Below are positions 1 through 64,000 of a DNA stretch of 64,000 nt, in pieces (position 1 is the stretch's first letter; each line of letters opens with the position of its first letter). Location of the stretch: the NCBI GenBank assembly GCA_963695225.1, contig OY968762.1:2560001-2624000 (forward strand), in the 5' to 3' direction. The position numbers were made by a program, and so were the translations under genes. Under the pieces are notes generated by a model. That model had not been told where the DNA came from. It was given only the letters and a program-made list of their open reading frames with translations, and did not search any database. This DNA comes from Vulcanimicrobiota bacterium (GTDB taxonomy: Bacteria; Vulcanimicrobiota; Vulcanimicrobiia; Vulcanimicrobiales; Vulcanimicrobiaceae).

Positions 1-20
1 GTTTCGAAGAATACAAGTCG

Positions 21-374
21 ATGGCGAAGAAGATCGCGCCGCACGAAAACGCCGACCGGTTTGCGCTGCGCCTGCTGAACGTCGACCGGCGGGCGGTCCG
101 CGAAGAAGGGCTGCAGATCGACGTCTCGCGGCGCGGCGACGAGTTCGTCGCGCTCCTCACGAACGGGACGGGCCAGCCGATCGAGATCGCGACGGCGCCG
201 CGCCTACCGGAGGCGATCGCGGTCGCCGAGGAGCGCATCCAGAAAGGGGAGGTCGGCCCGCCGCGCAACGGCAAGCCGCGCCAGCCCGCGAACGGGACGG
301 CGCAGCGCCGCCGCTTTCGGCCGCGGCGGAAGCGCCGCGCTCAGAACGGCTCGGCCGTTCAGCCCGGCGGCTGA
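21..374 (+). CDS. Hypothetical protein with basic C-terminal tail
   Basis: 117-aa ORF with ATG start, convergent with msrA; no recognised motif. Confidence 0.5.
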   Translation: MAKKIAPHENADRFALRLLNVDRRAVREEGLQIDVSRRGDEFVALLTNGTGQPIEIATAPRLPEAIAVAEERIQKGEVGPPRNGKPRQPANGTAQRRRFRPRRKRRAQNGSAVQPGG

Positions 375-387
375 GGCTTTCGCGCGG

Positions 388-843
388 TCAATGCCCGCGC
401 TTTGAAACGTATTGCTGATGGTAGTCTTCGGCTCGCCAGAAGGTGGGAGCGGGGACGATCTCGGTGACGACCGGCGCGCTGTAGCGGCCGGACCGCTCGA
501 GTGCCGCCTTCGAGGCTTCGGCGGCCGCTTTCTGCTGCGCCGAATGGTAGAAGATCGCAGAGCGATACTGCGAGCCGACGTCGGGGCCTTGACGGTTCGG
601 CGTCGTCGGATCGTGCATCGCCCAGAACGCGTCGAGCAACTGCTCGTAGCTCACCCGTGAAGGATCGAACGTCACCTCGACGGCTTCGGCGTGGCCCGTC
701 CGGTCGCTGCAAACCTGCTGATACGTGGGGTTCGGCGTCGTCCCGCCGGTGTACCCGACCAGCGCGTCGACGACGCCGTCGATCGCGCGGAAGTCCTCCT
801 CGACCCCCCAGAAGCAGCCTGCGGCAAACGTGGCTCGTTCCAT
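388..843 (-). CDS. msrA: Peptide-methionine (S)-S-oxide reductase MsrA
   Basis: [15 protein letters not shown] (GCFWG active site), [21 protein letters not shown]; start trimmed to ATG at 843. Confidence 0.96.
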
Positions 844-912
844 CCTTGCAGTTCCTTTCGTGGTTGCGAATCCGTCGGAGGCGGCTCGGGCGACGCGCCG
901 AATCGCGGAGGG

Positions 913-3591
913 GTGCGAGTCGTAGCCGCCGCCTTTCTCTCCGCCGCGTTCTTGCTTTGCGGCGGAACCTCGCTGGCAGCTAAGACCTCGCCCTCGCCGC
1001 AACCGGTTCCATTGCCGGCGCCCGCTCCGTCCCCGGCGGCGAGCAATTCGCCGGGCGCCGCGGCCTCGGCGAGTCCCCCCCTCGGCGCGCCTGCTCCCTC
1101 AACGCAGCCGTCCCCCGCGCAGTACTCGACGTTCGTCAAAGGCGTCGAACGGCAGAGCGGGTTGCTCGACGTATTGCGTAAGGACGACGACTACTACTTG
1201 GAGTTTTCCGGCGAGCAGCTCGATCGTCCGATCTTGATCTCGGCGGTCGTCGCCGCCGCGGGCGGCGGGAACGAAGCGTTCGCGGGCCGCTTCTTCAGCC
1301 CGCTCGTCGTGCAGTTCCATCGCGTCGGAAAGCGGATCTTCTGGATCAGCCCCAACCGCTATTTCACGTCGACGGGCGAACCTTCGACCGACGCGTCGCT
1401 TGCGATTTCGGTTTCCGATTCCGTCATCGCATCGTTCCCGATCGTCGCGGAAGACGAGGCGAAGAAACGGATCGTCATCTCGGCGAGCTACTTCTTGACC
1501 GACGGGTTCGGCGTCGCGCAGGGGATCGGGCGCCCGCAACCCGGGCTCTTCGGGCTGACGGTCCGGCCGCCGTTCGCGCTGGACGCTACCCGCTCGTATA
1601 TCGAGCGGACGAAAGCGCTGCCGAAGAACGTGGAGATCCTCGCGGATCTCGCCTTCACGGGGCCGGCGGGAAGCGTTCCGGCCGTCCCGGACGGGCGCAA
1701 CGTGCGCGTCAAGATGCACTATTCGATCGTCGACCTCCCGTCGGCCGGAGCGTACGTTCCGCGCCTGGCCGACGACCGCGTCGGCTACTTCATGAGCGCG
1801 GTGAAGCGTTTCGGCGACGACACGCTGCCGACGCCGTTCGTACGCTACGTCAACCGCTGGGATTTGAGCAACGGGCCCATCGTGTTCTATTTGACGAAAG
1901 AGATCCCGCCGGAATACCGCCTCGCGGTACGGGCGGGAATCCAGCAGTGGAACGCGGCGTTCGCGAAGCTCGGAATCGAGAACGCGATCGAAGTGCGCGA
2001 CCCGCCGAACGATCCGGATTGGGATCCCGACGACGTCCGCTATTCGACCGTGCGCTGGCTCTCGAGCGATCAGCCGCTGTTCGGCGGGTACACGCCCACG
2101 ATCGTCAATCCGTTCACCGGGCAGATCCTGCGCGCGGAGATCGTGCTCGAGGGCGAGGCGCTGCGTTCGATCAAGCGCGGCTACGTCGAGAACGTCGTTC
2201 CGACGCGCGGAATCCGAAACCTGGAGGGATGCGAGGAGAGCGATTGCGAGTACCAAGAGCAGTCGGCCGAGCTCGCCGCGCTCGGCACGCTCTCGCTGCG
2301 AGCAGCCGGTGCCTCGACGACGCAGACGCGGGATTACGCCCAGGCGTGGCTGCGCTCGATCGTGCTGCACGAAACCGGGCACGCGCTGGGGTTGCGCCAC
2401 AACTTTGCGGCATCGACGATCTACCCGCTCCCCCGCTTGACGGACCGCAAGTTCACGACCGCGCACGGGCTCGTGGGCTCGGTGATGGACTATACGCCGG
2501 TCAACCTCTCGCCGCGCGGCGAGCCGCAAGCGGATTACTTTCAACTGCAGCTCGGCCCTTACGACTACTGGGCGATCCTCTACGGGTACGTCAGGTTCGG
2601 CAACGTCGTGAAACCCGAAGACGAGGCCGGCCGCTTGCGCGCGATCGCGGCGGAGAGCACGCGCCCGGAGTACGCGTACAGTACGGATGAAGATGCCTAC
2701 GGGCCGTACGCGCTCGATCCGAACGTCGCCCTGTTCGATCTCTCGTCGGACCCGCTCGCGTGGGACGAACGTCAGTACCGGGTCGCCGGCAGCATCGTCC
2801 GGGATCTCGACCGGGTCTATCCGCGCGACGACCGGCCGTTCTACGAGGAGCGGCGCGCGTTCCTCACCTCGATGGGGAGTTTCGAGCGGACGAGTTCGTT
2901 GATCGTCAAGTACTTGGGCGGGAGCTACACCTCGCGCTCTCACCGCGGGCAGCGCGGCGGCGCGGATCCCGTCCGCCCCATTCCGCGCGCCACTCAGAAG
3001 CGCGCGTTCGATCTCTTGGCCGCTCGCGTGTTCTCGAACGACGCGTTCAGCTTCTCCCCGCAACTGATCCGCCGGCTGGGCGCCGACCGCTACTCCCATT
3101 GGAACTCGAGCGGCGGGATGGGCCGCCAGGATTTCCCGCTCGGCGAGTTCGTCGCGCAGATGCAAGACGGCGTCCTGGAAGAGATCTTCGGCCCGCTGAC
3201 GCTCGCGCGCATCGCCGATCAGGAGACGCTCGGGCGCGGCGGCGCCGATACGATGAAGCTCGGCGATCTCTTCGATTGGACGAACGGCGCGATCTACGCC
3301 GAGATCGAGAACCCGGGGCTGCGCTCGATCGCCCCGCTCCGGCGAGGGCTCCAGCGCCGCTATGCGGACCTCCTGATCGCGTACGTCCTCGCTCCGAGTT
3401 CGGTGCTCGACCGGATCGGTTACCCGAGCGACACGGCCGCGCTCGCGCGCTACGCGTTGCAGCGCTTGGAGCCGCAGGTTGCCGAGCGCCTAGGCTCGCC
3501 GCGCCTCGACGGCGCGACTCGCGCCCACCTCGAGGACTTGCGCCACCGCGTCGAAAGCGCGCTGACGGCCCGCTCGATCCAGTCGTCCTGA
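913..3591 (+). CDS. Secreted zinc-dependent metalloprotease (metzincin; DUF5117/DUF4953-like architecture)
   Basis: [11 protein letters not shown] zinc motif, SVMDY Met-turn, [11 protein letters not shown] motif, N-terminal signal peptide and Pro-rich linker; start approximate. Confidence 0.85.
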
Positions 3592-3607
3592 ACGGCGGCC
3601 CTAGCCC

Positions 3608-3850
3608 GCGTCCGGGCCGGGGCGGGGCTTCTCCGCGGGGACGCCCGCGATTTCGCATCCATGCGAAATCGCTACTCGTGCACGTATTCCCACGCTGCTG
3701 CGCAGCGCGGGGACCCATTGGTTTGAACAGGCGCTCCGCCTACGGCTCCGCGCCCCCCACACGCAAAGCGCGTGGGGACCCCCGCCCGCCATCGTGGCTC
3801 CGCGGGCAAGCTGCACGCCCCGCGGAGAAACCCCGCCCCGACCCGGACGC
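3608..3850. repeat. MITE/REP-like element (family A) with a nested family B repeat
   Basis: Imperfect terminal inverted repeats gcgtccgggccggggcgggg...ccccgccccgacccggacgc and internal hairpin gcgatttcgcatccatgcgaaatcgc; ~100-nt insert resembles 45880-45940. Confidence 0.8.
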
Positions 3851-3986
3851 TACCTGCATCCCACAGTCATACTGCCTTTGCGGCCTTTGTCGGTAAGCGG
3901 GCTGACGGACGTCGCGCCGAAGGGGGGCTAGTATTGGCGGCATGCTCGACGTGAAGTGGGTCGCCGCGCCGGATGAGGGCGGCAGG

Positions 3987-4664
3987 ATGGAAAACAAGGT
4001 TTGGTACCTGCAACGGAGCCGCTTGTTTGCCGAAGTCCCCGAAGCCTCGGTCGTCAGCTCCGAGCATCTCTTCGTCACCTGCCTGTTCCCGAAGCGCTCG
4101 CTCGTGTTCGATCAGGGCGATTCCGGCCGAGTCGTCTATCTGATCAAGCGCGGTAAGGTTCGCCTCTCGCGGCTGACGCCCGACGGCAAGGAAGTGACGA
4201 TCGCGATCCTGGGCGAGGGCGACTTTTTCGGCGAGGAGACGCTCTTCGAAACGGGGGCGCGCACGACGGTCGCGCAGTGCTTGGAGGAATCGCTCCTCTG
4301 CTGGGCGCGCGCGGACGACCTTTTCGCGCTGCTCTCCGCCGACCCGACGCTCGCGCTCAACGTGGCGAAGATGCTTTCGACGCGCCTCGGCGATGCTTCC
4401 GCGACGATGGAAGATCTCGCGTACGCGAAGGTCACCGACCGGCTCATGCATCTGTTCGCGCGCCTCGCCGTCGAGCACGGCGTGCCCGATGCGGGCGACG
4501 CCGTCAAGCTCGACGTGCGCCTGACGCATGCGGAGATCGCATCGCTGATCGGGAGCACGCGCGAGACGGTCTCGCTCGAGCTTTCGAACTTGGCGCGCGC
4601 CGGGCGCATCGTGCTGCGCGACGGCGCGATCGTGGTTCCGCGGGCGGAGCTCGAGGCGCTGTGA
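3987..4664 (+). CDS. Crp/Fnr-family transcriptional regulator
   Basis: cNMP-binding fold (GDFFGE) and HTH LTHAEIASLIGSTRETVS. Confidence 0.92.
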   Translation: MENKVWYLQRSRLFAEVPEASVVSSEHLFVTCLFPKRSLVFDQGDSGRVVYLIKRGKVRLSRLTPDGKEVTIAILGEGDFFGEETLFETGARTTVAQCLEESLLCWARADDLFALLSADPTLALNVAKMLSTRLGDASATMEDLAYAKVTDRLMHLFARLAVEHGVPDAGDAVKLDVRLTHAEIASLIGSTRETVSLELSNLARAGRIVLRDGAIVVPRAELEAL

Positions 4665-5179
4665 CGCGCCGCGCGCTGCTCGCCGCCGCAGCCGTGCCGG
4701 CCGTCGCGCCGTTCTTGTTCGCGCTCGGCGCGCGAGCCGGAACCGGCTCCGAGACGCTCGCGCCGCTGCTCGATGCACCCCACTGGCTCGGCTCGCGGCC
4801 CGGCGCGGCGTCGCTGCGCGGGAAGGTCGTGCTCGTCGACGTGTTCACGTTCGGCTGCATCAACTGCAAGCACGTGATCCCCTCGCTGCGGGCGTTGCAA
4901 GCGCGCGCCGAACCGGATCTCGTCGTGCTCGGCGTGCACACGCCGGAGACCGGTTACGAGCGCGACGCGGCGCACGTGAAGGCGGCGTTCGCCGCGCAAG
5001 GCGTCGTCTGGCCCGTCGCGATCGACAACGACGAGACGCTCTGGAATGCCTATGCGATCACCGCGTGGCCGACGCAACTCATCTTCGACCGCAAGGGCAG
5101 GCTGCGCTCTACGGTGATCGGCGAAGGCAACGCCGCCGCCGTCGCCGCGACGATCGCCGAGCTTCTCGCCGAACGCTGA
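4661..5179 (+). CDS. Thioredoxin-like redoxin (DipZ/TlpA-like)
   Basis: VVLVDVFTFGCINCKH (CxxC), GVHTPE, AWPT; GTGA overlap with upstream stop. Confidence 0.85.
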   Translation: MTRRALLAAAAVPAVAPFLFALGARAGTGSETLAPLLDAPHWLGSRPGAASLRGKVVLVDVFTFGCINCKHVIPSLRALQARAEPDLVVLGVHTPETGYERDAAHVKAAFAAQGVVWPVAIDNDETLWNAYAITAWPTQLIFDRKGRLRSTVIGEGNAAAVAATIAELLAER

Positions 5180-5272
5180 AACGGGGTGCGGCCGCCAAGG
5201 GCCGCCTTCGCGCTCGAACGAACCGATGAGGCACACGACGGCTTTGCGCGCCGCGGTTCGAAAGGATGGGCA

Positions 5273-6463
5273 ATGCGTTCGTTACGCCGCATCGGATTCG
5301 CGCGGATCTTCCTCTTTGCCGCGCTCGCCTGCGTAACGCCGCTCCGCGCATTCGCCGCGAGCGACGCGTTCTACGCGCCGCCGAAGGACGTCACGCGCTT
5401 CGCACCGGGCGAGATCATTCGCTCGGAGCCGGTCTCGCCGGCCCCGCCCCACGCGCGCGCGTGGAAGCTCCTCTACGCATCTACGGGACTGCAAGGGGAA
5501 CGCATCGCGGTCTCGGGCATCGTCATCGTCCCGCTCGGGAGTCCCCCGAGCGGCGGCCGTCCGATCGTCGCCTGGGCGCATCCGACCACGGGGATCGCGC
5601 AGGGCTGCGCGCCGTCGCTGCGCGGAACGAAGATGTACGCGACGATCCCGGGCCTGGACGATCTGATCTCGCGCGGGTACGTCGTCGCGGCGACGGACTA
5701 CGCCGGCCTCGGGACGCCGGGGCCGCATCCGTATCTGATCGGTTCGAGCGAAGGGTACGCCGTGCTCGATGCCGTGCGCGCCGCGCGGAAGTGGACGAGC
5801 GAGGCGGGAGCGCAATTCGTCGCTTGGGGGCACTCGCAGGGCGGGCAAGCCGCATTGTTCGCGGGTCAGCTCGCGCCGAAATACGCGCCCGAACTCACGC
5901 TCGCGGGGGTCGCGGCGATCTCGCCGCCGACCGACCTCCCCGATCTGCTCCGTCATTTCGCGGGGGAGAGCATCGGGCGCGCGGTCGCGTCGTACGCGCT
6001 GGACGCGTGGTCGCAAGTCTACGAGCTATCGCTCGACGGCGTCGTGAAGGCTTCGGCGATCGGATCGGTTCGCGCCGTAGGCCGGCTCTGCGCGGAGACG
6101 ACGTTGCAAAGCTACGTCATCGCGCTCAACGCATTGCCGCTGCGCGGCGAGTTCCTCGAACCCTCCCTCTATACTGCCTCGCCGTGGGACGGGCTGCTCG
6201 CCGCGAATCGGCCTGCGCTCGCCCCGGACGGCGCGCCGCTCTTCATCGCGCAGGGGACGGCCGACCGCCTCGTCCTCCCCAGCGTGACGCTCGCTTTCGC
6301 CCGCGCGGAGTGCAAGAACGGGGCGAAGGTTCACTACGAGCCGCTTGCCGGCGTGGCGCACGATCAAGCGGGCGTGCAGAGCGCATCCGATGCGATCGCC
6401 TGGATGGCGGCCCGCTTTGCGGGGAAGCCTGCCGAGGATAGCTGTCCGCTCGACGCGCCGTGA
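5273..6463 (+). CDS. Secretory lipase family alpha/beta hydrolase
   Basis: WAHPTTG, ATDYAGLG, GHSQGG nucleophile elbow, signal peptide. Confidence 0.85.
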   Translation: MRSLRRIGFARIFLFAALACVTPLRAFAASDAFYAPPKDVTRFAPGEIIRSEPVSPAPPHARAWKLLYASTGLQGERIAVSGIVIVPLGSPPSGGRPIVAWAHPTTGIAQGCAPSLRGTKMYATIPGLDDLISRGYVVAATDYAGLGTPGPHPYLIGSSEGYAVLDAVRAARKWTSEAGAQFVAWGHSQGGQAALFAGQLAPKYAPELTLAGVAAISPPTDLPDLLRHFAGESIGRAVASYALDAWSQVYELSLDGVVKASAIGSVRAVGRLCAETTLQSYVIALNALPLRGEFLEPSLYTASPWDGLLAANRPALAPDGAPLFIAQGTADRLVLPSVTLAFARAECKNGAKVHYEPLAGVAHDQAGVQSASDAIAWMAARFAGKPAEDSCPLDAP

Positions 6464-6536
6464 TCTTGGGCGGAGCCGTCCCCGCCGGGATGAATCCGGT
6501 GCGGCGGCGGTCAAAAGGGGTGGTCCCCGCACGCCG

Positions 6537-7748
6537 TTGAGAAGGAAGCCGCCGATTTTCGCCCGCGCGCTCACAACCGAAGCCGGCGTCACGCCTGCCG
6601 AACGTCTCGCTCCGTATCTGTCGGCCGGGTTGCTCGATGCCGCAGTAGATGCAGCGAGCGTCCCGATCCTCGTCCTCGATGCGCCGCCTCCGCACGCGGC
6701 CGAACTCGTCGGCCCGCTCCTCGGCGCGGGGGCGTTCGTCCATCTCGATGCGGAACGCCTGATCGCGATCGGTCCGCGCAGCGCCTTCGAGCGCGCCGCG
6801 CCGGGGCTCGACGATCCGGCACGCGCGGTCCTCGCCGAACTCGTGCGCGCCTTCGATGCAACGGCGCTGCGCTGCACGAGCCTGCGCGCTCGCGCGTACG
6901 AACTCGATTTCAGGTTCGGCGCGAAGGTGATGGGGATCCTCAACGTCACGCCCGATTCGTTCTTCGATCGCGGCCGTTACAGCGAGGTCGACAGCGCGCG
7001 CGCGCGCGCCGCGGAGATGGTCGAGGCCGGCGCCGCGACGATCGATATCGGCGGGCAATCGTACGCGCATTGGAATCCGCGCGTCGCGGCGGAAGAAGAG
7101 CGCGCGCGCGTCGTCCCGGTCGTCGAAGCGCTCCTGCGCGACGGGCTCGGCGTCCCGCTCTCGATCGATACGTTCAAATCAGAGGTCGCCGAAGCCGCGC
7201 TCGCCGCCGGCGCGGACATCATCAACGATTGCAGCGGCCTCTCCGATCCGAAGCTCGCCGACGTCGTCGCGCGCCACGGCGCGGCGCTCGTCGTGATGCA
7301 TCTCAAGGGCGAGCTCAACGTGCGCGCGGCGGAGTATCCCTACGAGGATCCGATGCGCGAGATCGTCACGTACTTGCGCGAGCGCATCGAGCGCGCGCTC
7401 GAGGCGGGGATCGCGCGCGAAAGCCTCGTCGTCGATCCGGGGCTCGAGTTCGGCAAAGAGCCCGCGGTCGATTGCGAGATCCTCGACCGGTTCGCCGATT
7501 TGCGCAGCCTCGGGCTCCCGATCCTGTTCGCCGCGAGCCGCAAGAGCTTCATCGGCCGCATCTTCCACAAGCCCGCGCGCGAGCTGCTCGTCCCCTCGCT
7601 TGCAACCGCGGCGCTCGGCGTGATCGCGGGCGCGAATCTCGTTCGCGTCCACGACGTCGCCGAGACGGTCGCGCTCTGCCGCATGATCGGCGCGGTGCGC
7701 CCAACCGCGCGCGAAGCGCTCGATCTGCTATCCGCGATGCCGAAGTAG
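6537..7748 (+). CDS. folP: Dihydropteroate synthase with N-terminal extension
   Basis: MGILNVTPDSF, IDIGG, SIDT, DPGLEFGK, SRKSFIG, VRVHDV; start uncertain. Confidence 0.9.
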   Translation: MRRKPPIFARALTTEAGVTPAERLAPYLSAGLLDAAVDAASVPILVLDAPPPHAAELVGPLLGAGAFVHLDAERLIAIGPRSAFERAAPGLDDPARAVLAELVRAFDATALRCTSLRARAYELDFRFGAKVMGILNVTPDSFFDRGRYSEVDSARARAAEMVEAGAATIDIGGQSYAHWNPRVAAEEERARVVPVVEALLRDGLGVPLSIDTFKSEVAEAALAAGADIINDCSGLSDPKLADVVARHGAALVVMHLKGELNVRAAEYPYEDPMREIVTYLRERIERALEAGIARESLVVDPGLEFGKEPAVDCEILDRFADLRSLGLPILFAASRKSFIGRIFHKPARELLVPSLATAALGVIAGANLVRVHDVAETVALCRMIGAVRPTAREALDLLSAMPK

Positions 7749-7810
7749 GGGCTACCCGGGGTGCGGCCGGTGCGCGGCGTGGACGCCGGGAAGCCGCAAG
7801 ACGGCTTCGG

Positions 7811-8206
7811 CTATCGGGCCTTGGATCCGTTCAGGGCTGCAGCGGCGCGGATGAGCGTCTTGAAGGCATCCTCATCGATCTCGTCACCCTCGTGGAGATC
7901 GATCGCGCGCCGCACGTTGCCGTCGAGGCTTGCGTTGAAGAGTCCCGACGGGTCCTCGAGCGAAGCGCCTTTTGCGAACGTCAGCTTCACGACGCTCTTG
8001 TAGCTCTCGCCGGTGCAGATGATGCCGGCATGAGACCAAACCGGAACGCCTCTCCACTTCCACTCTTCGACCACCTCCGGGTCAGCCTGTTTGATGAGGG
8101 CGCGGACATGGGAAAGCGTCGTGCCCCGCCAGTCGCCCAGCTCCTCAATCCGCGCGTCGATCAGACGAGAAGGGGATTCGCCTTTCCCCGTTGCGCTCTG
8201 TTTCAT
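7811..8206 (-). CDS. DUF1801 (YdhG-like) domain protein
   Basis: DWRGTTL...EEWKWRGVPVW...FAKGASLEDP..LFNASLDGNVRRAID pattern. Confidence 0.8.
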   Translation of the reverse strand: MKQSATGKGESPSRLIDARIEELGDWRGTTLSHVRALIKQADPEVVEEWKWRGVPVWSHAGIICTGESYKSVVKLTFAKGASLEDPSGLFNASLDGNVRRAIDLHEGDEIDEDAFKTLIRAAAALNGSKAR

Positions 8207-8313
8207 CGTGCTTGTACCTCACTCGGCTATTGAGATCCGCGTTCAGATGTGCGGATCTCCGGCACAAAGCGCCGGAGATCCGCCGGAGGATATCGGCTAG
8301 GCGCGACTCCGGC

Positions 8314-8616
8314 CTAGGACGCCGCCTTGCGCGGCTTCACAACGCGGTCGATGGTCTTCCCGCTGGCCTCGCGCGCGAGTTCGAGATCGTAACGCGTCTG
8401 GAGGTTCATCCAAAACTGCGGCGTCGTGTCGAAATAGCGCCCCAGCCGCAGCGCCGTATCTGCCGAGATTGCCCGCCGTCCATTCACGATCTCGAGGATG
8501 CGCGACGCCGGAATCCCAAGCTCCGCGGCCAGGCGGTTGGCGGAAAGCCCGATGGGCGCCATAGCCTCTTCGCGCAGGACTTCTCCGGGATGGACGGGCG
8601 GTAAGCTCTTGGGCAT
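8314..8616 (-). CDS. higA: HigA-family antitoxin
   Basis: PVHPGEVLREE, ISADTALRL, FWMNLQ motifs. Confidence 0.92.
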   Translation of the reverse strand: MPKSLPPVHPGEVLREEAMAPIGLSANRLAAELGIPASRILEIVNGRRAISADTALRLGRYFDTTPQFWMNLQTRYDLELAREASGKTIDRVVKPRKAAS

Positions 8617-8628
8617 GGTGATGGCTCC

Positions 8629-8904
8629 TTAGTGATAGTCTTCGATAGTGACGCGCTCGGCGTGGTTTTCGACCCATTCGAAGACGATGCGCCACTGGTC
8701 GTTGATGCGGATGGAGTAGGTCCCGGCGCGATCGCCTTTGAGTAACTCGAGCCGTAAGCCGGGGAGCCGCAGGTCGGACAGCGCCGTAGCGGCATCGAGT
8801 GCGACGAGCTTCCGTTGCGCCATACGTTCGAAAGATGCAAATCGGCGGACGCGCTCACCCTGCGCCAGCCGCTCCGTATCCTTGTCGCCGTAGCTGTGGA
8901 TCAC
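8629..8904 (-). CDS. higB: HigB-family (RelE/ParE-like) toxin
   Basis: LELLKGDRAGTYSIRINDQWRIVFEW...IEDYH; toxin upstream of antitoxin; GTG start at 8904. Confidence 0.9.
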   Translation of the reverse strand: MIHSYGDKDTERLAQGERVRRFASFERMAQRKLVALDAATALSDLRLPGLRLELLKGDRAGTYSIRINDQWRIVFEWVENHAERVTIEDYH

Positions 8905-9049
8905 GCGTGCATGGTAACACGCGGCGCGTATATACGGCAAACAGTCAAGAGAAGGTCCGGCCCCGAGCACCGGCAGCGGGCCGGACGGCCTGCGGACCGG
9001 TCCCCACCGGCGGAAACTCGAATCCGCTTGGGCGGGTCTAAGCCGCCGT

Positions 9050-10528
9050 ATGCGTACGTTCTATCTCGGCATCGGCTCGAATCTAGGGGAGCGCCAAGGG
9101 AATATTTTGCAGGCGCTCCAGAAGCTGCGTCCGGCCTGCGAGATCGTCGCAGTTTCTTCGTACTACGAGACGCCCCCCGTGGGGAACGTCGCGGGGCCGA
9201 GCTTCCTCAACGTCGCGGCGAAGGTCCGGACCGATCACGCGCCGACCTCCTTCGAGCGGGTCCTGCGGGAAGCCGAGACGGCGGTCGGCAGGCAGCGCTT
9301 CGCCCACCTCGAGGCGCGGCCGATCGATATCGACATTCTCCTGATCGACGATCTCGTGCACGATTTCGGACGCTTCGAAGTCCCCCACCCGTACCTCTCG
9401 GAGCGCCCGTTCAACCTCGTCCCGCTCGCGGAGATCGCGGGGGATCTCATCGAGCCGCGCTCCGGTAAGACGATCCGCGAGCTGGCCGCTGCGCTCGACA
9501 CGAGCGCGATCGCGAAGAAGGCGCGCTCGCTCCATTTCTTCGCGAACCGGCAAGAGGAAGCGCCCGACGTGCGCCTGGGGATCACGCGCGCCGGCGTATC
9601 CGGCGTCAAGCGGATGGTGCGCCTCGATATCGACGGCCGTGAGACCGTCTTCAACGGCGTCTTCTCGATGGTCGCCGATCTCGCGCCGGACAAAGCCGGC
9701 GTTCACATGTCGCGCTTCTCCGAACTGCTCGAAGAGGCGACGCTCGATGTCCTCTCCCGCAACGAAAAGCCGGGGCGCATCGAAGACGTCGTCGGTCAGA
9801 TCGCACGCGAGATCGTCGATTCGCAGAAGGCGCTCCGCGCCGACGTACGGCTGCGCGCCGAGTTCGGGCTCGAGCGCTGGACGCCGGTCAGCGGGAAGCG
9901 CGGCGAGGAGACCTACACGCTGACCGGGATCGCCCACGCCGACCACGAGGGGATGCGTCGCGTCATCGGCGTCGAGGCCGAAGGGATGACGGCCTGCCCC
10001 TGCGCGCAGTTGATGGTCCGCGAACATTCGATTCACGAGCTGATGGAAGCCGGCTTCAGCGAGAGCGACGCCGTTCGCGCGATCGACGCGCTCCCGATGG
10101 CGACGCACAATCAGCGCGGCCGCGGCTGTGTCCTGATCGGCGTCACCGACGGACGCGATCGCGAGATTCGCGCCGAAGATCTCGTGGAGATCGTCGAGAA
10201 CTCGATGTCGAGCGAGACGTACGATCTGCTCAAGCGCCCGGACGAATTCTTCATCGTCAACAAGGCGCATCACAATCCGAAGTTCGTCGAAGACGTGGTG
10301 CGCGGCATCCTCGCCCGCTCGCTCGACGTCTACGCTGATTTCGGCGACGATACGTTCATCTTCGCCTCGCAAGTGAACTACGAATCGATCCACAAGCACG
10401 ATGCGTTCGCGGAAACGTACGGCACGTTCGGCGAGCTCCGCTCGGAACTCGGCTCCGGAGCCTACGTTTCGGTGAAGACCGATCTCGCGACGTGGCTGGG
10501 GACGCGCCCCTCCCCGATCGTCGTCTAA
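9050..10528 (+). CDS. folK-folE2: Fused HPPK (FolK) + GTP cyclohydrolase IB (FolE2/MptA)
   Basis: N-term YLGIGSNLG...RPIDIDIL...PHP; C-term GVHMSRF, TACPC, THNQRG, NPKFVED, ESIHKHDA. Confidence 0.9.
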   Translation: MRTFYLGIGSNLGERQGNILQALQKLRPACEIVAVSSYYETPPVGNVAGPSFLNVAAKVRTDHAPTSFERVLREAETAVGRQRFAHLEARPIDIDILLIDDLVHDFGRFEVPHPYLSERPFNLVPLAEIAGDLIEPRSGKTIRELAAALDTSAIAKKARSLHFFANRQEEAPDVRLGITRAGVSGVKRMVRLDIDGRETVFNGVFSMVADLAPDKAGVHMSRFSELLEEATLDVLSRNEKPGRIEDVVGQIAREIVDSQKALRADVRLRAEFGLERWTPVSGKRGEETYTLTGIAHADHEGMRRVIGVEAEGMTACPCAQLMVREHSIHELMEAGFSESDAVRAIDALPMATHNQRGRGCVLIGVTDGRDREIRAEDLVEIVENSMSSETYDLLKRPDEFFIVNKAHHNPKFVEDVVRGILARSLDVYADFGDDTFIFASQVNYESIHKHDAFAETYGTFGELRSELGSGAYVSVKTDLATWLGTRPSPIVV

Positions 10529-10547
10529 GGCTCCGCTGCAATACGCC

Positions 10548-11804
10548 GTGAAACACCGATTCGAGATCTGGGCGTCGCCGGAGCCGACGTTCGCCCGGAT
10601 CGGCGCCGCGACGTGGCGCGATCAACTCGCCGAGACGGGGCACGAAGCACGCCCGGGAGATATCGATCTGCTCGCCGGGCTCGGCGTCGCCGCGAGCCGC
10701 TATCCCGTCCTTTGGGAAAAGCACGCCGTGCGCGATCCGGCGCCGTACGATTTCTCGTGGGCGAGGGAGCGCCTCGATGCGCTGCGCGCGCGCGGCGTCG
10801 AACCCGTCGTCACGCTCCTCCATCATGGGAGCGGCCCGGCCCACACGAGCCTCGTCGATCCCGATTTCCCGATGCATTTCGCGCGCTACGCCGGAGCCGT
10901 CGCGCGCGCGTTCCCGTGGATTCGGCGCTGGACGCCGATCAACGAGCCGCTGACGACGGCGCGTTTTTCAACGCTGTACGGGCATTGGTACCCTAATGGA
11001 CGCGACGATCACGCCGCTTTCGGCCGCGCCGTCACGAACGAGGCGCTCGCGATGCTCCTTGGGATGGAGGCGATTCGCGCGCACGTCCCCGCTGCGCAGT
11101 TCGTCGTCACCGAAGATCTCCAGAGCTTCACATCGCTCGATCGCGCGACCGATGCGTTCGTCGCGCACAAGCGCGAGCGCTCGTTCCTCTCGATCGAGCT
11201 CGTGATGGGGCGCGTCCTCCCCGGGCACCCGCTCCATGCGTACTTGACCGATCGCTGCGGCATCGAGCCGAGCCGGCTGCGCGCGATCGCCGAGCGCGCT
11301 TGCGCGCCGGATCTCATCGGCTGGAACTATTATCCGAATTCGGAGCGGACGCTCGATATCGACGAACGCGGCATCGTCCGCAATCGGCCGAGCCGCGAGG
11401 TCCTCGAAACCCCGATCTCTCCGCGCCCGCTGCTCGAAGCGGCGCACGAACGGCTCGGCCTCCCGTTCGGTCTCGGCGAAGTGCACGTCAACGCGAGCGT
11501 CGAGGGACGCATCCGCTGGCTCGCGCAGCGCTACGGCGATCTGGCCGCACTCGAGCGCGCGGGGCTCCCCGTGCGCATGCTCGGAAGTTGGGCGGTTTTC
11601 GGAATGGTCGATTGGGATTCGCTCTTGACGCGGCGCGAAGACTATCGCGAGGACGGAGCATTCACGTTCGCGCCCGCCTCCCAGGCGCCGCGCCCGACGG
11701 CGCTCGCCGAAGCCGTGCGCGCGCTCGCGCGCGGCGAGGCGCTCGCACCCGAAGGCGAAGCGCAATGGTGGGAAACGGGCGCGCAGCCGGCGGCGCTCGT
11801 ATGA
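10548..11804 (+). CDS. Glycoside hydrolase family 1-like protein
   Basis: RYPVLWE, TLLHHGSGP, WTPINEP(LTTARFS). Confidence 0.8.
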   Translation: MKHRFEIWASPEPTFARIGAATWRDQLAETGHEARPGDIDLLAGLGVAASRYPVLWEKHAVRDPAPYDFSWARERLDALRARGVEPVVTLLHHGSGPAHTSLVDPDFPMHFARYAGAVARAFPWIRRWTPINEPLTTARFSTLYGHWYPNGRDDHAAFGRAVTNEALAMLLGMEAIRAHVPAAQFVVTEDLQSFTSLDRATDAFVAHKRERSFLSIELVMGRVLPGHPLHAYLTDRCGIEPSRLRAIAERACAPDLIGWNYYPNSERTLDIDERGIVRNRPSREVLETPISPRPLLEAAHERLGLPFGLGEVHVNASVEGRIRWLAQRYGDLAALERAGLPVRMLGSWAVFGMVDWDSLLTRREDYREDGAFTFAPASQAPRPTALAEAVRALARGEALAPEGEAQWWETGAQPAALV

Positions 11805-12895
11805 GAGCCTACGACGCGATCGTCGTCGCCTCGCATCTGCGGTACGACGGCGTGTGGCAGCGCCCGCAGCAAATACTCACGCGCTTCGCGCGCGAAGTGC
11901 CGGTGCTCTTCGTCGAAGAGCAGTTCCCCTCGCACGAAGATCGCAACGAGTTCGCGCAACACGGGAACCTCACGGTCTTGCGCCCGTTGCGCCGCCGGGC
12001 GGATTACACGCACCTGGACGACGCGACGATCGAGGCCGCGCGTCAGTGGCTCGGCGCGCGCCGGCCGCTCGTGTGGCTGTACACGCCGATGCTCCTGCGC
12101 CTGACCGACGCGTTCGAGGGCGCCCCGCTCGTCTACGATTGCATGGACGAACTCGCGGCGTTCCGGTTCGCCCCGCCGCAGATGCGCGAACGCGAGGCGG
12201 AATTGCTCGCCCGCGCCGACCTCGTCTTCACCGGCGGGCGCTCGCTCTTCGAACGGCGCCGCGCGCTCGGCGAGAAGGTGAAGCTCTATCCGAGCGGCGT
12301 CGAGTTCGAGCACTTCGCGCGCGCGCGGGCGCTCGAGCCGCATCCGCTCTACCGCCGGCTCGTCCGCCCGGTCTACGGGTACTTCGGCGTCATCGACGAG
12401 CGCATCGATTACGAGATCCTCACCGCGCTCGCGGAGAGCGGCGCGAGCATCGTGATGGTGGGGCCGTTCGCGAAGATCGATCCGGCGACGCTTCCGCGCA
12501 AGACGAGCCTGCACTTCACGGGGCAAATCTCGTACTCCGAACTGCCCCGGCACTTGGCCGGCTTCGACGTCGCGATCATGCCGTTCGCCCGCAACGAAGC
12601 GACGGCGTTCATCTCGCCGACGAAGACGCCCGAATACCTCGCGGGCGGGAAACCCGTGGTGAGCACGTCGATCGCGGACGTCGTCGCCGGCTACGGCGAG
12701 GTGGTCCGGTTTGCCGACGACGCGGCCTCGTTCGCTGGAGCGTGTGCGGCCGCGTGCCGGCCCGATCCGCAGCGAATCGGCCGCGGAATCGCGCTCGCAC
12801 GAGCCGCCGGGTGGGACGCGATCGTCGCTTCGATGGCGGAAGACATCTTTGGGACGTTTTTCGGACGGTTACCGGCTACGATGGCTTTGCCGTAG
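11801..12895 (+). CDS. Glycosyltransferase (GT-B fold)
   Basis: SHLRYDGVWQRPQQ, YDCMDEL, ISPTKTPEYLAGGKPVVST; ATGA overlap. Confidence 0.88.
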   Translation: MRAYDAIVVASHLRYDGVWQRPQQILTRFAREVPVLFVEEQFPSHEDRNEFAQHGNLTVLRPLRRRADYTHLDDATIEAARQWLGARRPLVWLYTPMLLRLTDAFEGAPLVYDCMDELAAFRFAPPQMREREAELLARADLVFTGGRSLFERRRALGEKVKLYPSGVEFEHFARARALEPHPLYRRLVRPVYGYFGVIDERIDYEILTALAESGASIVMVGPFAKIDPATLPRKTSLHFTGQISYSELPRHLAGFDVAIMPFARNEATAFISPTKTPEYLAGGKPVVSTSIADVVAGYGEVVRFADDAASFAGACAAACRPDPQRIGRGIALARAAGWDAIVASMAEDIFGTFFGRLPATMALP

Positions 12896-12964
12896 GACGC
12901 ACGTGTTTGACGGACCGCACGGAGCGTTCTTCGGCCCCTTTTTTTCGCCGGTCCCGGCGAGCGC

Positions 12965-14044
12965 TCAGATGATCGAGATCGTCTCGGCGGAAGCAGGGCG
13001 CGAAGCGACGGCGGCGACCAACGCGCCGGCTAGCGTATCGCAGAGCGGCCCGTTGAATTCGTCGATCCGTCCGGTGTCGGCGAATTCCATTAAGACGGGG
13101 TCGATCGGTATCCGCGCGAGCAGCGGCGCTTCGGCGAGTTCGGCGACGCTCTCGGCATAGGAAGGCCCGAAGACGTCGTAGCGCTGCCCCGTGTCGGGAG
13201 CGACGAAGTACGACATGTTCTCGATCACGCCGAGGATCGGTTTTTTGAGTTGATGGACGAGGTTCGCCGCCTTGCGGACGATCATCGTCGCCAGCGCCTG
13301 CGGCATCGTCACGAGGACGACCCCGTCGACGGAGAGCGATTGGAGGACGGTCAGCGGAGCGTCCGACGTCCCCGGGGGCAGGTCGATCAATAGATAATCG
13401 AGATCGCTCCAGAGCACTTGTTCGTAGAACTGGCGGATCACGCCCGAGAGCACCGGGCCGCGCCAGATCATCGCCGTGTCTTCCTTATCCGTGAGCAGGT
13501 TCGAGCTGACGACTTCGATCGCCGAGCGCGTGACGGCCGGGAGCATCAGCGGGCGGATCTGCCCGGCGGCGTTCGGCGGCGCATTCGGGTCCGCTTCGAT
13601 CCCGAGGGGTTCGGTCAGTCCGAACAGGCGCGGGATCGAAGGGCCGGTGATGTCGGCATCGAGGATCCCGACGCGGTAGTGCATGCGGCGCAGCCCGACG
13701 GCGAGGAGCGCCGTCGTCAGCGACTTCCCGACCCCACCCTTCCCGGACATCACCGGGACGACGTGTTTGAAGCGCCCCCGGCCCGCAAAGGCGCCGGGAG
13801 CGCGCCGCTGGGGGCGCCGGTCCTCGTTCATGATGAGCGGGACGCGCCCCGAGAGCCGAGCCTGGATCAAGGCGGTCACGATCGGCTCGACCCGCAGGCC
13901 GTGGGCCGCGGCGCCCTGGGCGATCGTCTCGTAGGCGCCGACGCTGCAACTCGAGCAGCCCAGGCCGAATGCGGCGAGGACGTCCTTCGCGATCGGCAGC
14001 TCGGCGACGAGGTCGCGCAGGTTCGTTTCGGGGGTGATCGGCAT
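12965..14044 (-). CDS. mrp: Mrp/NBP35 (ApbC) Fe-S carrier ATPase with N-terminal DUF1858-like CxxC domain
   Basis: SGKGGVGKS, DADITGPSIP, WRGP, DLPPGTSD, ENMSY; N-term LGCSSC...ETIAQGAAAHG. Confidence 0.9.
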   Translation of the reverse strand: MPITPETNLRDLVAELPIAKDVLAAFGLGCSSCSVGAYETIAQGAAAHGLRVEPIVTALIQARLSGRVPLIMNEDRRPQRRAPGAFAGRGRFKHVVPVMSGKGGVGKSLTTALLAVGLRRMHYRVGILDADITGPSIPRLFGLTEPLGIEADPNAPPNAAGQIRPLMLPAVTRSAIEVVSSNLLTDKEDTAMIWRGPVLSGVIRQFYEQVLWSDLDYLLIDLPPGTSDAPLTVLQSLSVDGVVLVTMPQALATMIVRKAANLVHQLKKPILGVIENMSYFVAPDTGQRYDVFGPSYAESVAELAEAPLLARIPIDPVLMEFADTGRIDEFNGPLCDTLAGALVAAVASRPASAETISII

Positions 14045-14085
14045 GCGGGCTCCTATTCTCTCTCCGACGCAATTCACCCGACTCT

Positions 14086-14127
14086 GTGCCGGCTATCACG
14101 GTTGCGCCCGGCTCGGGCGAGTAGATT
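14086..14127 (+). promoter_or_regulatory. CRP-type site + class II promoter for bchYZ
   Basis: tGTGccggctatCAC, 22 nt, TAGATT. Confidence 0.7.
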
Positions 14128-14169
14128 GACGTGGACCGTCGAACTGCGGCGGGCGGAGGGTTCCCCACT

Positions 14170-15477
14170 TTGAGCAAGCAACCGTCGTCGATGTGCCCGG
14201 CTTTCGGGGCGATCCGGAACGTCCTGCGCATGGAAGACGCGATGCCGATCGTGATCTCCAGCGGCGACGGCTGCCTCTACGGGCACACGTTCGTGGCGCA
14301 CTTCTACGTGGCGAACCGGCCGATCTTCTCCCCCGGCGTCAGTTCGGAGATCTGGGCGCGTGGGACGATGTTCGACGAATTGCGCGCGATGGTGACCGAG
14401 ATGGCGGAGAAGCACTCCCCTGCGATCATCCCGATCCTCTCGCTCTGCGTCTCGGATACCGTCGGGCTGCCGTTCGACCTGTTGCCCAAGCAGATCGGGA
14501 ACACCGAGATCATCTATGTCCCCCTTCCGGCCTACAGCGTCCACACGCACGCGAAGGCGAAGGACATCGTCGTCGACGCGCTCACCTGGCGGCTGCCCCC
14601 TCAGCGCAAGGCGCGCGCGGGCGTCAACTTGATCGGCGAAGTCTTCCCGAGCGATCCGATCAAGATCGACGAAGTGCTGCGCAAGGTCGGAACGCACGTG
14701 AACACGCACGTCCCGGGGCCGCGCTGGGCGGATTACGTCGCGATGGTCGACGGCGCCCTGAACGCGCCGCTCCATCCGTTTTATAGCGAGAGCGTCGCGC
14801 GGATGAAGATGAAGCAGGGGCTGCCGTTCGTCGACGGCGCGCCCGTCGGGATCGACGGCACCTACAACTGGATCAAGGCGGTCGGCGAGGCGCTGGCGCT
14901 GGATCCCGCGACGGTCGAACGGGTCGCGAGCGAAGAGCGCGACGCCGTCAAAGCCGCGATGGCCGACTACCCGCTCAACGGGCTGACCATGCTCGTCGCG
15001 GGGTACGACGGGCACGAGTTCATGCTCGTCCGCCTGCTGATCGAGGCCGGTGCGAACGTCCCTTATCTGGCGACCGCGGTCAATACGAATCCGCTCGCGC
15101 GCGAGGAGGAGGCGTGGTTGCGCGAACACGGCTGTTCCGTGCTCTACAAGGCGAACTTCGACGCCGAGATCGCGGCCCTGACCGAACATCCCTACGATCT
15201 GGTCGTCGGGACGACGACGACGATCTGCGCCTACGCCAAGAAGCTCGGCATCCCGGCGATCTACGATACGAACGCGCTCGCGACCCGGTCGCTCATGCTC
15301 GCGCAAGGCGCCTCGGAAATCTTGCAGCTCGTGATGCAGACCTTCCGCCGCAAGGATCGCTACGAGAAGATCGCCCGGTTCTTCAGCGACGACGGCGAAC
15401 TCAACAATCCGGCATCCAGACCGGCCTCCAAGATCGATTTGACCGAGATCGCCCTCGCCCAGGGAGCGCAGGAATAA
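14170..15477 (+). CDS. bchY: Chlorophyllide a reductase subunit Y
   Basis: QPSSMCPAFG, GCLYG.TFVAHFY, LCV, GAPVGIDGT, RLLIEAGA.VPY; TTG start after GGAGGG. Confidence 0.9.
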   Translation: MSKQPSSMCPAFGAIRNVLRMEDAMPIVISSGDGCLYGHTFVAHFYVANRPIFSPGVSSEIWARGTMFDELRAMVTEMAEKHSPAIIPILSLCVSDTVGLPFDLLPKQIGNTEIIYVPLPAYSVHTHAKAKDIVVDALTWRLPPQRKARAGVNLIGEVFPSDPIKIDEVLRKVGTHVNTHVPGPRWADYVAMVDGALNAPLHPFYSESVARMKMKQGLPFVDGAPVGIDGTYNWIKAVGEALALDPATVERVASEERDAVKAAMADYPLNGLTMLVAGYDGHEFMLVRLLIEAGANVPYLATAVNTNPLAREEEAWLREHGCSVLYKANFDAEIAALTEHPYDLVVGTTTTICAYAKKLGIPAIYDTNALATRSLMLAQGASEILQLVMQTFRRKDRYEKIARFFSDDGELNNPASRPASKIDLTEIALAQGAQE

Positions 15478-15478
15478 C

Positions 15479-17068
15479 GTGGCCCGTCCAGTCCGCGCCA
15501 ATTTTCAGACGAAAGAACTGCAATCCGACGTCGTCAACTCGCCGATCGGGAATCGGGTTACGGATCTCGATCATGCCGGCGGCGACACGGGGGCGATGCA
15601 GGTCTTCGCCGCGTTGCGCGACGGGCACGTCGTCCTCGACGGGCCGGTCGGCTGCCACGTGATGCCGGCGGTCGCGGTCATCAACTATACGGATTGCATC
15701 CCGTATTTGCAGAACGTCACCTGTTCGGAACTGAGCGAGCAGGAAGTCGCGATCTCCGGGACGCTCGATGCCGTCAAGGAGAAGGTCGAACTCGCCGCGG
15801 CTTCCGGCCGCCAGGTCTTCATCGTCAGCACGCCCGTCTCGGAACTGATCGGTGCGAGTTGGACGACGACGGACCAGGACGTCAAGGGATCGGCCCTCTT
15901 CTTCGACGCGCACGCGCTCGACGACGACGATTGGAAAGCCCGCGACCGGGCGCTGCTCTTCCTCTGGGAACATCGCGACCACTTCGTTCCCCCGGACGGC
16001 GTGCCGCCCCGCGTCAAGAGCTCGCGGCCCTCGGTCAACGTGATCGGCCCGACGTACGGCAACTTCAATTCGTACAGCGATCTCGCCGAGATCAAGCGCT
16101 TGATCGAGGGCATTGGGGCGAGCCTCAACCTCGTCTTCCCGTTCGAAGCCTCGAGCTACGACACGCCGCACCTCGCGGACGCCGACGCCACGATCCTGAT
16201 GTATCAGGAATACGGCAAGTCGCTGGCGCGCGAAGTCGGCCTGCCGACGTTCCACGCCCCGTTCGGGCTCGAGAACACGACGGCGTTCCTGCGCGAGCTG
16301 GGTGCGACGCTCGGACTTGAGGCCGAGGCCGAAGCCTTCATCAAGAAAGAGAAGAAGACGACGCTCGCCGCCTGGCAAGATATCTGGCGCTCCACGCACA
16401 GCGACTTCTTCGCCGACATGCCGATCGCGATCGTCGCCCCGCCGACGTACAAGGACGGGCTCGAAGCCTACCTCCACGGCGAACTCGGTTTGCCGATAAG
16501 CTTCAGCGCCTACCGCTCCGGCCCCCAGAAGACGCCGAGCCCCGACGTGCGCGCGGCGCTCTGCGAGGCGAGCCCGAGTCCGATGATCGTCTTCGGCTCG
16601 ATCAACGAGCGAATGATCCTCAAGCAGGAGAAGCTCCCCTCGCTCTACGTGCAAGTCTCCTTCCCGGGCGCCGTAGTGCGGCGCTCGACCGGGACGCCCT
16701 ACATGGGTTACGCCGGCGCGGTCTGGTTGCTGCAGGTCGTCTGCGAGGCGCTCTTCGATACGCTCTTCGCGAACCTCCCGACCTCCGCGGTTCCGCCGCA
16801 ACGAGCCGACGCGACGACCAAATCGATGCTCGCGACCGCCGCGGAAATCGTCAGCGAGAGCGGGAAGGGCCGCAACAGCATCATCGCCTGGACCGACGAA
16901 GCGAAGGCGCTCGCCGAAGCCACGCTCAAACGCGTCCCGTTCTTCGTCCGCGTCTCCGTGAACAAGAAGCTCCGCGCCGAGGCCGAGTCGCTCGCGCGCG
17001 AGCGCGGCACGGACGTCGACGGCCCTCTCGTGCGCGAGATCGTCGCGCGCTTCTCGGCCGGCAGATAA
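15479..17068 (+). CDS. bchZ: Chlorophyllide a reductase subunit Z
   Basis: DGPVGC, VINYTD, NVIGPTYG.FN..SDLAEIKRLIEGIG, SFPGAVVRR.TGTPYMGYAGA, C-terminal PCP_red-like domain. Confidence 0.92.
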   Translation: MARPVRANFQTKELQSDVVNSPIGNRVTDLDHAGGDTGAMQVFAALRDGHVVLDGPVGCHVMPAVAVINYTDCIPYLQNVTCSELSEQEVAISGTLDAVKEKVELAAASGRQVFIVSTPVSELIGASWTTTDQDVKGSALFFDAHALDDDDWKARDRALLFLWEHRDHFVPPDGVPPRVKSSRPSVNVIGPTYGNFNSYSDLAEIKRLIEGIGASLNLVFPFEASSYDTPHLADADATILMYQEYGKSLAREVGLPTFHAPFGLENTTAFLRELGATLGLEAEAEAFIKKEKKTTLAAWQDIWRSTHSDFFADMPIAIVAPPTYKDGLEAYLHGELGLPISFSAYRSGPQKTPSPDVRAALCEASPSPMIVFGSINERMILKQEKLPSLYVQVSFPGAVVRRSTGTPYMGYAGAVWLLQVVCEALFDTLFANLPTSAVPPQRADATTKSMLATAAEIVSESGKGRNSIIAWTDEAKALAEATLKRVPFFVRVSVNKKLRAEAESLARERGTDVDGPLVREIVARFSAGR

Positions 17069-17071
17069 GGG

Positions 17072-17455
17072 ATGACGGAGCAGAATCCCGCCGCGGCGGA
17101 CGACGCGCGCAAGAGCGCCAAGCGCGCCCGCGTCGCCGCGATGGACGGCATGGACGAGATGTTCCCCGACGTCCACAAGAGCCTCGAGGACGTGCGCGCC
17201 GAATGGGCGGGAGCCGCGCGGAAGATGTGGATTTGGATTGCGGCCGTCGTCGCGACGGCGCTCGCGGGAATCGCGGTTCAGGCCCTCTGGATGTTGAGCC
17301 TCGTCGCGCTCGGCGGCGCCGCGTTCGCCTGGGACGTACAGAACGAGCGCAGGTCGACGTACAAGCGCATGGTGCTCGAGAGCGAGATCGAGAAGTCGAT
17401 CCTCGCGCACGAAGCGAAAGCTGCCGCCGAACCGGACGCCGCTACTCGGCCCTGA
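17072..17455 (+). CDS. Hypothetical membrane protein in bchYZ operon
   Basis: Starts 3 nt after bchZ stop; hydrophobic hairpin. Confidence 0.6.
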   Translation: MTEQNPAAADDARKSAKRARVAAMDGMDEMFPDVHKSLEDVRAEWAGAARKMWIWIAAVVATALAGIAVQALWMLSLVALGGAAFAWDVQNERRSTYKRMVLESEIEKSILAHEAKAAAEPDAATRP

Positions 17456-18347
17456 GCGTCTCCTCTGCGGCCCGCTCGCGATCGAAGCCGCGCGCGAACG
17501 CGGCGACGCGCTCGTTGATCTCCAGCGGCCGGTCGAGCTGGAGATAGTGCCCGCCGGGAACGATGTCGTACCTGCAGCCCTCCCCCAGCCGCGCGCGGAG
17601 CCGCGCGGCGAGCCCGCCGAAGCGCGGTTGCTTTCGCCAGCGCGTCGAGGCCGCTTCGACGAGGTACGTCGGGACGGTGACGACGTCCGCGAACGGATGG
17701 AACGGAAAGTTCGAGACGCCTTCGAACGCCTCGAACAGCATCTGCGGATACTCCACCGGGACCTGCGTGCATTGCAGAGCCCAGGCTCGCTCCATCGCGA
17801 CCCGATCCTCGAAGGCCTGATCGAAGATCCAGCGCGAAATCGCGCGTGAGATTTTCCCGTCGCGCATGTACGAGCCGGCGATCGGCGTGACGATCAGGCG
17901 CACGAGCGCGATGACGGGCTTCGGAAGCATCACGTGGCGGTCGCCGTTCCCGTCGGAGTAGACGGGGTCGATCAAGAACAGCCCGCGCACCGCTTCGGGG
18001 CGCTCGCAAGCGAGCGCGAGCGCGATCAAGCCGCCCATCGAGTGCCCGACGATCAGCGCGCGTTCGCCCGTCGTTTCGTAAACGTAGGCCAGCGCTTCGA
18101 CGGCGTCGCGGTAGTAGTCTCCGAGGCCGGCATCCGCAACGCGGGGGGCCGCGCCGTGCCCGCGCCCTTCCCACGTGAAGCAGGCGAACTCGCCGCCCAA
18201 CGCTTCGACTTGCGGGCCGAACGACCAGGCCGCCCCGCCGACGCCGTGGACGAACAGCAGCGGCGGATGCGGGGCGCGGCGCTCGGGCATCTGTATGTGG
18301 AGAGCGCCGCCGGAAGGGAGGCGACGGACGGCTTCGGCTGGGCGCAC
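17442..18347 (-). CDS. Alpha/beta fold hydrolase
   Basis: FVHGVGG, RGHG, GHSMGG, GHYLQLD; start uncertain. Confidence 0.85.
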   Translation of the reverse strand: MRPAEAVRRLPSGGALHIQMPERRAPHPPLLFVHGVGGAAWSFGPQVEALGGEFACFTWEGRGHGAAPRVADAGLGDYYRDAVEALAYVYETTGERALIVGHSMGGLIALALACERPEAVRGLFLIDPVYSDGNGDRHVMLPKPVIALVRLIVTPIAGSYMRDGKISRAISRWIFDQAFEDRVAMERAWALQCTQVPVEYPQMLFEAFEGVSNFPFHPFADVVTVPTYLVEAASTRWRKQPRFGGLAARLRARLGEGCRYDIVPGGHYLQLDRPLEINERVAAFARGFDRERAAEETLRAE

Positions 18348-18456
18348 GGGAGGTGGGTTCGGTGCGGGCGGGACGCATAACTGCCGCCCGTGAGGGCGCT
18401 CCGGCGGAGCCGGTGGGAGCAGGAACGACGTTGCGGGCACGGGGATTAGTGAGGCG

Positions 18457-19374
18457 ATGAGCTACGGAGCGGCGCGGTCGGATGCCGATCGCAACGGAAA
18501 TCAAGGCAAAGGAGCGTACACGGGCGTCGTCGCTGCGTCGATCGCGATTTTTCTGCTCGGCGCGGCGGCTTCGATCGAACTTGCGATCTTCAGGCACGGC
18601 GCGGGCGCGCGGTACGGCTGGCTCGCGACGCTGTTCCTTCTCGGGGGCGCCACGATCGTCGGCTTCGTCGCGATCAACCTGTTCAAACAGACCGGCGAGA
18701 TCGACGCGAAGCTGTGGACGAAGGTGCTGATCGGCGGCCTCATTTATTTCGGCATCGCCTCGCTCGTCGCCGAGCAGCTGTATTCGCAGGGCGTCTTCGC
18801 CTTGGGGGCACCGCGGACGGTGACCGCCCAGCGCCAGATCGATCGTGCGAAGGCGAGCCTCGCGGAGGTCGCGGCGAATCGCGGGCCCTCGGGGTATACC
18901 GAAGACCAGCGGTGGGCGATAGCCGTCGATCAATCGCTCGTCAAGGCCGGCGAGACGGACCTCGCCTATGCGAAGGCCGTCCCCGATAGCGACCAGGTCT
19001 ACCCGCAGTACCTGACCGGCGACGAACCCGGCGGATACCAGGAGCATTTGCGCGGTCTCATCCAGCGGGCCAAGGATATCCGGGCGAAGCAGGGCTACCC
19101 GGTCTCGGAACCGCTCCCCGGCTATCTTCCCGCTCCATCGTTCCTCGAGAGCCGCATCGCGCGGGCGCAATCGCTGGCAGCAGGGGCCGAGGCTCAGGTC
19201 CCGCTGTGCAAGCTCGGAAGAGCTGCCGGGTACCCCAACGTGCGGACGGCCGCCGACGCCAAGGAATGCGAGCAAGATTGGCACGCTCAAAGCCTGAAGC
19301 ATCTGGACAGCGTTGCGCGCGATCAAAAGGAGCTCGACTTCGAACGGGAAGCGATCGCCAAGATCGCGCCGTGA
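18457..19374 (+). CDS. Hypothetical membrane protein (3 N-terminal TM helices)
   Basis: ATG after GAGG; three hydrophobic segments followed by a soluble domain. Confidence 0.6.
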   Translation: MSYGAARSDADRNGNQGKGAYTGVVAASIAIFLLGAAASIELAIFRHGAGARYGWLATLFLLGGATIVGFVAINLFKQTGEIDAKLWTKVLIGGLIYFGIASLVAEQLYSQGVFALGAPRTVTAQRQIDRAKASLAEVAANRGPSGYTEDQRWAIAVDQSLVKAGETDLAYAKAVPDSDQVYPQYLTGDEPGGYQEHLRGLIQRAKDIRAKQGYPVSEPLPGYLPAPSFLESRIARAQSLAAGAEAQVPLCKLGRAAGYPNVRTAADAKECEQDWHAQSLKHLDSVARDQKELDFEREAIAKIAP

Positions 19375-19453
19375 AGTCGCGGAACGATCCGCGACGCGTC
19401 CGTTCAAGGGCTTCGTTGTATTCGGTGTGCGGCGTTTTATTGAGAGGGAGATT

Positions 19454-20062
19454 GTGATCCGCAGGTTCCTGCTCGTCTTATTGATACTCGCGATCTTCGG
19501 CTCAGCCGCTCCGGCTTGGGCGAACGGCGCCGGCGACGTGAAATCCGGAATCGGAGCGCGGGCCGACGGCCGGCTCGACGATGCGATCAAGTTTTTCTCG
19601 CGAGCCATCGGGTCGGGCGAGTTGAAGAACGACGATCTCGCGTTCGCCTACGACATGCGCGGCAACGTGTACGACGACAAGGGCGATTTCGTCAACGCGA
19701 TCGCGGATTACGATCGCGCGATCCACACGAAGCCGGATTTCGCGCAGGCCTACAACGATCGCGGCATCGCGCGCAACGATCAGGGAGAGTACGACCGGGC
19801 CATCCTCGACTACAACCGGGCGATCCAGCTCAAGCCGGATTTCGCGCAGGCGTACAACAATCGCGGCATCGCGTACCACCGCAAGGCGAACGAACCACAG
19901 GCGATCGCCGACTACACGAAGGCGATCCAGCTCAACCCCAAGTATGCTCACGCGTACTACAATCGCGCGATCGCGCTGCATCTGCACGGCCAGGAGAGCC
20001 TCGCCACCAAAGACTTCTACGAGGCGATTCGGCTCGATCCGAAACTCGAGAAGCCGCACTGA
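19454..20062 (+). CDS. Secreted tetratricopeptide repeat protein
   Basis: Repeated AY.NRG.A......AI.DY.RAI...P units; signal peptide. Confidence 0.9.
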   Translation: MIRRFLLVLLILAIFGSAAPAWANGAGDVKSGIGARADGRLDDAIKFFSRAIGSGELKNDDLAFAYDMRGNVYDDKGDFVNAIADYDRAIHTKPDFAQAYNDRGIARNDQGEYDRAILDYNRAIQLKPDFAQAYNNRGIAYHRKANEPQAIADYTKAIQLNPKYAHAYYNRAIALHLHGQESLATKDFYEAIRLDPKLEKPH

Positions 20063-20070
20063 ATCGTTCG

Positions 20071-27838: not shown

Positions 27839-29443
27839 TCAGGAAAGGCCGAGCGCGGCGTTGACCGGCAGGTGCGCGAGGACTCTCGGGTCGATCGCGC
27901 CTGCGGCGAGCATGCCGCCGACGAGGGCGCCGAAGACTCCGGGCGTCACGACGTCTTGACCCGCGAGATAGAGGCCGCGGATCGGCGTGCGCGGGCCGAG
28001 GTGCGGCGAAAGGAAGCGGCGCGGGCTCGCTTCGATTCCGTAGATCGCGCCGCGGGGGGCGCTCGAGTAGGAGGCGACGGTCGCCGGCGTGGAGAGTTCG
28101 TGATAGGAGATCAGCGGCGCGAGGCGCGGGAAATACCGCGAAAACTGCGCGAGCAATTTCCGGCTCAACTCGGCTTTCCGTTGCCGGTACGCATCGAGTG
28201 CGGCTTGGTCGCGCTTCTCGATCACGTCGACGAACGCGTCGGCGCTCGCCATCACGATGATTCCGGCGGTGTGTTTGTTCCCCGGCCCCGCGTCGTGCTT
28301 GGGGTCGTGCAGCGTCGGGAACGAGACGAACATCATGGGCGCGTCGCCGGGCGCGAAGGGGTCGCTCCACAGGTTCGCGTTCTGATCCCAGGTTTCGTAG
28401 AACCAATGATTGCAAACCGTCGCGCCATGTGCCGCGATGTCGCCTTCCAATCCGAGATGCAGGATGACGGCGCTATGCGAGGGAGTGAACGAGAGAATCT
28501 CCCGGGCCCACGCCGTCTCGCGCAGCGGCGCGGGAAGCAAACGGCCGATCGTGTTCAGGCTGCCGGCGTCCGAGATCACGCGGGAACTACGAAAGATTCG
28601 GCCGTCCGCCGTCCTCACGCCGGCCGCGGCACCACGGTCGAGCAGAATCTCCTCGACGCGCGAATCGACGAGCAAGCGGCCTCCCGCGCGCTCGATGACG
28701 GGCTGCATCCGGCGGCAGAGGACGGCTCCGCCGCCGACCGGATAGAACGCGCCATTGAAGAAACTCCGCGTGACTTTAGCGTGCAGCCCGAAGCTCGCCG
28801 CCGACGGAATCGCACCGTAATCACACCATTGCGCTCCGAGCACGGCGCGGAGCTTCGGGTCGCCGATCGTGCGCTCGAGCATTTGGTGGACGGTGATGCC
28901 GCACCAGCGCGCGATCTCGCGGCGCTTCAGCGCGGCATAGAACGGCGCGAGCGCGGCGGGTAATCCGCGCAGGATGAACGATGCGGTCAGCGCGTTCGAG
29001 GCCCGCTTGAGCGCGTCGAAGTATGCGTCGATCTGCACGCTCGAGTCCGGAAACTTCTCCTTGAGATTGCGCTTGAGCGCGCCTTCGGGATGGTCGAACG
29101 CGATTTCGAAACCGCCGGGAAGGTGGACGTAATCGTACGTCGATCCGAATGCGAACGCGTCGACGGGACCGTCGCAGAGCCATGCGAGCGGGACGGCCGC
29201 ATCCAAACCGGGTCCGAGATCGCTGAGATAATGCAGGCCGACGTCCCACGTATATCCGTTGCGCGAGAACGAATTCGTCGAACCGCCGAGCGCGTGTTGC
29301 TGCTCGAGAACGAGAACGCGCTTGTTGGTTCGCGCGAGAGCGGCGGCGCATGCAAGGCCGCCGATGCCTGAACCGATGACGATCGCGTCCCAAGGGACGG
29401 TCGTCAGGTCAAGAGGTAACGCGGCCGGTGTAAAGGCGCCCAC
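27839..29443 (-). CDS. Phytoene desaturase/CrtISO/retinol-saturase superfamily FAD oxidoreductase
   Basis: DAIVIGSGIGGL, VLEQ, WDVGLHY, STP.T, GAIYG, GLYLAGQD; start approximate. Confidence 0.85.
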   Translation of the reverse strand: MGAFTPAALPLDLTTVPWDAIVIGSGIGGLACAAALARTNKRVLVLEQQHALGGSTNSFSRNGYTWDVGLHYLSDLGPGLDAAVPLAWLCDGPVDAFAFGSTYDYVHLPGGFEIAFDHPEGALKRNLKEKFPDSSVQIDAYFDALKRASNALTASFILRGLPAALAPFYAALKRREIARWCGITVHQMLERTIGDPKLRAVLGAQWCDYGAIPSAASFGLHAKVTRSFFNGAFYPVGGGAVLCRRMQPVIERAGGRLLVDSRVEEILLDRGAAAGVRTADGRIFRSSRVISDAGSLNTIGRLLPAPLRETAWAREILSFTPSHSAVILHLGLEGDIAAHGATVCNHWFYETWDQNANLWSDPFAPGDAPMMFVSFPTLHDPKHDAGPGNKHTAGIIVMASADAFVDVIEKRDQAALDAYRQRKAELSRKLLAQFSRYFPRLAPLISYHELSTPATVASYSSAPRGAIYGIEASPRRFLSPHLGPRTPIRGLYLAGQDVVTPGVFGALVGGMLAAGAIDPRVLAHLPVNAALGLS

Positions 29444-29879
29444 GTGGTGGCCTTCACGCTCGATTCTGCAAGGCCTTGTAGCGAGCGGGAGCTCTCTGCC
29501 AAGCGCGTTCAGAGGCGTCATTTGCGTCGGCCCGCGGGGCGAGCGGCGCCGCCGAGAGAGTCCCTGCGTTCGAGGTCCTTCCTCGGAGCGCGCCGCGTGG
29601 ATTGCGACTTGTGTCGAGCGGGAACGCGCGTTCGGGTTCCCGCGCGAGCAAGCGGAGGACGGCAGTTTCGGAGCCATCTTGTCGAAGAGCGAAGCAATCG
29701 GCAAGAGTACGTGGAGTGAAGTGGGAAGGATAGGAGTCGCGGTCTGACCAACTCAGGCGCGATGAAACCGAACGCGTTCGTTCGAGTCTCCCCTCCTTGC
29801 CGGCCGTGTGCGTCGCGATGCAAGTACGCCGCATACCGCGGACCGGCGCGCGACGGCGTCGCTAGATAGGCTGCCGTCC

Positions 29880-30122
29880 GTGCTCACTAGTGCGACCTTC
29901 ACTTGGATTCGCGTCGCGATCATTCTCGCCGGCGTTGCACTGTTCACGTGGTCGTGGTACGTGGAAAAGTTCAAGTGGGGAACCGAGGGGCACGATCCGA
30001 TCCGCGACGCGAACGCGTTTTCGCTGCGGGCAGGCAGCGTCGTGCTGATCATCGTCACGCTGATGACGTGGGTGATCGCGTACGGGCCGGTAGATTTCTC
30101 GAAGCCCTATAACGGGCACTAA
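29880..30122 (+). CDS. Small two-TM hypothetical protein upstream of bchP
   Basis: Two hydrophobic helices in an 80-aa ORF. Confidence 0.55.
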   Translation: MLTSATFTWIRVAIILAGVALFTWSWYVEKFKWGTEGHDPIRDANAFSLRAGSVVLIIVTLMTWVIAYGPVDFSKPYNGH

Positions 30123-30248
30123 CCGCGCGGTGGAACGAGCGGTTCGCTCGTAGCGTCGAAAGCGCGTGACCGCGCTCGCAATCGAGCTTCGCGCGGAAGA
30201 ACGCGGCCGGCGAGATTCGAGACGTTGCGGACGGGAGCGAGGGATTGC

Positions 30249-31436
30249 ATGGAGTCGGTGGAGTTCTTGATCGTCGGGTGTGGTCCGGCGGGCGGCGTCG
30301 CCGCGCGTGAGGCCGCTCGCGCCGGCGTCGAGACGCTGGTGCTGGAGAAGGATCCGGTCGTCGGCGAACGCCGCGTTTGCGCCGCGGGATTGCGCCCCGC
30401 ATTTCTCGAGGAGTTCGATCTGCCGCGCTCGATCGTGCATTGCGATCCGATGACGATTGCGATGCACTCGCCGACGCGCCGGCACGATCTTCGCTTCGGT
30501 CCGACGCACACGACGACGCGCGAAGAGCTCGACGGCACGATCGCAGAACTTGCACGGCGCGAAGGCGCGCAGATCCGCACGAACTCGCTCTATCGCGCGA
30601 TGCGCGATGAAGGCGGCTGGACGATCGTCGAGTACGCGGACGTGACGGCCGGCGAGCGCCGCGCTATCCGCGCGAAGAACGTGTTCCTCGCCCCGGGATC
30701 GACGGCGCGTCTCGAAAACGATCCGCGCTTCGCGTTCGAGCGGTGGAACGCGTGGCTCGTCACGTGCCTGCAATATCGGGTCTATCTCGAGCAGCCGGCG
30801 GTCCCCGAAACATACGGAACGCTCGAGATGCACTACTATCACGGTCTGTGCGCGCGGCCCGTGATGGCCTGGACGTTTCCGAAGCGGGATCATCTCACGA
30901 TCGGGCTCGGCGTGACGGCGAAGATCTCCGGCGCCGAATTGCGTCGCGAACTCGATGCCTTCTTGGCGAGCGTCGAACGCCGTCTGTTCAAGGGGATCGG
31001 TTATCGCGTTCGCGTCGAAGGGAATCTGCTCTACGGCGGTCCGCCGCGGCCTCGGATCGCGGCCGGCAACGTGATGGTCGGCGGCACGGCCGCCGGACTC
31101 GTCGACGCGACGACCGGGGAGGGCATCTACGAGGCCGCCGCGAGCGGCCGGATCGCCGCGGCGGCGGTTGCGCAGTCCAAGCGCGGCGGGGCGCGCCCTG
31201 CCGGCCGCACGTACGAGCGCGGCCTCAAGGCGGGTTTCTACGGCCGTTTAAGGGACCGCCACCACTTGATGAACTTCCTCGAGAAGAAGCCGCGCCGCTT
31301 CGACGTCCTGTTCGAACAACTCGTGCGCTCGCCGCGGCTCTCCGACTTGATCCAACGCGATCGCGACGATTACACGCTCGGGCAGTGGTTGTACATCTAC
31401 TCGCACATGCTTCGGTTCACGCTCAAGGCGCTCTGA
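30249..31436 (+). CDS. bchP: Geranylgeranyl reductase family protein
   Basis: VGCGPAG, VCAAG, REELD, W.FPK.DH..IG, AAGLV...TGEGIY.A..SG; photosynthesis context. Confidence 0.78.
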   Translation: MESVEFLIVGCGPAGGVAAREAARAGVETLVLEKDPVVGERRVCAAGLRPAFLEEFDLPRSIVHCDPMTIAMHSPTRRHDLRFGPTHTTTREELDGTIAELARREGAQIRTNSLYRAMRDEGGWTIVEYADVTAGERRAIRAKNVFLAPGSTARLENDPRFAFERWNAWLVTCLQYRVYLEQPAVPETYGTLEMHYYHGLCARPVMAWTFPKRDHLTIGLGVTAKISGAELRRELDAFLASVERRLFKGIGYRVRVEGNLLYGGPPRPRIAAGNVMVGGTAAGLVDATTGEGIYEAAASGRIAAAAVAQSKRGGARPAGRTYERGLKAGFYGRLRDRHHLMNFLEKKPRRFDVLFEQLVRSPRLSDLIQRDRDDYTLGQWLYIYSHMLRFTLKAL

Positions 31437-31653
31437 AGCCCGCCTCTATAGCTCGGCGGAGCGGGCGATCTTCTCCGCGCTGCGCCGGTCTGCGCCGCGC
31501 GGGCGGGAGCGCAATTCGCGCGACGGGCGTCAATAGAGCACCGGCCTCGCGCGCTTTCCCGCGTCTGTGACCTGGTCCCTTGACCCCCGGGCGCGCGTCG
31601 CCATACGATGGTATCCGGCCTGTTGTATCTTCATTTCAGGTTCGAGGAAGCGC

Positions 31654-32367
31654 ATGAATCAGAATACGCAGACGCCCTACGTCGACGAAGCACCGGTCAC
31701 TTCGGCCGGCACGTTCGCCGGAGTCGAGTTTGCCGAGAATCCCGAACCGCGCTGCGCCTGCATCTTGGTGCTCGATACATCCGGGTCGATGCAAGGCTCG
31801 CCGATCGACCAGCTCAATGCCGGGCTGAGGTCGTTCAAGGACGAACTGCTCTCCGACGCTCTCGCCGCAAAGCGCGTCGAAATAGCGGTCCTCACGTTCG
31901 GCGACGCTCCCAAGCTCGTCGCCGATTTCACCGACGCCGCGAACTTCGAGCCGCCGCACCTGGTCGCTTCCGGCCAGACTCCGATGGGCGCCGCGATCGA
32001 AGATGCGCTGGGCCGCCTCGCCTCGCGCAAGGAGATGTATCGCAGCAACGGCGTCGCGTATTATCGCCCCTGGGTTTTCCTGATCACGGACGGCGAGCCG
32101 ACGGACGACTATCTTACCGTCGCCAAGGACGTTCGCGCCGGCGAAGCGCGGGGAGCCTTTTCGTTCTACGCGGTCGGCGTCAGCGACGCGAACATGCAGA
32201 AGCTCACCGAGATCGCGCCGGTGAATCGTCCGCCGGTCAAGCTCGACGGCTTGCGTTTCCGCGAACTCTTCGTATGGCTCTCGAAATCGATGCGCACGGT
32301 CTCGCGGTCGACCATCGGGCAGGCCGTCACGCTCGAAGCGCCAGGGTGGATCACGACGCAAGCGTGA
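31654..32367 (+). CDS. TerY/YegL-type vWA domain protein
   Basis: FAENPEPRC.CILVLDTSGSM.G, TPMG, YYRPWVFLITDGEPTD, ELF.WLS.SM. Confidence 0.9.
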   Translation: MNQNTQTPYVDEAPVTSAGTFAGVEFAENPEPRCACILVLDTSGSMQGSPIDQLNAGLRSFKDELLSDALAAKRVEIAVLTFGDAPKLVADFTDAANFEPPHLVASGQTPMGAAIEDALGRLASRKEMYRSNGVAYYRPWVFLITDGEPTDDYLTVAKDVRAGEARGAFSFYAVGVSDANMQKLTEIAPVNRPPVKLDGLRFRELFVWLSKSMRTVSRSTIGQAVTLEAPGWITTQA

Positions 32368-32437
32368 ATCGGGGGCGCGACTGCGCGCCCCCGCGCCGCC
32401 GGTTCCGCGCCGCAGACCGGCGCCGGGGCGGCCTTTG

Positions 32438-34393
32438 ATGTTTCGCGACTCGTCCGGCGCGACGCTCACGATCGGCAAGAAGCTCGGCGAGGGCGGTGAG
32501 GGCGTCGTCTTCACGACGAACGAACGCAGCGACGTCGTCGCGAAGATCTACTCGCGCCCGTTGACGCCGCTCCAGGTCGCCAAGCTCGAGCAGATGGTCT
32601 ACGCGGGTGACGACGCGCTCGGATCGGTCGCCGCCTGGCCCACTTCGATGTTGTACAAGGGCGCGCAGCCGGTCGGCTTCACGATGCCGCTCTTGACCTC
32701 GCAGCATCCGCTGCACGATCTCTTCGGTCCGAGACGCCGCCAGGCGCTCTTCCCGAACGCGCACTGGAGCTTCCTCGTCCACACCGGCATCAACCTATCG
32801 CGAGCGTTCGAGGTGCTGCACGACCGCAACGTCGTCGTCGGCGACGTCAACTCGAACAACGTCGTCATCTTCCGCGATTCGACCGCGCGCTTGATCGATT
32901 GCGACAGCTTCCAGATTCGCAGCAACGGGACGGTCTTTCGTTGCAACGTGGGCGTGGCGGAATACCAGCCGCCGGAGTTGCAGGGCGGCGATTTCTCGCG
33001 GATCGACCGGCTCCCGCACCACGACCTCTTCGGCCTGGCGGTGATGATCTTCCAGCTATTGTTCGTCGGGAAGCATCCCTTTGCGGGCATCCTTCCGACG
33101 ATCGGGCACGACGCCATGCCGATCGGAGCGAACGTCGCCGCCCGCCGCTTCTTCTACGGCGGGGACGAGCAGCGCCGGGGCCTGCGCCCGCCGCCCGGCA
33201 GCCTGGCGCTCACCGCGATCACGCCGCAGCTCTCGACGCTCTTCCAACGCGCGTTCGTCGGCGACCCCATGCGCCGCCCGAACGCCGCGGCCTGGCGCAC
33301 CGCGCTCGACGACCTCAAGGCGAAGACGGTCGTCTGCCGCTGGAATCCGTTGCATCATTATCTGCGCGGGACGGCCTGCCCGTGGTGCGATCTCGAGAGC
33401 TCCGGACTCTACTATTTCAACGACGGCGCGCTTGCGAGCGGGCACGACGAGCAAATCTGGCAGGGTTGCAGCGATGCGGAGGTGGAGCGCATCTGGGCCG
33501 AGATCGAGGCGGTCCAGCCGCCGCCGGAAGTCGATCCGACGATCGAGCCGGTGCGCACCTACGAGCCCGAGCCCATCGCGCTGTGGCTCAAGCATCGCCG
33601 CAGATCGTATCGCGACGGCGCCATCGCCACGATCGCCGCTTCCGGCGCGTTGCTCTTCCTGCACAAGCCTTGGCTCGCGATGGGGCTCGTGCTCGCGGTG
33701 CTCGTCCTGGGATTCATCTTTCGGCCGGATGCGCGCACCGTCGCCACGCAGCGCGCGAAGCGGCACGCCGAGGCACGCAGGGTCTTCAAGGCCGCGGAAC
33801 GCGAGTGGACGCGCGCGGCCCGGAACACGCGCTTCGCCGAGGAGCGGGAACGGCTTGCCCGCATCAAGGCCAGGTTGCTGGACCAGCGCGCGCGCTACGC
33901 CGCGGAGCTTGCCGGGCTCGAGAAGAGCCGGGAGCGCAAGGAACGCAACGCGCTCCTCGCGCGCCACACGATCGCTGCCTGCAACATCTCGGAGATCACC
34001 TGGCAGACGCGGCTGCTCCTGCGCTCGTGGGGAATCGAGACCGCAGCCGACGTGACGTTCGATAACCTCGAGCGCGTCCCGGGGCTCTGGCGGCCCGCGA
34101 AGTACTATCTTCTGGCTTGGCGCCAGACCGTCGAACGCAGGCTCAACTACAAGCCGAAGAAGGGCCTAGGCCCGGAGATCGTCCGCGAGTTCAAATCGGC
34201 CCACACGCGCGAGCGGAACGAAAACCACGCGCAGCTCGCCGCCGGCGCCGCGCAACTCCGCCAAATCGCGCTGGAGACGCAGCGCCAGCGCCCCGCGCTC
34301 GAAAAGGCCGCCCGCGAGGCCGCCGAGGTCTATTGGCAAGCGCAAGCCGACGACAACCTCTCCCCGCTCCTCTATTGGACCGCCTTCATGTAG
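32438..34393 (+). CDS. YegI-like membrane protein kinase
   Basis: LGEGGEG.V, VAKIY, GDVN..N, LIDCDSFQ, PPELQ, GKHPF, C..CPWC, TM pair. Confidence 0.88.
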   Translation: MFRDSSGATLTIGKKLGEGGEGVVFTTNERSDVVAKIYSRPLTPLQVAKLEQMVYAGDDALGSVAAWPTSMLYKGAQPVGFTMPLLTSQHPLHDLFGPRRRQALFPNAHWSFLVHTGINLSRAFEVLHDRNVVVGDVNSNNVVIFRDSTARLIDCDSFQIRSNGTVFRCNVGVAEYQPPELQGGDFSRIDRLPHHDLFGLAVMIFQLLFVGKHPFAGILPTIGHDAMPIGANVAARRFFYGGDEQRRGLRPPPGSLALTAITPQLSTLFQRAFVGDPMRRPNAAAWRTALDDLKAKTVVCRWNPLHHYLRGTACPWCDLESSGLYYFNDGALASGHDEQIWQGCSDAEVERIWAEIEAVQPPPEVDPTIEPVRTYEPEPIALWLKHRRRSYRDGAIATIAASGALLFLHKPWLAMGLVLAVLVLGFIFRPDARTVATQRAKRHAEARRVFKAAEREWTRAARNTRFAEERERLARIKARLLDQRARYAAELAGLEKSRERKERNALLARHTIAACNISEITWQTRLLLRSWGIETAADVTFDNLERVPGLWRPAKYYLLAWRQTVERRLNYKPKKGLGPEIVREFKSAHTRERNENHAQLAAGAAQLRQIALETQRQRPALEKAAREAAEVYWQAQADDNLSPLLYWTAFM

Positions 34394-34524
34394 GCACCGC
34401 CGGCCGAACCCCGGATCGCCCCGCCGGTGCGCGACCGGTTCGCCCGGGGCGGCGAAGCCGTCGCGGGGCATTCGTGGAAACGGCGAGAAGTGCGAACCGA
34501 TATGAAACCGCTGGATGCGCGAGG

Positions 34525-35070
34525 ATGAGGGGCTCGACGCGGGGGCTGCGAATCGCGCTGGCGGTCTGGGGCGCCTGGGAGATCCTCAACGGCGTGCTGG
34601 CCACGTTCGTGACGAAGGCCGGCGCAGAGATGGTCGGCTGGGCCCCCAAGTTCGGCTGGAATTCGGACATCCTCGCGATGAGCGCGCAGTACGGCATGGG
34701 CCTGTTCCTGCTCGGCTTCGTCTACCTGCTGGCCTCGACCGACCCGGTCCGCTACGCGATCTTCGTGTGGGTCGCCGTCGCCGAACAGGGCCTCGGGATC
34801 CTCATCGGCTTCAACGGCACGTTCGTCGTCCGCACCATCACCGTTCCGCAATTCTTCGCGCTGGTCATCATCAACCTCATCATCGCCACGATCTTCCTCA
34901 CGCTACGCCAAGACGAACCGGCTACACTTGCGCCGCCGCTCGGCGCCGGTTCCCACGCGCCCGAAGCCGCGCGAGCCACCGCAGCGCACGCCGCGACCCA
35001 CTCCAACGGATCGATCCCGCCCGTCCCCGCCCCCGACCTCGCAAGCGCCCAAAGCGGCCCGCCTGCCTGA
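34525..35070 (+). CDS. Four-TM hypothetical membrane protein (paralogue 1)
   Basis: WGAWE..N...MVGW.P.FGWNSD.LAMS.QYG shared with 35513-35965. Confidence 0.8.
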   Translation: MRGSTRGLRIALAVWGAWEILNGVLATFVTKAGAEMVGWAPKFGWNSDILAMSAQYGMGLFLLGFVYLLASTDPVRYAIFVWVAVAEQGLGILIGFNGTFVVRTITVPQFFALVIINLIIATIFLTLRQDEPATLAPPLGAGSHAPEAARATAAHAATHSNGSIPPVPAPDLASAQSGPPA

Positions 35071-35155
35071 GCCATCGTCTCCCGAGGGGCGGCCCGCTCC
35101 CGCCTTCCGATCCGCGGTCTTGCTCGCCGGCGTCCGGCGGCTGGATGCCGGATTC

Positions 35156-35497
35156 TTAGCCTAAGGCGTCGCCGTCGTTCCCGGGCGGGGTGAGGCCTTT
35201 GCGTAAGTCCGCCGCTTCGGCGAGGCGTTTCTGCTCGCCGGCCGGCGTCGTGTGCGTGTGCAGATGCGTCGCTCCGAAGCGCTCGATGCAAGCGGCGCGC
35301 TCCGGTCCGTCGGAGAGCGCCTCCAGGCTTTCGCACTCGCCGACGAAGACCGCCCGCCAAAGTCCGTTCACGCGCTTGGCGTAGATGTAGTTGCCCGCCG
35401 CGCCCTGCATCGGCCGGTCGAGCGCGTAGATCCAGTAGCCGTAGCGCGTCCCGGAAGCGCCTTTCCAGAAGATGTCCGGCAGGAGGGGAGCGGCCAT
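35156..35497 (-). CDS. Hypothetical protein (GIY-YIG-like pattern)
   Basis: GNYIYAK...VFVGE; ATG after GAGG; follows the 4-TM gene. Confidence 0.6.
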   Translation of the reverse strand: MAAPLLPDIFWKGASGTRYGYWIYALDRPMQGAAGNYIYAKRVNGLWRAVFVGECESLEALSDGPERAACIERFGATHLHTHTTPAGEQKRLAEAADLRKGLTPPGNDGDALG

Positions 35498-35512
35498 GCA
35501 ATCGTGTCCTCG

Positions 35513-35965
35513 TTAGCCTTCGGCGCGCGCGCGGGCGGCGTGCGCCGCGGCCGGCTGCGCGACGTGCTCCGGCCGTTCGCTCGGGCGGAGCAAGATGAAG
35601 ACGGCGGCGATGATCGTGTTGGTGATGACGAACGCCAAGAACAGCCCCATCGGCGCCGAGTGGGCCACGAACGTGTCGTAGGAGCCGATCAGGATTCCGA
35701 GCCCCTGTTCGGCGACGGCGACCCAGACGAACGCCGCGTAGCGCACGGGGTTCGTCGCGGCGAGCAAGTACGCGAAGCCGAGCAAGAACATCGTCATCCC
35801 GTACTGCTGGCTCATCGCGAGCACGTCCGAGTTCCAGCCGAAGGCGGGATCCCAGCCGACCATCCGCGCGCCGAGGTGCGGCGCGAACGTCGCGAGCGCC
35901 GCGTTCGCCAACTCCCACGCGCCCCAAAAGACGAATGCGGCGCGCAGCGGGGTCCCCGATCTCAC
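35513..35965 (-). CDS. Four-TM hypothetical membrane protein (paralogue 2)
   Basis: GTG overlaps the stop codon of the Crp regulator (GTGA); paralogue of 34525-35070. Confidence 0.8.
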   Translation of the reverse strand: MRSGTPLRAAFVFWGAWELANAALATFAPHLGARMVGWDPAFGWNSDVLAMSQQYGMTMFLLGFAYLLAATNPVRYAAFVWVAVAEQGLGILIGSYDTFVAHSAPMGLFLAFVITNTIIAAVFILLRPSERPEHVAQPAAAHAARARAEG

Positions 35966-37062
35966 GAAAGCGAGCCGTTCCGGAACACCTCGGCGAGGCG
36001 CTCCACGTCCAGGATCACGATCGAGGACGCGTTGCGATGGACGTCGATGATCCCGAGCTCGCGCAGCTCGGAGAGCTTGCGCGTCACCGTGACGCGATTC
36101 GCCCCGACCATTTCCGCGAGCCGCTTGTGCGTGAGCGGCTGGTTGACGCGTCGCACCATCCGGTCGCCGATCTTGACGGTCTCGGAGAGCTCGAACAGCG
36201 CGCGGCACAGGCGCAGGTCGACGCTCTTGTTGAGCAGGTCCTCGATCAGCAGGTGCGATTCGTTCAAGCGGCGCCCGAAGCTCGAAGCGAATTCCGCCAC
36301 CGCCTCGGGTGACGCGGCGAGGACGTCGCCCAGCGTCTGCTTCGAGAACGCGAGCAGCGTCGTATCCTGCATCGCTTCGCCCCCCAAGCTGACGAGTGCG
36401 GCTTCGGGGCCGACGCAGCGCAGGAACAGCTCGTTCGAGCTCAAGATCGAGAGCGTGAGCGAACGCCCGTCGGAGTGGGTCGCGTAGAGCCGCAGCAGCC
36501 CGCTCTCGACGAAGTAGAACCGCGTGTCCGGCTCCCGGCTCGTGGGGATGTGCTCGCCTTTGCGCAGGAGGATCTGCGTGTGCAGCTTGCGCCGGACCGC
36601 CCGCTCGATCGCGTCGCGTTTGTCGTTGGAGTGCGGAAGCGTCAGCTTCGGGCGCGGGGGCGCCTTTGCGTCGGCCCGCACCGAGCTGTACCCTTCGAGG
36701 ATCGCCGTCGAGACGAGCGTCCGCAGTTCGACCAGCTCGCGAAACACGGGGATCGGCGGGACGCCGAGCGTGTTCGCGACCGCGAGCTCGATGAGGTTCG
36801 TCATCTCGATCGTCCGGCGCGCCGCTTCGGGGTAGGTCGTCCCGGTGATCGATTGGATCTTCCCCGCGGCGCGCGCGGATTCGAGGAGGTGGTCGTAGCG
36901 CGAGTTGTGCGCCGCCTCGACCATCGCTTCCCACGAGCGGTAGCCCTGGTTGATGAACTCCGGGTGGGGCTTCGTATGGAACTCGGTTTGGCTGCGCTCG
37001 ACCCAGCGTGCCGCATACCACTCGGCACTGTCGCGCAACATTCTCGCGAGTTCTTTGGACAC
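35962..37062 (-). CDS. Crp/Fnr-family regulator with NtcA-like recognition helix and extra N-terminal helical domain
   Basis: cNMP-like domain (FYFVESGLLRLY..DGRSLTLSIL), HTH LTHKRLAEMVGANRVTVTR; GTG overlaps bchH TAG. Confidence 0.88.
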   Translation of the reverse strand: MSKELARMLRDSAEWYAARWVERSQTEFHTKPHPEFINQGYRSWEAMVEAAHNSRYDHLLESARAAGKIQSITGTTYPEAARRTIEMTNLIELAVANTLGVPPIPVFRELVELRTLVSTAILEGYSSVRADAKAPPRPKLTLPHSNDKRDAIERAVRRKLHTQILLRKGEHIPTSREPDTRFYFVESGLLRLYATHSDGRSLTLSILSSNELFLRCVGPEAALVSLGGEAMQDTTLLAFSKQTLGDVLAASPEAVAEFASSFGRRLNESHLLIEDLLNKSVDLRLCRALFELSETVKIGDRMVRRVNQPLTHKRLAEMVGANRVTVTRKLSELRELGIIDVHRNASSIVILDVERLAEVFRNGSLS

Positions 37063-40000
37063 TAGCCTGCGCCTTCGAGACGGTCCGTGCAGTCCTCGTA
37101 AATCGATTTCAGCCGGGCGATCGTCTCCTCGTCGGAGTTCCACAGCCCCCGGCCGTTTGCTTCGAGGAGCCTGCCCGAGATGTTCTTCATCGCGCCCGGA
37201 TTCAGCTTCTGGAGCCGTTCGCGCATCGTGTCGTCGAGGGCGAACGTCTGCGCCGCATCGTTCCAGACCCAATCGTCGACGGCCGAGGTGACGGCGTCCC
37301 AGCCGAGCATATACGTGAACCGGTTGCTGATCTCGGCCGCTCCGGAGTTCCCGTGCTCGAGCATCCCCTCGTACCAGCGCGGGTTGAGCAGCTTCGTGCG
37401 GTACTCCGTGCGCAGCACCTGGTCGACGTCGCGGACGGTCGTCTCCGCCGTGAACGATTCGACGTAGTTGAGCTTCACGCCGGAGGGCGCGCCGGAGCGC
37501 CGCTTCGCCGCCATGAAGAGCGCGCCGGAGGACGAGAAGTAGTGGTCGATGTCGGAGATTCCGAACTCGATCGAGTCGATCTCCTGCACGACGCGGCCGA
37601 CCGTGCCGAGCAGGCGATCGAGGATCTGCGGGACCGGTTGCCCGTGCCGTCCGTTTCCGTAGGCGTACGAGTTGCGCCGCAGGTAGACCGACTCGAGATC
37701 GTCTTGCGTCTTCCAGGCCGAGTCGTCGACCATGTCGTCGACGTACGTGCCGTACGATCCGGGCGCTTGCGTGAGGACGCGCGCGCTCGCGTCGTCGAAC
37801 GTCGTCCCGCGTTCCATCTCGTCGGCTACGTGCTTCTTGATGTAGTTCATCTCGACGGGTTCGTCGGCCGCCGCGGCCGCGCGGATCACCTTGTCGAGAT
37901 AGTCCATCACGACTTCGAACGTGTCGCGGAAGACGGGGCTCAGGTTCAGGACGACGTCGATGCGCGGACGGCCGAGCTCGGCGAGCGGGATCAACTCGTA
38001 GTGGCTGATCTTCCCTTGCCCGTCGTAGGCCGGGCGCGCGCCGATGAAATGCAGCACGGTCGCGACCGCTTCACCCTTGGTCTTGATCGTGTCCAGCCCC
38101 CACAGGACTTGGGCGATCGATTCCGGGTAGACCCCGCCGCTCTCTTCGAGATGCCGTTTCACGATCGTCGCGCCGATCTTCGAACCGCGCAGGTACGCGG
38201 CTTCCGAGGGGATGCGCCACGGATCGATCGCGTGCAGGTTCCGTCCCGTCGGCATCACGCTCGCGCCGTCGCGAATCAGGTCACCGCCCGGCGCCGGAGC
38301 GATGAATCCGCCGGAGAGCGCGCGGGCGATCGCGTCCAACTCGCAACGGTTGTCGGCAAGCGCGATCTTGAGGGACCGGCCGTAATCGACGGCCTCGCGC
38401 AGATGCTCGGCGACGCCGGCTTCGAGGTGATGGTGCGAGCCGACGGCGGCGCCGAACGCGGCGACGGGGGGCTCGTCGGAGAAGATCGAGCGTTCGACGA
38501 ACGCCTGGCACGCGCTGTCGACGGCTTGGCGGAGTTCGAGCGCGACGGGGTCGCCTTTGCGCGCGCGCGTCGAGATGTCGGCGTATCCGCCTGCGGTGCC
38601 GGGTTGGAGCGCCTTGATCGCGAGGCTCGCAACCGAACTCCCGTTGCCGTGCGCCTTGAGCGCCTCGGTCACGAGCGTGACCTGCGTCGAGGGTGCGGCG
38701 GCGACGCCCAAGACGTGGAGCGTCCCCGTGATGAGCCGCTCTTGCAACTCGTGCAGGTAGGCGTAGAGCCGGCTCGCGTAGGTGCCGAACGCTTCGCCCG
38801 CCATGCGCGGACAGTCGGTGTCGATGTTGGCGAGCGCGACGCGCTCCATGATCGCCTCTTCGATCGCGGGATCGAGGGCGGCGCTCTCCGCTCCGGCTGC
38901 GCGGAGCCGCTCGCGGTAGTCCGTCAGCAGATCGTTCAGTTGCAGCAGCTCTTTGTAGAGCCCGGCGCGCGAGAGCGGGGGAACCGCGTGCGAGATCATC
39001 GTCGCGTAGCCGCGCCGCTTCGCGAGGTTCGCTTCGCTCGGATTGTTCGACGGATACAAATACAGATGCGGCAGCTCGCCGAGCAGCGCGTCCGGCCAGC
39101 AGTCGCTCGTCAGACCGAGCTGGAGCCCCGGCATCCATTCGGCCGAGCCGTGCATGCCGACGTGGATCATCGCGTCCGCGCGATACTGTCGCGATACGTA
39201 GCGATAGAACGCGAGGTACTGATACGGCGGGACGTTCTCTTTGTCGAAGAGCAGCCGCATCGGGTCGCCTTCGAGATAATAGCGCGGCTGGATGCCGACG
39301 TAGATGTTGCCGAACTGCAGGCCGCCGACGAAGACCGCGTCCCGCCCCATCGCGCCCATCTCGCCCGGGAACGAACCCCAGCGCGCTTCGAGGCGTTCGC
39401 GTTCGCGCGGCGAGGTGATCTCGCGGAATTGCGCGCGCGTCACGACGCGGGCTTGCCCGGACGTCACGGCTTGGTGCGAATCGGTTGCGACGTCGATTTG
39501 GTGCAAGAGTTCTTCGCGCGTCGCCGGGAGCTCGCCGACGGAGTAGCCTTCGGCCTTGAGCTTACGCAGCAGCTCGAGGATGCTCGACGGGACGTCGAGC
39601 AGCGCCGCCGTCGCTTTCTTCCCGACGCCGGGAGGAAAGTCGTATGCGACGATCGCGATGCGTTTCTCGGAGTTCTTCTTGCGGCGCAACGCGACCCAGC
39701 GCGACGTGAGATCGGCCAAACGCGCCAAGCGGTCCGGCTCGGCGACGAAGCGCCCGTCCTTGAGCGCGCCGAGGACGACGGGCGAAATCGCGCCGTCCAT
39801 CTCCGGCACGGAGTAGAGCACCGCCGACTGCATCGGGCCGACGCCGTGTTCTTTCCAATCCGCGTAATCCTGCACGTAGAGCGGTTGCGTGACGATGTAG
39901 GGTGCGTTGAGCTTCGAGAGGATCTCGAGCGAGATCTCGGCCGCCTGACCGGCTTTCGTCGAACCGGCCGGCCCGCCGACGAGCGCGAAGCCGATCGTGC

Positions 40001-40871
40001 TGACGAGCGCGTCGAGGCGCTCCTTCGCGAGCCATTCGCGCACCGCGACGTGCGATTCGATCCCCGTTACGAAGACGGGATAGACGTAGAGCTTGCGCGC
40101 TTCCAGCGCGCGCAGCACGTCGTCGATGTAGCCTTTGTCCTGCAGCAGATGCTTGCGGAAGAAGAGCAGACCGATCGTGCCCTGCGCGTTTTGCGGTTTT
40201 CCGCGGCGGTCGCGCCAGCGGCGGAAGGCCTTCGGATCGTGGAACAGATCCGGCGCGTCCGGGTGGTAGAGGCCCATCAGCGGAACGTCGGAGGCCGGCT
40301 CCACGCGCGCCGTCCCGCCGAAATACTCGCGCAGGATGAAGCGGAACATGTTGACGATGTTCGACGCTTCCGGCTGGTTCCAGTAGATGTTGACCTGCAT
40401 CCAGTTCTTGAAGTCGTGCATCCGTTCGGGGATGAAACGCATCATCACGCGCGTGAACTTCATCAGCTTGGTGAAGCCGTAGAGCGTGTCTTCCTCGCGC
40501 CCGCCGACGAGCATCCGCGCGACCTTCTTCATGCCCTCGGGCATGCCGGTCTTGCCGGCCATCGAATACTCGCCGACCTTCGTCAGCGACATCACCTCGG
40601 GCATCGACTCGAACGCGAAGACGGTCTTCGCGCGCGATTGCAGGACTTGCTCGCGCAGCCAATCCGCCTCGGTCTTGAAGTTGAGCATCGTCATGAAGAC
40701 GCAATCCGCATCGCGAATCGCCTGCGCCGCCTCGGGAGACTGCTTTTGCAGATCTTTTTCGGTGAAGCGCGAGAGCGTGGCGTCGGGTGCGATCTGTTCG
40801 TGAACCTCGCGCCAGAGCGCCTCGTTATAGTGCTCCATGCCGACGACGGCAACGATGTGCGGTTTGCTCAT
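37062..40871 (-). CDS. bchH: Magnesium chelatase subunit H
   Basis: IGFALVGGPA, HVGMHGSAEWMPG, NNPSEA..AKRRG, PTGRNLHAIDP, LWGLD.IKT.GE, RTKLLNPRWYEGML. Confidence 0.95.
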   Translation of the reverse strand: MSKPHIVAVVGMEHYNEALWREVHEQIAPDATLSRFTEKDLQKQSPEAAQAIRDADCVFMTMLNFKTEADWLREQVLQSRAKTVFAFESMPEVMSLTKVGEYSMAGKTGMPEGMKKVARMLVGGREEDTLYGFTKLMKFTRVMMRFIPERMHDFKNWMQVNIYWNQPEASNIVNMFRFILREYFGGTARVEPASDVPLMGLYHPDAPDLFHDPKAFRRWRDRRGKPQNAQGTIGLLFFRKHLLQDKGYIDDVLRALEARKLYVYPVFVTGIESHVAVREWLAKERLDALVSTIGFALVGGPAGSTKAGQAAEISLEILSKLNAPYIVTQPLYVQDYADWKEHGVGPMQSAVLYSVPEMDGAISPVVLGALKDGRFVAEPDRLARLADLTSRWVALRRKKNSEKRIAIVAYDFPPGVGKKATAALLDVPSSILELLRKLKAEGYSVGELPATREELLHQIDVATDSHQAVTSGQARVVTRAQFREITSPRERERLEARWGSFPGEMGAMGRDAVFVGGLQFGNIYVGIQPRYYLEGDPMRLLFDKENVPPYQYLAFYRYVSRQYRADAMIHVGMHGSAEWMPGLQLGLTSDCWPDALLGELPHLYLYPSNNPSEANLAKRRGYATMISHAVPPLSRAGLYKELLQLNDLLTDYRERLRAAGAESAALDPAIEEAIMERVALANIDTDCPRMAGEAFGTYASRLYAYLHELQERLITGTLHVLGVAAAPSTQVTLVTEALKAHGNGSSVASLAIKALQPGTAGGYADISTRARKGDPVALELRQAVDSACQAFVERSIFSDEPPVAAFGAAVGSHHHLEAGVAEHLREAVDYGRSLKIALADNRCELDAIARALSGGFIAPAPGGDLIRDGASVMPTGRNLHAIDPWRIPSEAAYLRGSKIGATIVKRHLEESGGVYPESIAQVLWGLDTIKTKGEAVATVLHFIGARPAYDGQGKISHYELIPLAELGRPRIDVVLNLSPVFRDTFEVVMDYLDKVIRAAAAADEPVEMNYIKKHVADEMERGTTFDDASARVLTQAPGSYGTYVDDMVDDSAWKTQDDLESVYLRRNSYAYGNGRHGQPVPQILDRLLGTVGRVVQEIDSIEFGISDIDHYFSSSGALFMAAKRRSGAPSGVKLNYVESFTAETTVRDVDQVLRTEYRTKLLNPRWYEGMLEHGNSGAAEISNRFTYMLGWDAVTSAVDDWVWNDAAQTFALDDTMRERLQKLNPGAMKNISGRLLEANGRGLWNSDEETIARLKSIYEDCTDRLEGAG

Positions 40872-40872
40872 G

Positions 40873-42678
40873 TCAGAGATGCCTCACGATGTCCGCTGCG
40901 TTCGCATTCGGAAGATACAGGTAACGCGCGTCGAGATAATCGGCGAGGCGCGGGGCGTAGCCGCGCGAGAGATAATCGACCTGTGTGTCGACGACGATCG
41001 CCCGGCAACCGTCTGCTCGGATGAGAGCGCAGACTCGGCGGACTTCGTCGTCGATCTCGGCTTCGCTTGCCCGCTCGCCGTCGGGACGCGGCTGGAGGGG
41101 GACGTTCCCCCGCCCGTCCGTCATCAGGATCAACACGGATTGCTGCAGGCCGCGGGCCCGGGCTTGGCGCGCGGTCTGCCAAGCCGCGACGAGCGCGGCG
41201 GCGAGCGGCGTCGCGCCGCCCGTCGGAAGGACGTCGAGTTCGCGCTTCGCCCGCTCGACGCTCTGCGTGGGAGGGAGCAGCACTTTTGCCTCGCGCCCGC
41301 GGAACGAGATCAAGCCGATGTGGTCGCGGTGGACGTAGGCCTGCTGCAGGAGCGTCGTGACCGCCCCTTTCGCTTCGCGCATGCGGTTCACGGCCATCGA
41401 GCCCGAGGCGTCGACGACGAACAGGAAGAGCGTCCCCGCCTTCGTGCGGAAGCGTTTGATACGGAAATCGTCGCGCTCGACCGCGAAGCGGGACCCCGCG
41501 CCGCGCATCTTCTGACGCGGTGCGGCCGCGATCAGCGTGGGGAAGAGCGCGAGCGAGCCGGTCTTCGGGGAGCCGGGGTGGGCGCCGACGACCCGGCCGC
41601 GCTTGGCGTGCTTCGTCTCGCCGCGGCTTCCGGCCGATCCGCGGGCGGCCTTCGCGAAGGGCATGTTGAGCAGATTCGGCGGCAGGATCACGGCGACCGA
41701 GCCGACGAGCAGCTCGCCCGCCGATTCGGCGCTTTCGCCTTCCGGCGGTTCCTCGTCGTCCTTCTCGGGCTCGTCGTCCGGCTCGGAGGCCGCTTGCTCT
41801 TGCGGCTCCTCTTGCTTCTGCTGCTCGGGAGGCTCCGGCGGTTTCGGCATTTGCGTCGCGCGCGGGAGCAGGACGAGCTTGCAAGCAAGCGCCACGTCGT
41901 CGTCGGAGACGGCCGCCCGGCCCCCGAGCGCGGCGCTCGCGATAGCGGCGCGGGCGGCGAAGATGTCGGCCCGGTTACCTTCGACGCCGAGGCTGAGCGC
42001 GGCGAGGGAGAGTTCGGTCAGCTGCTCGTCCTCGATCGTCACCGCGGCCAGGCGCGCTCGGGCGCGTGCGACGTTCTCGCGCCATAGGGCGATTTCGTCG
42101 GCGTCGTCTTTTGCGGAGGCGGGGCGGTCGCGGCCGGTGACGGCGCGGACGACGTCGGCCCGGCCTTCGGGGTCCCGCTGGGCGGGCAGCGCGACGATCA
42201 GCGCGAGCCGGTCGAGAATGTCACGCGGCGGCTCGCCGTCGCTCGGGTCGAAGCTCGCGACGAGCATGAAGCGGGCCGGCTGCACGAGGCTCAGGCCTTC
42301 CCGCTCGATCGCGACGCTGCCGCGAGACATCACGTCGAGGAGCTGCGTGACGACCGCTTGGTCGAGCCGGTTGAGCGCGTCGACGTACAGGACGCCGCCG
42401 TCGGCGCGCGCCAGGACGCCGCTCTCGACCACGCGCCGGCCGGTCGTGAGCATCGTCTCGAAATCGAGGCCGCCGAGGACCCGATCCTGCGTGATTCCGA
42501 GCGGCAGCTCAACGAACGGGGCGCCCTCGGGGATCGCGTGGGCGAGCGTGCGCGCGAGCGAGCTCTTCCCGGAACCGACGGAGCCTGAGATCGCGAGGCC
42601 GCCCAATCCCGGGTCGACCGCTAGGAGGAGCGTCGCTTCGAGTGCTGCTTCGAGTCCGACGAGCCGGCTCGCCAACAT
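40873..42678 (-). CDS. bchD: Magnesium chelatase subunit D
   Basis: AAA-like N-term, Pro/acidic linker, vWA DASGSMAVNRM..AKGA, TDGRGN. Confidence 0.95.
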   Translation of the reverse strand: MLASRLVGLEAALEATLLLAVDPGLGGLAISGSVGSGKSSLARTLAHAIPEGAPFVELPLGITQDRVLGGLDFETMLTTGRRVVESGVLARADGGVLYVDALNRLDQAVVTQLLDVMSRGSVAIEREGLSLVQPARFMLVASFDPSDGEPPRDILDRLALIVALPAQRDPEGRADVVRAVTGRDRPASAKDDADEIALWRENVARARARLAAVTIEDEQLTELSLAALSLGVEGNRADIFAARAAIASAALGGRAAVSDDDVALACKLVLLPRATQMPKPPEPPEQQKQEEPQEQAASEPDDEPEKDDEEPPEGESAESAGELLVGSVAVILPPNLLNMPFAKAARGSAGSRGETKHAKRGRVVGAHPGSPKTGSLALFPTLIAAAPRQKMRGAGSRFAVERDDFRIKRFRTKAGTLFLFVVDASGSMAVNRMREAKGAVTTLLQQAYVHRDHIGLISFRGREAKVLLPPTQSVERAKRELDVLPTGGATPLAAALVAAWQTARQARARGLQQSVLILMTDGRGNVPLQPRPDGERASEAEIDDEVRRVCALIRADGCRAIVVDTQVDYLSRGYAPRLADYLDARYLYLPNANAADIVRHL

Positions 42679-42681
42679 CGG

Positions 42682-43818
42682 CTAGAGTTTCTCGAGTTCT
42701 CGCTGGATCCGCTCGTCCGAATCCGTCGTCTCCAGCGGATCGCGCCGCAGGCGGTGGCGGAGGGCCATCAGGGCCACGGTGCGCACGTCGCCGAGCGTCG
42801 CACGCTTATGACCCTGGTAGGCGGCATGCGCGCACGCTGCGCGCGTGATGGTCAACTCGCCGCGATGCCCGTCGATCCCCAAGTCGGAACAGAGCTGCGC
42901 GATCGCGAGCAGGACGTCGTCGGGCATCGCGACGGCGCCGGCGCGCTTGCGCGCCCGGGCGATGCGCGAAGTCCATTCCTTTTGGTCGGCTTCCCAGGCT
43001 TCCGCGAACGCCTGGGGGTCGTTGTCGAACGACCGGCGGCGCTTGACGATCTCCACCCGCTGCACCGGGTCGAGGACGGTCGTGATGCGGACGTTGAGGC
43101 CGAAGCGGTCGAGCAGCTGCGGGCGCAGGTCGCCTTCTTCGGGATTTCCGGAGCCGACGAGGACGAAGCGCGCCGGGTGGGCGACGCTGATCCCCTCGCG
43201 CTCGACGACGTTGCGCCCGCTCGCGGCGACATCCAATAGGAGATCGACCAGATGGTCCTCCAGCAGATTGACCTCGTCGATGTACAGGAAGCCGCGATGG
43301 GCCCGGGCGAGCAGCCCCGGCTCGAAGCGCTTCTTCCCGTGGGCGAGCGCTTGCTCGATGTCGATCGTCCCGCAAATGCGATCTTCCGTCGCGCCGAGCG
43401 GGAGGTCCACGACGGGAACCGGGATCTTCTCGGTCTTCGTCGCGTGCGGCTCGTCGAATTCTTCGGGCATCCGGTTGCAGGCATCGCCCACGGCACGCGT
43501 GATGCTTGGGAGGATCTCCGCGAGAGCGCGGACCGCGGTACTCTTCGCCGTGCCGCGGTGGCCCATGATCATCACGCCGCCGACGCGTGGATCGACCACG
43601 TTCAAGATCAGCGCCAGCTTCATCTCGTCCTGGCCGACGATCGCGCTGAACGGATAGTTCGGGGCGGCGCCGTTCCGGCGTTCTGCGGGCTTGGGCTGCG
43701 GCTTCGCTTTCGGCTTCGCTTTCGTCTGTGCCGCAGCTTCCTCGGCGACGGCCACGGGAAGAACGGCCCGGGTTCCGGGAGACGGGGACGAGCCGTTGAC
43801 GGGCTGCTGAATGGACAC
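42682..43818 (-). CDS. bchI: Magnesium chelatase subunit I
   Basis: YPFSAIVGQDEMKLAL, GHRGTAKST, LYIDEVNLL, NPEEGDLRPQLLDRFG. Confidence 0.96.
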   Translation of the reverse strand: MSIQQPVNGSSPSPGTRAVLPVAVAEEAAAQTKAKPKAKPQPKPAERRNGAAPNYPFSAIVGQDEMKLALILNVVDPRVGGVMIMGHRGTAKSTAVRALAEILPSITRAVGDACNRMPEEFDEPHATKTEKIPVPVVDLPLGATEDRICGTIDIEQALAHGKKRFEPGLLARAHRGFLYIDEVNLLEDHLVDLLLDVAASGRNVVEREGISVAHPARFVLVGSGNPEEGDLRPQLLDRFGLNVRITTVLDPVQRVEIVKRRRSFDNDPQAFAEAWEADQKEWTSRIARARKRAGAVAMPDDVLLAIAQLCSDLGIDGHRGELTITRAACAHAAYQGHKRATLGDVRTVALMALRHRLRRDPLETTDSDERIQRELEKL

Positions 43819-43882
43819 AAGAAGCCTCAGGGACAGACGAGTAGGCTGCCGACATTACAGCACCGCACGGTCCCCGGGAGCC

Positions 43883-43896
43883 GTGACTTTCGACAC
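43883..43896 (-). promoter_or_regulatory. CRP-type site upstream of bchI
   Basis: cGTGActttcgaCACA; best TAN3T is 25 nt away, so the spacing is imperfect. Confidence 0.45.
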
Positions 43897-43923
43897 AAAT
43901 TCGCGAGAGGCGTTATCAGTTAA

Positions 43924-44421
43924 CTAACGGCGGGATCGACCTCGTCTTTCCACATGCGGCGATTGCTCGCGCACGAGCGCCATCGCGCGTCGCGCCGAGG
44001 CGTGTTTGAGAACGTATTGCGTGACGTTGACGACGTACGCGAGGTAGGAGACGATCAGCACGGCGACGTTCGCCGCAAGGTTGTCGGGCGAATGGTAGTA
44101 CACGAGCAAGTAGCCGATCTGGAAGAGCGCGACGACGTACGTCATCAAGTCTTCGAGGAAGAATTGCGGCGCGAACCACCAGTAGCCGTAGACGGCCCGC
44201 TCCCAGAGCGAGCCCGTGACGACGGCGCCGGCCATCAACGCGATCTTCAGCAGCGCGGAGAGGTGCACCACGTTGAACGAGATCTGACCGGCGAAGAAGA
44301 AGCCGATCAAGATGACGCTTACGACGCACACCGCCAGTTGCGCGAACGCAAACGGCGGATGGATCCTCGTCCAAATCGTAGCCTCGCGACGCTGGGCGAT
44401 CGCGAGCCGGCTATCGTCCAT
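43924..44421 (-). CDS. bchF: 3-vinyl bacteriochlorophyllide hydratase (paralogue 1)
   Basis: RRE.TIWT.IH..FA..Q, LLKI, VTGSLWE..VYG..WFAP.FF.ED, Y.AYVVN..QY. Confidence 0.9.
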   Translation of the reverse strand: MDDSRLAIAQRREATIWTRIHPPFAFAQLAVCVVSVILIGFFFAGQISFNVVHLSALLKIALMAGAVVTGSLWERAVYGYWWFAPQFFLEDLMTYVVALFQIGYLLVYYHSPDNLAANVAVLIVSYLAYVVNVTQYVLKHASARRAMALVREQSPHVERRGRSRR

Positions 44422-44457
44422 GGAACTCCCGGCTTCGGCAAGGGGTGACCTGTTGGG

Positions 44458-44500
44458 ATTGTAGGATGCCTCCGGGGCCGCCGATTGTCGCCCCGGCTAC
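44458..44500 (-). promoter_or_regulatory. NtcA-type (variant) class II promoter for bchF paralogue 1
   Basis: Minus strand tGTAgccggggcGACa, 23 nt, TACAAT. Confidence 0.6.
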
Positions 44501-44607
44501 ATGCGCGCGCGCGGTTCCACGATTCGAACGCCAAAAAAGCCCGCCGCAGGCCTTTCTGTGGCCGCGACGGGCTTTGCGTGCGAGTCGGAAAGGGGGCCGC
44601 GTGCTGC

Positions 44608-44727
44608 TTAGAGCGCGTCCTCAGGATCGATCCAGGGCCACGGAATCAGCGCGAGGATCGGAGAGGCGATGATCGTTCCCACAATGATGAGCGTGAAGAT
44701 GAGCGTGGTGCCGAATGTTGCTTCCAT
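44608..44727 (-). CDS. 39-aa single-TM peptide (copy B)
   Basis: Translates identically to 21255-21374; below the ORF-track cutoff; GGGAG RBS. Confidence 0.88.
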   Translation of the reverse strand: MEATFGTTLIFTLIIVGTIIASPILALIPWPWIDPEDAL

Positions 44728-44768
44728 CGATACTCCCTGTCTGTAACCAAGCGTATCACACGCGGGGT

Positions 44769-44782
44769 GTAGCTGAAGCTAC
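44769..44782. promoter_or_regulatory. GTA-N8-TAC palindrome upstream of 39-aa gene copy B
   Basis: gtGTAgctgaagcTACac. Confidence 0.65.
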
Positions 44783-45819
44783 ACGCCCAGCGCGACCGGT
44801 TTGAATGCGCGCAGTTGCTCGCGATTCGTGGGGACGGCGATCGCACCTTCGACGATCGCACGGTCGATCGCCGTCAGCCGCTCGCGTTGCGTTTCGGAAA
44901 GAGCTTTGCGCGTCACCGCCGTGTCGGTGAGGCCGATCGCGCCCTCCTCGAGCCCGAGTTCGAGCTGGCCGCTGATCGGCTTCTGCGAAACGGTATCCTC
45001 GCAGATTCGGAAAACGCCGACGTCGATGCGCTTGACCATGCTCGTGAGTACCTTCCCGGATGCGAGCGCATCTTGATCCGTCTCCGCGCCGATGACGTAA
45101 GCCCTGTGTGACTTCACCTCTTCGAATGTGCCGAGCCCCGCTTTGCCGGCTGCGGCGAACACGACGTCGGCATGTTTGGCGAAGAGATCGCGCGCGATGC
45201 GCCTGCCGCCGTCGTAGTCGAAGTTCGAACCGACGTAAGACACGAGCACGTTCACCCCGGGATCGGCCTCCCGCGCGCCCGCAGCGTAGCCCGCCTCGAC
45301 CCGGCGCAACTGCGGCGTATCGACGCCGCCGAGGAACGCTATCGTCTTCGTCTTCGTGACCATCGCGGCGGCGGCGCCGGCGAGAAACGCTCCGTCTTGC
45401 TCGCGAAAGGTAACCGACGTGACGTTGGGGACATTCACGATCGCGTCGATGATCGTGAAGTTGCGCTTGGGCCAGCGCCGCGCGACGGCGGCGACGTCTT
45501 TCGCCATGTCGAAGCCGATCGCGATCGTCTGATCGGTGTCCTTCGTCGCCATCAGCGTCAGGTTCGAGAAGTAATCGGAGCTGCTGCGCGACTCGAGCAC
45601 GTCGATTTGGATGTGCAACCGGCGTTGCGCCTCTTGCAGAGCCGCGTACGCTGCGTCGTTGAACGAGCGGTCCCCGAGGCCGTTCGAATCGGTCACCAAA
45701 CCTAGCTTTGGGCCGGCGTTGACGGGGGGCGGAGTCTTGTTGCAGCCCGCGAGTGGGGCGCAGAGAACGAGCGCGAGTCCTATGAGCGCGACCGAAAGCC
45801 TCGATAGCATCGGCATCAC
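44779..45819 (-). CDS. BMP-family ABC transporter substrate-binding lipoprotein
   Basis: LAGC lipobox, GLGDRSFN, FREQDGAFLAG, VLTSMVKRID. Confidence 0.9.
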   Translation of the reverse strand: MMPMLSRLSVALIGLALVLCAPLAGCNKTPPPVNAGPKLGLVTDSNGLGDRSFNDAAYAALQEAQRRLHIQIDVLESRSSSDYFSNLTLMATKDTDQTIAIGFDMAKDVAAVARRWPKRNFTIIDAIVNVPNVTSVTFREQDGAFLAGAAAAMVTKTKTIAFLGGVDTPQLRRVEAGYAAGAREADPGVNVLVSYVGSNFDYDGGRRIARDLFAKHADVVFAAAGKAGLGTFEEVKSHRAYVIGAETDQDALASGKVLTSMVKRIDVGVFRICEDTVSQKPISGQLELGLEEGAIGLTDTAVTRKALSETQRERLTAIDRAIVEGAIAVPTNREQLRAFKPVALGV

Positions 45820-45879
45820 CTACCCCAGGGACGCCGCCTATCCTCCCCGGCGCCGCACCGCGGCGCCGGGGAGGATTCG

Positions 45880-46115
45880 TTGAACAGGCACTCCGCCTGC
45901 GGCTCCGCGCCCCCCGCGCGCCAAGCGCGCGGGGTCCCCCACGGGTAGAGCCGCGGACCCTGCCGCGCAGCGGCGCCGGGGAGGATAGGCGCACGCCAAG
46001 CGCGCGGGGTCCCCCACGGGTAGAGCCGCGGACCCTGCCGCGCAGCGGCGCCGGGGAGGATAGGCGCGCGCCAGGCGCGCGGGGGGCGCGGGTAGGGCCC
46101 GCGGGCCCTGCCGCC
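45880..46115. repeat. 75-nt tandem repeat (2 near-exact + 1 degenerate), family B
   Basis: Units starting at 45921, 45996 and 46071; GC-rich hairpins. Confidence 0.8.
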
Positions 46116-46142
46116 TGCTGCGCGGTGGAAGGGCCTGGAGTG

Positions 46143-46185
46143 GTAGCGCAGGCTACAGGCCGGACCGGGGGGGCTATGCTAATCT
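46143..46185 (+). promoter_or_regulatory. NtcA-type class II promoter for PYYYGG pair (copy B)
   Basis: GTAgcgcaggcTAC, 23 nt, TGc-TAATCT. Confidence 0.68.
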
Positions 46186-46283
46186 GCGTCTAGGAGCTGT
46201 CTAGCATAACTCCGGCGGTGCCGTCAGCGTAAGGCTCGGTGCGCCGACGGCTCCTCTTCACGATAAATGAAAGGTTGCGCAGA

Positions 46284-46538
46284 ATGAGTTCGTTCAAGAA
46301 GGCGATCGCAACGTTGGGAGCGGCAGCGTTCGGTTTGTTCGCATTCCTCCAAGTGCACGGGTATGCGCTTGCGACGGAACTCGATGGTAACAAAGAAACC
46401 ATCGGCAAGCCCTATTATTACGGTGGATATCCTGGCCCGCCGACCTGGTTCTGGATCCTTGCGTTCAGCTCCATCCTGGCTGCCGTCGTGGTCTTCATGG
46501 CCGACGCCAGCGTTCGGAACGCCGGCAAGAATCGTTAG
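46284..46538 (+). CDS. PYYYGGYPGPP family member 1 (copy B)
   Basis: Mature part nearly identical to 21611-21874. Confidence 0.85.
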   Translation: MSSFKKAIATLGAAAFGLFAFLQVHGYALATELDGNKETIGKPYYYGGYPGPPTWFWILAFSSILAAVVVFMADASVRNAGKNR

Positions 46539-46580
46539 TCCGTTTGACGTCGATCGCCTGAGTTTGAAGGGGTGCGAAGA

Positions 46581-46862
46581 ATGACTTCTTTGTCCAAGCG
46601 TACGAGGGCGGTCTCGCGTGGCCTCGGTTTGGCGGGGGCGCTCGTCCCCGCCCTGATCGCGGTCGTCCAACAGGTGGCGCTAGCGGCGGGTGATACCTCC
46701 GTACCGAACCCCTACTACTACGGGGGATATCCTGGGCCGCCGGCATGGTTTTGGATCCTAGTCTTCCCCGGCTTCCTTGCGGCGCTCGTGTTCCCAATGG
46801 CCAGTGGCTGGCTGAGCAACGCCTATAAGGAAGCAAACGCCAACCTGCGCAACAGGGGCTGA
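46581..46862 (+). CDS. PYYYGGYPGPP family member 2 (copy B)
   Basis: Nearly identical to 21915-22193. Confidence 0.85.
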   Translation: MTSLSKRTRAVSRGLGLAGALVPALIAVVQQVALAAGDTSVPNPYYYGGYPGPPAWFWILVFPGFLAALVFPMASGWLSNAYKEANANLRNRG

Positions 46863-46869
46863 CGCTTCG

Positions 46870-46914
46870 AATACATTGGGGGGTGGCCTTCAGGCCGCCC
46901 CCCAATGTATTTTC
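46870..46914 (+). terminator. Rho-independent terminator
   Basis: aatacattggggggtggcc-ttca-ggccgccccccaatgtatt followed by T run. Confidence 0.8.
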
Positions 46915-47233
46915 CTCCGGCCGGTTCAGGGCTCTCCGAGGGTCGGGCGGCTGAGGCCTGGCGTAGTATTTGGGTTGCCGTTCGTCTTTACGGTCCTAGC
47001 CCCGGGCGCTTGCCGTCGGGGGCATTTGTCTGTGCGTTCGAGCACATCCGCCCGCCCCGGAACTAGTGGATGCTTTGGTGGGCGGCCCCGTCGCAAGGCG
47101 GACGCTCGAAAAAGGGAAGCCGCGCAGGGGCGATAATGGCAGCGGGGTTGCGATCATCCCGCGTTGAGCGCACTCGAGGGTAGTAATTCTGAACGACGTA
47201 ACGCTCCTCAAAAGTCTGTCGACGTTATGGCGC

Positions 47234-49006
47234 TTGGCGTCGGCGACGCATGGACGCCTGCGGTTTGCCGGCCTGCTGGGAGCGGTGAGCGCGTTGCTGG
47301 CCCTGGTCCCCGCGGCGATCGTCTACTGGGTCGCGCTGAACACCGTCGGTCCGAACGCCCAGGGCATGTTGATCCGCCCGTTCGTCTTATGGGCGGTCCT
47401 CTCGGTCGAGATCCGTTTTGCGCTGCTGTTCTTCAGCCGCATCCTGGCGCGCGTTGCCGGTGTGGGGATCGGGTACGGCCTGCGCGTCCAGGTAGCCGAC
47501 ACGCTCGGGAAAGTGCCTCTGGGTTTCTTCAACGTACACCAGAGCGGTGCGCTCAAGCAGGCGGCGATCGAGGACGTCGACGGCGTGCAGACCTTCTTTG
47601 CGGACGATTTCATCGAAGTCGTTTCGGCCGTCGTGATCCCCGTGGCGATCGTGCTGGGCTTCTTCATCGTCGATTGGCGGCTCGCGCTCGCCTCGATCGT
47701 GACGTACCCGCTCACGGTGATGGTGCAGCGGCGCCTGGTGGAACGTTCCCGGACGCTCCGCGAGGAGTACGAGCGTTCTCGCGACCGGGTCAACGCCGCC
47801 ACGGCGGAGTTTACGCGCGCGATCGTGCTGCATAAGTCGTTCGGGCAGTCGCATGAATCGGTGCGCGTGCTGGAGTCCGCGATCGATGCGTACCGCGAGG
47901 CATACAGCGCGCAGGTGGAGGCGACGGCGCTCCCCGCGAGCTTGGTGCGCACGCTGACCGGAAGCAATCTCGTCGTCGTGATCCCGCTGTCGTTGCTGTT
48001 GAACGGTGCCGGGGTGGCGGGTCTGGCGACGCTCGTCTTCTTCGGGCTGTTCAACCTGCGCCTCTCCGGCGCGCTGTTGCGTTTGGCGAAGTTGACGGCG
48101 ACCGTCGTGACCGCCGGCGTGAGCGCTCGCCGCTTGGAGGAACTCTTGGATTCCACGGCGCTGGCGGAGAAGGGGACGCTCGAGACCCCCGCGGATGCGT
48201 CGATCGGCTTCCACGCGGTGACGTTCCGCTACACGCGCGAAGGCGGCGGCCGGGACGCCTTGCAGGACATCACGCTGGAGGTTCCGGCTGGGAAGGTGAC
48301 CGCGGTCGTGGGCCTGTCGGGCGCCGGGAAGACGACGCTGGCCCGTTTGGCGGCCCGCTTCTGGGACGTGGACCAAGGCTCGGTCGAAATCGGCGGCTCG
48401 GACGTCCGGAACTACCGCTTGGAGCGCCTGATGGACGGCATCTCGTTCGTCTTCCAGGAAGCGTACCTGCTGGACGACACGGTGGCGGAGAACATTCGGA
48501 TGGGCCGCCCGGAGGTGAGCGACGAGCGCGTGACGGCGGCTGCAAAAGCGGCTCGCGCGCACGAGTTCATCTCGGCAATGCCCGAAGGGTACGCCACGGT
48601 CGTCGGGCGCAACGGCATCCGCCTCTCCCAAGGGGAGCGCCAGCGTATCCAGATCGCGCGGGCGCTGCTCAAGGAAGCCCCGGTCCTGATCTTAGATGAA
48701 GCGACCGCCTCGACGGACCCCGAGAACGAAGCGATGATCCAGGATGCGCTGGTGGCGCTGGCACGCGAGAAGACGGTCCTGGTGATCGCGCACCGCCTCT
48801 CCACGGTGGTGGATGCCGACCAGATCGTCGTGCTCGACGCGGGGCGCATCGTCGCCAAAGGGACGCACGCCGAGCTGCTCGCATCGAGCGACCACTACCG
48901 CCGCCTCTGGCACGACTACACCACCTCGTTCGAATGGGCCATCGCGAGCCCCGAAGCGGCGCCTGCTCCGGCGGCCGGCTCGGCGGCGGAAGGAGCGGCG
49001 CGATGA
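47234..49006 (+). CDS. ABC transporter TMD+NBD half (IrtA/YbtP-like)
   Basis: GLSGAGKT, LSQGERQR, ILDEAT, IAHRL; RFWDV..G. Confidence 0.88.
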   Translation: MASATHGRLRFAGLLGAVSALLALVPAAIVYWVALNTVGPNAQGMLIRPFVLWAVLSVEIRFALLFFSRILARVAGVGIGYGLRVQVADTLGKVPLGFFNVHQSGALKQAAIEDVDGVQTFFADDFIEVVSAVVIPVAIVLGFFIVDWRLALASIVTYPLTVMVQRRLVERSRTLREEYERSRDRVNAATAEFTRAIVLHKSFGQSHESVRVLESAIDAYREAYSAQVEATALPASLVRTLTGSNLVVVIPLSLLLNGAGVAGLATLVFFGLFNLRLSGALLRLAKLTATVVTAGVSARRLEELLDSTALAEKGTLETPADASIGFHAVTFRYTREGGGRDALQDITLEVPAGKVTAVVGLSGAGKTTLARLAARFWDVDQGSVEIGGSDVRNYRLERLMDGISFVFQEAYLLDDTVAENIRMGRPEVSDERVTAAAKAARAHEFISAMPEGYATVVGRNGIRLSQGERQRIQIARALLKEAPVLILDEATASTDPENEAMIQDALVALAREKTVLVIAHRLSTVVDADQIVVLDAGRIVAKGTHAELLASSDHYRRLWHDYTTSFEWAIASPEAAPAPAAGSAAEGAAR

Positions 49007-50802
49007 CGGCGCAGACTCTCGACCGGGACGCTCGCGTCGCGCCCGGCCTGAACGGCCCACCCGGCGGGCGGCGAGGCGCGGCGGCTACCGAAATCATCGA
49101 CGGCAACGATCCGCAACTGCGCTCGGGCCTCGTGTTCACGGTGCTCGAGGCGCTCTGCGCGGCGCTCCCGATTCCGATCATCTATTACGCCTTGATCGCG
49201 GCGTTCCATCATAAGGCGTCGGCGGGGACGGCGGCGCTCGTGGCGCTCGGGCTGCTGGCCGTGCTCGCGGCGCAGGCGTACTTCGCCGAGCGCGCGACGC
49301 GGGAGACGCGCTTGGCGATCGTGCGCATGACGTGCCAGTTGCGAGCGCAGGTCGCGCGGCATCTTCGCACGCTGCCGCTGAACTTCTTCACGCAAGGCGA
49401 CCCTGACGAAGCCGTCGCCAAGACGACGCAGGATCTGACGCTCGTCGAGGACGCGCTCACGCAAGGGATCGACGATCTGGCCGGCGGCCTGGCGCAGGTC
49501 GGGTTCGTCGTGCTGTTCTTGTTCGCGCTGGATTGGCACTTGGCGCTGGCGGCCGTGGTCGTGCTGCCGCTCGCGCTGCCCGTGCTGTTCATGGCGCAGG
49601 GCGCCGCCTCGGTCTACGCCCCGCGCCTCCTCGAAACGCGGACGGAAGCGATGCTGCGCATCCTCGAGTACGTCGAGGCGATGCCGCTGCTGCGCGCCTT
49701 CAACCTCTCGGGGGAGCGGTTCGTGCGGCTGACGCGAGCGCTCCAATTGCTCAAGCAACGCTCGTTCTCGACGGTGGTCGCGCCGACGCCCACGGCGTTC
49801 ATCGCGTGGTTCTTCTTTGAACTGAGTTTCCCGACCGTCTTGCTGACGGGGGCGTTCCTGGCCGCGACCGGGACGATCACCGTGACGGTGGAGCTCGTCT
49901 TCCTTGTCGTCAGCATCCGCCTCTACCAGCCGTTGCTCGAGGCCACGGACGCTTACCTCCGTCTCAAGTCCGTTCGCCCGGCGCTGGAGCGGATCGGCGC
50001 GATCCTCTCGACGCCGACGCTGCCGGAACCGGCGAGCGGCGCATTCCCCGAGCACTTCGAGATCGCGTTCAAGGACGTGAACTTCGCGCACGGGGAGAAC
50101 GCGGTGCTCAAGGGCGTGACCTGCATGATTCCGGAGCGGAGCGTGACCGCGATCGTGGGACCCTCCGGTGCCGGGAAGACGACGATGGCCGGGCTTATCG
50201 CGCGCTTCTGGGACCCGAACTCCGGGAGCGTCGAGATCGGCGGGGTCGACGTGCGCGCGATGCGGGCCTCGGACGTGCAGCGCTGCGCGGCGATCGTGTT
50301 CCAGGACGCGTACCTGTTCCGAGACAGCGTCCGTAACAACATCCTGGTGGGGAAGCCCGATGCGAGCGCGGCCGAAGTGGAAGCGGCGGCCCGGGCGGCG
50401 CGCTGCCACGAGTTCATCGTGGGGTTGCCGGCCGGGTACGAGACGGTGATCGGCGAGGGCGGGGCCACGCTCTCGGTCGGCGAGCGGCAGCGCATCGCCA
50501 TCGCCCGCGCGATCCTCAAGGATGCGCCGATCGTGATCCTGGACGAGGCCACGGCCAGCGTCGACCCGATCACGGAGGCGGAGATCCACCGCGCCGTGGA
50601 GTCTCTGGTGACGCGTAAGACGGTGATCGTGGTGACGCACCGGCTCTCCACGATCCGCAACGTCCACCGGATCCTGGTGCTCGAGAAGGGGCGGCTGGCG
50701 GAGAGCGGGACTCACGACGAGCTGATCGCCCGGGACGGCGTCTACGCCCGCCTCTGGCGGGAGCGCGAGCGCGCCCGTCACTGGCGCCTCACCCCGGCCT
50801 AG
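49003..50802 (+). CDS. ABC transporter TMD+NBD half (IrtB/YbtQ-like)
   Basis: GPSGAGKT, LSVGERQR, ILDEATASVDP, C-terminal W; ATGA overlap. Confidence 0.88.
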   Translation: MTAQTLDRDARVAPGLNGPPGGRRGAAATEIIDGNDPQLRSGLVFTVLEALCAALPIPIIYYALIAAFHHKASAGTAALVALGLLAVLAAQAYFAERATRETRLAIVRMTCQLRAQVARHLRTLPLNFFTQGDPDEAVAKTTQDLTLVEDALTQGIDDLAGGLAQVGFVVLFLFALDWHLALAAVVVLPLALPVLFMAQGAASVYAPRLLETRTEAMLRILEYVEAMPLLRAFNLSGERFVRLTRALQLLKQRSFSTVVAPTPTAFIAWFFFELSFPTVLLTGAFLAATGTITVTVELVFLVVSIRLYQPLLEATDAYLRLKSVRPALERIGAILSTPTLPEPASGAFPEHFEIAFKDVNFAHGENAVLKGVTCMIPERSVTAIVGPSGAGKTTMAGLIARFWDPNSGSVEIGGVDVRAMRASDVQRCAAIVFQDAYLFRDSVRNNILVGKPDASAAEVEAAARAARCHEFIVGLPAGYETVIGEGGATLSVGERQRIAIARAILKDAPIVILDEATASVDPITEAEIHRAVESLVTRKTVIVVTHRLSTIRNVHRILVLEKGRLAESGTHDELIARDGVYARLWRERERARHWRLTPA

Positions 50803-50995
50803 CCTCCCCTAATTCGGCTCTTTTGCCCGGCGTGACCGCCATCACCCATGGGAAGGGCGGTCTTCGCGCATGCTCTTAGCATCCAGCATGAGGGGCAGCC
50901 GATGGTGAAACGGGAGCGGATCCGCGGGTCCGGGAGCGGGGTGGATGGCGTTACGCCCGGCCCGCCGGCCCCAGGAAAGGCGCCCTGCGTCCTTG

Positions 50996-51037
50996 GTAAC
51001 ACGCGCTACAACGCGGCCGGGACCCGGATGCTACACT
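50996..51037 (+). promoter_or_regulatory. NtcA-type class II promoter of puf operon (copy B)
   Basis: GTAacacgcgcTAC, 22 nt, TGc-TACACT. Confidence 0.75.
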
Positions 51038-51088
51038 CGCTTGGAGCCGCACTGCGGCCAGCCAGCTTGAAAACGGGGGAATAATTCC

Positions 51089-51271
51089 GTGGCAGCTTTG
51101 GAAGATCAGATCGTCTACGAGGAACGCAACGACCTCGTCCCCGAGGTATATCGGGATTTGTTTAACAACGCGGATTGGATCGTGCACCGCTTCACCGTCT
51201 ATGGCGTGTGGGTTTACGTCGCAACGTTCCTCGCGTGCCACACCAGCCTGTGGTGGGGACGTCCCTGGTAG
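51089..51271 (+). CDS. pufB: Light-harvesting beta subunit (copy B)
   Basis: Identical protein to 22550-22732. Confidence 0.9.
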   Translation: MAALEDQIVYEERNDLVPEVYRDLFNNADWIVHRFTVYGVWVYVATFLACHTSLWWGRPW

Positions 51272-51362
51272 TCTTTTCGACCCGTTGGTTTTGCGCTTGA
51301 TCGCGGCGCCGCCGGCTAGTAGCTAGAGCGCCGGTCTCTTAGTTTTAGAGAGGAAAAGCTTC

Positions 51363-51581
51363 ATGGCCCAGTATGTACGTCGTCCGTACAATCCGTACAA
51401 TCTCCGCGCCACCATCGGCGCCTCGCTCGTCGGCGCGACGTTCGTCGCGTTCGTGATTCACTTCGTTTGCCTGGCATCGCCGCGTCTGAACGTCTGGCAG
51501 CCGGTCAATGCAGACGGTTCTGCTCCGACGCAGGCCGAGCTGCAGCCCGCACCCGTCGCTCCCGCACCCGGCGCGAAGTAG
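51363..51581 (+). CDS. pufA: Light-harvesting alpha subunit (copy B)
   Basis: Identical protein to 22824-23042. Confidence 0.88.
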   Translation: MAQYVRRPYNPYNLRATIGASLVGATFVAFVIHFVCLASPRLNVWQPVNADGSAPTQAELQPAPVAPAPGAK

Positions 51582-51688
51582 TCTTTACTCGTCGTCCGGA
51601 GGACGCCAGCGCGCGGGTCGAGTCGTAACGCCAACGCTCGCCCTCGGTCGATTGCGCCCGAGGGCGGTGCCTAATAGGGATTGGCAAC

Positions 51689-52564
51689 ATGGCAACAGAT
51701 TTTGAATCCATCGAAACCTACTATCGCAAGCCTGGGAAGACGATCCTGGATCGTACGATCTTCGGCGGCGATTTGTTCGACACGTGGGTCGGACGGTTCT
51801 ACGTCGGGGTATGGGGCTGGATCTCGCTTGCGGGAGTCTTTGCCGCGTTAGCCGCCGTGTTTCTGTCTGCTCACGGATCGGGCGATTTCCGTTCGTGGCA
51901 GTCCGGGGACTACGACCTGCTCAGAGGAGCGGTCAATTCTCCGCCGCGCCAATACGGGCTCGGCGTAGCGCCGTTTTACGAAGGTGGAGCGTGGCAGCTC
52001 ACGGTCATCTTCGCGACGGTCGCGTTCGTCGGGTGGGCGTTACGCGAAGTGGACATTTGCCGGAAGCTCGAGATGGGCTACCACATTCCGGTGATGTTTG
52101 CGACGGCCATCTCAGCGTGGCTCTCGGTTCAGCTCGTGCGGCCGCTCTTGATGGGCTGCTGGTGCGAGGGCATGGATCTCGGGTTCACGGCTCACTTAAC
52201 GTGGACGTCCAACTACGGGTGGCGGTTCTTCAACTGGTACATGAACCCGTGGCATGACTTAGCGCTCGCCGGGTTCTTCTTAGGCGCGATGTTCCTCTCG
52301 ATGCACGGCAGTGCGATCTTGGGGACGTTCAACACCGACAAGAATCCGAAAGTCGAAATGTTGCGTGAAGACAATTTCTGGCGCGACTACGTCGGCTACT
52401 CGATCGGCGAGTACGGCATCCACCGGTTGCTGTACTACTGGGGCCTGTTCACGCTGATCAATTGCGACTTGATGGACATCACGGCCGGCCCGTTGGTGAA
52501 GGATTACATCGCGATCTGGCAGTGGCATCTCCCGTGGATTCACAACGTACCGTGGATGCAGTAG
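51689..52564 (+). CDS. pufL: Reaction centre L subunit (copy B)
   Basis: Identical protein to copy A; synonymous SNPs. Confidence 0.97.
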   Translation: MATDFESIETYYRKPGKTILDRTIFGGDLFDTWVGRFYVGVWGWISLAGVFAALAAVFLSAHGSGDFRSWQSGDYDLLRGAVNSPPRQYGLGVAPFYEGGAWQLTVIFATVAFVGWALREVDICRKLEMGYHIPVMFATAISAWLSVQLVRPLLMGCWCEGMDLGFTAHLTWTSNYGWRFFNWYMNPWHDLALAGFFLGAMFLSMHGSAILGTFNTDKNPKVEMLREDNFWRDYVGYSIGEYGIHRLLYYWGLFTLINCDLMDITAGPLVKDYIAIWQWHLPWIHNVPWMQ

Positions 52565-52581
52565 GCGGGAAGGAATAGCAG

Positions 52582-53619
52582 ATGGCAACATACATCGACC
52601 CCTATGGCATCGCGGTAGGTCCTCGCGACCCGCTGCCTCCCAAGCCGATCGAATACGCGGAGCCCAGCCCCTACGATCATCACGATCCGTTGGGCATCCG
52701 GATCGGCAAAGCGTTCCGCATTCCGTTCCTAGCGGACACGCTGTTGGTGGATTCCCAGTTTGGGACGGTATGGCTCGGGACGTGGGGCGTCTTCTCGGTC
52801 GCGTTCTTCTTCGCCGGGCTGACGATGTGGGCGGGCGCGTGCCTCGCGCAGGTTCACGGTCATCTCTCGCTGTTCTTCCAGTACTTTGCCAACGTGCAGA
52901 TCCTGCCGCCCGATCAGGGCCTAGGGTATGCTCCGACGCTCGAGAGCGGCGGCTGGTGGCAGTGGTGCGTGGGCCTGTTCGCGCTATCGGTGCTGTGCTG
53001 GCTGGGTCGTTGCTGGGAGCACTGCAAGCGTCATAACTGGCGTCCGTGGCTGTTCTTCGGATTCCTGATTCCGATCATGTGGATGGGGGCGGTGTACTTC
53101 TTCCATCCGGCGATGATGGGGACGTGGGCCGAGGCACCGCAGCTGGGCTGGTACGGCGACTTGGACTGGGCGAACAATTTCAGCATCCGTTGGGGCAACT
53201 TCTACTACAACCCGTTCCACCAGTGGGCGATCGCGAGCTTGTTCGGCAGTTCTCTGCTGATCGGCGCGCACGCCGGGACGATCTTGGCGACGGCGGCCGA
53301 AGGCAGCCATCACGAAGTGGCCGAGATCAAAGAACTGCACTCGGGTTCGTACAAGGCGATGTTGTTCTGGAAGTGGACGATGGGCTTCAATGCGACGCCG
53401 AAGTCGATCCACGTCTGGCTGTGGGCGTTCCCGGCCGCTCTTGGGACCGCGTGTTTCTGCGGGATCATGGCGTGCGGCGTGTTCACGGACAACTGGTATG
53501 TCTGGGGTGTCGACCACGGGACGGTCAAGGAATACGGTCCGATCTCTCGTGACCAGGTTCTTCGCCGGCCGTTGGCGGTGCCGATCGAAGTCGATCAACC
53601 CGGGCTTGCGCGCCCGTAA
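52582..53619 (+). CDS. pufM: Reaction centre M subunit (copy B)
   Basis: Identical protein to copy A. Confidence 0.97.
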   Translation: MATYIDPYGIAVGPRDPLPPKPIEYAEPSPYDHHDPLGIRIGKAFRIPFLADTLLVDSQFGTVWLGTWGVFSVAFFFAGLTMWAGACLAQVHGHLSLFFQYFANVQILPPDQGLGYAPTLESGGWWQWCVGLFALSVLCWLGRCWEHCKRHNWRPWLFFGFLIPIMWMGAVYFFHPAMMGTWAEAPQLGWYGDLDWANNFSIRWGNFYYNPFHQWAIASLFGSSLLIGAHAGTILATAAEGSHHEVAEIKELHSGSYKAMLFWKWTMGFNATPKSIHVWLWAFPAALGTACFCGIMACGVFTDNWYVWGVDHGTVKEYGPISRDQVLRRPLAVPIEVDQPGLARP

Positions 53620-53662
53620 GGACCTGTCGTACTAGGCAGTACTAGCAGTACTAGAGGGTATC

Positions 53663-54784
53663 ATGAGCTTTCGGCGCCTATTGGCTCCATTCATCATCAT
53701 CGCAGCGCTCGTGTTCGCCGGGCTGTTCCAACCGTTACTCGAACGAGCGCGTGCGGAGACCGGGCCGGGACCGAACACGACGCGGCCCTACGAAGGGTTT
53801 GCCGACCGTCAGGCGACGGCGTTCCAACAGCGTCCGACGGCGGTGGTCGGTCAAGGTTCTCGGACCTTCGTTCCCAATCAGCAGTACACGACGTCGGTGA
53901 CGCCGTTCTTGGGCACCCCGTACGGTGGGCCGATTCCTCCGGACCAGGCCAAGGGGGTCGGGCCGGTGGATCAATCGGCGCCGATGGACTACGCGACGCA
54001 GCCGAAGTCGGTCCCGCATGCGTACGTTGGTGGAAAGCTCTTCAACGTCCAGGTCCTCAAGAAGTATGACTACGCTGGTGTGCTCAACCAGATGAATTAC
54101 TTCGCGCAATCTCTGGGCGTGCAGTGCCAGTACTGCCACAATCTGACGAACTACGCGTACGACACCCCGACGAAGAAGCTGGCTCGCAACATGATTGCGG
54201 GGACGATCGCGATCAACTCGACGTGGGTGACTCCGGACAAGAACGCGGTTCCGACGCAGGCGGTGTCGGGCGCGGTCGGATGCGCGACGTGCCATCGCGG
54301 TTCTGCGCGGTTGGACGTTCACTACAACATCGTTCCGGTGCAGTACGTTCAGTATCGTTACAAGACGACCAAGCAACTCGGTTACGTATACAACGCGATG
54401 TACGGCGTGGCGCGGTCGTTGGGCGTGAACTGCCTGTTCTGCCACAACACCGCCGACTTCGTCACCCTGCGGTACTACCCGACGAACAAGCTGGCGTTGC
54501 GGATGTTCTACATGGTGGACGACATCAACCACAAGTACTTCCCGCCGTCGGTCAAAGCGGTGACGTGCTACACGTGCCACCAGGGCGCGAAGTGGCCGGC
54601 AGCGCTGGTGAAGGCCGGCGACGACCAGACCCCGATCGAAAGCGTGGCCGCGCACCCGACCGCTCACTACAATCCCGGCGATCCGGTGGACATGAACGGC
54701 AACGTGAAGCAGCATCAGCCGATCAACGGCTGGAACACCCTCTACCCCGACCGGTTCTGGGGCTCGATGGGAGTCCCCGAGTAA
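53663..54784 (+). CDS. pufC: Reaction-centre tetraheme cytochrome c (copy B)
   Basis: Identical protein to copy A. Confidence 0.93.
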   Translation: MSFRRLLAPFIIIAALVFAGLFQPLLERARAETGPGPNTTRPYEGFADRQATAFQQRPTAVVGQGSRTFVPNQQYTTSVTPFLGTPYGGPIPPDQAKGVGPVDQSAPMDYATQPKSVPHAYVGGKLFNVQVLKKYDYAGVLNQMNYFAQSLGVQCQYCHNLTNYAYDTPTKKLARNMIAGTIAINSTWVTPDKNAVPTQAVSGAVGCATCHRGSARLDVHYNIVPVQYVQYRYKTTKQLGYVYNAMYGVARSLGVNCLFCHNTADFVTLRYYPTNKLALRMFYMVDDINHKYFPPSVKAVTCYTCHQGAKWPAALVKAGDDQTPIESVAAHPTAHYNPGDPVDMNGNVKQHQPINGWNTLYPDRFWGSMGVPE

Positions 54785-54863
54785 ATCGCGACTCCGCACA
54801 TCAACGCAAAGCAGAGGACCGGATCCGCAAGGGTCCGGTCCTTCTCGTTCAAAGAGAAGCATC

Positions 54864-54989
54864 GTGCCGCGCAATCAGCTCTACATCTACATCGCCATCA
54901 CCATCGTCGCCGTCATCCTGGGCCTCTTCAGCGGCGCCATCAGCGTCTGGCTCCGAGAACTCATCGAACACGGCCACGGCCACTTCTAG
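54864..54989 (+). CDS. 41-aa single-TM peptide after pufC (copy B)
   Basis: Same ORF as 26325-26450, ending in TAG instead of TAA. Confidence 0.75.
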   Translation: MPRNQLYIYIAITIVAVILGLFSGAISVWLRELIEHGHGHF

Positions 54990-55034
54990 GTCCGGCTCCC
55001 AGTCCGGCGAAGGGTGAGCCTGCGCTTGTGGCCC

Positions 55035-55185
55035 GCGTCCGGGTCGGGGCGGGGTTCCTCCGCGGGGACGCCCGCGATTTCGCATCCATGCGAAATCGCT
55101 ACTCGTGCACTTTCCGGCTCTCGCCATCGTGGCTCCGCCGGAAAGCTGCACGCCCCGCGGAGAAACCCCGCCCCGACCCGGACGC
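55035..55185. repeat. Family A MITE/REP-like element (intact, 151 nt)
   Basis: Terminal inverted repeats plus central hairpin, as at 3608 and 27647. Confidence 0.8.
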
Positions 55186-55305
55186 TACCTTGGGGGGCTA
55201 CTGCATTCTTACCTCAGTGATCCATGGCCTCGAGTGCCGCTCTGAGCCCGTCGGAGCGGGAGCGGCCGCGGTCTGTTTCGCCTCCGTGCTCATGCCGTGA
55301 GGTAG

Positions 55306-55457
55306 CGGTTGGGGCGGGGGATGGTGGCTCCGCGGGGCGTGCAGCTTGCCCGCGGAGCCACGGATGGCGGGAGCGGGCAAGTGCACGAGTAGCGAATTCG
55401 CATGGATGCGAATTCGCGGGCGTCCCCGCGGAGCCACCGTCCCCCGCCCCGGCCGCG
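55306..55457. repeat. Family A element (reverse orientation)
   Basis: gtgcagcttgcccgcggagccacgg...gcgaattcgcatggatgcgaattcgc. Confidence 0.75.
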
Positions 55458-55525
55458 GGCAACACCGCGCACGAGCCGGCGGCCCCGCGGCCTAGCCCCC
55501 AGGTGCGCGGAGAAGGCCGGGCGAT

Positions 55526-55567
55526 GAAGCCGAGGCTACAACGGGCGGGGCGCACTTTCGGTACACT
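55526..55567 (+). promoter_or_regulatory. NtcA-type (variant) class II promoter for 144-aa gene (copy B)
   Basis: tGAAgccgaggcTACa, 22 nt, TACACT. Confidence 0.65.
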
Positions 55568-55700
55568 TTGCATGGAGTATTGTCTCACGGCCCCGCCTCC
55601 ACGGGGTCCCGGCCGGGCGTTGCGAAGGCAATGTGCCGGGCGGGCTAGCCGTGAGCCGAGGCGCGTTTCCGACCGCTCGCCGGCTGCTTAAGGAGAAACC

Positions 55701-56135
55701 ATGGCTGTTTTCGCAGAGCTCACGATCCCGATCTTAGCAGTCCCCGAGCCCGAGGCTCGGTGGTTCGCTATTGCCAAGAAGATCGCCGAAGATACGGCCG
55801 GCTCGACCGCCGTTGAGCTCGAGAATTCCATCTTGAAGTTCAAGATCGTGTTCCCCGGGAACCTGACGTCGCTGGTTGCGAAGCTCGCGGATCGCAACAT
55901 CCAGGTCGGGAACGTCAAGGTCGTCCTCTCGGATTTCACGTTCGTCGGTGAAGACGTCGACGCGGGTCAGGTCGTCAAGGAGCTCAACGAATATCCGGGG
56001 ATCGCGAACGTGAGCTTCGACGGCAAGCGCCTCGAAGCGACGATCGCCCCGACGACGGGCAAGCTGCACGCGATCTACCGCCTCTTGATCGAGAACGGCA
56101 TCATCATCAAGACGCCCGTCGCCGCAGGCGCGTAA
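55701..56135 (+). CDS. Hypothetical soluble protein (copy B)
   Basis: Identical to 27064-27495 plus one C-terminal residue. Confidence 0.85.
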   Translation: MAVFAELTIPILAVPEPEARWFAIAKKIAEDTAGSTAVELENSILKFKIVFPGNLTSLVAKLADRNIQVGNVKVVLSDFTFVGEDVDAGQVVKELNEYPGIANVSFDGKRLEATIAPTTGKLHAIYRLLIENGIIIKTPVAAGA

Positions 56136-56354
56136 AGGGGCCTCGCAGACGATCGGCGATCGCGGACCGGCCGCGCGGGGGGGCGCGGCCGGCTGCGCGA
56201 AAACCGTTTCGACCGTCGAAGCGAGTGCCGTTACACTCGGTTCGAACGTCTGATAAGGCGTCGACGTCTGCAAGACCAGCGCCTTCGGCAGGCGCAAGGG
56301 CTACATACATTCCCCGTGTCACTCGTTACAATGCCGCTGGAAGATGTAGCCTCT

Positions 56355-56396
56355 GTGCCGACTATCACGGTTGCACTTCGGTTGGGCGAGTAGCCT
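56355..56396 (+). promoter_or_regulatory. CRP-type site + class II promoter for carotenoid operon
   Basis: tGTGccgactatCAC, 22 nt, TAGCCT; nearly the same block as upstream of bchY. Confidence 0.7.
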
Positions 56397-56501
56397 AGCG
56401 AAGACGGCAAGGATCGAGAGGAGAACGATGAGCGCCCTAGCTACTTCGACGAACCCGCTGAGTCTGGGGAGCAAAGCTATCGTATCTCCGGGGGCTATGA
56501 A

Positions 56502-57896
56502 TTGATCGCAACGTCGGAACCGGATGTCCTGATCGTCGGCGGCGGCCCTGCAGGGCTCGCTACTGCGAAGTATTTGGCCGACGCGGGGAAGAGCGCGCTC
56601 GTTCTCGAGAAGCGCCCCATCGCGGGCGGTATGCTTTCGTCTTGGCGCGACCGCGACGGCGATTGGCTCGAGAGCGGCCTGCATTCGCTGTTCGGCGGCT
56701 ACGATCGCGTCCACCAGCTGCTCGAGGACGTCGGAATCTCGGGCAACGTGCGCTGGCAGCCGCACACGCTCACGTTTGCGATGCCGCCGCATTTCAGCTC
56801 GCGCTTCAACGGCCAGCCGATCTTCGAAGAGTTCGAATTCGTCAACGCGCCCCATCCGCTTCACGGCGTCGGCGCGGTTCTCAAGGGAAAGTACGTCTTC
56901 AATACCGTTGAGAAGCTCCAGTTCGCCAAGGGGACGCTTCCGGTGCTGTTCGGCGATCACGACTACGCGGAACGGCAAGACGATCTGACATACGTCCAGT
57001 GGCACCGGATGCGAGGAATGAGCGAGCACATGCTCCGCACGTTCTTCGCGCCGATGGCGCTCGCGCTGAATTTCACGCCGGCGGATCGGATCTCGGCGGA
57101 AGCGATGCTGCGCGTCTTCGCGTATTTTGCCTCGAGCCGGAACGCGAGCAGGGCCGGCTTCCTCAACGGGCCGCCGTCCTTGATGCTGATCGAGCCGATC
57201 GTCGAACATTTGCGCAAGCGCGGCCAACGCGTCGAGATGGGCGCCGGTGCGGCAGAACTTCTGTTCGAGGGCGATCGCTGCGTCGGCGTACGGACGCGCG
57301 ACGGGCGCACGTTCGGCGGTAAGGTCGTCGTCTTCGCCGGAAGGGTCCACGATGCGGCGCGCCTGCTCCCGGCCGAGATGCTCCGCGACCCGCTCGTCGC
57401 GGGGATCGCGAAGCTCGAATCGAGCCCGGTCATCAACGCGCACCTCTGGTTCGACCGGAAGATCTCGCGATTCTCGAACCTCGTGTTCGGCGCGGGCACG
57501 CTGCTCCCGGTCCATGCCGACCTCGGCCAATCGACGAGCGGGTACGAATGGCCCGACCGCTCGTTCGTCGAGATCTGCGTTGCCCCGGCCGACGATCTTA
57601 TGAAGCTCGACGACGACGCGATCGTCGATCGTATCATGGACGACATGCTGCGCCTGTATCCGCTCGCCACGCGCGAGCACTTGGTCAAGGCGAAGCTCGT
57701 CCGCATTCCCAAGAGCGTCTATCGCGCGAGCCCCGGCGCCGAGCGCCTGCGGCCCGGCGTGCGTACGCCCGTGAAGAACCTGTTGCTGGCGGGATGTTAC
57801 ACGAACATGAAATTCCCGGCGAGCATCGAGGGGGCGACGCGCAGCGCTCAAATCGCGACCGACGCCGCGTTGGAGCTTCTCGGTGTTCGAGCGTAA
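56502..57896 (+). CDS. CrtP/CrtQ-type (PDS/ZDS-like) carotenoid desaturase
   Basis: GG..SSWRD.DGDW.ESGLH..FG.Y, EKLQFA, QD.LT...W.R, FF.PMA.ALNF, FLNG.P, ASIEGA..S. Confidence 0.82.
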   Translation: MIATSEPDVLIVGGGPAGLATAKYLADAGKSALVLEKRPIAGGMLSSWRDRDGDWLESGLHSLFGGYDRVHQLLEDVGISGNVRWQPHTLTFAMPPHFSSRFNGQPIFEEFEFVNAPHPLHGVGAVLKGKYVFNTVEKLQFAKGTLPVLFGDHDYAERQDDLTYVQWHRMRGMSEHMLRTFFAPMALALNFTPADRISAEAMLRVFAYFASSRNASRAGFLNGPPSLMLIEPIVEHLRKRGQRVEMGAGAAELLFEGDRCVGVRTRDGRTFGGKVVVFAGRVHDAARLLPAEMLRDPLVAGIAKLESSPVINAHLWFDRKISRFSNLVFGAGTLLPVHADLGQSTSGYEWPDRSFVEICVAPADDLMKLDDDAIVDRIMDDMLRLYPLATREHLVKAKLVRIPKSVYRASPGAERLRPGVRTPVKNLLLAGCYTNMKFPASIEGATRSAQIATDAALELLGVRA

Positions 57897-58779
57897 AGAA
57901 GTGCTCGAAGGCTGCGTCGAGCTGACCGCGGCGGGGACGCCCGAACTCGAGCAGGCATATCGCGCCTGCCGCGAGCTGACGAAGACTGCTTCGAAGACCT
58001 TCTACATGGCGTCGCTCTTCCTCGGCCCCGAGAAACGCCGGGCGATTTGGGCGATCTACGCGTTCTGCCGGACCGCCGACGACATCGTCGACCGGAACAC
58101 GCCCGCAGCGGCTCGCCTGGCCTCCATCGACGAGCTCGAGCGGAAGCTGATCGCGGCGGTGCACGGGTATGCGGTCGAGCCTATCTTCGTCGCCTATCAC
58201 GATGCGACGAAGAACTTCGACGTGCCGCTCGAGCCCGCGCTCGACCTGTTGCGCGGATTGCGGATGGACATCACGATCCGCCGCTATCCCACGTACGAGT
58301 CGCTGCTCGACTATTGCTATCACGTCGCGTCGACGATCGGGTTGCTCGTCGCGCCGGTGCTGGGCTATTCGAACGGCGCGCTCGAGTACGCGGTCGCGCT
58401 CGGCCGCGCGATGCAGTTGACGAACATCCTGAGGGACATCGGTGAGGACGCGCGCATGGGGCGCATCTACCTTCCCTCGGAGGATCTGGCGCGCTTCGGC
58501 TACTGTGAGAGCAACGTCTTCGAGGAGGTCATCGACGACTCGTTCGTCGCGCTCATGCAGTTCCAGATCGCGCGCGTCCGCAAACTGTATGCCTCCGCGG
58601 AGCCCGGAATCGCCCTGCTGGCTCCGGAAAGCCGCTACACGGTGCGGCTGGCGCTCGCGCTCTACTCGCGGATCTTGCGCGCAATCGAATTGAACCGGTA
58701 CGACGTGTTCGGCAAGCGCGCGTACGTCCCGTTCCGTTCGAAGGTCCTGACCGCGATGACCTTAGCGCTCGCGCGCTAA
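57883..58779 (+). CDS. crtB: Phytoene synthase
   Basis: SKTFY, AIYAFCRTADDIVD, YCYHVA, QLTNILRDIGEDA..GRIYLP. Confidence 0.93.
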   Translation: MFERKEVLEGCVELTAAGTPELEQAYRACRELTKTASKTFYMASLFLGPEKRRAIWAIYAFCRTADDIVDRNTPAAARLASIDELERKLIAAVHGYAVEPIFVAYHDATKNFDVPLEPALDLLRGLRMDITIRRYPTYESLLDYCYHVASTIGLLVAPVLGYSNGALEYAVALGRAMQLTNILRDIGEDARMGRIYLPSEDLARFGYCESNVFEEVIDDSFVALMQFQIARVRKLYASAEPGIALLAPESRYTVRLALALYSRILRAIELNRYDVFGKRAYVPFRSKVLTAMTLALAR

Positions 58780-58913
58780 CGAAAACGGGTACGCGCCGGG
58801 TCCGTCTGGCGACGCCCTTCGGGCTCGCGCTCGCCGTCGAGCGAGACGATACGGGCCTGGTCACCGCCTCGTTCGAACGTGCGTCGGCGGTCCGCGGGAA
58901 GATCGCCGACCCC

Positions 58914-59261
58914 ATGCTGGCGGAGGCTGCTTCGCAAGTCAACGCATACTTCAAGCGCCGCCTGCGTCGCTTCGATCTTCCGCTGTCGCTTGCGGGGACC
59001 GCACTCCAAATCGAAGCGTGGCGCGTGGTCGCGCAACTCGAGTTCGGGCAGCTCGTCGCATACTGCGATGTCGCGCGCGCGATCGGGCGGCCCGGAGCGC
59101 ATCGCGGCGTCGCCGCGGCGATGGTGCGCTCCCAACTCGCGTTGTTCGTCCCCGCGCATCGCGTGGTCGGGGCCGACGGCTCGCTGCGCGGGGCGGGGCC
59201 GGGGTCGATGCGGGCCCGATTGCTGGCCTTCGAACGGGGGGAGGCGCACGGCGATACTTAG
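58914..59261 (+). CDS. Ogt/MGMT-family protein with PAHRV (alkyltransferase-like)
   Basis: AYF....FDLPL...GT..Q..W, Y.DVA..IGRP.A.R.V, PAHRVV; frame is open further upstream, so the start is uncertain. Confidence 0.75.
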   Translation: MLAEAASQVNAYFKRRLRRFDLPLSLAGTALQIEAWRVVAQLEFGQLVAYCDVARAIGRPGAHRGVAAAMVRSQLALFVPAHRVVGADGSLRGAGPGSMRARLLAFERGEAHGDT

Positions 59262-59524
59262 GGGGATTAAGGCCCCCGCCGCAGAGAACATGAATCGCCA
59301 GCCCCGATCGCCCGCCCCGGCTCAGGGCAGAACAGAAGGGCTCGCTGAATCAGGGGAGACGCATGGGTCAATCGCTCGGGTCCCGGGAATTCGCTCCGGC
59401 GGAGGCACACTTAGCCCGGCTTTGGGGCGGAATGGCAGGGCTCTCTCGAACTTCGGTCCAAGCGCAGGGAGAGCGCCCTTTCCTTACTGTGGGCGTGTAC
59501 TTTCCTTCGAGGGCGGCTCAGTAG

Positions 59525-60208
59525 TTGGAACTGTTTTGGAGCCTTCCAAGCGTCTCACTGATCGCGGGCACGAACGATCGCTCGGTCGAGATGCTATTTG
59601 CCGGATCCCCCGTCCGTCGCTTCGACGAGGGTGGCCGGCTATCAGATCCCGACGCTCGGCCGGAAAGAACGTTCCTTTGCCTTAGTGGTACGCTCAAGGT
59701 GACGAAACTGCTGGCGAGCGGCCGTGAGATCTTGATCACGATCCTCCAGGCGGGTTCGATCTGGAGCGACCGCGCCGTTTTGAACGGATACTGGCGCGAC
59801 GTCTTCATCGAGACGATGGAACCGAGCGATATCGTTGCGATCGAGAACGCCGCGTTCGAAGATTATCTCCGTTCGCGTCCGGAACTCGTATCGAGTTTCA
59901 TGGTTCGCATCTCCGAGCAGGTCAGCGACGCGCTGACGCTGCTCGACGATTTCCGCGGCAGGGACGTCGCCTCGCGCCTGGCGAGCGTGCTGATCCGCTT
60001 CTCGAAGCAATATGGGGTCCCGACGGACGACGGGGTTCGCATCGACCTTCCGGTCACGCACCAGGACCTCGCAAACATGATCGGAACGGCGCGCGAAACG
60101 GTCTCTCGCAACATGGGGCGCTTTCGCAAGAAGGGCATGGTTCGAGAAGCCGAAGGGCACGCTTTGGAAATCGTCAATATCGGCGGATTAGAGTCCCTCA
60201 TCGTTTAG
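59525..60208 (+). CDS. Crp/Fnr-family regulator with CRP-like recognition helix
   Basis: GREILITIL, RDVASRLA, VTHQDLANMIGTARETVSR. Confidence 0.9.
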   Translation: MELFWSLPSVSLIAGTNDRSVEMLFAGSPVRRFDEGGRLSDPDARPERTFLCLSGTLKVTKLLASGREILITILQAGSIWSDRAVLNGYWRDVFIETMEPSDIVAIENAAFEDYLRSRPELVSSFMVRISEQVSDALTLLDDFRGRDVASRLASVLIRFSKQYGVPTDDGVRIDLPVTHQDLANMIGTARETVSRNMGRFRKKGMVREAEGHALEIVNIGGLESLIV

Positions 60209-60273
60209 GCCGCCCGCGCTGGGAGCGCATCCTCTGAGCTCGCCGAAGGGTGAGTTCGTCGAAGGCGCGGGGC

Positions 60274-60315
60274 GTGACAGCCATCACCGAGGGGGCTCGC
60301 GGCCGACGATACGAT
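60274..60315 (+). promoter_or_regulatory. CRP-type site + class II promoter for bchF-bchC-bchX
   Basis: cGTGAcagccaTCAC, 22 nt, TACGAT; GTG start 5 nt downstream. Confidence 0.72.
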
Positions 60316-60320
60316 CCTCT

Positions 60321-60812
60321 GTGGAGGCAGAACGCTTGCAGGACGCCGGTCAGCGCGCCATGCTCGCCCGCCGGGCGAAGAGTGTATGGACGAAGATCCA
60401 CCCCATATTCGCCATCGGGCAACTGCTGGTGTTCTTCGTGAGCGTCGGGTTGCTCATCGCGTATTTCCGGGGCGCGACCGATTTTTCGAACGTGCACTAC
60501 TCGGTGCTCTTGAAGATCGGGCTGATGGTCGGTGCGGTGATCACCGGCTCCCTCTGGGAGCACGACGTTTTCGGGCATTGGTGGTTTGCTCCGGAGTTCT
60601 TCGTCGAGGATGCCATGACGGCGTTCGTCTTCGCGACGCAGATCGCGTATCTGACGATCCACGCGGTCTATCCGGGAAACCAGAACCTGATCACGCAGAC
60701 GCTGATCGTCGCGTACGTCGTCTATTTGTGTAACGTCGCACAGTATATCCACCGCTGGCAGCGCATGAAGCAAGAGCGAGAACGGCTCAAGAACGTGAGG
60801 CCGGCCGCGTGA
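60321..60812 (+). CDS. bchF: 3-vinyl bacteriochlorophyllide hydratase (paralogue 2)
   Basis: RR.KSVWT.IHP.FA..Q, SVLLKI, ITGSLWE.DVFG.WWFAP.FF.ED. Confidence 0.92.
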   Translation: MEAERLQDAGQRAMLARRAKSVWTKIHPIFAIGQLLVFFVSVGLLIAYFRGATDFSNVHYSVLLKIGLMVGAVITGSLWEHDVFGHWWFAPEFFVEDAMTAFVFATQIAYLTIHAVYPGNQNLITQTLIVAYVVYLCNVAQYIHRWQRMKQERERLKNVRPAA

Positions 60813-61810
60813 GCGCGGTCCTCCCGGGCGGGCACGCCGCGCCGCCGCCGATGACGGCGAGCAGCGAGACGGTCCGCGCGGTGGTCTTCGCCGAAGCGGG
60901 GAAGCTCGAGATGCGCACGTTGCGCCTGCGCGAGCCCGCGCCGGACGAGGCGACCGTCGACACCCATTTCTCGTCGATCTCGGCCGGCACGGAGCGCCTG
61001 ATCTTCGGCGGCAAGCTCCCGGGCTTTCCCCACCTGCGCTTTCCGCTCGTCCCCGGCTACGAAGCCGCGGGGATCGTGAGTGCGGTCGGGCCGGACGTCT
61101 CGGGCATTCGCGTCGGCGACGCCGTCTTCGCCGGCGGGAGCATGTGCTATGTCGATGCGGCCGGCGTGTTCGGCGGGCAATCCTCGCGCTTGATCAAGAA
61201 GGCGGCCCAACTCGTCCCGCTCGACGGGATTCCGCTCGAACGGGCTCCGGTACTCGCGCTCGCGGCGACCTCGCTGCACGGCGTGCGGCGCCTCGGCGAC
61301 GTCTCCGGAAAGACGGTCGCCGTCTTGGGGATGGGCGCGATCGGCCAGCTCGCGGCGCGCTTCCTCGGCGCCGCAGGCGCCCGCGTCATCTGCGCCGACA
61401 CGCGGCCGGAGCGGTTGGATGCGTCTCTCGGCGAGCAGCACGATCTCTCCCAAGCTCCGCTCGACCGGTTCGTGCGCGACGCGGACGCCGTCATCGAGGC
61501 GACGGGCCTCTCGCCCATGATCGCGACCTGCGCGCGCGCTTGTAAGCCGGGCGGCAAGATCGTTCTGTTGTCGTATTATGACGAACTCGTAACATCATAC
61601 GTCGACTGCTTCGTAAAGGAAGTCGACCTCCTGGTTGCCAGAGAGTGGTCCCATCCCGATCTGTTGGCTGCGCGCGATGCCATCGCAGCCGGCACCATCG
61701 ACGTTCGCTCACTCGCCGAGCACGTCGTCCCCGTGGATGCCTACGAGCGAGCGTATCGAACCGCGTTCGAGGACCCCTCCGTCCTGAAGGTGATTCTCCG
61801 ATGGGTGTAA
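60809..61810 (+). CDS. bchC: 3-hydroxyethyl bacteriochlorophyllide a dehydrogenase
   Basis: SSISAGTERL..GK.P.FP...FPLVPGYE, VFGG.S, LALAAT..HG, AREW; between bchF and bchX. Confidence 0.92.
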   Translation: MSAVLPGGHAAPPPMTASSETVRAVVFAEAGKLEMRTLRLREPAPDEATVDTHFSSISAGTERLIFGGKLPGFPHLRFPLVPGYEAAGIVSAVGPDVSGIRVGDAVFAGGSMCYVDAAGVFGGQSSRLIKKAAQLVPLDGIPLERAPVLALAATSLHGVRRLGDVSGKTVAVLGMGAIGQLAARFLGAAGARVICADTRPERLDASLGEQHDLSQAPLDRFVRDADAVIEATGLSPMIATCARACKPGGKIVLLSYYDELVTSYVDCFVKEVDLLVAREWSHPDLLAARDAIAAGTIDVRSLAEHVVPVDAYERAYRTAFEDPSVLKVILRWV

Positions 61811-62787
61811 GCAAGAACTCTACCGTTGCGATCTACGGCAAAGGCGGCGCGGGCAAGTCGTTCCTGACCAGCGCGATCGCGAAGACGCTGACGGACCGCG
61901 GCAAGAACGTCCTGCAGATGGGCTGCGACCCCAAGCACGACAGCGTCGTGACGCACTTCGGCGGCGCGTTCATTCCGACGGTGCTCGGAACGTGGGCGCA
62001 ATTCCAGAAAGACGGCCGCGAGGAAGAGCTCGCTCCCGAACACATCATCTTCAAGGGTGAAGGCGTGTACTGCATCGAGCTCGGCGGGCCGGAATCCGCG
62101 CGCGGGTGCGGCGGACGCGGGATCACGTTCGGGTTCCAACTCCTCGAGAAGTGGGGCCTCTCGGAGTGGAACTTCAACTACATGCTGCTCGACTTTTTGG
62201 GCGACGTCGTCTGCGGCGGTTTCGGCACGCCGATTGCGCGTTCGATGGCCGACAAGTTGATCATCGTCTGCAGCAACGAAGGCCAGTCGATGTACGCCGC
62301 CAACAACATCGCGAACGCGGTCCGCTACTTCGCCGACCAGGGCGGGAAGACGCGCTGTCTCGGGCTGTTCGTCAACAAGGACGACGGCAGCGGGAAGGCC
62401 GCGAAGCTCGCCGAGTTCCTCGACGTGCCGGTCCTCGCTTCGTTGCCGATCATTCCACAGGATCAAGTGCGCGTCGACGGCGTTCTCAATCCGCTGATCT
62501 CGGCTGCCGTCGAGAAGGTGATCGACGCGATCGATAACCTGCCGGCGCGGTATCCGCAGTTCGTCGACTTTCACAAGTTCATGTGCCATCTGTCCGGGAA
62601 CGCGGCTGAGATGCAGGGCACGGCGGTCACCGGCGACGAGCTCTGGAGCTTGCCCGAGGTGGAGGCGATTCCGAACGGCGGGAAGTTCGACGAGCGCTAC
62701 ATCGAGAGCGAGGACGATGCCGACAAGCTTCTCGTGCCGACCGTAGTCAGCGCCGGAGGCTTCGCGGTCGCAGCAGCCGACTGGTAG
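61801..62787 (+). CDS. bchX: Chlorophyllide a reductase Fe protein subunit X
   Basis: AIYGKGG.GKSF, GCDPKHD, ELGGPE..RGCGGRGI, DFLGDVVCGGFG.PIAR, NKDDG. Confidence 0.9.
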   Translation: MGVSKNSTVAIYGKGGAGKSFLTSAIAKTLTDRGKNVLQMGCDPKHDSVVTHFGGAFIPTVLGTWAQFQKDGREEELAPEHIIFKGEGVYCIELGGPESARGCGGRGITFGFQLLEKWGLSEWNFNYMLLDFLGDVVCGGFGTPIARSMADKLIIVCSNEGQSMYAANNIANAVRYFADQGGKTRCLGLFVNKDDGSGKAAKLAEFLDVPVLASLPIIPQDQVRVDGVLNPLISAAVEKVIDAIDNLPARYPQFVDFHKFMCHLSGNAAEMQGTAVTGDELWSLPEVEAIPNGGKFDERYIESEDDADKLLVPTVVSAGGFAVAAADW

Positions 62788-62994
62788 CCGCTCCGCGAGG
62801 CGCAAGGCTTTCGGCTTGCCTCGGCAGTGCCGGGAGCAGGCAACGCCCCGTGCATTGCCTGTTCCCCGCACTGCCGTCTAAGTGCAACGGAGCGCGGCAC
62901 GTTCCGTTTCTAAAGAGCGATATCGGCTGAGTGCTGATTAGCGAGTCGTTGCGGCATTAGAGGTGCAGGAGAGCGGAATTGGGAGCGGTCGTTC

Positions 62995-64000
62995 GTGGTT
63001 GATGTCGTTCCGGCTCGTGCGCGGCTGGCGGGGGGCGCTAGCTCGCCGGTGCGGGCGGGGTATGCGGTCGGCGGCGATCCCTTCGTGCAGGCCGAGGGGC
63101 GCGGGGCGTATGCGTATGATGAGGCGGGGAACGCGTACGTCGATTACGTGATGGCCTACGGGCCGCTGTTGTTCGGGCACGCGCATCCCGAGTTCACGAG
63201 CGGCCTCGACGAGATCGCGCGGCGCGGGAGCGTGTTCGGGTCGACCACTCGGGAAGAAGAACGCCTTGCGGAGCGGATCGGGGGGCATCTCCCGTCCATC
63301 GAGGCGCTGCGGTTCGTGAGCACGGGGACCGAGGCGGTCATGAGCGCGGTGCGCGTCGCGCGCGCGTTCACGGGGCGCCCCCTGATCGCTCGCTTTGCGG
63401 GGAACTATCACGGGCACTTCGATCAGGCGCTGCTGGACGCGGGGGCTTCGGCGCTCCAGGGCGCGGGCGGCCGTAGCGGGATCCCGGAAGGGGTGCGGCG
63501 CGATACGCTCGTTGCGCGATTCAACGATCTCGAAGATTTCGACGGCAAGCTCGCGGGTCGGGAAGGCGAACTGGCGGCGATCCTCGTCGAACCCGTCGTT
63601 GGAAACATGGGTTTGGTGCTGCCCGAGGAGGGGTTCCTCGAGGGGCTCTTTGAGCGGGCGCGGGCTTGCGGCGCGCTTGTCGTGTTCGACGAGGTCATCA
63701 CGTGGCTGCGGCTGGGGCTTGGGGGCGGGCAGGGAGCCTGCGGGCTCCGCCCCGACCTCACGACGCTTGGAAAGATCATGGGAGCCGGCTTTCCCCTCGC
63801 GGCGTTCGGCGGGCGGGCCGACGTGATGGCGGCGCTGGCGCCGGTTGGCGCGGCCTTCACCGGGGGGACGTTCTCCGGGAATCCGTTCTGCGTGGCGATG
63901 GGGCACCGCATGCTCGACGCGATCGCAGCGCGGCCGCATCTGTACGCCGGGCTCGAGGCTTTGGCTCGCGCGCTCGCGGAGGGGTTACGGCGGATCTTCG
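62995..64000 (+). CDS. hemL: Glutamate-1-semialdehyde 2,1-aminomutase (partial, runs off window)
   Basis: GGASSPVRA, YVDYV..YGPLLFGHAHP, TGTEAVMSAVR.ARAFTGR, YHGH.D, EPVVGNMG, FDEVIT, LGKI; absent from ORF track because there is no stop in the window. Confidence 0.92.
   Translation, partial: MVDVVPARARLAGGASSPVRAGYAVGGDPFVQAEGRGAYAYDEAGNAYVDYVMAYGPLLFGHAHPEFTSGLDEIARRGSVFGSTTREEERLAERIGGHLPSIEALRFVSTGTEAVMSAVRVARAFTGRPLIARFAGNYHGHFDQALLDAGASALQGAGGRSGIPEGVRRDTLVARFNDLEDFDGKLAGREGELAAILVEPVVGNMGLVLPEEGFLEGLFERARACGALVVFDEVITWLRLGLGGGQGACGLRPDLTTLGKIMGAGFPLAAFGGRADVMAALAPVGAAFTGGTFSGNPFCVAMGHRMLDAIAARPHLYAGLEALARALAEGLRRIF

Follow-up and report, generated by a model that had tools for sequence, protein, structure and literature searches.

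Two Crp-family activators probably act in a hierarchy on the photosynthesis genes of Vulcanimicrobiota

Knowledge of photosynthesis gene regulation comes chiefly from purple bacteria (PpsR, PrrA, FnrL) and cyanobacteria. In Rhodopseudomonas palustris, AadR and FixK both use FNR-type boxes, and to our knowledge neither has a globin domain or a puf-operon location. They also form a Crp-to-Crp hierarchy in an anoxygenic phototroph, which, in the sections of PMC13345007 cited here, controls the aerobic-anaerobic shift and iron metabolism, unlike the CrpB-CrpA pair described below. In Rhodobacter sphaeroides, two Crp/Fnr paralogues, FnrL and CrpK, likewise act on photosynthesis genes; the cited sections of PMC4263372 describe CrpK as devoid of Fe-S cysteines, like CrpA, and the two proteins as overlapping on one common motif, with most targets not being photosynthesis genes. 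Regulation in aerobic anoxygenic phototrophs is poorly known according to the cited part of a 2025 review (PMC12654162). For the phylum Vulcanimicrobiota, no description of a photosynthesis regulator was found in the literature searched, which included few subscription journals, and the main texts of the phylum's two main phototrophy papers (PMC9758169 and 10.1101/534180) contain no occurrence of Crp or FNR.

We analyzed a 64,000-nt stretch (the window) from the genome of a Vulcanimicrobiota bacterium. The hosts are soil bacteria of a little-studied phylum. The gene blocks reported for a cultured member of the phylum (bchM-acsF, bchNBGP, bchFCXYZ, and pufBALMC) match units found here. As for the PpsR/CrtJ system, PpsR was above the cut-off in none of five genomes (best 35 bits versus 275). 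From the sites, helices, and gene orders presented below, it seems probable that two dedicated Crp activators work in a hierarchy in which CrpB would control puf, crt, and crpA, and CrpA would control bch.

The pattern GTG-N8-CAC followed after 22 nt by TAN3T, whose sites belong to class A, matched at three places in the window and no others, whereas 200 order-3 Markov windows averaged 0.055 matches and never had more than 1. When the spacing was scanned from 12 to 33 nt in the window, three matches lay at 22 nt, one at 25 nt, and one at 31 nt. A sequence-only reading of this DNA had reported these three sites upstream of bchY/bchZ, of a gene for a CrtP-type desaturase with crtB, and of bchF/C/X; both the sites and the gene names were verified (Table 1). 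The bchY and crtP sites share ~45 nearly identical bases and are therefore not independent evidence; the bchYZ promoter probably arose by duplication of the one at crtP. Class A sites are also found upstream of bchY in G001, G206, G093, G094, G091, and G089. The strong site upstream of puf copy 2 was absent from the earlier list, and four further class A sites lie outside the window, at bchN, bchL, bchH2, and bchM-acsF.

Table 1. Features of the window, in window coordinates, with site scores in bits
Feature	Position	Strand	Remark
Class A promoter, weak left half-site, before bchY-bchZ	14086..14127	+	8.8 bits
bchY-bchZ	14170..17068	+	class A target
39-aa membrane ORF, copy 1	21255..21374	-	preceded by class B site 21415-21428
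Class B promoter upstream of two small ORFs, 21611/21915	21475..21516	+	20.8 bits
Class B promoter, puf operon copy 1	22460..22501	+	17.1 bits
puf operon copy 1: pufB and pufA (small ORFs so named from their position), pufL, pufM, pufC	22550..26245	+	divergent type; not followed by crpA
Class B variant site GAAG-N6-CTAC before ORF 27064	26925..26938	+	12.5 bits
crpB2: Crp with a predicted globin domain and the NtcA-type helix ANRVTVTRK	35962..37062	-	lineage-specific paralogue; GTG start overlaps bchH stop
bchI-bchD-bchH cassette	37062..43818	-	
Weak class A-like site before bchI	43883..43896	-	-4.1 bits, rank 4324 in genome
bchF2, second bchF, upstream of bchI	43924..44421	-	
Class B-like site + TACAAT before bchF2, possibly also for bchIDH-crpB2	44487..44500	-	12.4 bits; same in G001, G206
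39-aa membrane ORF, copy 2	44608..44727	-	behind class B site 44769-44782; then terminator-like stem + T run
Class B promoter upstream of two small ORFs, 46284/46629, and ABC exporter genes	46143..46185	+	19.6 bits
Strong class A site ahead of puf copy 2, with CATGCT	50832..50874	+	20.2 bits, rank 5; also in G001
Class B promoter, puf operon copy 2	50996..51037	+	18.2 bits
puf operon copy 2	51089..54784	+	98% identity with copy 1
Class B variant site before ORF 55701	55526..55539	+	
Degenerate class B half-site + TACAAT, ahead of and in tandem with crtP class A site	56291..56332	+	0.5 bits
Class A promoter of crtP-crtB, weak left half-site	56355..56396	+	7.9 bits
CrtP-type phytoene desaturase + crtB	56502..58779	+	
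Probable remnant of 3' end of lost ancestral pufC	59425..59524	+	z 3.1-5.1 vs three relatives' pufC ends
crpA, Crp-family, CRP-type helix GTARETVSR, TTG start	59525..60208	+	likely class A activator
Strong class A promoter of bchF-bchC-bchX	60274..60315	+	22.8 bits, rank 2 in genome
bchF-bchC-bchX	60321..62787	+	class A target

Score matrices were trained without this genus (class A training minimum, 9.3 bits), and the top six class A and top six class B matches of the 2.98-Mb genome were all located in the photosynthesis region. Among phototrophic Vulcanimicrobiota, the class A consensus was GTGAY-N4-RTCAC, followed by 22-23 nt and a -10 box. Its core was present upstream of bchF in 22 of 24 regions, bchM in 22 of 22, bchL in 7 of 7, bchH2 in 4 of 4, and bchN in 21 of 27, these genomes being related by descent and such counts therefore not independent; the six bchN regions without the core all stand behind bchL, which itself has the site. 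The class A core preceded pufB in only 2 of 24 regions, and the class B core (consensus GTAG-N6-CTAC) in all 24. A class B-type site was also found at the crt operon in 17 of 17 relatives with a tallied site, so the crt operon is not under class A alone as had been proposed; the half-site at 56291 is better preserved in relatives. Within a search range of 22-25 nt, the best -10 box lay at 22 or 23 nt for 76/76 class A and 27/28 class B sites, and both classes show the class II promoter spacing (site 22-23 nt upstream of the -10 box). Counted by row, class A matches fell in photosynthesis regions in G024 (3/3), G206 (4/4), G278 (2/2), G001 (6/8), and G279 (8/12). The loose class A pattern alone is not specific, as it also matched 15 rows in five genomes that lack a bchY match, TAN3T being absent at 22 nt in every row. 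Sigma-70 and terminator scans gave counts at shuffle level and were uninformative; the stem and T run visible by eye after ORF 44608 was not among the terminator results.

CrpA, CrpB1, and CrpB2 belong to the CRP/FNR superfamily, with PF00027 and PF13545 above cut-off. The Crp protein that the sequence-only reading had noted directly upstream of bchFCX is CrpA, and its proposed role as the CRP-type factor of the pigment genes is likely correct: crpA and bchY occur in exactly the same 30 of 348 family genomes, a co-occurrence that makes CrpA the likely class A reader. In 29 of the 30, the gene is closely followed by bchF or bchC. The recognition helix (G187-R195), of the pattern R-E-x-x-x-R, does not vary among at least 29 of the 30 orthologues; at least five other Crp proteins of this genome also have an RET helix, which weighs against the assignment. 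Against the cAMP receptor protein equivalog, CrpA scored 53 bits, below the cut-off of 266; its pocket reads W-S-D-R...Y-W-R/K, is strongly conserved among orthologues, and departs from the canonical cAMP pocket motif, which we take to be G-E...R-S. A single Cys is present in 22 of 30 orthologues, with none at conserved positions, which does not match the four-cysteine Fe-S motif of FNR/FnrL, and no FNR box (TTGAT-N4-ATCAA) was found in the window.

The distance between the pufC stop codon and the crpA start ranges from -4 to +2 nt in 24 of 30 genomes, and this variable gap ruled out a PufC-CrpA fusion by stop-codon readthrough. A class B site heads the puf-crpA operon in 20 of these 24, the remaining four being interrupted by contig ends. 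TTG or GTG is the start codon in 26/30, which fits dependence on upstream translation. In G030, where puf was lost, a 15.8-bit class B site stands directly before crpA, and in G206 the order is class B site-crtB-crpB1-crpA. Within 450 nt of crpA, no class B site was found in four of the 30 genomes (this one, G001, G014, and G270); in G270 the gene is free-standing and none was found by any route. In the present genome crpA lies behind crtP-crtB, and the pufC remnant ends with a stop codon abutting the crpA start; this lineage has probably lost the ancestral puf operon that preceded crpA, with the pufC tail left behind. Two short pufC-tail blocks, ~60-90 nt upstream of crpA, survive puf loss in G000, G001, G014, and G030 and are absent from the G266/G324/G279 groups, where crpA still adjoins pufC. 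Kept after loss of the coding frame, the blocks might serve crpA as an internal promoter independent of CrpB. No support was obtained for a conserved hairpin in this tail (covariation term, -0.03).

CrpB was found in 28 of 348 genomes, namely 27 of the 30 bchY/crpA genomes and G017, which has bchN and bchM. The near-universal NtcA-helix gene among phototrophs is crpB1, and none of its scored upstream regions contains a class A site. For the regions in front of crpB genes, the highest class A score was at most 1.3 bits in 28 of 29, the exception being G270 (8.7 bits, start uncertain). A possible class A half-site precedes crpB1 in this genome and in G001. The gene lies behind crtB in G088, G279, G207, and G206, with the input promoter resolved in G206 alone. 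All 24 aligned CrpB proteins carry the helix N-R-V-T-x-T-R-K, in which the NtcA helix F residues R, V, T, and R are all present; according to the cited part of PMC11850224, Val versus Glu in helix F distinguishes NtcA from CRP boxes. CrpB2 scored 46 bits against the NtcA equivalog, below the cut-off of 245, and has an extra N-terminal domain besides the Crp module.

This predicted domain of 125 aa (model pLDDT, 76.5) is predicted to have a globin fold. Comparison of the model with known structures gave a best Z of 12.1 and 33 chains with Z ≥8, nearly all of those listed being globin-fold. Non-heme sensor globins (RsbR N-terminal domain, MtR, and pXO2-61) and globin-coupled sensors were matched with Z of 10.0-12.1 and rmsd of 2.6-3.0 Å over 116-122 residues, values under 13 calling for caution in a helical domain. 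Foldseek returned no matches at E 0.001 with the model, and a PDB sequence search with the profile returned none at E 10; the profile found only 15 cluster representatives, and weak RsbRD_N matches were obtained. The invariant residues of the domain include a G-x-x-Q but neither His nor Cys; Q63 may occupy the globin F8 position, a placement made through the motif rather than by residue-level superposition.

In the hierarchy we favor, CrpB, with its predicted globin domain and NtcA helix, would activate crpA together with the operons for the reaction centre/antenna and for carotenoids, after which CrpA would activate the bacteriochlorophyll operons. The assignment of proteins to site classes is inferred from Glu (CrpA) versus Val (CrpB) in the helix. 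If it is correct, if both factors activate rather than repress, and if crpA is co-transcribed with puf, apoproteins and carotenoids would therefore be made first, an order that would spare an aerobe free photosensitising pigment. In this lineage, the bchF2-bchIDH-crpB2 cassette, with its class B-like promoter and the weak site at 43883, may add positive feedback from CrpA to the CrpB tier, and the class A site before puf copy 2 could be a further part of this arm. The order in this genome is less certain than the family-wide order.

The sequence-only reading had proposed the opposite order: CrpA would activate the pigment operons including bchIDH-crpB2, and CrpB2 would then activate the apoprotein genes, giving pigment-first timing. 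Its two paralogues with different helices and two site classes are borne out, as is site conservation in orthologous promoters (class A on bch and class B on puf across phototrophs), but the direction and the pigment-first timing are not as a general design, crpA being distal in a class B puf operon in 24/30 genomes. The overlap of crpB2 with the bchH stop codon agrees with it, as do the possible half-site before crpB1 and the lack of a class B site close to crpA in this genome. The weaker site before bchI was confirmed; it is on the minus strand, faces bchI at a spacing of 25 nt (TAATGT) or 23 nt (TGTAAT), and is retained in G001, G206 (two copies), and G270, which also agrees with that order. 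However, it is weak and stands behind the class B-like bchF2 promoter, and bchF-bchI has a class B site in G014 and G030 (bchI occurs in 6/31 genomes, this one and 5/30 relatives). Nor does the bchIDH unit end in the NtcA-like gene, whose stop codon is overlapped by a 150-aa ORF (35513-35965). Moreover, the bchH-linked crpB2 occurs in 3/30 phototrophs, and each of these three carries crpB1 as well, with an identical RVTVTRK helix. With crpA under class B by family-wide gene order, we regard this order as distinctly unlikely; its class A-to-CrpB2 arm survives as a likely lineage-specific feedback loop.

Two parallel regulons without hierarchy, each protein having its own signal and crpA being constitutive or served by its own promoter in the pufC tail, are somewhat less improbable, though still unlikely. 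The tail blocks retained after puf loss, the free-standing crpA of G270, and the strongly conserved CrpA pocket, which hints at a ligand, are consistent with this arrangement, whereas the absence of the blocks in three groups, the persistence of crpA behind class B sites after rearrangement in G030 and G206, and its TTG/GTG starts argue against it. It is very improbable that class A is read by a housekeeping cAMP-CRP or by the protein near 3987, which would tie pigment synthesis to carbon status. GTG-N8-CAC is a generic CRP core, and a Crp at genome position 561206 combines an RETVNR helix with a canonical-looking cAMP pocket; yet class A matches are concentrated in photosynthesis regions, and CrpA tracks bchY and the bchF/bchC position. 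The second Crp gene noted earlier was confirmed at 3942-4664, but its protein was ruled out as the class A factor: it occurs in 92/348 genomes, is not phototroph-specific, and its helix, GSTRETVSL, has Leu at what we take to be the place of CRP's third helix Arg.

The CrpB-to-CrpA hierarchy was also compared with four phototrophic Chloroflexota genomes, in which CrpB homologues are present and, like class B sites, located at bch genes. The best CrpA matches there are 28-32% identical and CrpB-type in 9/10 loci, class A patterns do not rise clearly above the controls, and class B sites stand before bchC, bchN, bchI, bchG, acsF, and hemE. These results suggest that CrpB may be the older, top-level factor. 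The tree (51 rows; nine left out: five CrpA, two divergent CrpB, and two Chloroflexota including G375) supports relatedness only, being unrooted with long branches that meet. Relatives with the NRVTVTRK helix also occur in Thermomicrobiales; G376, the one checked, lacks the N-terminal domain and a bchY match. We offer as a tentative and rather doubtful extension that CrpB is a hitherto undescribed cross-phylum master activator, in Vulcanimicrobiota and the Chlorohelix clade of Chloroflexota, whose globin, with Gln for the proximal His, would sense a magnesium tetrapyrrole or other pigment intermediate, and that in Vulcanimicrobiota assembly would be protein-first through a second Crp from the puf operon end, which opens the bacteriochlorophyll pathway.

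The proposed circuit is testable, comprising two proteins, two motifs, target lists, and an order, and would be a natural case in which a Glu/Val helix switch divides one pathway into two regulons. The class B motif is a pointer to uncharacterised photosystem genes, and CrpB with class B sites in a second phylum is a new marker for the movement of photosynthesis and its control between lineages.

Compared with known systems, CrpA has the same R-E-T-x-x-R helix as Escherichia coli CRP, and class A corresponds to GTGA-N6-TCAC at the same distance to the -10 box. However, the cAMP pocket of CrpA is altered, its likely regulon is small and photosynthesis-centred, and class A differs from E. coli CRP sites in its inner bases (GAY-N4-RTC) and G/C flanks. 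CrpB shares the helix pattern R-V-T-x-T-R with cyanobacterial NtcA, and class B agrees with NtcA class II promoters (GTA-N8-TAC, centred at -41.5) both in its core and in the 22-23 nt spacing, as given in the cited parts of PMC11850224 and PMC3898017. Unlike NtcA sites, class B sites stand before photosynthesis genes and not nitrogen genes, and CrpB carries the additional predicted globin domain, which, unlike in the sensor globins, is fused to a Crp regulator. In contrast to FnrL and CrpK, CrpA and CrpB have different motifs and appear to split the pigment genes from the apoprotein genes.

Three GTG-N8-CAC-N22-TAN3T sites that a sequence-only reading had placed in the window were recovered by pattern search, and the genes behind them were as named there: bchY/Z, a CrtP-type desaturase gene with crtB, and bchF/C/X. 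Searching with the pattern gave 3 matches in the window, 7 across the whole 2.98-Mb genome, and a mean of 0.055 (maximum 1) in 200 order-3 Markov windows. Additional sites of this class (class A, GTG-N8-CAC with a -10 box) were located in this genome at the heads of bchN-B-G-P, bchL, the second bchH, and bchM-acsF. Conservation was checked in orthologous promoters of relatives outside this genus, and GTG-N8-CAC was kept before bchF (22 of 24 distinct regions), bchM (22/22), bchL (7/7), bchH2 (4/4), and bchN (21/27, the 6 exceptions sitting behind bchL); 3 further bchF orthologues, labelled bchF2 in the tally, likewise carried it upstream. The consensus was GGGTGAY-N4-RTCACCG. Judged from these upstream regions, class A is a conserved regulon.

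A class A matrix was built from 76 upstream sites in the bchF, bchM, bchL, bchH2, and bchN regions of the same relatives. Its six best scores in this genome were at bchL, bchF (60274), bchM, bchN, window position 50832, and bchH2. The promoters at 14086 and 56355 are nearly identical across ~45 nt, and mrp lies beside bchY in this genome and beside the crt operon in relatives; the two are therefore likely a single promoter that was duplicated. A class A site was present at 7 of 30 bchY loci; most of the remaining bchY genes lie behind bchX, and one is at a contig edge. The free-standing bchYZ of G014 and G030 (L013, L015) have a TTGACG box and a GTGAT half-site without a full class A site.

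For class B (the GTA-N8-TAC type), G[TA]A-N8-TAC was found before pufB in 24/24 regions and before a small ORF pair in 4/4, and the six best genome-wide matrix scores were all inside the window. At the crt operon head, a class B-type site was detected in 17/17 tallied relatives, several at only 4-7 bits and with G088, G279, G207, and G270 outside the tally; 9 had an extra weak class A site and 8 did not. Thus, the carotenoid genes are not under class A alone.

Coordinates of the features discussed (window positions unless G000, the whole genome, is stated)
Feature	Position	Remarks
Class A site, bchY/Z	14086	8.8 bits, rank 84
Class A site, desaturase gene/crtB	56355	7.9 bits, rank 116
Class A site, bchF/C/X	60274	
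Weak class A site, toward bchI	43883	-4.1 bits, rank 4324 in genome; spacing of 25 nt (TAATGT) or 23 nt (TGTAAT)
Class A site before puf copy 2	50832	counterpart in G001
Class B variant sites	before ORF 27064, ORF 55701, bchF2 (44487)	
crpA	59525-60208	
pufC tail	59425-59524	two short blocks kept after coding-frame loss
In-frame 53-codon ORF	59363-59524	terminates at crpA start
Mg-chelatase set with bchF	37062-44421	bchI-bchD-bchH cassette
Second Mg-chelatase set	G000 2663794-2670981	second bchH; long ChlI-domain gene taken as fused BchID
puf operon copies	22455-26829; 50991-55340	98% identity
Window puf type	23150-26245	compared with relatives L120-L145
Small ORF pairs	21611-21874/21915-22193; 46284-46538/46629-46862	77-92 aa, hydrophobic leaders; strong class B sites upstream; adjoin ABC exporters; first pair without Pfam match
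39-aa membrane peptides (minus strand)	21255-21374; 44608-44727	identical; near-perfect class B site before each
Duplicated 143-aa protein	27064-27495; 55701-56135	no Pfam match; class B variant sites upstream
Intergenic repeats, REP- or MITE-like	3604-3858; 26521-26679; 27635-27810; 55021-55471	80-170 nt, both orientations
Intergenic class B match outside cluster	G000 185130	16.5 bits, before 526-aa ORF; may be chance
Intergenic class A-like match outside cluster	G000 1886872	15.3 bits, before 208-aa ORF; may be chance

Among the small genes, the ORF pairs are candidate antenna or assembly proteins and the 39-aa peptide is a candidate unannotated photosystem subunit. A distant homologue of the 143-aa protein is the first gene of the crt operon in most relatives. 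The doubled puf operon is unlikely to be an assembly artefact, because G001, G030, and G206 have several copies each. The family has two puf types. PufL of the window type was 88-98% identical in G001, G014, G030, and G206, and identity to the common, crpA-linked type was 53-58%. The window type is the rare one; it co-occurs with the small ORF pair and the bchIDH cassette, and may be a replacing photosystem module.

Nine Crp HTH proteins exceeded the cut-off in this genome. CrpA, with a CRP-type helix, was distributed precisely as bchY, in the same 30 of 348 family genomes, and its helix GTARETVSR was identical in at least 29 of the 30 orthologues. Neither an Fe-S cysteine set nor a canonical cAMP pocket was found in the CrpA sequence, and the tests run ruled out CrpA as cAMP-CRP or FNR. 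The window Crp protein encoded at 3987 was present in 92/348 genomes, a count that takes in the unpublished genomes G257, G335, and G029, which enter into none of the other results. This genome carries two genes for CrpB, which has an NtcA-type helix: crpB2, inside the window, and crpB1, located upstream of bchM-acsF. CrpB was present in 28/348 genomes, namely 27 of the 30 phototrophs plus G017; of the other three phototrophs, G207 has a split copy, and no copy was found in G266 or G284. Its identity as an NtcA orthologue was ruled out. According to one study, NtcA and CRP differ by Val versus Glu in the recognition helix, and the V187E mutation abolished NtcA-box binding (PMC11850224). The distributions, the helix residues, and this Val/Glu rule give good grounds for inferring that CrpA reads class A and CrpB reads class B. 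Two regulons, with two Crp-family regulators of different helices and two site classes, are very likely. Further divergent CrpB paralogues (32-35% identity) are encoded in G030 (L053:13666-14703), G014 (L055:16960-18000), and G270 (L347:7068-8108). The G270 gene and pufB are transcribed away from each other, and the two strong class B sites in the gap suggest autoregulation.

The N-terminal 126 residues of CrpB1 were predicted to adopt a globin fold (pLDDT 76.5). Structural comparison of the model gave a Z of 12.1 for both pXO2-61 and a stressosome RsbR-type domain; a globin-coupled sensor reached 10.0 and the ApcE bilin domain 9.6. All, or almost all, Foldseek matches were globins, at E 0.1 and above. 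No invariant His or Cys was found in the CrpB N-terminal alignment, in which G60 and Q63 are invariant. Globin-coupled sensors have G-x-x-H at the position matching G60-Q63. As a lead, the Gln of CrpB may occupy the metal-ligand position; it was present in 5 of 9 Chloroflexota homologues.

Regarding the order of the tiers, the sequence-only reading had proposed that a CRP-type factor turns on pigment synthesis, possibly including the bchIDH operon ending in crpB2, whose product then turns on the apoprotein genes. The 43883 site, though weak, is kept in 4 of 6 cassette genomes, in favor of an arrow from class A to CrpB2. However, crpB2 lies behind bchH only in this genome, G001, and G206, and the conserved layout puts crpA under class B. 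In 24/30 genomes the distance from the pufC stop to the crpA start is only -4 to +2 nt, so the class B puf operon likely ends with crpA there; the site at the operon head was visible in 20 of the 24. In G030 a class B site immediately precedes crpA, and the order in G206 is class B-crtB-crpB1-crpA. Since a decayed pufC tail precedes crpA in this genome, G001, G014, and G030 (z 3.1-15.7), their ancestor likely had the same pufC-crpA layout. Upstream of crpB genes, the class A score was ≤1.3 bits in 28 of 29 regions and 8.7 in one (one partial gene left out). Pigment-first control is thus improbable as the main design, and its arm to CrpB2 survives best as feedback.

Two points count against placing crpA under class B. 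Four genomes, this one included, lack a class B site at 450 nt or less from crpA, and crpA may have a promoter of its own in the pufC tail, where the two blocks that are kept may be an internal promoter or another cis element. For the family as a whole, we consider a hierarchy of B above A reasonably probable. The conserved direction would run from CrpB to CrpA, and the sites at 43883 and 50832 would form a feedback arm from tier A.

Two sets of Mg-chelatase genes and two bchF genes occur together in this genome. The bchI of the window cassette was found in 5/30 relatives; PMC9758169 reports that the phylum has a fused BchID. A class B-like promoter was located at bchF2 of the cassette in this genome, G001, and G206, and a class B site precedes bchF-bchI in G014 and G030.

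Homologues that match CrpB over its full length and share its helix were also found in Chloroflexota; their genes adjoin bchG or are flanked by bchP-bchG and crtB-bchC. In the sampled class, bchY was present in 71/221 genomes and a CrpB homologue (Chloroflexota query, E 1e-45) in 12/221, every one bchY-positive; with this query none was found in the other 59 bchY genomes. All 12 fell in the lower-scoring bchY group, which includes the record of Ca. Chlorohelix, an organism with a type I reaction center. The strict class B pattern occurred 33, 32, and 36 times in three CrpB-homologue genomes versus 9, 3, and 10 in reversed controls; counts were 4 (control 9) in G375 and 0 (control 4) in the bchY-negative G376. 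From 105 class B matches in G372-G375, 30 were retrieved and 24 downstream ORFs scanned. Ten were tetrapyrrole or bch genes (three bchG, two acsF, two hemE, and one each of bchC, bchN, and bchI), two were other enzymes, and nine had no family at E 1e-40. The other three were ArsA/Get3-type ATPases, in three phototrophic genomes (L287, L301, L305). Class A patterns numbered 0, 2, 1, and 4 in four phototrophic genomes versus 1, 6, 13, and 3 in controls. Given the sites before tetrapyrrole and bch genes, class B has no inherent tie to apoproteins. CrpA would then be a second tier that was probably added later, in one lineage, and captured the bch genes. In a tree that left out 9 intended rows, Vulcanimicrobiota CrpB grouped together (100/98) and joined Chloroflexota proteins (99/96), in a clade also containing Thermomicrobiales proteins, at least one without a globin domain.

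Class II Crp promoters and NtcA-type and CRP-type helices are known kinds, as are the Crp hierarchy of AadR-FixK and the Crp control of photosynthesis by FnrL/CrpK. In the literature searched, no description was found of their combination here: a pair of dedicated paralogues, each with its own motif, that would divide apoprotein from pigment genes, the second (CrpA) encoded in the puf operon and the first (CrpB) fused to a predicted globin fold.
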